64,000 bases of DNA from contig NW_021825194.1 in the NCBI RefSeq assembly GCF_006345805.1, positions 62,001-126,000 on the forward strand. Direction: 5' to 3'. Shown here piece after piece: positions 1 to 64,000 of the stretch. The position numbers and the translations under genes are program-made. How positions within the stretch are numbered: the stretch's first letter is position 1; the number at the start of each line of letters is the position of its first letter. Origin of the DNA: Octopus sinensis (Eukaryota). The notes under the pieces were generated by a model. The model saw only the letters and a list, made by a program, of their open reading frames with translations, searched no databases and was not told the origin of the DNA.

Positions 1-1500
1 TCTGCTACCTCCTTTATGAATAGGGCATATTTTACCTTCCTTCAGTTTTCTTGGAAGTTTGCCAGTTGCAAAGAAGCTCTGAAAGAGGAACTGCAGTGGT
101 CTTGCTAGGACTCTCTTACATACTTTTAGAAGGATTGCTGGGAATCCATCGGGGCCAGTAGCTGAGTTTGTTTTCATTTCATCTATAGCCTTTATTACAT
201 CGTCTTCCTTTATATTGATGTAATCAATCATCACTGCCTCTGATTTTATATCTGCAGTGGTAAAGAAGTCAGTTGGATTGCTGACTTGAAAATGCCCTAG
301 GGGTGGAGTGAAAATACTCTTGAATTGCTCATTTAGTATTTCACTTATCCTCATTGGATTTCCTGTGAGTGTGACATCCTTTTCAAGGAGTGGCCCTATC
401 CTACAGTGCACCGTAGCTGTTTCTTTGGCATACTTGTAGAAAGCTCTAGGGTTAGATTTTATGTTGTCTATAGCCCAGGCTTCTTTGTCTGCTCTTTCTT
501 TTTCATGGAAGAGTTGCAGACATTTTTCAATTTCCAACAGTTTTATTTTCAGGCGGGACTTTTCACTGCTTTCAATTTGTTTGTTGAGGCGATTTGAAAC
601 TTTTGTACGTCGTCTCATTAGAATTTTCCTCTCTCTGGGGATTTTGTTCTTGTGTACAGTGGCCTTTCTCTCTGGGACACATTTGTGGCCTATGGCTTGC
701 ATTACAGACATGAATTGTTGAAGTATCATATCGATGTCTGGCGAGGAGAGACATTCAGGCCAGTTTTATTTGAGGATCTCTTTCTCAATTTGTTTCCAGT
801 TTGCCTTATGGAAGTTCAAGCTGGAAAGATTCTGAGAGTTTCTTGTAGACTGCATGCTTTTCTTTGGCCCGTACATGGTCAGCTCAACCATGTTGTGATC
901 CGAGACTAATGTCGGTGTCACTATCACATTATGGATGAGATCCATATTATTTGTGAAGCAGAGATCCAGTATGTTACCTGCCTGGTTGATTGGAGTATTA
1001 TTTGCTCCATGTACAGAGTGTTGATGAGGTTCAGGAGGGACCTCGCCTGTCCTTGTTCGCATCGTGTCATTCCTGGGAGAGAAAGGCCCTCGGGCCATCT
1101 GACATTGGGCAGGTTGAAGTCTCCCATAAGAAATACACTTATGTGTTGTTCTAATGTGACTAGAAGTTCTACTTTTATAAGGCAGTCTTCAAACTTGCCT
1201 ACATGGCTTGGGGTATCCGGAGGGCGATATGTAGCACATATAACTACACCAAGTTGCCTTATATGTACAATTAGTGTGTCACACACCGAATTTGAGTATG
1301 ACAAAAGGACCTGGGGTGTGAGGTCCTCGCGGATGTACATAGCAACTCCTCCATGACTCCTTTCTTTTCTGTCGGTCCGTAGTACAACATACTGTGGTAT
1401 GTGTATTTACGCATCTGCTACGTCCGGTTTCAGGTGTGTTTCCGTAAGTGCTATGCATAAAGCTTGATTGCATGCAAAAAGGTCTCTCAAGAACGGGATT
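1..1500 (-). mobile_element. CR1/L2-group LINE fragment: degenerate ORF2 (APE endonuclease running into the start of RT)
   Basis: Frameshifted APE motifs IALTETHL, ATYRPP, LMGDFNLP, NILDLCFTNN and SDHN in the minus-strand ORFs 766-1473; SATGPDGFPAIL read manually near 130-168. Confidence 0.9.
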
Positions 1501-1511
1501 TTTGTATGTAT

Positions 1512-1563
<52 letters not shown>

Positions 1564-1573
1564 ATATATATAT

Positions 1574-1612
1574 ATCTCGGGGTCGTGGGTTCGTGCCCCA
1601 CGTTGGGTGCCA
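1574..1612 (+). pseudogene. 3' half of a tRNA-Lys(CTT)-like sequence, including encoded CCA
   Basis: ATCTCGGGGTCGTGGGTTCGTGCCCCACGTTGGGTGCCA closely matches the 3' half of animal tRNA-Lys-CTT (...ATCTCAGGGTCGTGGGTTCGAGCCCCACGTTGGGCG-CCA); 5' half is absent and replaced by (TA)n. Confidence 0.75.
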
Positions 1613-1619
1613 TTATTTA

Positions 1620-1672
1620 AATGGCGGTGCCCCAGCATGGCCACAGCTCATTAGCTGAAACTGGAAAAAATC
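1620..1672 (+). repeat. CR1-type 3' tail module
   Basis: GGCGGTGCCCCAGCATGGCCACAGCTCATTAGCTGAAAC plus A-rich end; same motif ends the CR1 copies at 7696, 29411 and 63385. Confidence 0.8.
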
Positions 1673-1687
1673 AAAAAAATCAAAATC

Positions 1688-1731
<44 letters not shown>

Positions 1732-1732
1732 G

Positions 1733-1824
<92 letters not shown>

Positions 1825-1827
<3 letters not shown>

Positions 1828-2220
1828 TATTATAAAAGGCAGATTTTATCTGCCTCCCTTTGGGAGTTATAGAAATCTACAATATAGGATTTCTTCAATT
1901 ACAATTTACCTCGCATTTTTGAGAGTACAATGCATCGCGTCATGCCAGGTCCAGTTTTTAAAATTTAAACTCCAATTAACCAAAATTTACAGAAAACTCA
2001 CATTCTGGTGTGTGTGTCAAATGCTTTTCTTAGTCTGGTTTACACCACACGCAAACGCACACACACAGTGGGCAACGAATAAAATGAAAGTAAATAGCGA
2101 CACAGTGATTTGAGGAAGACTAAAGTGAAAGTATTCTGTCTATGACGCTGATAGATACATGAGTAAAATGTATGGGAAGCTAAGAGCTAAGAGTGAGTGA
2201 AAATGTTCTTGGAAGAGAGT
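1825..2220 (+). mobile_element. 5' part of a non-autonomous Helitron-like repeat
   Basis: Starts A|TCTTATTATAAAAGGCAG, like the 5' end of the Helitron at 40.65 kb (TATATAAAAGGCAG); no 3' CTAG end found. Confidence 0.45.
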
Positions 2221-2265
2221 AATTAGTAATAAAGTAAACATACACTCATACATACATACATACAT

Positions 2266-2304
<39 letters not shown>

Positions 2305-2589
2305 CATACATACACACACACATACATACATACACACATACATACATATACATACATACATACATATACATACATACATACACACACACATACACACACA
2401 CACAGTATTGAAGCTTGAGAACAATCAGATACATTTGCAACACATCTGTTGAAAATATTATTGTTCACACACATACATATACATATATACATACAGACAG
2501 ACAGACAGATAGACACACACACACACACACACATGATCCAGCATGGCCACAACCCCAAGGCTGAAACATATAAAGAATAACAGAATATA

Positions 2590-2950
2590 AATGTGTGCAA
2601 AGTACAAGAAATATTAATGCAGTATATGGGGATTGGACAATAAGCGTAAGGCAGTGTCAATGGTGGTTCCAGAAATCCCGAGCCATAAACTACAGCCTAG
2701 AAGACGAGCCTCATCCTGAAAGATCTGTAGAACTCGACAAGGACATCCTGAAAACCCTGGTGGAACAAAATATCATCGTAACTGTTGAGGAACTAGCAGA
2801 GAAGCTTGGATTTGGTCATTCAACCATTCATTGACACCTGTGTGCTATCGGAAAAGTCAGCAAATTGGGTCAATGGGTTCCTCACGAACTTTCCGAGTCT
2901 AATTGCATGCAGAGAGTGAATGTATGCTTTTCTTTGCTGTCATATCTCAC
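2590..2950 (+). mobile_element. mariner transposase N-terminal remnant
   Basis: RNINAVYG...QWWFQK...SLEDEPHPER...ELAEKLGFGHSTIH, followed after a stop by IGKVSKLGQWVPHELS (mariner WVPHEL motif); related to the 56.1-57.0 kb copy. Confidence 0.9.
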
Positions 2951-2969
2951 CACTACTGCGCTATGTATA

Positions 2970-3605
2970 TCTATATATATAAAACTGTAGTTGTGTGAGT
3001 GTCTGTCCCCTTCGATTTAGATTCCTAACTACTCCCACATTTTGCGGTACAGTTTAACCAAATTCGGGTAGCTTATAGTCGTGATTCATATCGAGCCCGT
3101 CTGAATATTAGCGCGCGTCTACGATGAGTCTACGATTTTAAAAATAATTTAACATCATTTTTTATTCCATTTTAATGCATAATTTTTCGTGTGTCGATGG
3201 CGGCGGAGTTGGCGTCCACGCTCACACCTGCACCTGTGGGGAAGGGAGTGTAAGGAAATCAACGTCGTAATGCGTTGTCAAGGAGACCAGTGTTCTTTTA
3301 GAACAACGACTTCATGGCTTGAAGACACCAAAACAGAAATGGCTAAGAAAGCGTCTACATGAGTCTACGATTTAAAAAAAAAATTACCATCGTTTTTTTT
3401 TCCATTTTAATGCATTTTTCGCTATTATATAAGGGAAGTAACTCTCTAAAAATGTCTACGATGAGTCAACGATTTAAAAAAAATTTACCATCATATTTTT
3501 TCCATTTTTAATGCATTTTTTGCTATTTTTTGGCTATAACTCTCTAAATATGCTTATATAGTTATTTCCCTTACAAACCCGAGCAACACCGGGCGATACT
3601 GCTAG
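2970..3605 (+). mobile_element. Complete non-autonomous Helitron (636 bp)
   Basis: 5' A|TCTATATATATAAAA, subterminal hairpin CCCGAGCAACACCGGG (3578-3593), 3' CTAG|T; three internal GTCTAC(G)ATGAGTC(T/A)ACGATTT repeats. Confidence 0.85.
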
Positions 3606-3614
3606 TATATATAT

Positions 3615-3663
<49 letters not shown>

Positions 3664-3664
3664 G

Positions 3665-5875
3665 GTTTAAGTAATTGAGATTCAAGTGAGTTCTAATGAA
3701 TTCACTTGAATATGGTCCTTAACTAGGATGCACCGGAAATCTATATGGTGTTAACCATACGACAAAGTGGGGTGATTACAAATAGGAAAAAAGCAACAAG
3801 AATGGATCAATATATCGGTACAATTGTTTCGTACGAGGACATCTTTAATAAAGCGACAAAAATTGCAGTAAATATAGGTGGCTCGTACTCATCAGCCGAA
3901 AAAACATCAGAGATTCCCAAACATCAAAAGGGGTAATGTTACACTTATGAAACACCATGGAAAATTCTATAAAAGTGAGAATTTAGATAACATAATTGTT
4001 TTTTTAAGAGTTCAATTAGTATTATACAGGTTATTAAAAAGTTTTTTCAAAACATCCTAGTTTTCCAAAGAATGATGATACTAATGAGGGTGTGAGTTTA
4101 ACTGCATTGAAGAAAGTTCGATTCCTGGAGATCCGATGAAAGGTCTTGAACTTACAGAATATGTGCTTGTCCATATATGGTTCATAGTAAATTGTTAATC
4201 AAGCTATGTGAAGAAATTTTGGATACAATCGTGCAAAATTTCTGAGAACTGCTGTATTATAATCCGAGTAAGAAGCAAAGCGACAGTCTTTTCGTGTAGA
4301 GGAACAGATTGTTATTGAAATTTACAAGAATCACAGAGCTAAGGAAGAAAGTTGAATTTTACCAGTTACTGCTATTAATTGCTATAAAAAGAGGGAACGG
4401 GAAGCTAAAAGGGAGGGACACAAGTTGTTACTATAAGAAAACATCTAAGCTTATTTGGTGCAAAATTCGAACTGAGGTCATTTAATTTATTTCTTTATTT
4501 ATTAATGTTACTATTAATAGGTTGTCAGGTTACAATGAGAGGTCAGAAGAAAAGAAAAGAAAAAGAAAAAAGGAGTTATTTTCTAATGAAACCATACAAT
4601 TATATTATATTATATTATATTATATTATAATAGGTTTGGGATTAGCAGAATTAGTTATTAGTGTAAAAGAAACTAAGAAGTTTAACTAACTAATTTCCTA
4701 TAAGTAGGTTAAAGTGAAATAGACTAAGAAATAGAAAGAAAAAAATTTAAATTATCTACATAGTCTAATAGAATTAAATCAAATAACTTAAATCAATAAG
4801 TATCACCAAGTACAGTTAGAGAGAGAATATAATCATAGCTAGTTAGATCGTATCTGTCTAATTAAATATATAATATAATATATGTAGGAGTAAAGTTTAA
4901 TTCAAAGTGATTTTATACAAAGTGATTTTAATATATACTGTTATCAATTAAACCATCATTTAAAATATTTAAGAGTCCTAGTTCGAGCGTGGATACAAGA
5001 AATTCCTAATTCAATCCTGCTGTTCAATAAAATTTCATTATTTTTTCTATACTTTAATATTTCAAATGTTTCCATGGAGCAAGGTGGACAACCTACTCTG
5101 CTATTTTAATAGGGTATCGCTCTTCTAACTAATTCCCAATTAAGGTTATATTTGATATTATTGTCTTTTAGTTCCCAAATTTTACTAGAAAGAGTGGTGC
5201 TATCAGCTTTATGACGTAATCTGAAGGAGGAAAGATGATTAGTAAATATTTTCTTAAAGTTTATGGTACATCCTACATAAGTGAATTTATTATTATCTGT
5301 GGTTATGGAGCATTTGCAAATTATGTTATTTAACCCACATAAACTAGGCGCCGGGCATTTTGATTTAATTCTACAGTTACATCTAGGGGAATTATAATTT
5401 GAGGATAGAAGTCTCATACTACTGTTGCTCGAAACATTGCGGGTATATTTTTCATGGTTTTGGTTATTGCTGCTATCTAAAATAATGTTATCATTATTGT
5501 AGTTAATATTATTATCTAAAGTAGTATTATCATTTATTGGTATTCTTACATTTTCATTTGGTTCTATAACCCTACTTTCATTATTAATAATGTTATCATT
5601 ATTGTAGTTAATGCTATTATCTAAAGTAGTATTATCATTTATCGGTATTCCTACACTATCATTTGGTTCTATAACCCTACTATCATTATTAATATTGTTG
5701 ATGCTGTTAGTATTGTTGTCGGTATTGTTTTCTAAATGTGTAGTGTTATTGCAGATAACATTGCTGTCCTCATTCACTGTACTTACATTCCTGGTATTAT
5801 TAGCAATTCTATAGCTATTGGTTATACTTATTATATGACATTCATTATTCACATTCTTATTCACATTCTTCTTCA
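3665..5875 (-). mobile_element. Penelope-like element, 3' part (Asn-rich linker, CxCx5C, GIY-YIG endonuclease, 3' region with hammerhead)
   Basis: ORF 5106-6023 contains CNCRIKSKC...YVGCT..NFKKIFTNHLSSFR...STTLSSKIWELKD...WELV; hammerhead at 3815-3899. Confidence 0.85.
3815..3899 (-). ncRNA. Type I hammerhead ribozyme
   Basis: Minus strand: TCGG-CTGATGA-GTACGAG...CTCGTAC-GAAA-CAATTG-TA-CCGA; stems I and II perfect, palindromic stem III, GUA cleavage triplet. Confidence 0.9.
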
Positions 5876-7085
5876 CTAATGGTTCGTTCACTTGTCTGTG
5901 TTCCAACGGGGTGGTAAAGATACTTTTGAACTGGTCATTCAGCATCTCACTGATCTTAGTTGGACTGTCTGTGAGGGAGCCATCCTTTTGGAGGAGGTGT
6001 CCTATCTTGCAGTGTACTGACACTGTTTCTTTTGTGTAATGAAAGAAGGCCTTTGAGTTTGATTTAATGTTTTTGTAACCCAGGCTTCTTTGTCTGCTTT
6101 CTCCCTCACATAGGATTGTTGTAGCCTTTTTTCGATCTCCATCAGTGTTTTTAGGCGGGACGTTTCGCTACTTTTGGGATGTTGGTCAAGACGATTTGCA
6201 ACCTTCGTCCGTCGTTTCATGAGGATCTCCCTGTCTCTTGGAATCTTGCTCCTATTTGTTTTGGCCTTGTGCTCTGGGACATATTTCTGGCATACGGCTT
6301 GCACAGGAGACATGAAACATTCTAGTTTCATGTCAATGTCTGGTGTGGAGAGACATTCCGGCCAGTCCTCTCTGAGGATCTCTTTTTGGATCGATTTCCA
6401 ATCTGCTTTGTGGAAGTTCAGATTGGAGAGATTTCGGGTGCTTCCTTTAGGCTTTATGTCTCTAGTTACTTTCGGCCCAAACATAGACAGCTCTATTATG
6501 TTGTGATCCGAAACTAATGTCGGTGTCACTTTCACATCATGAATGATGTCCATATTGTTCGTGAAGCAGAGATCCAGAATGTTATTCGCCCTAGTTGGTT
6601 TGAGTACAACTTGCTCCATGAATAAGGCGTTGGTGAGGTTGAGCAGGGACTCCACCTGTACTTGCTTGCAATGATTCATTCCTGAGAGTATGAGACCTTC
6701 GGGCCATTTGACGTTGGTGAAGTTGAAATCACCCATAAGAAATATGGTCACGTGGTGTTCCAGATTCATGAGGATTTCTTTAATTCTTGTGAGGCAATCT
6801 TCAAACTTGCCTATGTGATTTGGAGCATCCGGTGGGCAATATGTATTGCATATGACTATATTATGTTGTCTTATGTATACAATTAAAGTGTCACATACTG
6901 AATTTGAGTATGTCATTAAGACCTGGGGTGTGAAGTCATCTCGGATGTATACAGCAACTCCACCATGGCTCCTTTTCCTTCTGTCTGTTCGCAGTATGGC
7001 ATAGTTTGGTATGTGTACTTCTGCGTCCTCTATATCAGGGCTGAGGTGAGTTTCCACGAGTGCTATGCATAGGGCTTGATTGCAT
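5876..7085 (-). mobile_element. CR1-group LINE segment (APE endonuclease and linker)
   Basis: ORF 6002-7213: IALVETHL, HGGVAVY, TYCPP, LMGDFNF, NILDLCFTNN, SDHNII; homologous to 1-1500. Confidence 0.92.
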
Positions 7086-7745
7086 GGATCATAAGAACAT
7101 TCAGAACCAGAGATAAGGAAACCATGATGGTCCTCTAGCGGACATTCGTCCTCATTACTGCTCACAGCTATGGTTACCCACCGGTGTGAAATTAACAGCG
7201 GACCTTGAAGCAAACCAGATAAGATTCGCGAAGATCGTCTCTTTGCAACAGCTCAGCTGCTGGGAAAGGTTGAAACAGCTAAGACTCTACTCCCTGGAGA
7301 GAAGACGGGAGAGGTATGCAGTAATATATGTCTGGAAGATCCTGGAAGGAATTGTGCCAAATTTTGGCATTGTAAGCTACACCAATGCTAGAACGGGATG
7401 ACACTGCATAGTGTCAAAGATCCCAGCAATGCCATCACGCTTCAGGACCAACTACTGCAACAGCCTGGATTTCAAGGGCCCACAGCTTTTTAATATTCTC
7501 CCAAAGAGTCTGAGGAACTTGCACAAAGTAGATGTAGCGGTTTTTAAATCAAAGCTGGACATCTTCCTGTCGAGAGTCCCAGATGAACTTACCTCACGGC
7601 AACAGGTGCAAATGAGAGTAGCTATATCAAACTCCATTCTTCACCAAGTGACACATATTACAGGAGGTTCTTCGTAATAACAGTGTAGCACAAAACGGCG
7701 GTGCATCAGCATGGCTGCAGCTCTGAGCTGAAACAAGAAAAAAAA
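7086..7745 (+). mobile_element. CR1-group LINE 3' end (ORF2 C-terminus and tail)
   Basis: ERLKQLRLYSLERRRER...GPQLFNILP...FKSKLDIFL, followed by the conserved tail hairpin and A-run. Confidence 0.92.
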
Positions 7746-7843
7746 TGTATATATATATATATATGTATATATATATGTATATGTGTATATGTATATATAT
7801 ATGTATATGTATATATGTTTATATGTATATATATGTATATGTA

Positions 7844-7875
<32 letters not shown>

Positions 7876-8026
7876 GAAAATGGAGAAATAAATTAATTTC
7901 GTTCATCAACTTACGATATTACAATTTCATAACATTTATAAATTAAACAAATGGGAACATCAAAATGAAACAAAACAATATAAATCAACATGTAGTATAA
8001 TGATAAAAATAATACAAATAAACTGC

Positions 8027-8159
8027 TCCTTACAGCTGTTTCAACCTGTGGTCAAGAGCCAATTCAACTTATGTTGCCTATAGATGTCAATGTATTATGG
8101 TTTTATGCATTAAAGATTATACTTGTATGTAAAAATAACCAAACTCCTCGTCAGAGGAT
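8027..8159 (-). ncRNA. Type I hammerhead ribozyme with long stem II
   Basis: Minus strand: TCCT-CTGACGA-...-GAAA-CAGCTG-TA-AGGA; stem II imperfect (TGGTTA/TGACCA). Confidence 0.7.
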
Positions 8160-8281
8160 ATAATTAATTTGAAAAGTATAATACTAATATAGATATACAA
8201 AATATGCTTCACTTATTATCCGATATAAACAAATAAATAATAAGACAAACATCCAAAATACATACATACATACATACATAC

Positions 8282-8322
<41 letters not shown>

Positions 8323-9631
8323 AACACATATATATATATATATAAAATATACAAATATACATACATATACATACATAGTCAAATCGTACATACTATTCAC
8401 ATGCGCAAAATACATAAAGAACAACATTGAACAATATATTACATTACATTGGGTATATCATGCGCCGTATAGTCAAGTAAATGCATTCTAATGTATATAT
8501 ACTACCACGTTCAATAGTACAAACAGTATTATTGTTTTAACGATAATACTAAACAGAAGATACCCACTATATTCATGTGTACTAACATAACAAAAATTCA
8601 CGAAAGAAGGTACGAAGTATAAATATTCACATATACACACATATATATATATACATATGCACAAACAAAATATTTGCGTATGAATATATTAATCATACAA
8701 ACATAATCCAGATATTACTTAACGCATCCACGTAGCACGAACAAGTTTAATTAGCGTCCAAAATATTCAGTCCGAATTATATGTCCAGGCTGGGTTAGGT
8801 TCGCAAAATATGTCTTTGTTATATGCATATTGGATTTCACAATGTTTACATTACTGTTATATGGATATTAAAATTAATACATCCACGTAATCAAACAAAT
8901 TTAATTTTAAAACCCGAGTAGCAACTTAAACTCCATGTCAAAGTTTAATTTAGTCCAAAGGTTTGCATTTATGTTTATGCTTATTAATATTTAAAGATAT
9001 TTAAAATTATATTGTGGGTTAGGGAGCAGTCATTTAAATCATTGTCTATTTAACTTATGCATATTAAATGTTTTAAAAAATTTATTTGGGTTAAGGGAGC
9101 GGTCACTTAAATTCATGATCTATTTCCAATTGGCTAATTCGTTTAAACGCATCCGTTAGGCCTGTTTGAAAACAATATGGGGTCAGAATGTTAGTTAGAT
9201 AGATCATAACAGTTTATCTATACTAGATAAATTGCTGGATAAAAGTACATTCATTTATATGTAAAAACTTGGATAGATATTTACAAAAAATAGACAACTA
9301 TATATTCGGTCGTATTTATACCTAAGAAGTGATTTATACTTACCTACTATCTTATTTTACACATTCGAATTGCATATATACATACACATACATGCATATT
9401 TAAACCAAAAAGTATACGATGGACAACGTAAACCTACATATATTTACGCATTACGTAAACAAAACCAACTATATCTTCTATCTTATTTAACACTTTCGAA
9501 TTGCATACACACATACAATGATATATACACACATATATCCTTACATACAAACAAACCAGTACAAACATCACATATACAAATGTGTACTGAAGTTCATATA
9601 TAATATCTAATATACAAGAAAAATAACATAA

Positions 9632-10146
9632 AATAATACTTAAAACTATCACATGCATGCACACAAATAAACCTACATGAATTTATAAAATATATATATA
9701 TACACATGCATCTACATATATACAAATCCATTAGTGACCACAATATGTTTAGCACATTGACTCATACTATGTGCATAACAATATACTAAAAACCAAAAGT
9801 AAGTACATATCAATATACATAAATATAAAGATATATTTACAAGCAAGTATCAGTATATAAAAAATACAAATATGTACACACAAAAAAACACAATAATACT
9901 TAAAACTACCACATGCATGCACACAAATAAATCTACATGAATAAATAAATATATATATATACATATATATCCACATATATACAAATCCAATAGTGACCAC
10001 AATATGTTTAGTACAGTGATTCATACTATGTGCATAACTATATGCTAAAAGTCGAAAGTAAATGCATATCAATATACATATATATATATAAATAAATTTA
10101 CACACAAGTACCAGTATATAAAAAATACAAATATGTACACACACAA
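9632..10146. repeat. Two tandem copies of a ~260-bp unit
   Basis: AATAATACTTAAAACTA(T/C)CACATGCATGCACACAAATAAA at 9632 and 9892, with colinear downstream sequence. Confidence 0.85.
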
Positions 10147-11472
10147 AACCCCCTTATATCAAAATATATAAATACATAAATATTCATATACAAATACATA
10201 TATCATACATATTATACACTTATACATAGATATACAAAAAATAATATGCCCATAATCCTTTACAATTTTGTATTCCTAAATATAATAAAGTAAAAAAGCC
10301 CTCAACAACTATTTATATATATTTTTAAAGGGTATTTAGAACTAAGCATTATTTGTATCTAGAGAAAGTATACGCCAGTCTATGAAGGCATGAGACATTC
10401 CGTTTCTGAAGATTGTTAATAATTGGTGAATTAGCCCTAATTATAAAGAAAATATCGTTTATGCATAAAGAGCATTTTCTATTCCTATTATTATATGCTG
10501 GTGCAGATGTAAGTATTTTCCATTGCAAATTATAATTGATTTTTTGTCCTTAAGCTCCCATATATATGCACTTAACTTGTAGAATTAATCCTATTCTTAT
10601 TTTAAAAAATATATCGGTGATAATTAAGTCTCTGTTTCAAATTATTCTTAGTAGCCCCAATATATAATCTATTATCATATTGTGTACTTACTATGCATTG
10701 ATATACTACCTCCTTTTTTCAAGCAGTCATTATTGAACACACAATTTTCCTTAATTCTACAATTGCACCTATTATCTTGTTGTAAATGCTTAACTTTATT
10801 ATGATTACTTGCTGCTGTGTTCTTATCAATATTATTATTATTAATATTATTATCATTATTACTTATTATTCCCATATCCATCGGCATATTATCATTGATA
10901 ATATTGCTCCCATTTATGTTATATTTTACGTTATTATTATTATTACTACTACTACCTATAGTTTTATTATTACTAATTCCATGAATATTACCCATGCTAT
11001 TATTAGTCGTTATAGCATTATTATTACTATTGCTTCCATTACTATTACTAGTACCGTTATAATTATTATATCTTACGTTATAGTGAGACACATTATTGCT
11101 ACCTAAATTATTTTTTCTATTTAGATAGAAATAATCAAGTTTTCTTATTATTAATTGAGGATATGATGGTGGCCAGATTATGAATACGGCTGTATCCTAT
11201 TCTAATAGTTTTATTATTAATTATGTCACAATATTTGTTCTTTCCTTCACCAAAATGCTTGTTTGTTAAATTGAAAATATTTCCAACTATGTTAGTTTTA
11301 ATTTGCATAGCATATGGAATTATTAACCACAGTGTATCAGTAACGTTATATTGAGTACACGGCTGATCCATATTATTTACAAGTACCCTATTCCTCTTAT
11401 TTCCTCTGTACTTTCTATAATCATTATATATATATATATGTATATATATGTGTATATATATATGTATATATA

Positions 11473-11599
11473 GGCGCAGGTGTGGTTCCGGGTCAGTCCC
11501 ACTGCGTGGCACCTTGGGCAAATGTCTTCTACTATAGCCTCGGGCCGACCAAAGTCTTGTGAGTGGATTTGGTAGACGGAAACTGAAAGAAGCCCATCG

Positions 11600-11633
<34 letters not shown>

Positions 11634-11647
11634 CTATATATATATAT

Positions 11648-11696
<49 letters not shown>

Positions 11697-11912
11697 TGTG
11701 CGTCCGTGTTTGTCCCCTAGCATTGCTTGACAACTGATGCTGGTGTGTTTATGTCCCCGTTACTTAGCGGTTCGGCAAAAGAGACCGATAGAATAAGTAC
11801 TGGGCTTACAAAAGAATAAGTTTCGGGGTCGAGTTGCTCGATTAAAGGCGGTGCTCCAGCATGGCCGCAGTCAAATGACTGAAACAAGTAAAAGAGTAAA
11901 AGAGAGTAAGAG
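11473..11912 (+). mobile_element. tRNA-derived SINE with CORE-like segment, internal microsatellite and CR1-type tail
   Basis: GGCGCAGG...GTTCCGGGTCAGTCCC, CACCTTGGGCAA, tail GGCGGTGCTCCAGCATGGCCGCAGTCAAATGACTGAAAC and (GTAAAAGA)n; same family as 18203-18611. Confidence 0.85.
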
Positions 11913-12400
11913 AATATATATGTATATATATATGTATATATGTATGTATATATGTATATATATATATGTATATATATATATGTATATATGTATATATATA
12001 TGATGGTGGCCAGATTATGAATAAGGCTGTATCCTATTCTAATAGTTTTATTATTAATTATGTCACAATATTTGTTTTTTCCTTCACCAAAATGCTTGTT
12101 TGTTAAATTGAAAATATTTCCAACTATGTTAGTTTTAATTTGCATAGCATATGGAATTATTGTATATGTATATAGATGTATATATATATGTGTGTATATG
12201 TACATCATCTCCAAACCTTCCAATATATATATATATGTATATATATAAATAGTATATGTATATATATATATGTATGTATGTTTATATGAATGTATATATA
12301 TATATATATATGTATATATAAATATATATGTATGTATATATATGTATATATATATGTATGTATGTATATATATATATATAATATATGTGTGTGTGTGTGT

Positions 12401-14400
12401 GTGATTGTAAATTTTTACAAATTTCACTACCAGTGGTCTAGCATGTATAAAAAGTCAATAGACGACATATTATTCAATATAAAAGAGTGTACACGCAAAC
12501 ACAAAGAGAAATTACCTATAACAGGCAATTTCTACACGCTTGGAGACAGTCAATACGACCGAAAACCATAAAAAATTTAAGCACCATTCTAGTGGGGTTT
12601 TCAAATCAAAATAAGTTCCTTTGTGGGGAATTTTAGTCATTTTATAGTTTCGTAGTGGTGGGGAGGAATGTAAGACAGTACAAGAGGGTGAGGTGGATGA
12701 GAAGAAAGTGAGAGAGAGAACATGTGTGTATGTGTATGTGTATGTGTGTGTGTGTGTGTGTATGTGTTTGTATCTGAGGTGAGTGCTAAAGAGAAAGAGG
12801 GGAAGGGAGAGGGAAGAAGAAGGAAATAATTTTTTTGGTCTGCTTGACAGAATATTGACTCCAAGGGGATTCTAAGAATTTCAGCTTTGACCACTTCACA
12901 GTGTCGCTGAGTGTGTGGTGGCGGGGAGGTAGGCCATAATATTGACTCCAAGGGGGTTCAAAGAATTTCAGCTTTGACCACTTCACAGTGTCACTGAGTG
13001 TGTGATGGCGGGGAGGTAGGCCATAAATTATATTTCCTTTTATCATTGTGAGGATGGTCAAATGCCTTTTTGGGTTTTTAAGAATTCTTTCCACTTTGTA
13101 TGATCGTTTTGTGGAGGTGTGTGTGTGTGTCTCTGTGTGTGTCTCTGTGTGTGTTTGGGTGTGTGTGTGTATGTGTGTGTGTGTGTGTGCATGTGCGTGT
13201 GTCTGTGTGTTTGGAGGAGAGAGAGAGACAAAAAAGGAAAAAGAAAAATAAGGGAGGAAGGGGAAAACTATGTTTATATATATATACATAGTTGGCCAAA
13301 AGTTGCCTGACAGTAAATCATATACTATATACATATACATATATATATATATATACATATATGTATGTATATATATGTATGTGTATATATATGTATGTAT
13401 ATATATGTATATATATGTATATATATATATTATGTATGTATGTATATATATATATATAATATATGTGTGTGTGTGTGTGATTGTAAATTTTTACAAATTT
13501 CACTACCAGTGGTCTAGCATGTATAAAAAGTCAATAGACGACATATTATTCAATATAAAAGAGTGTACACGCAAACACAAAGAGAAATTACCTATAACAG
13601 GCAATTTCTACACGCTTGGAGACAGTCAATACGACCGAAAACCATAAAAAATTTAAGCACCATTCTAGTGGGGTTTTCAAATCAAAATAAGTTCCTTTGT
13701 GGGGAATTTTAGTCATTTTATAGTTTCGTAGTGGTGGGGAGGAATGTAAGACAGTACAAGAGGGTGAGGTGGATGAGAAGAAAGTGAGAGAGAGAACATG
13801 TGTGTATGTGTATGTGTATGTGTGTGTGTGTGTGTGTGTATGTGTTGTATCTGAGGTGAGTGCTAAAGAGAAAGAGGGGAAGGGAGAGGGAAGAAGAAGG
13901 AAATAATTTTTTTGGTCTGCTTGACAGAATATTGACTCCAAGGGGATTCTAAGAATTTCAGCTTTGACCACTTCACAGTGTCGCTGAGTGTGTGGTGGCG
14001 GGGAGGTAGGCCATAATATTGACTCCAAGGGGGTTCAAAGAATTTCAGCTTTGACCACTTCACAGTGTCACTGAGTGTGTGATGGCGGGGAGGTAGGCCA
14101 TAAATTATATTTCCTTTTATCATTGTGAGGATGGTCAAATGCCTTTTTGGGTTTTTAAGAATTCTTTCCACTTTGTATGATCGTTTTGTGGAGGTGTGTG
14201 TGTGTGTCTCTGTGTGTGTCTCTGTGTGTGTTTGGGTGTGTGTGTATGTGTGTGTGTGTGTGTGCATGTGCGTGTGTCTGTGTGTTTGGAGGAGAGAGAG
14301 AGACAAAAAAGGAAAAGAAAAATAAGGGAGGAAGGGGAAAACTATGTTTATATATATACATAGTTGGCCAAAAGTTGCCTGACAGTAAATCATATACTAT
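12401..14400. repeat. Near-identical tandem duplication, period ~1076 bp
   Basis: GTGATTGTAAATTTTTACAAATTTCACTACC at 12401 and 13477; each unit has an internal ~85-bp duplication; differences are almost only in microsatellite length. Confidence 0.95.
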
Positions 14401-14759
14401 ATACATATACATATATATATATATACATATATGTATGTATATATATATGTATATATATATGTATGTATATATTGTATATATGTATATATATATATATATG
14501 TATGTATATGTATATATATATATGTATGCATGTATGTATGCATTTATGTATATATGTGTACATATAATAATTATTTGAGGGAATATTAATCCTAACTTAC
14601 AGGGAAAAATTCAATTTAGAAATAATAAATCAAATTTCACACAATATAATACATATATATATAAATAAGAAAAAACCACCAATAGTAATGTTTTGAGTTG
14701 AGGTGTGGTGTTATGTTTTGTTGTTCTTAGTGTTGTTGTGTCCAATTTTGTGTCTAACA

Positions 14760-15760
14760 ATTAGACACAAAAACACTAAGAACAACAAAACATGACACCA
14801 CACATCAACTCAAAACATTACTATTTATATCAACACACAACCCCAGAAACAGTGAGGCATTCAACACTATTGTGCAAACTCTTCCTTTACTAGAGTTCCA
14901 AAAATGAACGACATCCTGAAAACACACAAACTCATCAAATGCAAAAAACAGGACAAATCGCTAAAGAGACTACTAACAAATGCGAAGCTTTACAAAATAT
15001 CCACGAAACCAACGGTTGAAAAATGTGGACGCCCAAACTGTGGAACCTGCCCCAACCTGCTTCAAGGCTCGGATTTCCATTTCAAACAAGGGCAGAGGTT
15101 CACAATTTAAACTAGTTTCACTTGTGCCTCTGAGAACCTAATTTATATAATAACCTGTTCGAGTTGCGGACACAACTATATTGGACAAACGAGTATGCCC
15201 TTGAGAAAGAGAATCACTCTACATAAAGAGAAAATCCGTTTCCCGCAATACAGACAAATTCCTCTCAGTGAACACATAGAAAACTGTGTAGGTAACATCA
15301 AACCAAATTTCACAGTCTTCCCTTTCTACCAGTGCAAAGACGCAATCACTCAACTAGAACTTTTTTCATTGAAAAATACAAAACACGCCTTAATATGCAC
15401 GCATGACCAACTTTTATCTTTTTACATATTCCAATTCACGAATACATCACTGTATATAAATCCCCTACTGTACACATATATAATCCCCACCCATTACCGA
15501 AAGCTGAACAGTTATCTCCCTTACCCACAACAATAACAATAATAGCGACAACCAATTACCTCCCCTTATTTATCTACTTGTGAAGTCATTCACTCGTGAA
15601 TATCATCACACATAACATGGACAAAATTTCTTAAGAAAAAATTTATATTCAAATAAAACATAATATCATGAATAGCGATAGCGAAACCGGTCGATATATT
15701 AAAAATTATATTAAAACTATGTAAGTGTGCGTATTTTCCTTTTTTAATTTCTTAATCTAG
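14760..15760 (+). mobile_element. Penelope-like element, 3' fragment (Cys-rich linker and GIY-YIG)
   Basis: KCGRPNCGTCPNL, then FTCASENLIYIITCSSCGHNYIGQT..LRKRITLH; degenerate minimal hammerhead at 15663-15697. Confidence 0.85.
15663..15697 (+). ncRNA. Degenerate minimal hammerhead motif
   Basis: ATATC-atgaata-GC gata GC-GAAA-CCGG-TC-GATAT; first core box has two mismatches to CTGANGA. Confidence 0.5.
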
Positions 15761-15769
15761 TTAAAGATA

Positions 15770-16381
15770 TATCCTTAAGACTATCAAATTTATCTGCGAA
15801 TGTCGACATTTTTAAACAAAAAGCGGAATTTTATAATACCGCCCTGTCAAAAGCCGGTTATAGGGATAAGGTAACATATTTCGACCCGGCCCATTCTAAA
15901 CTAATATTTGCCTCTCAGGATAAGAAAACTAATAACAATAGAAATAATGTAATTAATGATTTCAACCCTAGCAACGTCGACACTAATATAATTAACGAAA
16001 ATAATGTACGGACCAGGGGAGGTAATCGAAAACCAACACCAATTCTACAACACAGAAATACTCCCTTTAATGTAAATGTTAGCACTCTGAGCTATTCTAA
16101 GAAAAAAAACTATATCTGGTTTGTCATTCCTTTCGGGAAACAAATCAGGTCTAACCTCTCTTTACAATTCCGTGAAGCCGTAGCTAGGAACTTTCCCAGG
16201 AATTCTAGGTATTACTCAACTATCAATTCGCATAAGGTGAGGATTGCATTTTCCAACACTAGAAACCTATCGGAGATAATTGCCTCCCATAATAATAAGC
16301 TGCTAAATAAGGATTCATCACCCAGGAGTAGCGACACTGCCCTTACCAATTCCAACATAACATATAATAATAATAATGATG

Positions 16382-16462
<81 letters not shown>

Positions 16463-17880
16463 TATAAAAGTATTGATATTAGCAACGTCCATAGCAGCAC
16501 TGGCGTTAACAATAGTAATAATGATAATAATATTAGCCGGATTATTAACAGTGGTGGTGTTAGTGGTGATAATAACAGCATTTCCAATAACAGTTGTATT
16601 ATTGATGATAACAGTCCCAGCATTCCTATAGTCAGAGAAATTGCCGACGATATTACAATTAATAGTAATGATAATAAGAGGAATAGTATCGTGGCCAATG
16701 CTAGCAACAATATTTACACCTATCATAATAAAAACTCTGTCTTAGTATCGGATGTTAACCCCAACAGATTAAAGTTCCTATCCAAAAATTCCAAAATTAG
16801 AAACACCATTTACCAGTGCAAAATTTCTTCGGGAACCGATGTCTTCTTCTACATTGGAGCAACTTCTTCTAAATTAGCCCAAAGGATATCCAACCATTAT
16901 TCAACTTTCAGAGATAAGAAAAAACAACACAGCACGGGACTAAGTAAATTAGTTTGGCGTCAGAAGGACGGCAATACAACTTTCAAACTGGAATGGTCCA
17001 TATTGTCGGTGTCCTTCCCGTTTGACAAGGGCAGAAAACATTGTGGCGTCTGTAATTCCGAACTTTTTCATATTTTGTTCGCCAAAGTCCCTTTAATAAA
17101 TACAATCGTCGAGAGGTCCTACAGATGCATGCACTGGCAAAAACACACCTTTCAATCATATGAATAATGATTAATATAGATAGCCCCTTGAATTTTAATT
17201 AATATAACCCTTTTTTATATATTTCACCCCCATAGACAAAAAATTCTTTTTATACTTTCAAAGAACTACTACCCAATCCAGTGAGGTATGTATTACCTTT
17301 GTCCCTATACCTCGCCCTCCTCTTTCTCTCTCTTTCTCTCTATCTTTCCCTCTATCTATAGTAAGCACAATCAAACACACAGACACAAACCGTTCACCTC
17401 ACCACTGTCTGTTTTCTGACACCCACCCATCCACAAACACATTCACGCACACACATACACACGCACACATTAATGCCGTTATATACAGTCACACACAGAG
17501 ACACTCATTCACAAAAGAAAATTCACCATTCATTTGAACTGCACCCTTTCACCTTCCTATTCTTATGCCTCTCTTCTTCTACTTCGTTTGAACCCTTGAA
17601 CCTTTAAAACCTTCTAGAATCCTCTACATCCATCCATTTTCACGTCACTCCTTATAAAGGAATTTTTTAAAGAGACACTCATTATCACTATGGGCTCCGT
17701 GTGAGCAGTCATCTAAAAGTCTTTTGTGCATCTTGATGTTGACATAAGTTCCTTGCTTTTCCTGATGAGAAAGCGGCATAATATACTCCTTATTCCTTCG
17801 CAATTAAGAATATGCAGCCTTCGAAACATATGTCAAAAATAAAGGAATTTTGTTAATTCGTCGTTCAACTCCATTCTTTC
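15770..17880 (+). mobile_element. Penelope-like element, 3' half (RT thumb, poly-Asn linker, GIY-YIG, pLTR)
   Basis: RLSNLS...FYNTALSKAGY; IWFVIPFG; IYQCKI...FFYIGAT...RISNHYSTFR...STGLSKLVW...CGVCNSE...CMHW; hammerhead at 17751-17847. Confidence 0.88.
17751..17847 (+). ncRNA. Type I hammerhead ribozyme
   Basis: CTGATGA (17762)-GAAAGCGGCATA...TATGCAGCCTTC-GAAA-CATATG-TC; stem I imperfect. Confidence 0.78.
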
Positions 17881-17881
17881 A

Positions 17882-17972
<91 letters not shown>

Positions 17973-18202
17973 TATTATATATATATATAATATGTATATA
18001 TATATATATATATTTATATGTATATATAAGATACTAAATATGCATTAAGTGAACACTAAAAGCAATACTTAAATTATTCAATACTTTAAAATTAATTAAT
18101 ATACACAATGCTAGTACAAGTTATTAAAATTGTAATCAAAATAAGAAATGGTTCAAATATAGACAAACTCATTAAATAAGCTAACTATATAATTAATATA
18201 TG

Positions 18203-18611
18203 TACTCTTTTACTCTTTTACTTGTTTCAGTCATTTAACTGCGGCCATGCTGGAGCACCGCCTTTATTCGAGCAAATCGACCCCGGACTTATTCTTTGTA
18301 AGCCCAGTACTTATTCTATAGGTCTCTTTTGCCGAACCGCTAAGTGACGGGGACGTAAACACACCAGCATCGGTTGTCAAGCAATGCTAGGGAGACAAAC
18401 ACAGACACACAAACACACACATACATATACATATATATACATATATACGACAGGCTTCTTTCAGTTTCCGTCTACCAAATCCACTCACAAGGCATTGGTC
18501 GGCCCGGGGCTATAGCAGAAGACACTTGCCCAAGGTGCCACGCAGTGGGACTGAACCTGGAACCATGTGGTTGGTTAGCAAGCTACTTACTACATAGCCA
18601 CTCCTGCGCCT
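18203..18611 (-). mobile_element. Full-length tRNA-derived SINE with CR1-type tail
   Basis: Minus strand GGCGCAGGAGTGGCTATGTAGT (A-box-like), GGTTCAGTCCC (B-box-like), CACCTTGGGCAAGTG, hairpin tail and (GTAAAAGA)n. Confidence 0.88.
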
Positions 18612-18619
18612 ATATGTGT

Positions 18620-18807
18620 AGTATCTATAGATTTAATATATCACTCTATAATATAGTTGACTAAATATCAATTAATATAATACCTAATTATCTTAAAGTT
18701 AATACTACTTATAAATATACCACCTAATAATTAAATAATATATTGTCTAACAAAATTAATTCTCAAATTAAATTAAATGTAATACGTTAGATCTCTTTAT
18801 ATATATA

Positions 18808-18856
<49 letters not shown>

Positions 18857-21527
18857 CTAAATAAACAGATATAAGAATTAATATCTATCGTAACATATAA
18901 AAATGATATAATGGCGAGAATTATTTGCTAATGGAAAGTAAGAAACATTTAAGCCCCATAAATTAAAGAAAGATGCAAGAATATTAGAACCAATGAACAA
19001 TACACTATGAAGATTTTCAATCACAATCACCAGTCCACTACAAATCCAGTCAATAACAATAATAATAATAACAACGATCAAACTCAAAATAATACAAGAT
19101 CCAAATAATATTGATAAACAAACTATGTTACGAAGTTCAACGATTAAATTAATCTATCTGGATTTTAAATGTATAAATATGTTTTAGCGTTTAATTAATA
19201 TATCCAATGCTATTACCAGTCATGAATAATACACTCAAAAATAGGAAAAAGTTCAAATATATACAAATCCATTATATAAACTAATTATATTATTAATATC
19301 TATGTGTAATATCTATAGATTTAATACTTCACACGATATTAAAGTTAAACATAATATTAATATTATTTAAAATAAAAACTAATTTACTTAAATGTAATAC
19401 TACTTAATAAAAATATTACCTAATTATTAAAAAATATATAGCCTAACGAAACTAATTCTCAAATTAAATTATATGGAAAACGTTAAATTGCTACATAAAC
19501 ATTAAGATATCATATCTAATATCGAACTTGAAAAATAACTATCAAGAAACTATAAATGAATAATAATATTACAACAACAATAATAATAACAACAAAAATA
19601 ACAATAATTTCAAATCCAAAAAGATTCCAAATTCAAATGAAATAGATAAACGATAAAATGAAACTTATCTTGGCGAAGGAAACTAGTAACTGAATTTTAA
19701 ACGTAAGATAGTTAAAGCGTTTATAAAATTTAGCGCGTGAAGACTTAGTGCAAAGAAATAGAATAAATACTCAATGAAAATGGCAAATTTTTTTATCAAT
19801 GAAAAATACGAAAAAATATTTAAGCCTCATGAACTAAAGAAATGTGATAAAAAACACAACTTATGGAGAAACTACCATGAAGACACCCAACTACAACTAA
19901 CCGACCCCTATTAATAAATCGATAACAATATTAACAACAGCTAAATATTAATCCCAAAACAATACCAAATCCAAACGAAATGGAGAAAAGAACGTTGCTT
20001 AGTTAGCTGAGAAAGTATCACTAGATTATAAACGGAAAGAATAGTTCTTAGCGTTTATAAGAAATAAAAGGCGTGGAGACGATGCGTAGAAAAATAGAAT
20101 AAAATTATTAATGAAAAAGACTAAAAAGAATTTATTAATGAAAAAAACGGGAATTATTTAAGCTTCATGAATCAAAGAAAATTAATAAAAATAGTAAAAA
20201 TAGTATAAGTATTACTTGTTCATCAAAACTACCTGGACCCTACATCAAGCCGTACGCGATTATTATTATCATTATTATTATTACTATTATCATTATAAAT
20301 ATCATTATTATTACCATCACTACCACTAACCCAAACCACAACAAACCGCCAACGATCGCTAAATTAATTCACAGCCTACATTCAACCCTTCCAATATTCT
20401 CCAACACATGAAGCCCAAACTCATCTCAAACTCACCATCAACAAATATTATTCGTCATTTTGTTTAAAATATTAATATAACATATAATAATATAGTAAAA
20501 TATACTCTAATACTATTAAATAATATCTACAATAAATAAATAAACCACATAAGACGAAATAAGGTTTAATAATACTAAAGATAAGTTAAATGTAATATGT
20601 AGGTACATAAAATTAATATAGCATTTAATTTAAATGACTATTTACTTTAAATTTAAAGTCTAAATAATAAGTAATTCAATCAACTACATATATATTATGT
20701 TGAAATTAATTTATATTACTATAATAAATTTTTACTTAAAAATAATATAATTATTTATTCATTAGCTAAATCTATTATAAAGGTACTTTAATTTATGTTT
20801 ACATTTAACTTTACGTTCCTCCAAAGAGTTAAACAACGCATAATTGTTATGAAATAATATTTCCTTAAATTCGATATTACAAAGAGAACAATTATTTTTC
20901 CCTATAGTATACGATTTAGCCTTACAAATAATATCCCAATTTAATTTATATTTAATAGATCTAGATTTAAGGTCTCAGATATATTTACTGAGACCTGTTG
21001 AATTTATAAGATTTTTATTCCCAAAAGAATACATATGTTGAGAAATTCTAGTTTTAATTTTATTCAAAGTATTTATATAAGTAGTATTTAAATTACGATA
21101 ATTCAAATTCTTATCATCTATTATAGTTACCATACACCTATAGACTACATTATCTAAATTACAATAATTAGTAAATTTAAATGTAGACTTGTTCCTACAT
21201 GTACAATAAATTAACTATTGTTCTTTATTATTATTATTTGAATCGATATATAATCTATCTTTATAAAATTTCTTTAATTTAAAAATATTACATGAAGAAA
21301 TAATATTACCAACATTATTAGTAGTTGAATAACCAACTCCAAAATTATCTTTAGAAAAAAATATTAAAATATTTTTTATTATCCCTAATAAATACTTCAA
21401 TTATATTTAAAATCTCTTTAATAAGATTTGTTTTAACCTGAGCCCCAAAAGGAATGATTAACCAAATTTTATTTTAATTTTTATTGATAATTATGTTTTA
21501 TATTATGATTATAATTATAATTATAAC

Positions 21528-21600
<73 letters not shown>

Positions 21601-23460
21601 CATTATTATTATAACTATCATTATTATTACTATAATTATTTGTAATATTATTAAATTTATTATCTTCATTAAGTGAATTGAATTTTATATTATTTTTATT
21701 TTTATTATTATTACTATTCTTTTTATTTTTATTCTAATATTAAATTTATGATTTACATCATCAAAATTCCTATTATTATTAAGACGATAAGTACCTAAAT
21801 AAAATTTATCATAATTCAGATAATTAGGTTCATTATAAAAACCATTAAAACTATTACCTTTTAAATTATAATTATGTTTCCTAATATTAAAGAATTTAAT
21901 ATTATTGTATCCTGCCTCATCCAAGGCTTTATTATAATAAGGTGCATGTTTATTAAAAGTCTCTAAATCATAAGAAAGTGATGATATTCTTTTACCTACA
22001 TTGTTTATGAACGATTTTTTAATAGAAGGTGGATGATTAGTATAAGCATTAATATATCTGAGATTTTCATTAATTTTATGGAATGGTTGGGTTTTACCCG
22101 TTATTAAATTAAAATTAACATCTAAATAATTAACATTATAGTTCTCATTATAAATAGTAATACTTAAACCATTTCTTTTAAAGAAATTATAGAGTTTCTT
22201 TTTATATAATTCTAATTTTCTATTAGTACAATCCCTAGTAAGTAATAAAAGGTCATCCCTATATAAACCACCCTCCAAATTTAAATTTTCTAATTGAAGT
22301 TCTGATAATAAATAAATACCTACTAAATCAGTAGCCTGAGCAGAATCTGGTGCCCCCATAGATATATCAAAAAAGTTTCTAGTATCCTTCCTAACCCATA
22401 ATGTATTATTATATCTAATTAACGATTTCCTAGCCAATTTAATAACATTAACTTCATCTATAGTCATTCCTACCTTATTCATTGCAAATATAAGGGCTTT
22501 ATTAAGTACGATCTCATTAATAGAAGAATAATAATTATCTATTTCAATTTGAATGAATTTATATTTATTTTTATCATTAGCATTATAAAACCATTTTAAA
22601 GTATCATTAGTACAGTTCCAAAGTTTAAGGTAATTAAATTCATTTAACCTATTAATGTATTTATCCAGAATAATTTTACTTAATTTACCTAAATCAGATT
22701 TACATGGACAAATTAATCTAACCTTAGGGTCAGAGTAAAAGTTTTCTTTATGGTCTTTCAAAGATATTCTAGGGTGCATAGGTACATAAGTTTCAGTTTT
22801 ATTATCCAAATTATATTTCATCATTATTAATTTAGAGGCTTTATTTATATTATAGAGAGTATTTTCTGGAACAATTTTATATTTGTTATTTATTTCTTTT
22901 TTTAATAGGAAATCATATAATTTAATATCTATTTTGTAGAGGTTCTTGGTTTTATCTGATTTTACTATGATACCTTCCATATTTCACATTTAAAAAATTT
23001 TAATAGCTAAATTTCTTAAATATTCGTTATGTCTATTTGGGTATTTATGAAATTTAATATTTTTCATTACCTTCCAAATATCATCCTCTAAAATCTGTAT
23101 TTCTCTATTATTTGGGGGTTCCTTCCTAGATTTAAATTTGGAATTAATGTAATTATTAGTATCTACATCATTAATGTTGTTATTATTAAAATAGTAGGCT
23201 TTCCATTTAATTCTATTAATAAAATCTTTACTATTATTAATAAGTTTTAAAATATATTCCTTTCTAGATGGTATAGGAGTATCCTTCAAAGATGAATTCC
23301 AAAAGAGTGGTTCTATTTTACCTGTAAGTTCCATAACCGACGATAATGAGAGTAATTTCTCAGAAACGTTAGTTATAAATATAATAATAATAATTATTTG
23401 AGGGAATATTAATCCTAACTTACAGGGAAAAAATTCAATTTAGAAATACTAAATCAAATT
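18620..23460 (-). mobile_element. Near full-length degenerate Penelope-like element (Naiad-like)
   Basis: N-terminus SLKDTPIPSRKEY; RT motifs KSDKTKN, RLICPCKSDLGK, MGAPDSA, GLYRDDLL, YLDVNF, NHPPS; GIY-YIG remains at 20820-21210; paralog of the 57.6-63.4 kb element; left boundary approximate. Confidence 0.88.
21685..23334 (-). pseudogene. Penelope-type reverse transcriptase (frameshifted)
   Basis: ORFs 22990-23334 and 21685-22980 with YRDD catalytic motif. Confidence 0.9.
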
Positions 23461-23461
23461 A

Positions 23462-23557
<96 letters not shown>

Positions 23558-24800
23558 GCATGTGCGTGTATGTAGATAGATAGATAGGCAATTGGTATTC
23601 AGGGGCTTAAAGCTTGTACATGACAGCAAACTAACTTAAAAATCGTGAATTCAATGTTTGTATGGTGGGGGTTTAATATTTTTATTATCTTCAATCAATA
23701 GATTTCAGACGCTGTCCGTTAAGTAAAGGGAGGGGGAAAGGGAAATATAGTATCTCTTCTCTTAAGTCATCATCTTCGTCGCAGATGCCTGTATCAATTA
23801 GTTTCATCTCCTATACTCATTCCTGGCAGTTACATAGACACATGAGACACAGCTAATCTCTTTACCCCAACCCCACTATCTGTCAAGCTCTCACCGTCTC
23901 TGTACTGACCACGAAATCTTCGCAGCAACTCATTGCACATTTACGTATAATGCAACAAGCCCCACACCTAATGCACTCTATGGTCCTTCAAGTCATCTGA
24001 CTTGCCGATGTTCCTCTTGTTTTATAATTATCCCTGACAAAATATGCGTTTAACCCCTGGCTTGGAATCTGATTGAATCCATCATCTTTGGTATATCCTT
24101 CTGCATACCAAAACTCACAACATCTAAGTCACCTAAGTGATTCACACATAGCTGTGGGTAAAGCGAAGAACATTGTCAATACAGCCTGGGGAAAATCATA
24201 AAAATTGGACGGCTTTTACGAATTTGTGAAATCCAAGATCATCGTTTGAACCGCGAAAATTACCTCTGTGAATCGAATTGCGCCGATCCTATTATGTCTC
24301 CCAACTTTGCTCTATCCTATTTTTTTCCACTTCACAGCAACGAAGACTAGTACTACTTTGGAAAACAACTTCACATTTGCTGCTCACTTTGTTATTCTAC
24401 ACTGCATACACTAGTTAAAACTCTTCCATCACGACCTCTTCCACTCGACCAGGCTCATCACTACAAATACTTTTAGTGAAAAAACACTTCCGGTCGCTTC
24501 TATCCAAATAAGATCACTATTCCCGACAATGTCATTTCCATTTTTCTCAGAGAAAGCGGCCAAGAGGAAACCTGTATATCATCAAACTCCTCAATCGATC
24601 TCTCCTATGTCTGTCTATCTGCCGGTCGATTTCTCTGTCTCTCTCTCTCTGTCTATCTCTCCCTTTCGCTCTCCAAGGATATTTACTAACTTTTGGAAAC
24701 ACGCTACAGTTTCTCATTCTCAAGTTGGTGAACCCCTCTGACCCCAGAAATTTTCATCGTATCACTCACATACACGCTTACACACACTCATCCTTCCCCC

Positions 24801-24833
<33 letters not shown>

Positions 24834-24849
24834 GTACACCTTTCTACTC

Positions 24850-25237
24850 TAGGCAGAAGGCCCGAAACTTTGGGGGAGGGGGCCAGTCGATTAGATCGAT
24901 CCCAGTACGCAACCGGTAATTAATTTATCGACCGCGAAAGGATGAAAGGCAAAGTCGAACTCGGCGGAATTTGAACATAGAATGTAAAGGCAGACGAAAT
25001 ACCTATTTCTTTACTACTCACAAGGGGCTAAACACAGAGAGGACAAACAAGGACAGACAAATGGATTAAGTTGATTTTATCGACCCCAGTGAGTAACTGG
25101 TACTCAATTTATCGACCCCGAAAGGATGAAAGGCAAAGTCGACCTCGGCGGAATTTGAACTCAGAACGTAACGGCAGACGAAATATCACTAAGCATTTTG
25201 CCCGGCGTGCTAACGTTTCATTCAGCTCGCCGCCTTT
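24850..25237 (-). mobile_element. tRNA-derived SINE (Meta/MESC-like core), partly dimeric
   Basis: Minus strand GGCGGCGAGCTG..., B-box GAGTTCAAATT, two copies of the core GTCGACTTTGCCTTTCATCCTTTCGGGGTCGATAAA. Confidence 0.85.
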
Positions 25238-25899
25238 ACCATATGAAAATATTGGAAGACAACTCTATTGGTCAGTTCAGGTCACGTTGATAGCCTGATC
25301 AAAGAGTGATATACTACTGTGTGGTAGTGTAGACACTAGTGATTGTATGAAGCTGCTTCATATGGCGAGGTAGCTTGTCTTGTTGCCTGTCATAAATGCG
25401 TAGATTTAGCTGATTGCTGACCGATCAGGGTGATGATGCGCAGAATAGAAATAATCTCGTTCAGAGTCAGGGCCAAGTTGGTCTTTCCAGAGAATCAGTG
25501 GCCAATCACTTGACTTCATCAAAAGAACGTGCAATAACCAGGTGGTAAGATTTCTAAAGTTACAAGTTGGGATATAAATGTGTTTGTTTCTTTTGTAGTG
25601 TATGATGCACGGTTAGCATTTGATGTTATGGACATTAAAAGTTTATGATACTTATGAGTATTTGGAAAATGTCTAATAAAGAATTAGAAGCCCCTAGTTG
25701 TATTAGCAAATATTCTAGAATTTAGAGAGGTTCGAACCATTTTCTAGCTCTGTTCAGGTTTGAGGTTGGGATGGAATGACTAACTTAGAAATAAAACCAT
25801 TCCTTGCTAATACTTCAATACAATAATGAACAATCAATAAATTAATGATTTTTCTGCAGATAACTTTTAGGCTTCTAATTACAGGTAGGGTGGTGAGGA

Positions 25900-26075
25900 T
25901 GTCTCCTAAAGAAAACATATCACTCGTTTTTATAGGATAATATTTATCTGACTCAAGATCTAATGTGCAACCCAGGAAGTTGACAATGTCTAAGTTAGTG
26001 GTAATAGTAAGAGTTATACTTTCGGCAAATTCTTTTAATTGCTTATTATAAGATTCAACAAGAAATGATCCATGC
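25900..26075 (-). pseudogene. Penelope RT fragment
   Basis: LTITTNLDIVNFLGCTLDLESDKYYP resembles RT motifs 6-7 of the neighbouring Penelope elements. Confidence 0.6.
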
Positions 26076-26087
26076 ATATATATATAT

Positions 26088-26131
<44 letters not shown>

Positions 26132-26138
26132 ATATATA

Positions 26139-26170
<32 letters not shown>

Positions 26171-26239
26171 GGTGTGTGTGTGTGTTGTGTGTGTGTGTGT
26201 GTGTGCGTGTGTGTGTATTATTATTATTATTATTATTTT

Positions 26240-29200
26240 AAATAAAATATGGTCCGTTGTCTTCTGCTGAACTGGGGTCATCCCTTGACCCTAGGTTCAC
26301 GGAGGTACACAGCATAAAATGTGTGCGGAACCTAGCAACACTATTTTATGAAGTTCTCCCACGTAAACACTGCAAAGGAGTTTGTTGAACTGCTTATCAA
26401 GGCCCCTTTTAATTAGTCCTTATGCTCCAATCACTACTGGTGCTGTGCTGCTTTTCATTCCCCACATTTTGGTCACTTCTATTTCTACTCAAATAAATTC
26501 TCAACTTCTTTAATGGACACATTTCTCTCTGATGGTACTGTCACATCTATCATTAAGCATTTCTTATTCTTCTCATCTTTGATGATTATGTTCGGCGTAT
26601 TTGCCTTGATTTCTTTATCGGTGTTGATTGACATGTCCCAGAGTACTGTTACATCATCTTTTCCCGTCACAGTTTCAGGTTTATGCTGGTACCATCTTTC
26701 TGAAGTTGGAGGCTGGTAGTGTTTACATATCTTCCAATGGATATATTGCGCTACTCTATCGTATCTATGAATATATTCGGTTTTTGCAAGCGCTGTGCAT
26801 CCAGTTAAGATGTGGTCCACTGTTTCATCCTGCTCATGACACATTCTGCATTTCGGGTCAGTGTCATCGTTCATTATTTTGTTGTGGTAAGCCCTGGTTG
26901 CCAAGGTTTGATCTTGTGCTGCCATGATAAAATCTTCAGTTTCAGCCTTCAGTCCTGAGATCCATACATATAAGTGTCTCGTTTTTCTACGGCTAGTTTG
27001 TTCACTCTACATGGGTATCAGCCATGCATCGGTTTTTGTAGCCATTCTTCTTTGCTCTTCTTCTGGGTTTGTTTTTTCATTTCTTCCTTATCTCTTTTAG
27101 CAAACTGGGTTACTTTCTCACTCGCCTTCATCCTAGGTTCCTCCGTCATCAGTTGTTTCTTAAACTGTACAGAATCTTTGTATACCGAGTATAGCTTCTT
27201 TACTTTATCATGCGGGTGCACAAGCTTCATTAGAGGATCTTTTGACAGCTCAAGATATGTATTTAATACTAGAGTGATGATTTTGTAAGATAATTCTAAT
27301 TGAGTTAGTCCTCTTCCACCCATACCCCTAGGTAAATAAATCCTGTTCACGTCCGCTTTTGGATGGTTCCTTCGAGCCATGGTCAGTAGTTTTCTGGTCT
27401 TGGAGTCTAGCTTCTTTATTTCGCTCATTTGCCAGTTGATTATGTTGAAACTGTAAGCTGTGATTGGTACTGTAAGAGTGTTAATGGCTTCTATTTTGTT
27501 TGCAGCGTTGAGTTCAGTCTTTGTTACTAACCGTACTCTCCCGTAGTACTCTTTTCTAATCCTTTTCATTCGTTTTATGCCGTTACTTTCGTCTGTGCCA
27601 AGGTATTTATATGCTTCTTCCTGGTCTAGTGCTCGGTTTCTTGCTTCTGTACCTAGGTGAATATCCGCAGAACATGCCAGTTTGCCTCTTATGAAAGTAG
27701 TTTTAGCGCATTTCTCCAGTCCAAACTGCATCCTGATATCATTACTGAACTTTTTAACCGTAGCAAGTAGACTTTGTTGTTCGTCATTTTTTTAGTACAT
27801 TTTCAGATCATCCATGTAGAACAGATGACTCCCTTTTTTCTTCTTGATCTCATATCCATATTCGGTTTTGTTGAGTATGGTACTTAATGGTGCCAGTGCC
27901 AAGTAGAATATTAAAGGTAACAGCGAGTCCGCTTGTAAGATACCACTTTTGATTTTGATTGGTCTGCTTGTTATTGATCCACTGGAATGGTTCAGCATCA
28001 ACGTAGTTTCCCATGTATTCATGCTGTGTTTCATAAACTTGATGAGAGTTGAGGATACTTTGGGTACTTCCACTACTTTCAGAATCCATGAGTGAGGTAC
28101 ACTATCAAACACCTTTTTATAGTCAATCCATGATGTGCTCGTTTTTCTGGTTTTGCAGTCTTCAAGGATCATTTTGTTTATCAGCAATTGGTCCTTGCAT
28201 CCGTAGCTCCTTCTTCGACAACCTTTTTGTTCTGGTGGTAGTAGGTTGTTTTCTTCTAGGAGTGTGATTACAGATGTTAATCTTTTATACATTGTTGGTA
28301 GACAGGTGATTGGTCTATAGTTCTTTGGGTTTTCTGTGTCATTTGATTTTGGTATTAGGTATGTCACTCCCTGTGTCAACCAGTCTGGGCTATTTTCTGG
28401 GTTTTTCATGATTTCGTTGTACGCTGATGACATATCTCCATGTATATCAACTAGCTGTTTGGTACTCGATCTATTCCTGGTGACTTCAAATTGCTGGTCT
28501 TTTTCAGGGCCAGGGTGACCTCCTCCTTTTGAATATCTTCTCATTCCTGTACTTCTTTATTTTCCATGAGTGTTTCTTGTTCCTTAATCCATTCTGCATC
28601 TTCATTATGTTGTTTTTCACTTTCCCTTATCGTACTCCAGAAATTTTCCATGTCCCCTTTCTTTGGCGATTGTTCAAAATTTATTTGTTGTTTACCGAGT
28701 TCCCTGTAAAAATTCTTTCCATCTTCTTTAAATAATTTGTTTTGTCTAAATTGTTTGCTTCTCTTTATATATCGTGACAGTCGCTGTGCCTTTGCTTGGA
28801 GTTTTTGCTTTAGGTTTTCTTTTGTTTCAGGTATTTCATATTTTTGTTTGATGCCATGCTTTTTGCATATTTTCTTGGCTTTTCTTTGGTTGACTTGGTT
28901 TCCGATATTTATTTCGGTCAGTATTGATAGGTCGCCTCTTATGCATTGTATATCCTTTTCTAAGTTTCCTTTCCATTTTGGTTGACTTTTCTTCTATTGA
29001 GCAATTTTCTTTTAAAGTTTGCCTTTTGCTTCAGTAATAGCTGCAGCTGTAGCATAGGCTAGTTGGTTTCGCGATGTTATATTTAGTGGTTCTATTGTTG
29101 CTGATTTTATCTCATCTGTTACATTATTGCCAATTTTAATCAACTCTTTCAGGTTCTTATCCGTACTGACTTTTGGTTGGGGCTCTCTGTCTGTTGTATC

Positions 29201-30335
29201 TTGTGTTTTTTTTCTGTTCCCATTTTCTCTGTATTTCTTCTTTTAGTTCCAGATGAAATAAAACTGGATCTCTTCCTGTCAGGTGTCTCAGATGAACCAA
29301 CTTCACGGCAGGAGGTGCAGATGAGGGCAGCTGCATCGAACTCTCTCATGCACCAAATGGCAATTGCTAAAAAGCATTCGTGAAGTAAAGTCATGTAGCA
29401 ACACCGAATGACGGTGCCCCAGCACGTGAGCTGAAACTAGATAAAATATATATGAAATATATATATATATATATTTCTCCCTATCCATGTCACTGTTTCG
29501 TGCTGTTGGTTGTTTTACAGGTTCTTCTATCTCATTACCCACAGAGGGGTCCTCGAAAACATCCTCTTCTTGGTTTTCTGTAGTCCCTAATTCTATTTCA
29601 TTTGTATTTGGTGTTATACGGTGATATTTGTTGACTTTTTCTATTTCTTCCAGCTCTGTGAGCCTCCTGTTTTTAATGATATCTCTTCGGACATTCCCTA
29701 ACTTGTTGGAATCCATATTTAACCTTGAAATTGGATTTTCTTGTCCCCATAATTGATAAGTCTTTTTTGTTGTGTTATCTTCTTATGGTGTGACTACCGC
29801 CGTCTAGTATGCTTCCATGACTGGTTTATACTCTTCCCGATTCCATTTAGTTCTAGGGGTAGCCAACAGTTCGCACCCAGCCTGACACCTCACTAGGGGG
29901 CGCGTTCCTTGTTGACCCGCGAGACGAGCGATGCGGTATGGGCTGTTTTAATTGAATTTATCCATTATTGGTTAACTTCTGAGTATATTCATGGTGATTG
30001 GCTACATACTCCTTAAGTACCTGAGTGTACCCTCTGCGTATCACAAACATTGCTGGTTCCACCTTCAAGGCCGTTGTCCATCTGACTCTATGGGTCATCC
30101 ACCCTCTCCGCCGTCTCAGACTTCATGCACTTAAGGGAAGGTATCCCTTCAGCCACAACGGAAGTCTAACTGCCGTTGCCCCTCAGTTTAGTACCACTGT
30201 CGAGTGGAGTTCCCGGGGCATCACCGCCGGCGTGCACAACCAGCTACTTGGAGTCATAAGTGAGAGTTGAGCTTTTTTTTGTGAACTAGTGATCATCATC
30301 CATGCTCTTGGCATGCGACAGATGGGGAACAGAAG
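26240..30335 (-). mobile_element. Near full-length R4/Dong-clade RLE LINE in a (TAA)n tract
   Basis: NYRPITCL, EQKGC, IDYKKVFDSVPHSW, LFYMDDLK, FGLEKCA, LYLPR-like IYLPR..GGRGL, CRMC...ETVDHILTGC zinc knuckle, RYDRV, TPNIII..CLMIDV; (TTA)n on both flanks. Confidence 0.92.
29260..29445 (+). mobile_element. 5'-truncated CR1 3' end nested in the Dong element
   Basis: KLDLFLSGVSDEPTSRQEVQMRAAASNSL plus tail CGGTGCCCCAGCAC...GCTGAAAC; homologous to 7550-7740. Confidence 0.85.
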
Positions 30336-30350
30336 TTGTTGTTGTTGTTG

Positions 30351-30393
<43 letters not shown>

Positions 30394-30395
<2 letters not shown>

Positions 30396-30748
30396 TATGT
30401 TTGAGTTTTGCTTTATATTTGTACAAGTTGGCTCCAAGTCTCACCCAGAGACCTCAAGAGACACGAAAATTATGTTTGTTTTAAACCCTGAGATTACATA
30501 GAAAGTATTTTGCGTAGGATATGAGCAGTTCCCATGAGCACTATCTTTGAATTTCTGCCATTTTTGGGTTTCCTGGTATCTGAGATAGGTAGCAATCAGC
30601 CCCTTTCGCTATCATTCCCAGGGCAACTATGACAACAGGTATTGTTTTAGTCTTCAGCTTCCACATTTTGCTGATTTCTATTTCAAGATCTTTATATTTG
30701 CTCAGTTTTTGGTAGGTCTTGACAGATACGTTTATGTCGATTGGGACA

Positions 30749-30750
<2 letters not shown>
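30394..30750 (-). mobile_element. 3' fragment of a Dong-like LINE (same family as 53046-54540)
   Basis: Near-identical reverse complement of 54090-54540; (TTA)n on both sides. Confidence 0.9.
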
Positions 30751-30791
<41 letters not shown>

Positions 30792-30830
30792 TATTATTAT
30801 TATTATTTATTATTATTATTATTATTATTG

Positions 30831-30898
<68 letters not shown>

Positions 30899-30908
30899 AT
30901 TATTATTT

Positions 30909-31122
30909 AAGGAGGCGAGCTGGTAGAATCGTTAGAACGTCGGGCGAAATTCTTTGCGGTATTTTGTCTGCCGCAACGTTCTGAGTTCAAATTCCACCGT
31001 GGTCGACTTTGCCTTTCAACCTTTCGGGGTCGATAAATTAAGGAACAGTCAAGTACTGGGGTCGATGTGAACGAATTACCTCCTCTCCTCAAATTTCAGG
31101 CCTTATTCTTACAGTAAAAAGG

Positions 31123-31125
<3 letters not shown>
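30909..31125 (+). mobile_element. Full-length tRNA-derived SINE (Meta/MESC-like core) with (ATT)n tail
   Basis: A-box TGGTAGAATCG, B-box GAGTTCAAATT, core GTCGACTTTGCCTTTCAACCTTTCGGGGTCGATAAA. Confidence 0.88.
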
Positions 31126-31182
<57 letters not shown>

Positions 31183-31740
31183 GAGTGAGAGAGCAGTTCA
31201 TGCCATCAAAGTGACACTGGGGTAAAATATACGAAGCCCAATATACCCATCATGACTACCCGAATGATAAGGATACACCAGGCACATGCATCACAACCAT
31301 ATGTGCGCGACATGGTGATTGCATATCAAGATAAACAGCACATGACCTTGCAGGTGGGGCCCAGTTAGAACTTTCTTCAGGTTGAGTAGCCCATCCCGCT
31401 CAAAAGGTCCCTGAATAAGGGTTGTTTGAGGATATTGAAAGAACCACCCATGTTTCCAGAGGTGAATTATTCAAACCCCAAACAATCCCTCTCAACACAT
31501 GGCTATGATGCTCCCCCACCACTTCTGCTCGTGATCAGAGATGCACATATCGTCAGCCACTAAGGGACATGCTCAACTGGTTAAGGTCAAACAACTGACA
31601 AGCAAATCTGTGGTATTGAGCAGAATATTTGCTGTAGCCCATCTTTTATACCAAGACAAAACAATGTACATGATAACACTTCCAGTCATTTCAGACCAGA
31701 AGCCATGAGAGCCACTGCATGGTACTGCATCAGGGCATTT
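31183..31740 (-). mobile_element. Unclassified ~550-bp non-coding interspersed element, copy 1
   Basis: Colinear with 31765-32298 and with the reverse complement of 55062-55596; flanked by (TAA)n; strand inferred from the TAA flank. Confidence 0.8.
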
Positions 31741-31764
31741 ATTATTATTATTATTATTATTATT

Positions 31765-32298
31765 GAGAGAGAGAGCAGTGCATGCCATCAAAGTGACACT
31801 GGGGTAAAATATACGAAGCCCAGTATGCCCATCATGACTACACGCCTGATAAGGGTACACTAGGCACATGCATCACAACCACATGTGCGCGACATGGTGA
31901 TCTCATATCAAGATAAATAGCACATGACATTGCAGGTGGGGCCCAGTTAGAATTTTCTTCTGGTCGAGTAACCCATCCCGCTCAAAAGGTCCCTGATTAA
32001 GGGTTGTTTAAGGATGTTGAACGAAACACTAATGTTTCCAGAGGTGAATTATTCAAACCCCAAAGAATCCCTTTCAACATATAGCTATGATGCTCCCCCA
32101 CTACTTCTGGTCGTGATCAGAGGTGCACATATCATCAGGCACTAAGGGACATGGCCAACTGGTTAAGGGAAAACAGCTGACAAGCAAATCTGTGGTAGTG
32201 AGCAGAATATTTGCTATAGCCCATCTTTTACACCAAGACAAAACAAGATACATGATAACACTTCCACGAGAGCTACTGCCTGGTACTGCATCAGGGCA
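31765..32298 (-). mobile_element. Unclassified ~550-bp element, copy 2
   Basis: Diverged from copy 1 and separated from it by (ATT)n. Confidence 0.8.
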
Positions 32299-32401
32299 AT
32301 CATCATCATCATCATCATCATCGTCATCGTCATCGTCATCGTCATCGCCATCGCCATCGCCACCGCCATCGCCACCGCCACCTTCGTCATCGTCATCGTC
32401 G

Positions 32402-32459
<58 letters not shown>

Positions 32460-32461
32460 TT

Positions 32462-32630
32462 CTTCGGGCATTTCTTCTGACTTTATGTTCTGAGTTCAAA
32501 TGCCGCCAGAGTTGACTTTGTTTTTCATCCTTTTAGGATTGATAAAACAACTACCAGTTGAACATTGGAGTCGATGTAATTGACTTAGCCCTTCCCGGAA
32601 ATATTTGGCCTTGTGCCAAAATTTTAAACT
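32462..32630 (+). mobile_element. 5'-truncated Meta/MESC-like SINE
   Basis: GTTCTGAGTTCAAAT...GTTGACTTTGTTTTTCATCCTTTTAGGATTGATAAA. Confidence 0.75.
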
Positions 32631-32655
32631 ATTATTGTTATTATTGTCATTGTTG

Positions 32656-32716
<61 letters not shown>

Positions 32717-32748
32717 CATTATTATTGTTATTATTATTATTATTATTA

Positions 32749-32779
<31 letters not shown>

Positions 32780-32794
32780 CATTATTCTTTTTGC

Positions 32795-32832
<38 letters not shown>

Positions 32833-32869
32833 GCTACTACTACTACTTCTTCTTCTTCTTCTTCTTTTA

Positions 32870-34950
32870 AATCGGGCCTTCTAGATTCTATTACTCTGTC
32901 AGTCTAAATGTTAAAACCCCACATCTTATATTTCTTACTTTCTAGCATTTTACTAGGTTCATGTTCATGCCATTTATCAGTATGGTCAAATCCTAGCTCT
33001 CTATATAACTCACAGTGGATTACTCTCCCTAGGTTATCATGTCTTTTTTTGTATCCTTTCTATGCCAGCATGCTACATTCGCTTACTATATGGGTAACGC
33101 TTTCCTCTTTTGATTTGCATAACCTATATTGAGAATCTACTTGGTTTTTGTCTATCTAGGCGTTTATACAATTAGTCATTAGTGCTTGATCAAGTGCTGC
33201 TACTAACAAACTTGCTGTCTCTCTTTTCAGCCTTTCTTTCTGCAACCATAACCATGTCTCACTACTACTATTTGCTGCAACTATCTTTGGGAATCTGCCG
33301 TGCAAAGCTTTCTCTTGTCAGAAAATCTTTCTTCTTGTTCTTGAATTTTAACTTCGTTTGGGTTTTTGGTTTCCCTTTCTCCTGTTGTTACACTAGGAAC
33401 TCTTAATAAAATTTCTTCACTGTGAACTGCGTAAAAGGCTATATCTTCTCTAGTTAAATCCTCGCAGTCTTCTATCGATATTAACTCTCCACCACATTGC
33501 TACTCCTGCTCTTAGGTGAAGTCTTTCATTCATATTGAATTCCTTCCTAGTTCTTCTGTCTAGATTTGCTTGTTCAGATTTTTCCAATCTACAAAATCTG
33601 CTGAATATCTACGTATCTGAGTAGCAATACTGTCCAAGAATTTTGAAGCCTTCACTAGATTTGAACCATTTAACTTTGACTTCATTAGCATCCTCACCTG
33701 ATTTACTCCTCAATTTTCGTTTTCATTTCTATAATTAGTACTCTATCAGATTCTAATACCCCGTAGATACTTATAACTCTCTCATTATTTCAGTGATTTT
33801 TAATGTCTGGCCATCTGGTAATGGGACGCCTTCACTGCTAACTACCTGTCCCCTTTTCATGACTATTATTGCACACTTATCTATGCCAAAATGCTGAAGA
33901 GTCTAACAGTCTGTAATTAAGGAATATGTTCTTTTCATTCTTTTAAAAAGCTTTGGATTAACCATGGAGAGCAAATAGATAATTTTTCCTTTACTATCTC
34001 TAAACTGATACCCTGCCTCTGCTTCTCGTAATGCTAAATCGAGTTGGGTTAAGCATAATAAATATTATAGGGGATAACGAGTCTTCCTGGAAAATTCTTC
34101 CCTTGATATTAATTTTCCCTGTGTCACCTGAGTAGAGTCTACTTTCAATTTCTTCATGCTGTAGCTAATTAATTCTCTTATGTTCTCTGCTATATTGAAT
34201 ATACTCAAACATTCATGAGTGTGGTATCATGTCATAGGCTTTCTTATAAATAATCCTTGCTATTGTTAAATATTTGTTTCTAGATTTCACTTCTTTTAGA
34301 ACTGTTTTATCTATATATCATAGATCATGCGTTTCTCTAGTCTTCTTCCTGCAACCTTTCTGTTCTTCTGACAGTAAATTCTGGCTGACAAGGTGCTGAA
34401 ATCTTTCTTGTTAACAGCTTTCACACTAACAGTCTATTATTACTAACTGTATTGCCCTTGCTTTTGTCTTTCATAAGGAGTACTGTTCCCCCTCTAGTCA
34501 CCCAATAAGGCATTACTCCTCCATTCAGGTAACCCTAAAGTTGTCCCCTCAGTCTTCCATATAAGCTACTAAATTTCTTTAACCAGTGCCCTTGAACTAT
34601 ATCTAGTCCTGGACCCTTCCAAGTTGGCATTCTTCCTTGCACTTTATTCATTAATGCACTACTTGGCTGCTTCTCACTAACTACTTCCCTCTTACTTTCT
34701 TTAAACATGCTGCATTCCATTGTGGTTGATTGCCTTATCCAAAATATTACTCCTGAACTCTCTAGCTTCTTCTGCATTAGGTTTCTCATCTTCAGTATTT
34801 TCTTCTATGCTGTTTATTTGGCTATGAAATCTCCTCTGGTCAGTCTCAAACAATCCTTTCTGTTGGTATTGATCTATTCTTTTCTGATATCTGGAAAGCC
34901 AGCCTGCTAGTTTTATATGTTGCTTCAACTCTTCCATGACTATCTCAGAT
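32870..34950 (-). mobile_element. Degenerate R4/Dong-like LINE (separate family)
   Basis: LSRYQKRIDQYQQKGLFETDQRRF; MPTWKGPGLDIVQGHWLKKF; FGIDKCA and IESRRPD read manually; adjoins (TTA)/(CTA)/(CTT) tract. Confidence 0.82.
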
Positions 34951-35012
34951 CCTTTCCAGTAACGTCATTTACTGCATCTCCTGCTCTTTCAACCCTACCC
35001 TGTATTTTTCCT

Positions 35013-35733
35013 CAGGAGAAGACTGTAAAACTTAAAGCAGGGATTTTTGATGGACCACAGATCCGTATGCTCTTGAAAGACACAAATTTCGTGGAAACGA
35101 CGAATGAATATGAAGCATCAGTTTGGCTAGCCTTTGCAGAAGTAGTGCAGAATTTTCTTGGGAAACACAAAATTGAAAACTATAAAGACCTTGTTACCAA
35201 CTTGATATCAACTTTTCTTGATATTGGTGCGAATATGAGCACCAAAATGAATTATCTTTTTAGTCATCTTGATCGTTTTCCTGAAAATCTCGGAGATGTT
35301 AGCGATGAACAAGGCGAACAATTCCATCAGGACATTAAGGAGATGGAAACTCGATACCAAGGACGTTGGGACGCTATAATGATGGCAGACTATTGCTGGT
35401 GTTTAAAACGAGATACTCCTGTTGCTCAACATTCACGATGCACAAAGAAGCATAAATTTATTCCTTGAGTTTTATGCCAAAAATCTTTGCCAATGTGCAT
35501 TTTCAATTTTCAATTTTTGTTTGTACTTTGTTTTGTGTTATGTTCGTTATCTTTATTGATTCCTCTTATATGCCACTTGTATGAATAAAATACTTACTCT
35601 ATCAGGTCTAGTCAGAAAACTAGACCTGATAGAGAAAAACTAAAGTTAGTTTTGAATTTAGCAGGCAAAATCACTTAAGAATTCTTTGAAATATTCCAGG
35701 CACGAGACAAAAAATTTTTGTTGTTGCCCAGTG
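35013..35733 (+). mobile_element. Chapaev3-type (CMC) DNA transposon, 3' part
   Basis: KLKAGIFDGPQIR...NFLG...SHLDRFPENLGDVSDEQGEQFHQDI..METRYQGRW...MMADYCW.LKRD; terminus TTGTTGCCCAGTG followed by TTA (CAC..GTG ends with TWA target). Confidence 0.8.
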
Positions 35734-35887
35734 TTATTATATTCAAGCTGGTGGAAATGACTATATAAATACTTAAATACTATCACTAGGGGTATAAATA
35801 ATTATTATTAATAAGAAGTGAAATAACAATAAGGATAAAGCAATAGAAAAATAATCACACAAAGCACACATATAGATAAATATATGT

Positions 35888-36175
35888 AATGAATGAGGGA
35901 AACAGAAAATAGAGTTCGCAGGAATCTTTATTGAACACCACAATGATTGTTTTTATTCATCCTGCATCTCTCCCTTGCGGGTGAGATACAGTACAACTGG
36001 TTGTGTTGCCTCCTCCAGTGCAGAATGCATCTCATCGGGCGTCTTACACTGGAGGATGCTACACAATCAGTTGCACAGTATCCCACCCGTAAGGGACAGA
36101 TGCAGGATGAGTCGAAACGATCGTCGTGTCGAATAAAGATTCAAGCGAAATCTATTTTGTTTCCCTAATTCATAA
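35888..36175. repeat. ~290-bp imperfect palindrome with hammerhead-derived sequence
   Basis: Arms ~140 bp, e.g. TCATCCTGCATCTCTCCCTTGCGGGTG vs CACCCGTAAGGGACAGATGCAGGATGA; centre ~36030-36040. Confidence 0.9.
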
Positions 36176-36439
36176 TAAACTCAACGAACAGTGCGTAATT
36201 CCAGTGACACTTATATCAAACCTGTGGATGGCATCAGGTAGCATAAACAGTGAAAGTACTTTAATCGGCATACTACTAAACATAAACCGAAGGTCCAAAT
36301 AATTACTTATATATAAATAAATATCTATATAGTGTTACATACATATATGTATATATATGTATAGACAGATATAGTCACATACGTATATACATACCTACAG
36401 ATATATACTTACATAGTTACCCAATATATATATATATAT

Positions 36440-37545
36440 ATCTTTGAATTTTAATATTTTATAAGTCTTATGGTGTAATAATATTGTTTTTTATGTAAAT
36501 ATCGTTGTTTATGTAATGATCTAATTATCGTAATTTTCTTTATGATTATTAGATATTAGCTTTAAGTTTATTCGTAAGAATTTACTTAGCGATAGATATG
36601 TTGTTTGATAGCAAGTATACGAGTTGTTTGAAGTTAGGTTTATGTATATACATGTATTAATAGCATTAATTGTAGTTTTAAATTTCTTATAATTATTATT
36701 TTAACTTATCTGTTGTTCTTTTAAATTGATATTTGCTAGATTTATTATTCCCATTGATAAATATATTTATAGTATTTATTTGATACTATATAACTACGAA
36801 TTGATTATTTCTTTAAGTATTTTAAATATAAGATTTCTGAAAGTTATTATTTAGCCAACGAGATATAAAGATAGTTAATTTGATATAGTGTTCGTTTAAG
36901 ATTGTTTTTTTTTTAAAATTAGCTATTTCATCTTTAAATATGAAAAATTAATTTATTAGGTCTTTATTATATGTGCATATATATATTTATAGAGATTATT
37001 TTAGATCTTAATTATGATATTTATATACATTTATATATTTTCATTGATAATTTATATATTATTTGAATTTTATATTTTTAATAATATAATAGTTTTTTTG
37101 TAGAATATTTATGTAATTAGATATTGACTATTACTGATATTAGATTATTGGTGGGTTTCTTACCTTAAAAATTAATACTTAAAGATTAAAATTAATAATT
37201 AACATTATAATTGATGTTTTGATTTTCTAGTTTGATAATAGAGTTTTTTATAAGTAAAATTATTATATTATTTATTTCTTAAAAATATTGTTTAAATATT
37301 TCTGTTTACTTATTAAAATATTACAATTAACCTGAAGATTGACTGTAACCATAATTCGAATTATTAATTGAATTTAAATTATTGTTATTCGAATTGGTTA
37401 CGGGCATGAAACGATCGTAGTGTTTTTACTATTTATCTTATATTAAACTTTTAATACTTTTTGATAGTTATATAATTTACAAAAAAAATAAATAAAAAAT
37501 AAATAAATAAAATAAAATAAAATAATAAAATAATAAAATAATAAT

Positions 37546-37583
<38 letters not shown>

Positions 37584-37755
37584 TATAAGTTTAAATTATT
37601 TAAATAATTTTAACTTTAATTTAAATATTTTAATTTGGAATTTTATATTTTATATTTTTTATATGTATGTTTTATATATTTTTTTAATTAATTTTTTTCT
37701 ATGTATTGGCTTATGATTTTCACTGTTTGATTTGCCTAATAGTGGTTTTATCTCT
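36440..37755 (+). mobile_element. Penelope 3' region/pLTR (related to 57.7-58.7 kb)
   Basis: Shared segments TTAGCCAACGAGATATA and TTGCCTAATAGTGGTTTTATCTCTAAT, and a homologous hammerhead. Confidence 0.75.
37327..37425 (+). ncRNA. Type I hammerhead ribozyme with long stem II
   Basis: CTGAAGA-TTGACTGTAACC...GGTTACGGGCAT-GAAA-CGATCG-TA-GTGTT. Confidence 0.8.
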
Positions 37756-37859
37756 AATATAATGTAATATAATATAATATTAACATGTGATCTCTTGAGC
37801 ACTACCAGCTCAAATATTTTTTCTTCTGTCTTCCCTCCTTGGGATCGTTCCTTCTCCTT

Positions 37860-37894
37860 GTTTCCGATTAAGAGCTCCGCTCGAAACGTTAAAC
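37860..37894 (+). ncRNA. Degenerate minimal hammerhead-like motif
   Basis: GTTT-ccgattaa-GAGC tcc GCTC-GAAA-CG-TT-AAAC; first core box mutated. Confidence 0.45.
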
Positions 37895-38004
37895 CCTCCT
37901 TCCCTTCTTTCCTGAGCGTCAATAATACTTTAATTGTTCCACGTCCTGCGTTGCTGTGTTTTTTCTCATTTTTTCTCTTTTTTTCTGTGTTTTCTTGTTT
38001 GGAT

Positions 38005-38059
<55 letters not shown>

Positions 38060-38537
38060 TAGCAGCATAGCCCGGCGTTGCCCGGGTATATAAGAAACTT
38101 TGTCGATAAGCAATGCTCTTTACCTTTTTACCCTTTTTTGTACTCATTGAACCGTTATTTTGTAAAATGAAGCCTAAAAGGCATTAAGGCATTCAAAGCA
38201 CCGTTCCCTTGCATGCATGAAGAAAATCTATGACAGTCAAAGTGCATTTTCTGGTTTTTATTTGCACACCCAACCCAGTTCTGCGGGATCAGTGTCGCGA
38301 CGGGAACGCATGGGTTGGGAGTTTGACAGGCAGAGGTGATAAGGTTGCACATGCCGGCCCTTTTGCCCCCCCCCCCCGAACTCAAGTTGGGTTCGGACCA
38401 CAGCTAAGCCCTACCTAATCCTAATTTAAATCTAGCGAAAGGAGGCTCGGGAGCCTCTAGTAGGCAACGACTAATTCCGATTTAGTCCTTTCCCTCTAGG
38501 GAACGAAGGCGCATGTGTAGGTTGCAACGTCTTCTCT

Positions 38538-39271
38538 TCACTCCAATACTTCTGTGTATACGACGTTCCTAGCTGTCCCTTTGGGCGAAAGCATGAAAAC
38601 ATCATTGCGCCTCCCAACGTGTGAACAGCCCACGTAGAGTTGACCGTGGGCGAAGCACTGTTCGCCCAAATGTAACCCAGCGACTTGTAGCGTTTGGTGT
38701 TGAGGTGTTTCGGCAGATCGAGTCGTAGCTGTGTTTGCGGCGTCAGCAGCTTGGCGAGCTCTCTTCTGTTGAGGTGTTTCGGCAGATCGAGCCGTGGCTG
38801 TGTTTGCGGCGTCAGCAGCTTGGCGAGCTCTCTTCTGTTGAGGTGTTTCGGCAGATTGAGCCATGGCTGTGTTTGCGGCGTCAGCAGCTTGGCGAGTTCT
38901 CCTCTGCTGTGAGTTTTCGACAGATCGTGTCCTGGCGGTGCTAGCGGCGTTAGCCGCATTCCGAATGGCCGTTTGTTCGGGGTTCTCGCGAGCTCTGCGG
39001 ATGGAAGCACAAAAAGAAGCCCGCATGTTTTGGCTGGACTGTTGCTCTTACTTCAACCTCGAGCGGAGGGAAGATCTGTACGCTGTGGCTTTGCAAGTCG
39101 GGTAGAACGGTCGCTAGTAGTTTCAGATGCCTGAGCAGCGGCAGAACGGGAAGCTTTTTGCGAGAGGCGCAAGGCGGTGTCCTCGTGAGTCTCGCGTGCC
39201 CTTCTAGCTCTAGCAGCCGATGCCTTGGCCGTCCGAGGGCTGAGGAGGGTCCTTCTCTTCTTGGGTGGCAT
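38538..39271 (-). pseudogene. Helitron RepHel remnant: NLS-like start, 23-aa STPR-like repeats, Pif1 helicase C-terminus
   Basis: MPPKKRR start at 39271; frameshift; (SAETPQQKRARQAADAANTATAR)n; QTLQVAGLHLGEQCFAHGQLYVGCSHVG...TARNVVYTEVL. Confidence 0.85.
38701..38975. repeat. 69-bp coding tandem repeat (~4 units)
   Basis: TGAGGTGTTTCGGCAGAT at 38701, 38770 and 38839; diverged unit near 38908. Confidence 0.95.
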
Positions 39272-40659
39272 TTTGGTGGATAGCAATGTATTTGGCAAAG
39301 GTGTAATAAAAAGGAACACGTGGGGTAAGTATCCCAAAATGTACAAAAGCGGAAAAAAAGCGGGCAGCAATGTGAGTGACAACAACGAAAAAGAGAAAAG
39401 TAACTAAACTGAACAAACGAATGGAAAAGGTTTTTTGGTGCACACGACAAAAGCGGCTTATAATAAACCAAGAGTTTGAAAGTAGCGTCCGAGGACCCTT
39501 TGGGTACGTCAAAAATTTAAGGTAAAACGTTTGGGGTGGTAGTTATAAAGAAAGTTTAAACAAAAAAGTATTCGAATAACTTGCGGCTGCAGCAGCGATT
39601 AGCAGAAGTAGGCCAACGTGTGAAGCGAGCGGGTGTGAACCGAGAGAAGAAGTGGGAGTCACAAACTATACGTGCACAACTGAGTGTGTCAGTGCATGTG
39701 ATTGGCCAAAGGGTGTTTAATTGAGAGCATTGTTCACCGTTTGGGGAGCCAATGGGAAGAGCTGCAATCATCGTGTCAAGGACACGCGGGCACGTGCGCA
39801 CACAACCACAAACGCATCTACAGCCCAACATTGTTCGGATTTGAAGCAAAAGGAAAAAATATACCATTTCTAGTAACCTTTATGATAAAAGCGGCAAAAA
39901 TCGACTAAATCGCCTGAAATCCGCCAACTATTTAACAAAAGTCAGTTTTGTTGGTCTCAAAGAGATATGGTTTTGTCGATTTCTCCCAATTGACTGCATT
40001 GACAAAAGGTCGTTAGTTTGACATTTAATGCAAACTTGATGTCCAACATCGGTGTAGGGAAAATCTATGTGAACTTTCAAAAAATATCGCAGAAAAATCG
40101 GTTTGCTATGTGTGCCACATATGTAATTAACCGATTTTTTCCAGTAATAACGTATCCTATTGGAATCAAAAGGGCCATATAGCTCCTCGGAGCAGATATG
40201 ATGCTCGCTGTGAATTTCCAAAAAATTCCTGCCAATTTGTTAAAGATATTGTCGAAAATATGTCATCTTGAATTTGAACGCGATTTCCCAAAATGGCATG
40301 ATTTTATCGATTTTTTTCTGCTGGTAAGGTATTGCATGGAAAACTAACGTCAGAATTAAGTTCCTTAGAGTAATATTAAGTTTCATCATGGGTTTGGTGA
40401 AAATCGATTGTAAGTTGCGAAAACTACAACGGAAAATGTGTTGCATATGATAAGCTTAGATTCTCGACCCCATGTCGAATTTATCAATTTTTTTCAGAAC
40501 TGGGGAAACTTTTCAAAATTTTCGCTGCGTTAATTTTGAATTATGACATTGGGCTATGTGTGTGTCAAGTTTCATCAGAATCTGTTGAAAGCCGTGGTCA
40601 GGGTGAGGGTACAACCTGACAGACACACAGACAGACAAACTGCCTTTTATATATATATT

Positions 40660-40721
<62 letters not shown>

Positions 40722-40859
40722 TATATATAATATATATATATATAATATATATATATATACATATATATACCCATATATATACATATACATACAGATACAG
40801 ATATATATAGTTAAACCAACATATATATATATGCCCACAATTTCTTCCCTAGCCCCACC

Positions 40860-41265
40860 TCCCAACCTGGCTCGTTCTCCGCTCCTGCCCACGCAGCTGT
40901 TATTGCCCCTACCCCTCCAACACCACAGCCTCACAGGCACCCATCATCGTCCCTATCACATCACTGACTTCATTTATCTGCACTTTCAGTAACGTCATTT
41001 ACTGCATCGCCTGCTCTTTCTGCCCTTCCCTGTACATCGGCCAAATGAGACGCCGCTTGGCTGAGCGGTTCGCGGAGCACCTCCGTTACATCCGACTCGG
41101 CAATTATACCCCGGTCTCGCGGTCATTCACTGCAACATCTGTCTGTGTTCGGACTGTCTTTGCACAGGGGCCATCCGGACACCCGCCTTCACCGTGAACT
41201 GGAATTAATCTTCACTCTTCGGTCCTTTGTGCCACATAGACTCAACTCCCCTCCTCTCTTCATCT
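40860..41265 (+). mobile_element. Penelope GIY-YIG fragment
   Basis: Manual reading: SNVIYCIACSFCPSLYIGQMRRRLAERFAEHLRYIR; a ~55-bp homolog lies at 34955-35005. Confidence 0.8.
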
Positions 41266-41497
41266 GACTCTCCCCTCCTCTCCTCATCTGACTCCCGTCC
41301 TCTCTTCATCTGACACTTTTTCTCTTCGCTCCTACCCACCTCCTCTTTTCATGGATACAGACGTACATATATATATACATTTAGGCACACATATATACAC
41401 ATATATTTGAATTTTCTTATAATTAAATAAATTTCATCATACTATTTCTCTCGTCATTTATTACTGTACACATGCACACACACACATATACACGCAC

Positions 41498-41528
<31 letters not shown>

Positions 41529-41699
41529 TATTGGTCTATTGACCAACCGATACAGCTTGGCACTTGTGACGTCGCAAATGACTTGAGAAAATTAATGCTA
41601 CTTTCGTCAGAGCCATTTCTGAAAATAACATGCAGAGCACTTGAGGAATGACTGTTGTGTGGGGAAGGAGAGGGAAGATTGGAATGTCGCGTGTATACG

Positions 41700-42110
41700 A
41701 TTAGTATTAGAATTGGATGTAGAACCGTATCCTTCATGTTATTCGGATTTTTATCGAGATGGTGAATTATCTTCAATCGTCTGTTATCATGTAGTAGATA
41801 AGATATTCAAGTCTGCAACAAATATAATCTTTTCTTTAAATTCGGGTCTGCTTAGAGCCTCGTTATAGTAATGAGCATGGTGTTAAAAAATTTCCTTGTC
41901 AGATAATTTTATTAGAAACACCTTTGATTACACGATAAATTACGTTTTCCACAATAAGTTCTGCTAACGTAATTCAAATTTTCATCGGGTTTATGAAATG
42001 GATTGAAAGATAGACGCGTATTTAATTCTAAAGTAACATCAAAACACTTAGCTATTTTAAGGTTGTTCTCTACAGGGATCTCTATACCAAAGTTTTAAAA
42101 AATCTTAATT
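41700..42110 (-). pseudogene. Decayed Penelope RT thumb fragment
   Basis: Manual reading: FDVTLELN...NPFHKPDENLNYV...YYNEAL. Confidence 0.6.
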
Positions 42111-42334
42111 TCTTCCTCGTTCTTTCTATTTCTACCTTACTTGAGTTGCAAATTGAGAAAAGTGCATCATTTCTATCGAGACCACCCGAAAAATTTGGTA
42201 AATCGTCTTATAGACAATGCACGATATACACTCCCACCGCATCGTTTACTTGTGCTGAGTCACTGGCTCCCGAAGTAATGTCGAAGTTGTTTACCCTATT
42301 TTATCCTAGCCCAAACCTAACCATCAAATTCAAT

Positions 42335-42650
42335 TGCTGAGACCCCTTTCAGTCATGACTGACCGTGGGATTGCACCTAGAAAGTTACCCTCCCAAGCAC
42401 AAGTCTCGGCAAATTTGTTTATGGAAGACCAGCAGTCGCCCATGCATACCGGCCTCCCCTCTCCACACCACCAATGTTATCCAAGGGAAAGGCAACGGCC
42501 GATACAGCTTGGCACCTGTGACGTCGCAAATCATTTCTGCAGCTGAGTGAACTTGAGCAACGTGAAATAAAGTGTTTTGCTCAAGAACACAACACGCAGC
42601 CCGGTCCGGGATTCGAACTCAATCTCACGATTGTAAGCTCGACGCTCTAG
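42335..42650 (-). mobile_element. tRNA-derived SINE (third family, CORE-like)
   Basis: Minus strand TAGAGCGTC...GAGTTCGAATCCC (B-box), GTGTTCTTGAGCAAAACACTTTATTTCAC; a fragment recurs at 41547-41580. Confidence 0.8.
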
Positions 42651-42869
42651 AATAATGTCTACTTCAGATGAAGCTGAGTTCTTCATGGCGAAGATTAAAG
42701 ATTTATTTAACAGTATAGGAGAAATAATAACAATGTGTATCAACTTGTTGGAAGTTATAATTATGTTTATCCTGAACCATGAACCGCTTTATCACTTTGA
42801 TAGTATTTATCCAGAAGTGGAATCTAGATTTGAGAAAAAAGAGTAGGAATAATATTGGTTTTAAATATT

Positions 42870-43070
42870 GGCACGAGGCCAGCAACTTCGGAGAAGGGTG
42901 TAAACCGATTAGATCAATCCCAGTGCTCAACTGGTATTTATTTTATCGACCCCGAGAGGATGAAGGGTAAAGTCGAACTCGACAGAATTTGAACTCAGAA
43001 CGTAACGACAGACAAAATGCCGCTAAGTATTTTACCTGACATGCTTACGATTCTGCCCGCTCGCTTCCTT
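42870..43070 (-). mobile_element. Meta/MESC-like SINE
   Basis: Homologous to 25070-25237 and 30909-31125. Confidence 0.82.
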
Positions 43071-43409
43071 AAGAGCATTAACAAGAATTTTTTACTTAAC
43101 GCCTTATGTCATACTTCAAGAGCCAGATGAGTCTGGCAGTGGGACTGTCAGCAAAATTATCCTTATGGCCCTAAAAGTTAATTCTAAGGGTATTCACAAC
43201 TTAGTTTCACTTAGTGTGTATGTGTGTTTGTGAGCGCATGCATGCGTATGTGTCTTTGTGTTATAAACAACATTACCGGATGTTGTTATACCCCACCAGA
43301 CACAATGCACTTTTTTCAGGCGTTGTATGTTTGAATGATGCCACTCCATTGGCTAGGTGGACAGACTTCTCCTAAAATCTCTGGGCTAGTGCCAAAATTT
43401 GAAACATAT

Positions 43410-43457
<48 letters not shown>

Positions 43458-45527
43458 CATACATATATATCTATTTATACACATATATGCATATATTTAC
43501 ACCCACGCATGCACGCACACACACAAACACACACACAATAATGAATCACAAAAGAATATCATTTATATAATTATATTCGTTTGCTTACGGCCGTTTCAGC
43601 AAAGAGAATAAAATAATATTTTATAATGAGTACTGCTGCATATATGCGCAACAACCACAGACATATATATGTTTATATATGTGCATAAGTGTGCCTGTGT
43701 ATTGTGTATGTACGAATGTATGTATGTGTATGTGAATTTTTTATTTTATTATTTTATTTTCTCACCATGAGCATACAGGGAACCATCTTGAAGGGTTTAG
43801 TCGATAATTTCGATCCCTGTACATTTATTAAATGTGGTGCTTATTTCATCAGTGCCTGCCTTTTTTCAAGGGTGCTGGATTACAGGGACGCAAACAGACC
43901 CACATGTGTATATTGGGCTGTCAGATAAATTCGTTTGTGTTCTTCCAGCTATTTCAATCTTTACTTTTCATCAATAATTTGAACAAATCACTCAAAAGAA
44001 TTTTCTCCTTCATTGTTCACGACTCCTTGCTAACGTTCCAGAAACTTGTGAATGCTTGAAAGTATAAAACCCTCGGGTCTTGATTCGAAGAATTCATTGA
44101 GCCATGTTTTCAGCTCCTCGTTGTTGTTAAAGGTAACGCCTTCAAGACTGTTGGGGAGCTACCGATAAAGGTGATAACCATTATTTTGTTAATGGTGGAT
44201 AAAATGTGTGTAGAGCGCAAAACTATATTTATGCAAATATCATCAACAGACATTCGCGCACTGACATATGTATATGTTATATGCAAATATATAAAGAAAA
44301 CCTTCTGAACAATTAAAATAAGCATTAGAAAATTTTACTTCCGAACCTCTATGTAATCGATACTTGATAAAATGAGCGTCAAACCATGTAACAAGCAAAA
44401 AAACAATGATTTTATTAAATATTTAGTGAGACTGAACTAGTGGTGTGACAGAAGATATTAATAGGAATGATATTTATTCTAAGAGATGAGGAAGAAAAGA
44501 GCGTGTGCACTATAGTTAGGAGTTAGTCAGTTGGGGAGAAATTTGAAAAGTAAAACATGATTACTTGAAAGCTCTTGCTGGATGTCTCATATAAGCAAAT
44601 GTAATGGATGGAACTTATAATAATGGTAAATAGACATTTAAAAGTTTTTATCAAACGATACAGAAGAATAAAAGTAAACTTGTGATGACGAGGTACGGTC
44701 GTATTGGTCCGAACTCAAAAAGTAGTGCCCGGAGAATTTTTGTGTTTATGAGCATTATATACCATAATGTGCTCATAACCCATTTGCATACGTAAATCAA
44801 AGAATTTCTTACAGCAGTTTAATACAAATGTATCTACGGAAACCGGTATATTATGGGGATCCACCAGAAACCAGTCTCTGCTCAATGAATGTGATACGTT
44901 TACAATGGTTTCTAATGTACGCTCGAAGTATTGTAACATGAGAAATCGAACAGAAATTATGAAGTGTGTGTGTGATAAAGTTGACAGTAGCTAAACTGAA
45001 TGCCATACGTGATAAATATCTAGTTTATTAAAATTTCGCTCGCGAATTGGGAAGATCTAGTAGTTTCACGTTGAATCAACTATGTTTAAGGACAGTTGTG
45101 GACATGTCTTTCAACCACAATTTCACTTCATTGGCATAACATTGTATTTATAGTCTTCACAGTTTTCGTCAACCAAATTACGCCCGAAGTATTGGTAAGA
45201 TCCGAGGTGATGCTAGAAAACACTTCTCCAAGGTTACGCACATTAAGAAGGAATTTGTAAACGCATGACTTCGAAGTGAACCACACAGATGCGCTACGTC
45301 TCAGTCTGGTCTTGGAACACTTTGCACACTCCACTGTGCGTGCAGACTCCCTAGTATTCATCATGGGACGCACATGAATATATTCTTTTGAAATTATCCC
45401 TTGAAAATATAAATTATAAATTAGTCTTCAATAATATCAAGAAATTTCAAAAATGCCGGAGAAATACTTATCAAATTCAAATTATTCTAGTTTGCTATTT
45501 TTCTATCCTCATAGTTCTTATGTCTTT

Positions 45528-45568
<41 letters not shown>

Positions 45569-47199
45569 GTATGTGTGTGTGTGTATGTATGTATGTATGT
45601 ATGTGTGTATGACAGTATTTACTCTTTTTGTTCATTTTCTGCAATAAAATTATATGGTTTCACAAAGTTTTTTTTTTTCTGTAATAGAATTTACAGTTTA
45701 ACTGTCAAAATGTCAAAGAAAAATCGATTTCATAATTTCGTAATGAACTGAACAAAATTATGTAAATTGTAAATTTTCTTGTCGCTCAATTTGCTTTGAT
45801 TTGTAGACGGTTTTAAGGAAGCTCTCATAATGCCATTTCAGACTATCTCACCATCTAGAGACTAATTTATCACCAATTTTAGAAAAGTTTCTAATCTGAT
45901 TTGATACAATTAAATTTTTTGTAAGAAAACGTTCAATACATTCTCAACTCCAGAATAAGAAATAGCAAAGCTACATAAATGGTTTAAATTGAGTTTCTTC
46001 GATGAGAGAAAATATGAGTTATTTATTATAAAATTGACAGTTTGATGCAGAATCAGAATTTTCTCTTACGCAAGAACTAACAGCACATTTCAATATAAGA
46101 TCTAAATTTCAATGTAGAATGAAACCAAAAACTTTGATAGATTTAAATGTTTTAAATCTATTTTCAACTAGTCTAAGTATCTTGAAGGTTTCAGCCTGTA
46201 CAAGTTACATTGTAATTCAAACATATTTAAGATTTGGAAAATGCATTTTACTAGGTATATAGATAAATGTGTATCACCTTTAAAGTTATTGGCACGGCTT
46301 TTCAAGGCTGTCTACATACCCGCCAGGGACATTCAATCAGTAGAAGAAAATCACCCGTTATGTTTCATCATTTAAAACGATACATATATATGTGAACAAT
46401 TATTTTTATGCAATGTGTAACTGGTTCTCGTTTCAGGCTAACAATAGATACATTCTATAGTATGTGTCTTGTAAAAATAACTTAATTTTATGCAAATACG
46501 GAAACGCTATCATAAAGTGAAATTCTGATTTCAAGACACTCATCTCTGATACCGAAATATTTAAAGACTGAATAAAATCAAGATTTTAGAATAGTTTTAA
46601 ATCTCAACTTCACTATTTCCTTCTGACAGAAAAATAGGTATAAAGAATCCACATATTCTTCTATGTGTGAAATACTGAATTTTTTTTGTTGCCGTCACAG
46701 TTTTGAAATTTCAAAATTAGGTGAAAATTTTCAAGTATGGTATATTGATGTAATTTTCCCCGTTGAATCTGATTTTGTTATTCAAATGTTTCAGAAAAAT
46801 TTTAGAAAAATGTTTCAGCGGTTTAAAGTTTGATAATTTATACCCAATCAGAAAACAAGATTTGGAAGCTGGTATTTTCTGCGTGATTGCTGTCTAGCAC
46901 AACATTACAACGACAAGATTTTATTAAATAAATTCCGACAACGAAAGTTGGAAGAAGTTTTGAGGTTTAATAAGTTTAAAGTGACTAGTCATGTGGAACG
47001 TTAGAATAGGCAGAATAAAAAGGAAAAATCCTCAATGAAGTCTTTTTGGCGAAAACTTACAAAAATACGAACTGTTCGTTAAATTACAAAAAGAAACAAA
47101 AAATTGTTCGTTATACCACTGTAGCTCAGTTCATATAAACAATTAATACATTATTTTTGTAGCGAAAATTCAAAACCGAAAGTTTGAGATGCACTCTTG

Positions 47200-47560
47200 G
47201 AGTTTCTCAACCAAATTACAATTTTCGTATTTCCTGCGCCACATAAACTCGCAATACGAGTCAAGCATAAACCGGACTGAAGTTAATTCCTTGACGTATG
47301 AGTAAAGGAAAGACAGTATAGTCCTAAGAGTAAGAGTGCCACCTTCCAACTATGTATCTTTTCTGACAGACACACACTCGTTTCAACTTCTTCGGGAGCA
47401 CCGCCAGTAAATTTTCCCATAAAGCTTCTTCTTATATAATGTCTCTTTGAACATAATTTTCTGTCAGGAATAACACCTTTCTCTTGCAAGAAAGGAACCA
47501 CATCCTCCTATGTTTTCAATTTCTCCATCATACTCGAAAGGTTAAATGAGTTGGCTGTGA
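47200..47560 (-). mobile_element. Internally deleted Merlin (IS1595-like) transposase remnant
   Basis: FLQEKGVIP..KLC..RH, VSVRKDT*LEGGTLTLRTILSFLYSY, followed closely by C-terminal MLDSY-CEFMWRRKY. Confidence 0.6.
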
Positions 47561-47946
47561 TCATACTTTTTTTAGGTTGAAAACATCCAACAAAATACAC
47601 AGTTTAAAATTATTAAAATTAGGTAGTGACCGAAGAGCAACCGAAATATTTTTATGGCTTTTGAGTGGCTAATATTACCCAAAATTTGCAAATTTTAAAA
47701 AGCTATTTTTATTTATCAATTTACGGAGCAAACACATTTCATTTTCATAATTAGCATACAAAACTACATCAGAATTTGAAATTTTTGGGGATAATCTTGC
47801 TGAGTCGTATCTACGGTTAAATTGGATTTGGTACCTACATATCTTCCTACATGCAGTAAACTACCAACACATGATGCCTCATGATCGTTTTACTTCAATT
47901 TGGACGCTATGGTATGGTACCTGGCCAGATCTGGCGTCCTACGTGT

Positions 47947-47981
<35 letters not shown>

Positions 47982-48002
47982 TGCATAAATGAAAAAAATC
48001 AT

Positions 48003-48187
48003 AATTATGGAATGGAGTAGATAAAATCCAGGCTAAATATTTCATAGCTAGTAGATCCCTGGAAGTAGTAATTACCCAAACGAGGGGTAATCCGCTCGCT
48101 ACTCGTCGGGCCAAAGGTACCTTAATCAGATGAAGTTTAAATTGTCGTCAAGGGATCCCATGTTAACTCAAAGGAGATTTGATCGAT

Positions 48188-48242
<55 letters not shown>

Positions 48243-48450
48243 ACACACACATGTAAAATTCCAAACGTTCAAATCTTCTGTGAATTAACATGGGATCCCT
48301 TGACAACAATGTAGACATCATTTGATTAAAGTGTCTTTGGCCCGATGAGTAGCGAGCGGATTGTCCTCGTTTGGGTAATTACTACTTTCGAGGTTCTGCT
48401 AGCTATAAAACACATGTAGCCTGGATTTTATCTACTTCATCCCCTAATTT
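48003..48450. repeat. Long inverted repeat (~180-bp arms) around (CA)n; MITE/foldback-like
   Basis: AGTAGATAAAATCCAGGCTA/TAGCCTGGATTTTATCTACT; AGTAGTAATTACCCAAACGAGG/CCTCGTTTGGGTAATTACTACT; GTCAAGGGATCCCATGTTAA/TTAACATGGGATCCCTTGAC. Confidence 0.92.
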
Positions 48451-49719
48451 TGGAGTTTAATCGCATACACAACGATCCCAGCTGCTAACCATGAACTATA
48501 AGTTAACTTTTTCAGCTCATCGAACTTTAATATGGGAAAAATTTACAACTTTCTACGTCAATAAACCACTATTGTTCCTAAAAGTTGCTATTTATACCTT
48601 CAATGACTGCTCAAAGCTTGCTAGTGTCCTACACCTTGATCCTTGGATCTTACCATTACATATTACAACGCGCGCGCGCGTGTAATCAGAATTTTAAATT
48701 TTCTATTTTCGGACGGTAATGTAATTTGAACTATGAGACAAATATTTAAAAGATGCCATGAAAAGGTTTGAATTTCAAATGAAATTTGTCGGTTAGAGAG
48801 GAAACTAGAAAAAAAAAAGAATAAGTGAAAATGTCCGTATTGAAAAAAAACAATATAAATATGTATAAAATTGCCTTCGTTTTATCGCACTTCTCATCGT
48901 ACATTTAAGTAGTATCTAGTGTGTGTGTGTGTGTGTACAAAGATTATATAATTATATAAATAAGTGAAGTTTTGAGTGTATTTCTGTCAAAGGTTTAAAA
49001 ATTAAACAAAAACGTTTAGTTGTGACTAACGAGATTGGATTGCAATTGTTTTTAAAACAAACTATACACAACCTTTCTTCCTCTGTTACCTTTTTCTTTC
49101 TGGCTCCATGCTCCCGTCTTTCTTAGAAAGGTATTTTGGTCATGTCAACATAAATGGAATCTACCAAACATGACGATACTTTGCTAAAATGAAGACTAAA
49201 AAATATTACTCTGTCGAAAAAAACCACTTAATTCTGATGCAAATAAAACGTGACGGAGAAAATAGTGTGACTACAGGAGAATCATACTAAGAATTTAAGA
49301 GAGAAAGGTATATGAAATTAATGACTATAAAGTAGGATAGACTGCTTTCGTTTTTTCGAATCAGTTGAAGAGTTTTCAATTCTCATTGGATTGTTTTCAA
49401 ATTTCCCACACATGTAGTTTTGCACGCTGACAACGAATACCACATTGATTTTTTCCGAAAAATGAATAAGAAACAAGATAGAAGCATTTAAAGTTATATA
49501 TGTTTAGCCAATGAAGTTGAAACTGTTTGCTGCTATGGCAACAGAGTGTCGTTGAAATCATGGTAATATTACTACCTTTCGTTCTTTCGATAGAATCAAT
49601 ACCAGTTGAGCACTGGGGTTGATGTACTGGAAACGAAAATACATGGACTGTTAATAAGAGAAAACAAAAATGAAATAATGTACCGGAATATTATGAATTT
49701 AACGAAATTGAGCTATGCA

Positions 49720-50450
49720 CGCCAGTATCTTTTCAAACAGAGATACGTTCCCACTGTAGAACGATGATCTGCAACGCCGTTCATTCCCTCACTGAAGACT
49801 GGTCCAAGAACTGTCTGCTTGTTTAGTATGGGTTCCGTCTTGCAAGTTTACAAACTCAACGTTGTGGTTCATCGTTCTATGGTGAAATTGGTATTCTGGT
49901 ATCTCAAGAATATGCAAGTATGTGCGTCACAGGTCACTGTAAATATTTGCTCCCGGCAGAACTGATTGACGAATGCAGTTTCCGAGTGTGTTGCGATCTC
50001 CAGAAGGTACGGCGAAAAGAAAAAGATCCTCGATTTCGCGACACACACTGCTGAAAACCCACTGTTTGCGTAGCATTATCCAACTTCAGAAGTATTTTCT
50101 ACTCGGAAAGACTTTCGTCTATTTCAGCAATTCTGTCGCGACCACCAGTCTTTATTAGATTGCCGAAGAAATCCTCTGTGCAGACGTCCCGTAATTTATT
50201 TTTATAATCTACTGCCGCAGTCGCACCAATTCTTTGACCCAGCAGTAGATAAATAAAATTTGACTTCTAAGTGGAAGGATTCAACCTTCCAGCCAAGTGC
50301 CTCTTCTAACAGACAGATTCTTGGCATTCTCTCCTATTACATCTCTAGTATATGCAGCCATGAAGTGAAAATGCAATTAATGAAGCAGAGTTGTCATGAA
50401 AAGAAACAGTTTCGGTTTCTGTTGTGGGGACAGCGGCTTAAAATTCATTG
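49720..50450 (-). mobile_element. Merlin (IS1595-like) DDE transposase pseudogene
   Basis: Manual reading: FIYCWVKE...LRDVC...GGRDRIAEIDES...RKY...QWVF...LPGANIYSDL*RTY...HRTMNHNVEFVN..DGTHT....SSW. Confidence 0.82.
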
Positions 50451-50899
50451 TCTAAAAATATGTAAATTGAAATGCTTCTAACTTCTTTATTTAAAATTTT
50501 CGAAAATAATGAACGCGATATTCGTCATCAGCATATATCAAAATACAATTTTTAAAAGTTTTCCGATTAAAATTTATGGTTGGAAGAAAAGGAAAAAGAT
50601 CCAGTAGAATAAATAAATAAAAAAGAAGAGAAAATGCGTAGATATGAGAACTGTGAAATAGAAAATTCGTGGAGATAACAAAATACACAACTTTGGAAAT
50701 AAATGAATGAACTAATATAAATTAACTCGCGAAATGACGCCATGGCAAAGAATTGCATACTATAAATGATATTGACTATCTGTATATATTCGGGAGGGTG
50801 TCAACCATTCTCAGTGACATTTACCACCTGTTCATAACTTCATCTCGGTTCTTATACACGATTGTCTGATCTGAACTAGAACCTAACCATTTTGAGAGA

Positions 50900-52300
50900 A
50901 CCATTGATTCTGCGACTGGCAACGTCGGCAGGTGTGGACTTGCCTCTCTAGGCGCTGCATACACACCGCCTTGCTTTGTTACCACCTCTCACTCCTTCAG
51001 TGACCACTTCTGTTTGTCTGGTATCCGACACCATGAAATTAATGTCATCAGTATATGCACACACGGCATTCGAACATTCCAACTTGAATATATGTCCTCA
51101 ATACTGACTTACTGAAAAGTCACCACTTGCAGGATAAGGAAGATTGATGAGGTCAGATCTATCTGAAATCGTGCTATTTTGTACGAGCTCAACCACATTA
51201 CCGAATCCTTTAGCAAACACCTAGGCTAAAATCTTTAACACATTGACAAATCCCGAGTTATGTATCGAATATTATTGATGATGTTTCCTTTGTTTATGTT
51301 CTATCGTAGCGCCATTAGTTTTCTGTATGAGGTGACACATTAGACTTCCAATGACAGGGTCCCCTTTATACGCATCCTGTTCGTTTTGACTGCGTCCATT
51401 ATGTTATTCCATCCCCTGACTAACCATAATGGGCGGTACATTTACCAAGAATGACACCTGAAAAAGTCTGACCAACATAATCTAATAATGTAATTAAAGA
51501 TCAGTTGTCTTTTCCATCCGACACAATCGGATTACCATCATCGAGGAGAATAGCGAGTAACTGCATGTAGGAAATCTATCTGACCACCTTATTCAAATCC
51601 AGGGACCTGATTTTGTTATGCAAATAACTTTGCTTCCCGGTCGACCCTAGTCAATGGGTATTAGAGCACCGGATTTTAGTATGGCCACTTCCCTTTGTCT
51701 TAAAGAACTTAACAGAGACGTGTTCCATAAAAGATTCTCCCAAAAGATTCTTGTACAATCCATCTCAGAAGTTTCTTACACAGGCGGTAATTTTCCTTTT
51801 AAAGTCATGCAAATTTTGCAACAATAAGCACACCCTCGAGTGGTTCATGCTTTCACAATCTTAACATCCCGGCAGGAGATCTGCATTCCACTCTTGATGT
51901 AAATAGGTCATGGGTCATTACCAGGTTTGCAGTTGTCGGAAGTATTACCTCTGGTATTATCCCTGACCACTTCGCATTGAAGGTGGATCTGTTGTTAGCC
52001 ACTTTGCCATACACGTCCGTCGCCCAAGTTTAGCATATACTTTGGGAAGAATATGAACACGTCCGATGCACATGTGATTGTAGGGATTTTTTCAACTCTC
52101 CTTTCTTGTAGGATAAGAGCACAGTGTCCCTCTTGGAGACATTGTTTGGCTTGCTCTGGCGTGACATACTGGACTATTCGGAACTTTTTGAAGACAGATT
52201 TGTAAGTGAACTTTCTCCTTTCGTCTACTATATTCTGGAAAAGTTATTAGAACCCGACCCACAATATCTCTACCTTACTTCTCTCAGTTCATGGCTTTGA
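50900..52300 (-). mobile_element. Heavily decayed non-LTR RT remnant (L1/Tx1-like?)
   Basis: Scattered minus-strand motifs CAYTDDI (~51040-51065) and LKILA*VFAK (~51210-51240); motif order and boundaries uncertain. Confidence 0.35.
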
Positions 52301-52829
52301 TTGAATCAGGTGATCTTTACTGGAAGCTGTTCTTTGTACATTTGATTCCTTTTTGGTGAGCATTTTGTGACATTTGTTATTGTTTATTTTGTTGGCGCTC
52401 ATATAATTTAACTGGCATTGGTGGAGGTGTTGTTTTTGCTATTGCTATTGTTGTTGCTATTATTGTTGTTTCCGTCTGTGGAAGATGAGTAAATTCTGCT
52501 ACTAATCTCCTCACGGTCATTATAGAAAATATGCTACTAACGTTGTTGCCGCTGCTGGTAATAGTTGTGGGGTTCATAGTCGTAATGTGGTCCCTTCCGA
52601 CACGGATTGTTGAGTAATAGGAAGAAGTTTCATATTTACGGACGTATACTGAGAATAGACTCTTTCATTTGGCTCATGCTCGCTCTTTCTCTACCAAGAA
52701 TATCGCCCTTATCCTAAAGATGAAACAACACTTGAACTCTTCTGATGTTCTTAACAACAGGCTATTCATCAGTGTCTTGGGAATGTACTTATTGCGTTTT
52801 TGTACTTTTTTCTATGAATCTCATTAAAT

Positions 52830-52948
52830 ACTTATTTACATTATTTACGTTGGACGGATATGTTTCCTCATCGTGTTTGTTGTTACCACAACGTTTCGGC
52901 TGATTTACTCTCCAACCTTCATCAGGTGTCCTGGCACAATTTTGAATA

Positions 52949-52950
<2 letters not shown>
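52830..52950 (-). repeat. Short pLTR-like repeat with minimal hammerhead
   Basis: Minus strand CAC-CTGATGA-AGGTTG gagagtaaat CAGCC-GAAA-CG-TT-GTG (52887-52930); decayed copy on the plus strand at 55670-55790. Confidence 0.7.
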
Positions 52951-53029
<79 letters not shown>

Positions 53030-53045
53030 AATAACGATGATGATG

Positions 53046-54540
53046 ATGAAGGAAAGGATCAGGAGAGAATGTTATCGCGGAGTAAGAGTAATACTCAAGA
53101 CAGAGCTGAATGCGAGAAACAGGATCGAAGCGATTAATGCTTTAGCCATACCAGTCGTGACTTACAGTTTCAATATCGTTAACTGGTAAATTACTGAAAT
53201 ATGTAATCTTGACAGAAAAATACGAAAACTGTTGACAATGCATAGAATGCACCACCCTAAGGCAGATACACAACGACTTTATCTGCCAAGAAAAGAGGGA
53301 GGCCGTGGACTTTTACAACTGGCAATAACAATGAAGATTGCTACAATTGGCCTCGACACCTACCTGAAAAACTCTGGGAATTGGATGTTAAAACTTGTCC
53401 CAAAACATGAAAACAAGAAAGCATCATACTCAGTAACAAAACAGGCAAAGGAATATCTAAGTGAATTCCGAATACAACAAATTTCGGAATTAGACATACA
53501 AAAAACGAGCAGAGAAAATGCTAAACGCATGAAAACCCGTGCTAAAACTGCGGCTTTAGATATTCTGAATGATAAATGGCAAGAAAAACCTCTCTATGGC
53601 AAATATCCAAAGAGAGCGAATAATGCAGATGTTGACAAAGCCCTGACCCATCAATGGCTCATGGCCTCTGGCTTAAAATCTGAAACAGAAGGGTTTATCA
53701 TAGCAGCTCAAGATCAATGCCCACCAATAAGAAACTACCAGACCAACATATTAAAGAACGGCAGTAGCCCAACATGTCGTGTATGTCAACAACAAAATGA
53801 AACTATTGATCATGTTGTCTCCAAGTGTAGTCTTCTTGCGCCTACAGAGTATCTCAACAGGCATGATAGAGCTGCACAATATATTCACTGGGTAATTTGC
53901 AAAAACCTGGATTTGCCCCATGATAAAAACTGGTGGGAACACAAACCACCTCCAGTGCTTGAAAATGACCACATTTCACTCCTCTGGAACTTCACCATTC
54001 AAACTGACAGAAAGATAGATACAAATAGGTCAAACATCATATTGAAAGACTTCAGACAAAGAACATGCCTCCTCATTGATATGACTGTCCCAATCGATAT
54101 AAACGTATCTGTCAAGACCTACCAAAAACTGAGCAAATATAAAGATCTTGAAATAGAAATCAGCAAAATGTGGAAGCTGAAGACTAAAACAATACCTGTT
54201 GTCATAGTTGCCCTGGGAATGATAGCGAAAGGGGCTGATTGCTACCTATCTCAGATACCAGGAAACCCAAAAATGGCAGAAATTCAAAGATAGTGCTCAT
54301 GGGAACTGCTCATATCCTACGCAAAATACTTTCTATGTAATCTCAGGGTTTAAAACAAACATAATTTTCGTGTTTTTTGGGGGTTTTTTGGACATTCACT
54401 AGTACAACACAAACCCCCCTCCCCCAAATATATGCCATACTAGGCATAACAACAACATGAACTTCCAGCCTGTTGTTTCTTGAGGTCTCTGGGTGAGACT
54501 TAGAGCCAACTTGTACAAATATAAAGCAAAAGTCAAACAT
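53046..54540 (+). mobile_element. 5'-truncated R4/Dong-like RLE LINE in a (TAA)n tract
   Basis: ORF 53232-54293: LYLPRKEGGRGL, IAAQDQ, CRVC...ETIDHVVSKC, RHDRAA, CLLIDMTVP...KLSKYKDL; (AAT)n on both sides. Confidence 0.93.
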
Positions 54541-55061
<521 letters not shown>

Positions 55062-55596
55062 AAATGCCCTGATGCAGTACCAGATAGTGGCTCTTATGCC
55101 ATCTGATCTTAACTGATTGGAAGTGTTATCATGTACATTGTTTTGTCTTGGTATAAAAGATGGGCTACAGCAAATATTCTGCTTAATACTATGGATTTGC
55201 TTGTCAATTGTTTGACCATAAGCAGTTGACCATGTCCCTTAGTGGCTGGCGTTATCTGCATCTCTGATCGCGGGCAGAAGTAGTGGGGGAGCATTAATAA
55301 CCGTGTGTTGAAAGGAATTCATAGAGGTTTGGATAATTCACCTCTGGAAACATAGGTGGTTCGTTCAACATTCTTAAACAATCCTTATTCAGGGACCTTT
55401 TGAGCGGGATGGGTTACTCGACCAGAAGAAATTTCTAACTGGGCCCCACCTGTAAGGTCATGTGCTGTTAATCTTGATATGAGATTACCATGTCACGCAC
55501 ATATGGTTGTGATGCATGTGCCTAGTGTACCCTTATCATTCGGGTAGTCATGATGGCTATATTGGGCTTCGTATATTTTACCCCACTCTCTCACTC
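55062..55596 (+). mobile_element. Unclassified ~550-bp element, copy 3
   Basis: Reverse complement of 31183-31740; (AAT)n on both sides. Confidence 0.8.
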
Positions 55597-55633
<37 letters not shown>

Positions 55634-55669
55634 GCATCATCAAAAAATACCTTAAGAATGAGAACTCAG

Positions 55670-55790
55670 GGTTGGGTTCAAAATTCCACCAGGATACCTG
55701 ATGTAGGCTGGAGAGTAAATCAGCTGGAGCATTGTGGTAATAACAAACAAGATGAGAACACATATCCGACCAATGTAAATAATGTACAGA
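55670..55790 (+). repeat. Decayed copy of the 52830-52950 hammerhead repeat
   Basis: GATACCTGATGTAGGCTGGAGAGTAAATCAGCTGGAGCATTGTGGTAATAACAAAC. Confidence 0.7.
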
Positions 55791-56074
55791 ATTCCTCATC
55801 TCTAAAATATAGAGCATCATTAAATACTTGTTTCTATTTACGTTACCAATGAATGAGCTTTGAATGATTGTTGACGTTACTGCTGTAACATCAACTCATG
55901 TATTTGTTGATCTTTCGATATTTTTCTGTGGTTGTTGCTGATGATGCTGCGAATTTGATGTTAATGGTGTTTTAAGAGGTGTCTGCTATCTCTAATAAGA
56001 ATAATTTCGTGTAATCAAATCGATTAACTTTTTAAAAAAGCAATAGCATGAATTTCTGCGCAAACCCACAGGTT

Positions 56075-56990
56075 ATCAAAGAATCCCATAAATAATGCAA
56101 TTTTTATACTTCTTCAAAATTTAGATATTCAAAAATTTTTTTTTTAATCCAAAATATACTCTCCGTCATTTTCTACAATGCTCTTCACCGTGACGAAAAA
56201 TACTCCTCCATTACTGTTCTGACCTCGTCTACAGAATTCATATTTTTTCCGTCCAAATGATTTTGAATAAATGATAATCAGATGGGGCAATGTTCGGCGA
56301 ATATGGTGGGTGGGGCATCGTTTCCCATTCAAACTACTCCAGCCTTTGGAATATCATCCTCGCTGTATGTGGCCGCGCATAATCCTGATGGAAGAACACT
56401 TTTCGTATTGAAACCAATGATGGTCGTTTTCCTTCTAGCGCTGATTTAAGCCGCTCAAGCTGCTCGCAGTAGATCTCCTTTGTTATCGTTTGGTTTGGGT
56501 TTAAAAGTTCAAAGTAGACTAAACGTTTCATATCCCACCAAACAGATAACAACACCTTACGTGGGTGAAGACTCTCTAGCCTGGGCTGCCGGTGTTTCTT
56601 CTTTCCATACCCACTGCCTTCGGCGCTTGATATTTTTATAGAGAATCCATTTCTTGTCACCAGTCACTATTCCGTCCAAAAACGTGAGACGTGACAGCAA
56701 AGACGAGTACACATTCACTTTCTGCTCGCGATTAGACTAGGAACCCATTGATCCAATTTACTGACTTTTCCGATGGCACGCAGATGTTGATGAATGGTTG
56801 ACTGACCAAACCCAAGCTTCTCTGCTAGTTCCTCAACAGTTACGATGGGATTTTATTCCAGCAGAGTTTGCAGGACGTAGAACAAGGTAAAATTACACCC
56901 TGCTTTTACAGCAAGTTGATACAGGTAGTCTATCCCATTCCGACTCTTTGTTCATGCAATTAAAAAAAACATTATTTATGGGATTCTCTC
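56075..56990 (-). mobile_element. Internally deleted mariner with terminal inverted repeats
   Basis: AGAATCCCATAAATAATG (56080-56097) / CATTATTTATGGGATTCT (56970-56987); LHPRKVLLSVWWD...YCEQLERL...FHQDYARPHTA. Confidence 0.9.
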
Positions 56991-56994
56991 TTAT

Positions 56995-57145
56995 TATTTT
57001 ACTTGTTTCAGTCATTTGACTGTAGCCATGCTGGAGCACCGCCTTTTAGTCAAGCAAATCGTCCCCAAGACATATTCTTTGTAAGCCTAGTACTTATTCT
57101 ATCGGTCTCTTTTGCCGAACCGCTAAGTTACGGGGACGTAAACAC
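56995..57145 (-). mobile_element. 3' part of the CR1-tailed SINE
   Basis: Matches 18218-18365. Confidence 0.85.
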
Positions 57146-57329
57146 ATAAATTTACATGTATATATATATGTATATATACATATATATATACGTGTAAATT
57201 TAAATTAAAAATAATAAGGGTGAAAATTTGAATATTAATTTGATTAATATCAATTTAAAACCAGAGGTGTAGCATATTGAAAAGTCTGAAGTTTCAGAAA
57301 AAAGTATATTACATACATATAAGAGGGAT

Positions 57330-57611
57330 GTTCACTTTCAGTTCATGTCACTTATATAATAGTTTCACTATTAAAGTGAAAGCATTTGATATTACAAAAT
57401 AGAGATGCTTTTGTTTCACTTTTGACACGTAATACTGAAATAGTGTAGAAGATATGATATTGCTGTGGGCTCGCCCTAGGCAAGAAGTTAAAAATGACAC
57501 TACATGGACCCTAAGTAAGTCATGTGTAAAGTTTAAATGAAATTGGTTGTGTAGTTCTCAAGTTTTAGGGATCCACACAGACAGACACACATTCTCAGTT
57601 ATATATATAGA
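57330..57611 (-). mobile_element. 5' part of a non-autonomous Helitron-like repeat
   Basis: Minus strand A|TCTATATATATAACTGAGAATGTGTGTCTGTCTG, same 5' architecture as 2970 and 40650. Confidence 0.55.
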
Positions 57612-57966
57612 TATATATATATATATATATATATATGATATTAGTGATTATATCCAAACTTACAGGGAAAATTAGATTTAGGATTAAATCAAATTTCACA
57701 GTATAAATATAAATATAAATTAAATTAGAGATAAAACCACTATTAGGCAACTCAAGCAGTGATAGACATAAACCAATACATAAATAACAAAAAATATAAA
57801 TATAATTAATATAATATATAATATATATATAGAATATAAAATTTAAAATTTAAATTTTTATATTTTTATATTTTTAAATTTAAAAATTTAAAAATGTAAA
57901 AATTCTTAAATTATTATTTTTTTAAACCAAAAAGTATAAAAAAGTATAAATATAATATAATAAGTA

Positions 57967-58062
57967 AAACACTACGTACGTTTCATGGCTATAATTAAAT
58001 TCGAATTACCATTAAGTTTAAATTCAATTGAAAATTCGAATTATAGTCAATCTTCAGGTTAA
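57967..58062 (-). ncRNA. Type I hammerhead ribozyme in the 3' pLTR
   Basis: CTGAAGA-TTGACTATAATT...AATTATAGCCAT-GAAA-CGTACG-TA-GTGTT. Confidence 0.82.
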
Positions 58063-60056
58063 TGATAATAGGTAAATAAATAAGCAAATAGAGTTAAACA
58101 ATATTTTTTAAGAAATAAATGAAACAATAATTTTTCTTATAAAAAAACTCTATTATCTAAATTAGAAACTTAAAACATTAGGATTATGTCATACAACCCA
58201 TATATTATATAAAATATTTATTTTTAAGGTAAAAAAAATATATAGAAACATGTATTTATCTATTAAGATATAATATGGCTTTAAAAAACATAAACTCACG
58301 AATATCGTTAACTCAGTTATATTCTATATCTAAATACCAAATTATTTAACAAAATAATCACTATTCATATTTTTAGATTTAAGTTCACATCTAATAAATA
58401 TAAAATATTTAAAAATAATAACTAAATCATTATCAACAAATATAGTAATTAAAATCTAAAATTTACTCTATCAATAAATATATAGCCATATAATGAAAAA
58501 TAAATTAATTAATTAGTCCATTATTATTTACATAAATATTAAATTTATGAAATACATGAAAAAAATTAAAGATTAAAAATAAAATTATAAACGTATAACC
58601 TATCTTAAAAGAACCGTATAGCTATTTTACGATCTATATATCTCGTTGGCTAAGTAATATCTTACAAATAACGTACAGTTATAATCTAATAATTAAATAT
58701 ATATCTTCAACAACTAAATAATTATAGAATCAAATTAACAATCAGTAGTTATATAGTATACAATACAATACAATAAAACTTATTAAAATATCTTTAAAAA
58801 TCTTAAATAGAAAAGGTTTACTTAGCTTTCAAAAATCGTGTCATTAACTAAAATTTTAAAACGGAAAACGTCTTCTAAGCGTTTATAAGAATACTGGTGG
58901 AATTACGTTATTAACCGAAATAGAATAAACAGATGAAAAATTCTTTTAACAATGAAAACTACGAATATATTTTATCAATGAAATTATGAATAAATATTAT
59001 CAATGGAAAATACGGCTATAGTTTAACTATAATAGGTAAAGAGAACAAAGTCACTATTAGAGAATAAAACCACTATATACTATAAAATTTACCATTAAAA
59101 AGAATTACAATAAATTATACTCTATAAATTAAATAATTTATATAACTACCAATTATTGTATATACTCTAAAAATCTTATAAAAATTAATCAATTTTATAT
59201 AAAAAAAGGTTACGTTGTAGTCAAATCTTAATTTAAATAAAATAAAAAAATAACTATTATACACATTCAAAAGTAATTCAGTAGTAATTCAAACAGTAGT
59301 AATTCTATAATATGACCACTAATTAATATAAAAACTATATTCTAATAAAATTCATTATATAATATTAATTAAATAAACATCTGAATAAATCTACGAAATA
59401 TATAAAAAATACATACATACTGATTAATTTAACAAATTTATTACAAACTATATACTTAACTGTAGTATAAAATAAATATATATATTATATATCATATTAA
59501 TACTCAAAATAAATGCTAAACAATAATAAATTAAACTTATTATATAGGTAAACTAATTTATATTTAGATCAAATACATCGTTCTTTAATTGAATAAATAA
59601 AGTACATATCATTATAAAAAAGTATTACATAAAGAAAAAAGAATTATTATCCTATACATTCTAAATTATAAACAATCATATAATCTATATTCATTAAAAC
59701 CATTAAATATTTAGTAATAAAATAAACATCTAAATATAATCTAACTATAAGTATTTAAAGAACCTTTACTAACTCTTATAGACTAATACTCAAACCACAC
59801 AACACTACTATCATTAATTAATATATTTATTAAATTTATTAAATTATTTAATTATTTATTTAATAATATTAAATTAAAATTATTAAATCATGTAATATAT
59901 ATTATAAATCACATACTAAATTTTAGATTAATACTAGTACATATAACTACAAATTAGGAACAAAATAGGGTTTAAATATAGTCGCTATTTATCTAAAAAA
60001 TTATTATATAAGTAATCTGTGTCTACATTTAATTTTATGCTCGTCCAGTGTGTTCA

Positions 60057-60779
60057 CTAAATTATTATGAATATTAAATAATATTTCATTAAACTCACTA
60101 GAACACAAATAACAATAATACCTATACTATATGATTTGGCCTTACAAATTATTTCCCACTTTAAGTTATACTTAATACGTTGGGATTTTAGCCCCCATAT
60201 GTATTTGCTAAGCCCTGTAGAGTTAATCAGGTTTTTATTTTTAAATGAATTCATATGTTGTGCGATTCTTAATTTTATTTTAGAGGAAGTTGATCCTATA
60301 TAAATGGCGTTTAAGTTATTATTATTCCTATTATTCTCATTAATTAATGTAACTATACATTTATATACAACATCGTTTAAATCACATTTATTATTAAATT
60401 TACACTTAGTTTTATCTCTACATGTACAATCAATGAGTGTCTTATCTTTATTATTATTGGTATGATTATAAAATTTTGTTTTATAAAAATTGTTCAACTT
60501 GAATTTGTTAAAAGAAGAAATAATGTTACCTACATTATTAGTGGTAGAATAACCTACTCCAAAATTATTACTAGAGAAAATTTTTTTATATTTACAATTA
60601 TCTAAATGAATTGTTCAATAATATCTAAAATCTCTTTAATAATGTTAGTTTTAACTTGATCCCCATAAGGAACAATTAACCAAATTTTCTTCTTCTTCTT
60701 CTTCTTCGTCTTCTTCTTCTTCTTCTTCTTCTTCTTCTTCTTCTTCTTCTTCTTCTCTTCTTCTTCTTATATTATTATA

Positions 60780-60827
<48 letters not shown>

Positions 60828-61132
60828 TTTTTTTTTCTTCCTTCAAATTTGCTTCCATTTCTTGCCGAGTGTCTTCCCGACTCCTAGGGCAAAGAAACTC
60901 ATAGTATACATTGGTAGGCCATTAAACCAAACTCAATAGTTGGTTCATTTTTTTTTTTTAAGTTAAATTAAAATACATGAGCAGCAACAGTTCTCACATC
61001 GACAATGCTCTTCTCAATACGTGTGATGTACCAGTTAAGACAATCTTTTGCACTTCTTGCAGGGATGGTAAGCCAGGGATCATTCTCATATAATTTTCGG
61101 TTTCCTTCTTGATCATTCCTAGTGCTCCTACG

Positions 61133-61210
<78 letters not shown>

Positions 61211-62883
61211 GTTATTATTATAATTACCATTACGATTATTATATTTCTTTTTAATATTATTAAAATTAAATTTATAATTATAATTATCATTTATTGAATT
61301 AATATTAAAATTCGTCTTATTTCTATTTTTATTTTTATCTTTACTTTTATAAGTACTACAATTATTAATATTACTACTAATATTACTACCATGATTATTA
61401 TAATTATTATTGATATTAATATTTTAAGTTTTATTAATGAATTTAATATTATTATTATAACCTGCCTCTCGCAGGGCTTCATCATAATAAGGTGCATGTT
61501 TACTGAAAATCTCTAAATCATTAGAAAGTAATGTTATTCGTTTACTTATATTATTTATCAACGATTTTTTAGTTGATGGTGGGTGATTACTATTAACATT
61601 TATATATCTAAGGTTTTCATTAAATTTATGATATGGTTGTGTTTCACCCGTTATTAGATTAAAATTAACACCTAAATTATTTACATTATAGTTTTCATTA
61701 TATATAGTAATACTTAAACCATATCTTTTAAAGAAACTATAAAGTTTCTTCTTATATAATTCTAGTTTCCTATTAGTACAATTCTTAGTAATTAATAAAA
61801 GGTCATCCCTATATAAACCATCCTCTAGTTTTAAATTTTCTAATTGAAGTTCAGATAATATATAAATACCTACCAAATCCGTAGCTTGTGCAGAATCGGG
61901 TGCCCCCATAGGTATATCAAAATAGTCTCTAGTATCCTTCCTAGCCCATAATTTATCATTGTATCTAATAAACGATTTCCTAACCATTTTAATTACATTA
62001 ACTTCGTCAATAGTCATTCCTACCTTATTCATTGCGTATATTAGGGCCTTATTAAACACAATTTCATTAATAGAAGAAGAATAATTATCTATATCTATTT
62101 GAATAACTTTATATCGATTTTTTTCTTTAATATTATTAAACCAATATTATTACTAAACCATAAGTTTAGGTAGTTTAATTAATTTAATTTATTAATATAT
62201 TTATCTAAAATGAGTTTACTCAATTTACCAAAGTCTGATTTACATGGACAAATTAATCTAACTTTAGGATATGAATAAAAATTATCTTTATGGTCTTTCA
62301 AAGTAATTCTAGGGTGCATAGGTACATAAGGTTCAGTTTTATTATCCAACTTATAGTTCATCATGACTAATTTAGAGGCCTTGTTTACAGTATAAAGTAT
62401 ATTATCTGGAACAATTTTATGTTTTTTAATTATCTCTTTCTCTAAAAGGTTATCATATGATTTAACATCCAGTTTAAATAGATTCCTAGTTTTATCTGAT
62501 TGTACAATAACACCATCCATATTTCTCATTTCTTTAATTCTAATAGCTAAATTTCTTAAATATTCATTATGTCTGTTTGGGTATTTATGAAATTTAATAT
62601 TTTTCACCACCTTCCAAATATTATCTTCTAAGATCTGTAAATCCCTATTATATGGGGGTTCTTTTTTAGATTTAAAATTTGAAGCAAAATCATTATAATT
62701 CATAATATCATAAAAATTAGATATATTATAGTTATAATGGTAGGCTTTCCACTTAATGCTAGAAACAAAATACTTAATATTATTAATAAGTTTCAAAATA
62801 TATTCTTTCCTAGAGGGTATTGGAATATCCTTCAAAGATGAATTCCAAAATAGCGGTTCTATCTTACCTGTAAGTTCCATCAC
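60057..62883 (-). pseudogene. Penelope RT-GIY-YIG polyprotein (frameshifted, interrupted)
   Basis: Colinear ORF fragments highly similar to 21685-23334. Confidence 0.9.
60827..61132 (-). mobile_element. 3' fragment of a Dong-like LINE nested in the Penelope (TAA)n linker
   Basis: IVGALGMIKK...LQEVQKIVLTGTSHVLRRAL* plus 3' UTR hairpin; (TTA)n on both sides. Confidence 0.85.
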
Positions 62884-63371
62884 ATACGAAATAGAGATAA
62901 TACACTCAATAGACGTAAGCTATCAATATAATAATTATAATAATAATAATATTAGGAATTATATCCAAACTTAGTGGGAAAAATTAGATTTAGGTTTAAA
63001 TCAAATTTCACAGTATAAATATAAATATAAATTAAATTAGATATAAAACCACTATTAGGCAACACAGTGATAGACATAAAACAATACACAAATAACAAAA
63101 AATATAAATATAATTAATATAATATATAATATATATATATAAGATATAAAATTTAAAATCAAAATTTTAAAATTTAAAATTTTTATATTTAAAATTTTAA
63201 ATTTTTGACTTAAAAATTTTTTTAACCTAAAAGTATAAAAAATATAAATATAATATAAGTAAAACACTACGTACGTTTCATGGCTATAATTAAATTCGAA
63301 TTACAATTAAGTTTAAATTCAATTGAAAATTCGAATTATAGTCAATAATAGGTAAATATATATAAATCCTT

Positions 63372-64000
63372 AAATCCTTAAAAATGTTTCAGCCCGAAGG
63401 CTGCGGCCATGCTGGGGCACCACCGTTGAATGATCTACACTAGTATGTGAAACCACCTCTGATACGTGGCACTTGATCAACAAAGGAGTTCGATGCCGCT
63501 GCTCGCATCTGTTTTTCCTACCGAGAGGTAGATTCATCTGTGACCCCCGACAAGAAGAGATCCAGTTTAGTTTTAAAGAAACCCACATCCACATCATGCA
63601 GGTCTCTCAGGCATTTAGGGAGGATGTTGCTGTGGTCCTCTGAAACCCAAGCTGTTGCAGTATCTGATCCTGTATTTTGATTGTGATGTTGGAATCTTTG
63701 GCACCCTGCAGTGGCGCCCCGTTCTGCGGTTGGGGTAACTTTGAATGCCAAAGTTTGGGACAAGACCCTCGAGGATTTTCCAGATGTATATCACTGCATA
63801 TCTCTCTCGTGCCTTCGCTCCAAGGAGAAGAGTTCTAATACTTTCAGTCTTTCATAGTAGCTAATATGTTGCATTGAGACGATCTTCGTAGTGTAGCTTC
63901 GTTGAATTGCTTCGAGTTCTGCTGTTAGTTTTATATTGTGTGGTGATCATAGTTGGCTGAGGACGAATGTTTTCCAAAGGACCATCAGTGTTTCCTTCTC
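63372..64000 (-). mobile_element. CR1-group LINE 3' end
   Basis: NILPKCLRDLH..DVGFFKTKLDLFLSGV.DE; tail CGGTGGTGCCCCAGCATGGCCGCAGCCTTCGGGCTGAAAC. Confidence 0.9.

Follow-up and report, generated by a model that had tools for sequence, protein, structure and literature searches.

Does the palindromic stem III of the hammerhead ribozymes that accompany Penelope-like elements (PLEs) act as a family-specific code? Hammerheads with a palindromic stem III in PLE pLTRs have been described previously (Cervera and De la Pena 2014, PMC4209133), as has the dimer dependence of such motifs (PMC4209133, PMC6765202), and the role of the hammerhead in these elements is still open (PMC8557442, PMC11167929). 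An initial annotation of 64,000 nucleotides of the Octopus sinensis genome (the window) proposed that each PLE family present carries a different palindrome and that dimerization would thereby be limited to RNAs of the same family. Here we analyse these sites, their relatives in the genome and the endonucleases to which they are linked.

Hammerheads and Penelope-like ORFs in the window

All ten palindromes are located where the initial annotation placed them, each directly preceded by GAA. The CTGANGA core that it ascribed to them is present at six sites, 3820(-), 8032(-), 17826(+), 37411(+), 52890(-) and 57974(-), but 15686 and 37885 have variant cores, and 36117 and 63269 have none, having lost it by truncation. 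AACGTT is indeed found at 37885 and 52890, but the dimer palindrome there is ACGT (A15.1-C-G-U16.1). The features are listed in Table 1.

Table 1 Hammerheads and PLE-derived features of the window.
Position (strand)	Feature	Details
3815..3899 (-)	Hammerhead, complete type I	Stem I TCGG/CCGA, core CTGATGA, palindrome ACAATTGT; 58-nt stem II insert, 7-bp base; predicted cut after GUA; Hydra-type lineage B
5106..5390 (-)	GIY-YIG-type endonuclease end	CxCX5C linker; same element as 3820 hammerhead
8027..8158 (-)	Hammerhead	105-nt insert, stem I TCCT/AGGA, palindrome ACAGCTGT; relative L145
10352..10767 (-)	Frameshifted endonuclease remnant	Element of 8032 hammerhead
14824..15536 (+)	Neptune/Nematis-type Penelope-like ORF, 3' end	CxxxxCxxC linker (CGRPNCGTC), GIY-YIG
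15663..15697 (+)	Small hammerhead	A3-U8 core ATGAATA, 2-bp stem II, palindrome ACCGGT, stem I ATATC/GATAT
15748..17167 (+)	5'-truncated Hydra-type Penelope-like ORF	Lineage C; RT end and endonuclease
17757..17839 (+)	Hammerhead	54-nt insert, palindrome ACATATGT
21688-23439	Hydra-clade motifs in ORF	ORF motif search
36080..36130 (+)	Hammerhead 3' half	ACGATCGT; core lost in inverted duplication 35889-36173
37329..37422 (+)	Hammerhead	69-nt hairpin insert (z=-5.7), palindrome ACGATCGT; lineage A
37860..37894 (+)	Decayed minimal hammerhead	Stem I GTTT/AAAC, 4-bp stem II, palindrome ACGT, decayed C4 core
43587..43597 (-)	Truncated hammerhead end	Palindrome ACGGCCGT; absent from the initial annotation
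52887..52928 (-)	Minimal hammerhead	Stem I CAC/GTG, unpaired A, 5-bp stem II, palindrome ACGT
57971..58059 (-)	Hammerhead	66-nt hairpin insert (z=-3.2), palindrome ACGTACGT, weak stem I
60060..62919 (-)	Hydra-clade Penelope-like ORF, broken, near-complete	KWKA, DKT, YRDD, CxCX5C, endonuclease
62926..63346 (-)	5' pLTR of 57974 element	Cut inside stem II; ACGTACGT at 63269, no core

Core, stems and endonuclease link support the proposed identity as Penelope-linked type I hammerheads. A GIY-YIG ORF lies upstream on the same strand directly for 3820, 8032, 15686, 17826 and 57974/63269, and by homology for 37411, placing these sites, but not 36117, in the terminal-repeat position; no ORF link was found for 37885 and 52890. 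The distance is 1.2 kb from endonuclease 5106-5390 to the 3820 hammerhead and 2.3 kb from the endonuclease remnant to that at 8032, and the 57971..58059 hammerhead lies in the 3' pLTR of a lineage A element. The Neptune/Nematis-type ORF matches Pfam GIY-YIG (E=1.4e-6) and is 75% identical to RT+EN protein P0001. The DKT, RWK-like and CxCX5C motifs and C-terminal endonuclease that define the Hydra clade (Craig et al. 2021, section 11, PMC8557442) occur in window ORFs; our trees were built from O. sinensis endonuclease regions alone, and the Hydra assignment rests on the motifs. Judged from these sequences, the window sites are type I hammerheads, mostly of Hydra-clade PLEs. Of the 88 Rfam matches to the window with E values of 5 or less, none was to a hammerhead, probably because long inserts and a loopless stem III fall outside the models.

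Several copies are damaged. Stem II of the 8027..8158 copy has decayed (insert z=+1.6), and stem I of the 17757..17839 copy carries a G>A substitution (TTTC/GAAA in relatives). Contigs of all four runs spanning 15000-18000 have G at 17835; these runs are presumed to be RNA and, consisting of contigs only, are uninformative on ends, strand and level. In L255, a relative of the 36117 site, the core is present and is followed by an insert of 77 nt. The truncated end at 43587..43597 shares its palindrome and the start of stem I with L125 and L134, and blastn gave no match for it. The 52890 repeat family is distinct from that of 37885 and has a second decayed copy at 55677-55786. Two other candidates were rejected: a 582-bp repeat (31146-32460, 55037-55633) with CTGANGA and GAAAC ~92 nt apart, in which palindrome and stem I are absent from the window copies and most relatives, and GAAACCGGTA at 44839, which has no core and no relatives among the loci.

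Stem II inserts and predicted folds

The long stem II inserts noted in the initial annotation are borne out, measuring 54, 58, 66, 69 and 105 nt from core to GAA in the window, and a folded stem II of 45-105 nt predominates in the class with 8-nt palindromes. This form, invisible to Rfam, is new in detail. Because Rfam and short-loop descriptors overlook it, animal hammerhead counts may be too low. Consensus folds were obtained using RNAalifold with RIBOSUM scoring (default scoring gave no structure for lineage C). The open-ended stem I has 4-6 bp in lineages B and C and 2-4 bp in lineage A, whose stem II starts from a basal U.U pair; two-sided, covarying changes occur in both stems.

Folding predictions for the five window copies give a minimum-free-energy fold that differs from the hammerhead fold in every case. 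Stem III as a monomer hairpin is predicted at +1.4 kcal/mol with a pair probability of at most 0.05 (5/5 copies), and as a homoduplex at -6.4 to -11.1 kcal/mol. Mismatched perfect palindromes are predicted to pair 4.0-8.4 kcal/mol more weakly than matched ones.

Abundance and endonuclease linkage in the genome

Genome-wide, the 8-nt form gave 69,430 pattern matches against 4,303 for reversed controls, an excess of ~65,000 spread over many lineages. The three insert classes gave 19,727 against 1,529, 39,110 against 1,436 and 10,593 against 1,338, or 8-27 times the reversed control depending on the class. The search patterns fixed the outer AC..GT of the palindrome, so these outer pairs lie outside any test. 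Self-complementarity is kept across families, as had been proposed: among the matches listed, 58 of 90 palindromes are perfect and 10 more pair with G.U (8% perfect expected), and perfect palindromes are found at 309 of 416 sites, representing 11 of the 16 possible perfect cores.

Of 192 endonuclease matches, 131 are followed by a candidate hammerhead at a distance of 0.34-3.0 kb; in the other 61, none is within reach. Families were clustered by global alignment, and 125 of the 131 pairs entered an endonuclease tree (quick search). Six were set aside beforehand: L312, L365, L375 and L396, which have the motif of another family; L364, a weak, chance-like match; and L434+, with its endonuclease cut at the locus edge.

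Palindromes within and between lineages

The claim that palindromes follow families stands in part: they are near-constant within a subfamily, but are not family-specific. The 3820 palindrome recurs in 26 of its 29 nearest copies and the 57974 palindrome in 18 of 29, with 10 of the 11 others differing by CpG-type transitions only. Already within the window, the statement that each family has its own palindrome is false, as the 36117 and 37411 elements, which are not joined by window self-comparison, both carry ACGATCGT, and ACGT is common to the 37885 and 52890 families. Conversely, 37411 and 57974 belong to sister subfamilies (66% over 914 nt by window self-comparison) with different palindromes. 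The sites at 57974 and 63269 are two copies from one element (57611-58051 matches 62926-63346, 88%).

Ten perfect palindromes are common to several of the 23 lineages, with AATT, GATC and AGCT in five lineages each, and 36 of 253 lineage pairs share a palindrome core. In the endonuclease trees, the same palindrome arose repeatedly. Lineage B changed from AATT to GATC twice, once beside a GATT clade; lineage C has ATAT, ATGT and ACGT, and lineage A has GATC, GTAC, AATT, GATT, ATTT and GCGC-like states. Whole subfamilies were amplified with G.U or U.U cores. For such wobble states, predicted pairing with either neighbouring state is no weaker than that of the less stable homodimer, and a switch through them carries no predicted penalty. 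This sharing, repeated origin and bridging leave a code that limits dimerization to the own family unsupported. The AATT-GATT-GATC and ATAT-ATGT-ACGT series, found on near-identical ribozymes, are natural pairs for tests of the dimer model and of specificity.

With fixed registers and FastTree trees, we counted 16 changes in the 6 pairs of the palindrome, 25 in 12 pairs of stem I and 40 in 18 pairs of stem II, or 2.7 changes per palindrome pair compared with 2.1 and 2.2 for stems I and II (binomial p=0.46, a test of low power). Equal rates are compatible with mild positive selection, because one palindrome change costs two pairs. Stem I separates 35 of the 36 lineage pairs that have the same palindrome: a cross stem I of at least 3 bp could form on both sides in one of them and on at least one side in 12. 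The barcode claim is weaker than first proposed; the palindrome is likely to be needed for pairing and not to mark the family, and specificity, if any, is likely a by-product.

Core variants and spliced copies

The A3-U8 family has at least 562 genome matches (control 0). Counted by eye, 98 of the first 100 matches listed have A3 and U8 and none has C3 and G8, and three elements related to 15686 carry U3-A8. As read from these copies, the A3-U8 core of the Neptune-type family is a fixed, compensatory family state and new in detail; a natural A3-U8 core would be the third natural 3-8 pair. The AUG within this core could be the start codon of the element; the single longer relative found lacks its N-terminus, and the genomic copies terminate with a short tail. 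The 37885 family has at least 12,440 copies, of which ~59 of the first 100 listed have C at core position 4 (by eye). Lineage A includes precisely spliced genomic copies, in which an intron of 1.4-2.6 kb has been removed that ends 12-14 nt before the core; spliced and unspliced forms both occur as genomic copies. Spliced copies with an intron end adjoining the core are new in detail.

A model for the palindrome and its alternatives

We consider it probable that the palindrome of these PLE pLTR hammerheads pairs two identical copies for RNA cutting, while its centre drifts compensatorily and encodes no family barcode. The palindrome would join two identical copies into a double hammerhead, by which the element RNA would be cut. 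In a single copy, stem III is predicted not to hold; two identical copies are predicted to form a helix of 8 bp, and pairing would be poor between perfect palindromes of unlike sequence. A copy would normally have its partner in the second terminal repeat of the same tandem transcript, in which case only self-complementarity would be selected. Stem I would also form between copies and provide most of the separation of unrelated families, and the palindrome centre would change through wobble intermediates. In one lineage the motif lies on the spliced, and hence transcribed, strand. Several points weigh against this model. Cleavage of published PLE hammerheads is weak even in the dimeric form (PMC4209133), and Anolis elements need their protein for cleavage but can insert in vitro without it having taken place (PMC11167929). 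Lineage A has no more than 2-3 bp of stem I in addition to its basal U.U pair, and the minimum-free-energy folds of the window copies are not hammerheads. Genomic copies continue across the predicted cut site, so their templates would have been uncut or re-joined.

Palindrome switches, together with stem I, might instead have been favoured for insulating a young subfamily from trans pairing with relatives or parasitic non-autonomous repeats. Two pairs of sister subfamilies, each identical in stem I and stem II base, fit such selected self-recognition, AATT/GATC with TCGG/CCGA and GATC/GTAC with TAAC/GTGT or GTGG, both with two-sided palindrome changes, as do the predicted penalty of 4.0-8.4 kcal/mol for switches between perfect states and the near-complete joint separation by stem I and palindrome (35/36). 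Yet the low-power rate test shows no excess of palindrome change, ATAT persists in 32 of 43 lineage C rows and AATT in 27 of 43 lineage B rows despite diverged subfamilies, a 558-bp tandem repeat and a Hydra family both use ACGTACGT, wobble subfamilies bridge the states, and a tandem transcript would offer each copy an identical partner in cis, in which case pairing in trans may seldom be of consequence. We therefore regard selected self-recognition as unlikely. It is similarly improbable that palindrome and stem I form a two-part address that makes processing lineage-specific, with switches selected to escape relatives and parasites; if true, this would be a ribozyme-built kin recognition among dozens of coexisting Penelope lineages.

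Cutting could also be minor and the motif be kept as a folded signal for the protein of the element, in binding, the start of reverse transcription or splicing control, the palindrome helping two RNAs or two ends to meet. In Anolis Poseidon, mutants of the ribozyme remain able to insert and cleavage needs the protein (PMC11167929), the 12,440-copy family spread while often having C as the fourth core base (~59 of the first 100 matches listed), the lineage A intron acceptor adjoins the core, and inverted lineage B copies end 37 nt behind the cut site and not at it. However, related elements show covariation at the catalytic 3-8 pair (C-G, U-A, A-U), as under selection for an active fold, and core and NUH are retained in tens of thousands of copies; we give the protein signal little chance as the main explanation. 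Far less probable still is that palindrome variety is a mutational artefact of CpG decay on both strands, ACGATCGT to ACAATTGT, without selection. Most departures in the 57974 family are CpG transitions and most switches are transitions, and one listed copy of that family, ATGTACAT, has regained a palindrome by a CpG transition (ACATACAT is not palindromic). Against this, states are fixed in clades rather than scattered (26/29 AATT; a 9-row GATC clade with 99-100% support), which largely refutes the artefact; moreover, the trees nest GATC inside AATT, opposite to CpG decay, and transversion switches occur (GATC/GTAC, TGCA/TCGA). Pairing of identical copies is thus the reading that we retain.

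Comparison with known systems

In the literature within reach of our search, which left most subscription papers outside, we found nothing on a palindrome code or heterodimers, octopus hammerheads, an A3-U8 core or a long stem II. Lunse, Weinberg and Breaker (RNA Biol) reportedly treat dimeric PLE hammerheads and may already cover palindrome variety or heterodimers.

The O. sinensis motifs resemble the PLE hammerheads described in PMC4209133 in type I topology, short stem I, palindromic 15.2-16.2 plus loop 3, a predicted dependence on dimers, the large number of sequence families in a genome and the prevalence of truncated single copies; the sites at 37885 and 52890 are textbook examples of the minimal motif, with an unpaired base before stem II. 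Stem II in that study has 6-8 bp, whereas the O. sinensis 8-nt class mostly has folded inserts of 45-105 nt. U3-A8 is reported there; A3-U8 and a mapping of palindromes onto trees were not encountered in the part of that paper available to us.

With the Hydra-clade PLEs of Craig et al. 2021 (PMC8557442) the elements share the C-terminal endonuclease, DKT, KWKA, CxCX5C, (TA)n targets and a hammerhead near the 3' end, but they reach ~5 kb, compared with under ~3 kb. File S2 of that study, which includes one Octopus element, has stem III varying per family, with several families sharing one; the code hypothesis was not encountered in the accessible sections. Its Hydra entries have a loop 2 of 3-10 nt, and their stem III measures 9-10 nt and is closed by a loop of 1-3 nt, unlike the 8-nt perfect palindrome and long stem II found here.

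Many repeat ribozymes among the repeat-type dimeric hammerheads (Perreault et al. 2011, PMC3088659) and newt and axolotl retrozymes (PMC7229834) likewise have a palindromic stem III and a loop III that permit a dimer, with weak monomer and stronger dimer cleavage. They have a short stem II with loop-loop contacts, whereas no such contact was identified in the O. sinensis set. The 558-bp tandem repeat of the O. sinensis genome fits a non-LTR retrozyme. Finally, the intron of Drosophila virilis Penelope ends at helix I and occurs in spliced and unspliced forms (PMC4209133), as in lineage A, where the intron is 1.4-2.6 kb long and ends 12-14 nt before the core.

Palindromic hammerheads in the window and the genome

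All ten stem III palindromes listed by the initial annotation are present, each with GAA immediately before it; the CTGANGA core that it placed upstream is intact on the same strand at six of the ten sites, lost at two (63269 and 36117) and variant at two (15686 and 37885). The variant cores are family-level features, and a relative of 36117 (L255) retains the core and a 77-nt insert. The palindrome that pairs at 37885 and 52890 is the 4-nt ACGT, as in the published minimal motif. An Rfam scan of the window recovered none of the ten sites as hammerheads.

We searched the 2.72-Gb genome with the pattern core–insert–GAAACNNNNGTH, using the reversed pattern as a control. Matches numbered 19,727 versus 1,529 for inserts of 8–38 nt, 39,110 versus 1,436 for 45–75 nt and 10,593 versus 1,338 for 76–106 nt, and the 6-nt palindrome form gave 7,210 versus 3,213. 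The palindromic centre was perfect in 58 of 90 sites (the first 30 listed of each of the three insert classes of the 8-nt form) and G·U-paired in 10 more, compared with 8% perfect expected from base composition. The motif is genuine and occurs in very large numbers in this genome. At least 12,440 copies belong to the 37885 family; C stands at core position 4 (U4C) in about 59 of the first 100 listed, counted by eye, and copies with T there may reflect CpG decay.

Hammerheads and other features of the window
Position	Strand	Feature	Remark
3820	−	Hammerhead	Intact core
8032	−	Hammerhead	Intact core
17826	+	Hammerhead	Intact core
37411	+	Hammerhead	Intact core
52890	−	Hammerhead	Intact core
57974	−	Hammerhead	Intact core
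63269		Upstream terminal repeat of 57974's own element	Severed within stem II
36117		Partial hammerhead	5′ half lost through inverted duplication
15663–15726	+	A3–U8 hammerhead and donor-like site	Compensatory core, Neptune-type element
37860–37894		Minimal-hammerhead repeat, 37885 family	G000 genome-wide
43587–43597	−	Truncated hammerhead end with ACGGCCGT	Overlooked initially
31146–32460, 55037–55633		582-bp repeat, tandem	Beside (AAT)n, abundant genome-wide
26345–28993, 30452–30748	−	Non-LTR retrotransposon remnants (RT, zf-RVT)	Beside (AAT)n microsatellites
53190–54382	+	Non-LTR retrotransposon remnant (RT, zf-RVT)	Beside (AAT)n microsatellite
300–1474, 5908–7252	−	AP-endonuclease LINE remnants
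56334–56663	−	Mariner-type transposase fragment
14694–14812		Near-perfect 119-nt inverted repeat	Source of spurious miRNA matches
12238–14523		Direct duplication, ~1.09 kb, 96% identity	Takes in part of Hydra element's 5′ repeat

Host elements

Several Penelope-like element (PLE) remnants lie within the window. The open reading frames (ORFs) at 20768–23439 (−) and 60060–62919 carry DKT, KWKA and CxCX5C motifs, which a section of Craig et al. (PMC8557442) assigns to the Hydra clade; the former is near-complete and about 80% identical to the latter, and no hammerhead was found within 3.3 kb downstream of it. The proposed linkage to Penelope elements is supported. A candidate hammerhead follows on the same strand, 0.34–3.0 kb downstream, in 131 of 192 distinct endonuclease hits (from three endonuclease searches and targeted fetches), and the 15686 motif lies behind an ORF of Neptune/Nematis type whose linker is CxxxxCxxC; no hammerhead was in reach for the other 61 hits, and no ORF link was found for 36117, 37885 and 52890. 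Six endonuclease–hammerhead pairs were excluded (four other-family motifs, one weak match and one cut endonuclease), leaving 125.

In lineage A, the Hydra-type group of 37411 and 57974, 5 of 27 main-branch copies (L319, L320, L328, L337 and L339) have precisely lost a GTAAGT...TTTTAG intron by splicing; unspliced copies include L318, L323, L333 and L335, and the same donor is found in nine unspliced copies. The intron, 1.4–2.6 kb long, lies in the 3′ region and ends 12–14 nt before the hammerhead core, resembling the Drosophila virilis Penelope intron in the relevant part of PMC4209133. It is spliceosomal, and both spliced and unspliced forms have retrotransposed. Because these copies are precisely spliced, the hammerhead strand is the transcribed strand in lineage A.

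Departures from published PLE hammerheads

Sections of PMC4209133 describe PLE terminal-repeat hammerheads with a palindromic stem III, many families per genome and weak dimer-dependent cleavage, and File S2 of Craig et al. (PMC8557442) contains stem III sequences that vary by family and are shared among Hydra elements. Our literature search, which covered the idea of a code in the palindromes, PLE hammerheads with a long stem II and hammerheads of octopus, found no paper on any of these. The present motifs depart from the published ones in their long folded stem II, their 8-nt palindromes and the A3–U8 family.

The stem II insert was described initially as unlike that of minimal PLE hammerheads, and this is borne out: inserts of window copies measure 54–105 nt, in contrast to a loop 2 of 3–10 nt in the Hydra entries of File S2 (PMC8557442), and alignments of non-redundant copies form a 19–28-pair rod with internal loops, 87–91% of cells being paired. 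Against shuffled sequences, the fold is much more stable than expected for the inserts at 37411 (z = −5.7) and 57974 (z = −3.2), with a weak signal at 3820 (z = −1.5); those at 17826 and 8032 fold no better than shuffled sequences (z = −0.3 and +1.6), because both are decayed copies. Two-sided changes occur in 3 of 21, 8 of 19 and 5 of 28 stem II pairs across three alignments, figures obtained by RIBOSUM scoring of mutually related rows without a shuffle control. The lineage A insert spans 16–93 nt with its basal pairs retained, and therefore stem II length is not essential.

The family of 15686 has at least 562 genome copies (control, 0). By visual count, 98 of the first 100 listed show A3 together with U8 and none C3 with G8. 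Three relatives (L013, L027 and L247) have U3–A8 with the same ACCGGT. A U3–A8 core is already described in parts of PMC4209133 and PMC3088659; no paper on a natural A3–U8 hammerhead core was found in the literature search. The A3–U8 change creates an AUG in the core, with a GTAAGT donor-like site 53 nt on, and this AUG may be the start codon. Two more repeat families (L293, L294, L313, L356 and L433) combine a U3–A8 core (TTGATAA) with the palindrome ACATGT.

Dimer model

In the monomer, stem III is predicted to be a two-pair helix around a four-base loop (+1.4 kcal/mol), and its predicted pair probability is at most 0.05 in each of the five complete copies in the window that have a long insert. 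A dimer of identical copies is predicted to form an 8-bp stem III duplex at −6.4 to −11.1 kcal/mol. Two such copies would pair through stem III into a double hammerhead, the arrangement described for PLE motifs in parts of PMC4209133 and PMC6765202 and in the Fig. S8 legend of PMC3088659. In a tandem transcript, the second terminal repeat would probably serve as the natural partner. Stem I would, because of the dimer topology, also form between copies, a point absent from the initial annotation. Against the cleavage model stand the weak stem I of lineage A with its U·U pair at the stem II base, genomic copies that continue across the predicted cut site, and inverted lineage B copies (the group of 3820) that terminate 37 nt behind it. 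The Anolis ribozyme, according to a section of PMC11167929, requires the element's protein and is dispensable for insertion in vitro.

Evolution of the palindrome

The variable centre of the palindrome had been proposed to restrict dimerisation and processing to RNAs of the same family. Within subfamilies the palindrome hardly varies: nearest copies share theirs in 26 of 29 and 18 of 29 cases in the two subfamilies examined, and departures in the latter are mostly CpG transitions. Families do not each have a palindrome of their own. We surveyed 416 distinct sites, a non-random sample of first-listed sites and family-targeted fetches, giving 27 lineages with at least two copies, in 23 of which a centre recurred. 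Five of these 23 lineages have AATT, five GATC and five AGCT, three have GTAC, and 36 of 253 lineage pairs have the same centre. Lineages were defined by similarity across the ribozyme region, and some of them may therefore be distant kin. The 416 sites hold 11 of the 16 possible perfect centres, and ACGTACGT is common to the 57974 family and a 558-bp tandem repeat.

Centres also change between sister subfamilies. In lineage B, with stem I and the stem II base identical, a GATC clade is nested inside AATT, and GATC originates a second time adjoining a GATT clade; lineage C (the group of 17826) has ATAT, ATGT and ACGT, and lineage A has GATC, GTAC, AATT, GATT, ATTT and GCGC-like centres. Whole subfamilies carry G·U and U·U states: GATT accounts for 14 of 33 copies in one and 11 of 15 in another, and ATTT for 4 of 5. 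By prediction, a G·U state can pair with either of its neighbouring states, and jumps between perfect states cost 4.0–8.4 kcal/mol. With singleton states omitted, the trees give 16 changes for the 6 palindrome pairs, 25 for 12 pairs in stem I and 40 for 18 in stem II, which is no excess in the palindrome (P = 0.46, a weak test). This pattern matches an RNA helix that purifying selection maintains and that drifts via tolerated intermediates, and the reading as a family barcode is mostly not supported. Among the 36 lineage pairs with the same palindrome, a cross stem I of at least 3 bp is available on both sides in 1 and on at least one side in 12; lineage-specific pairing could plausibly arise as a by-product of stem I and stem III together, and this weaker specificity is directly testable on these ribozymes.

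Other repeats

The 582-bp repeat was considered as a hammerhead and rejected: CTGANGA and GAAAC lie about 92 nt apart, without a palindrome or stem I. A separate tandem repeat with a unit of 558–560 bp (L091–L098 and L118–L120) carries one hammerhead per unit, with ACGTACGT and a predicted cut after GUU, and fits a non-LTR retrozyme.
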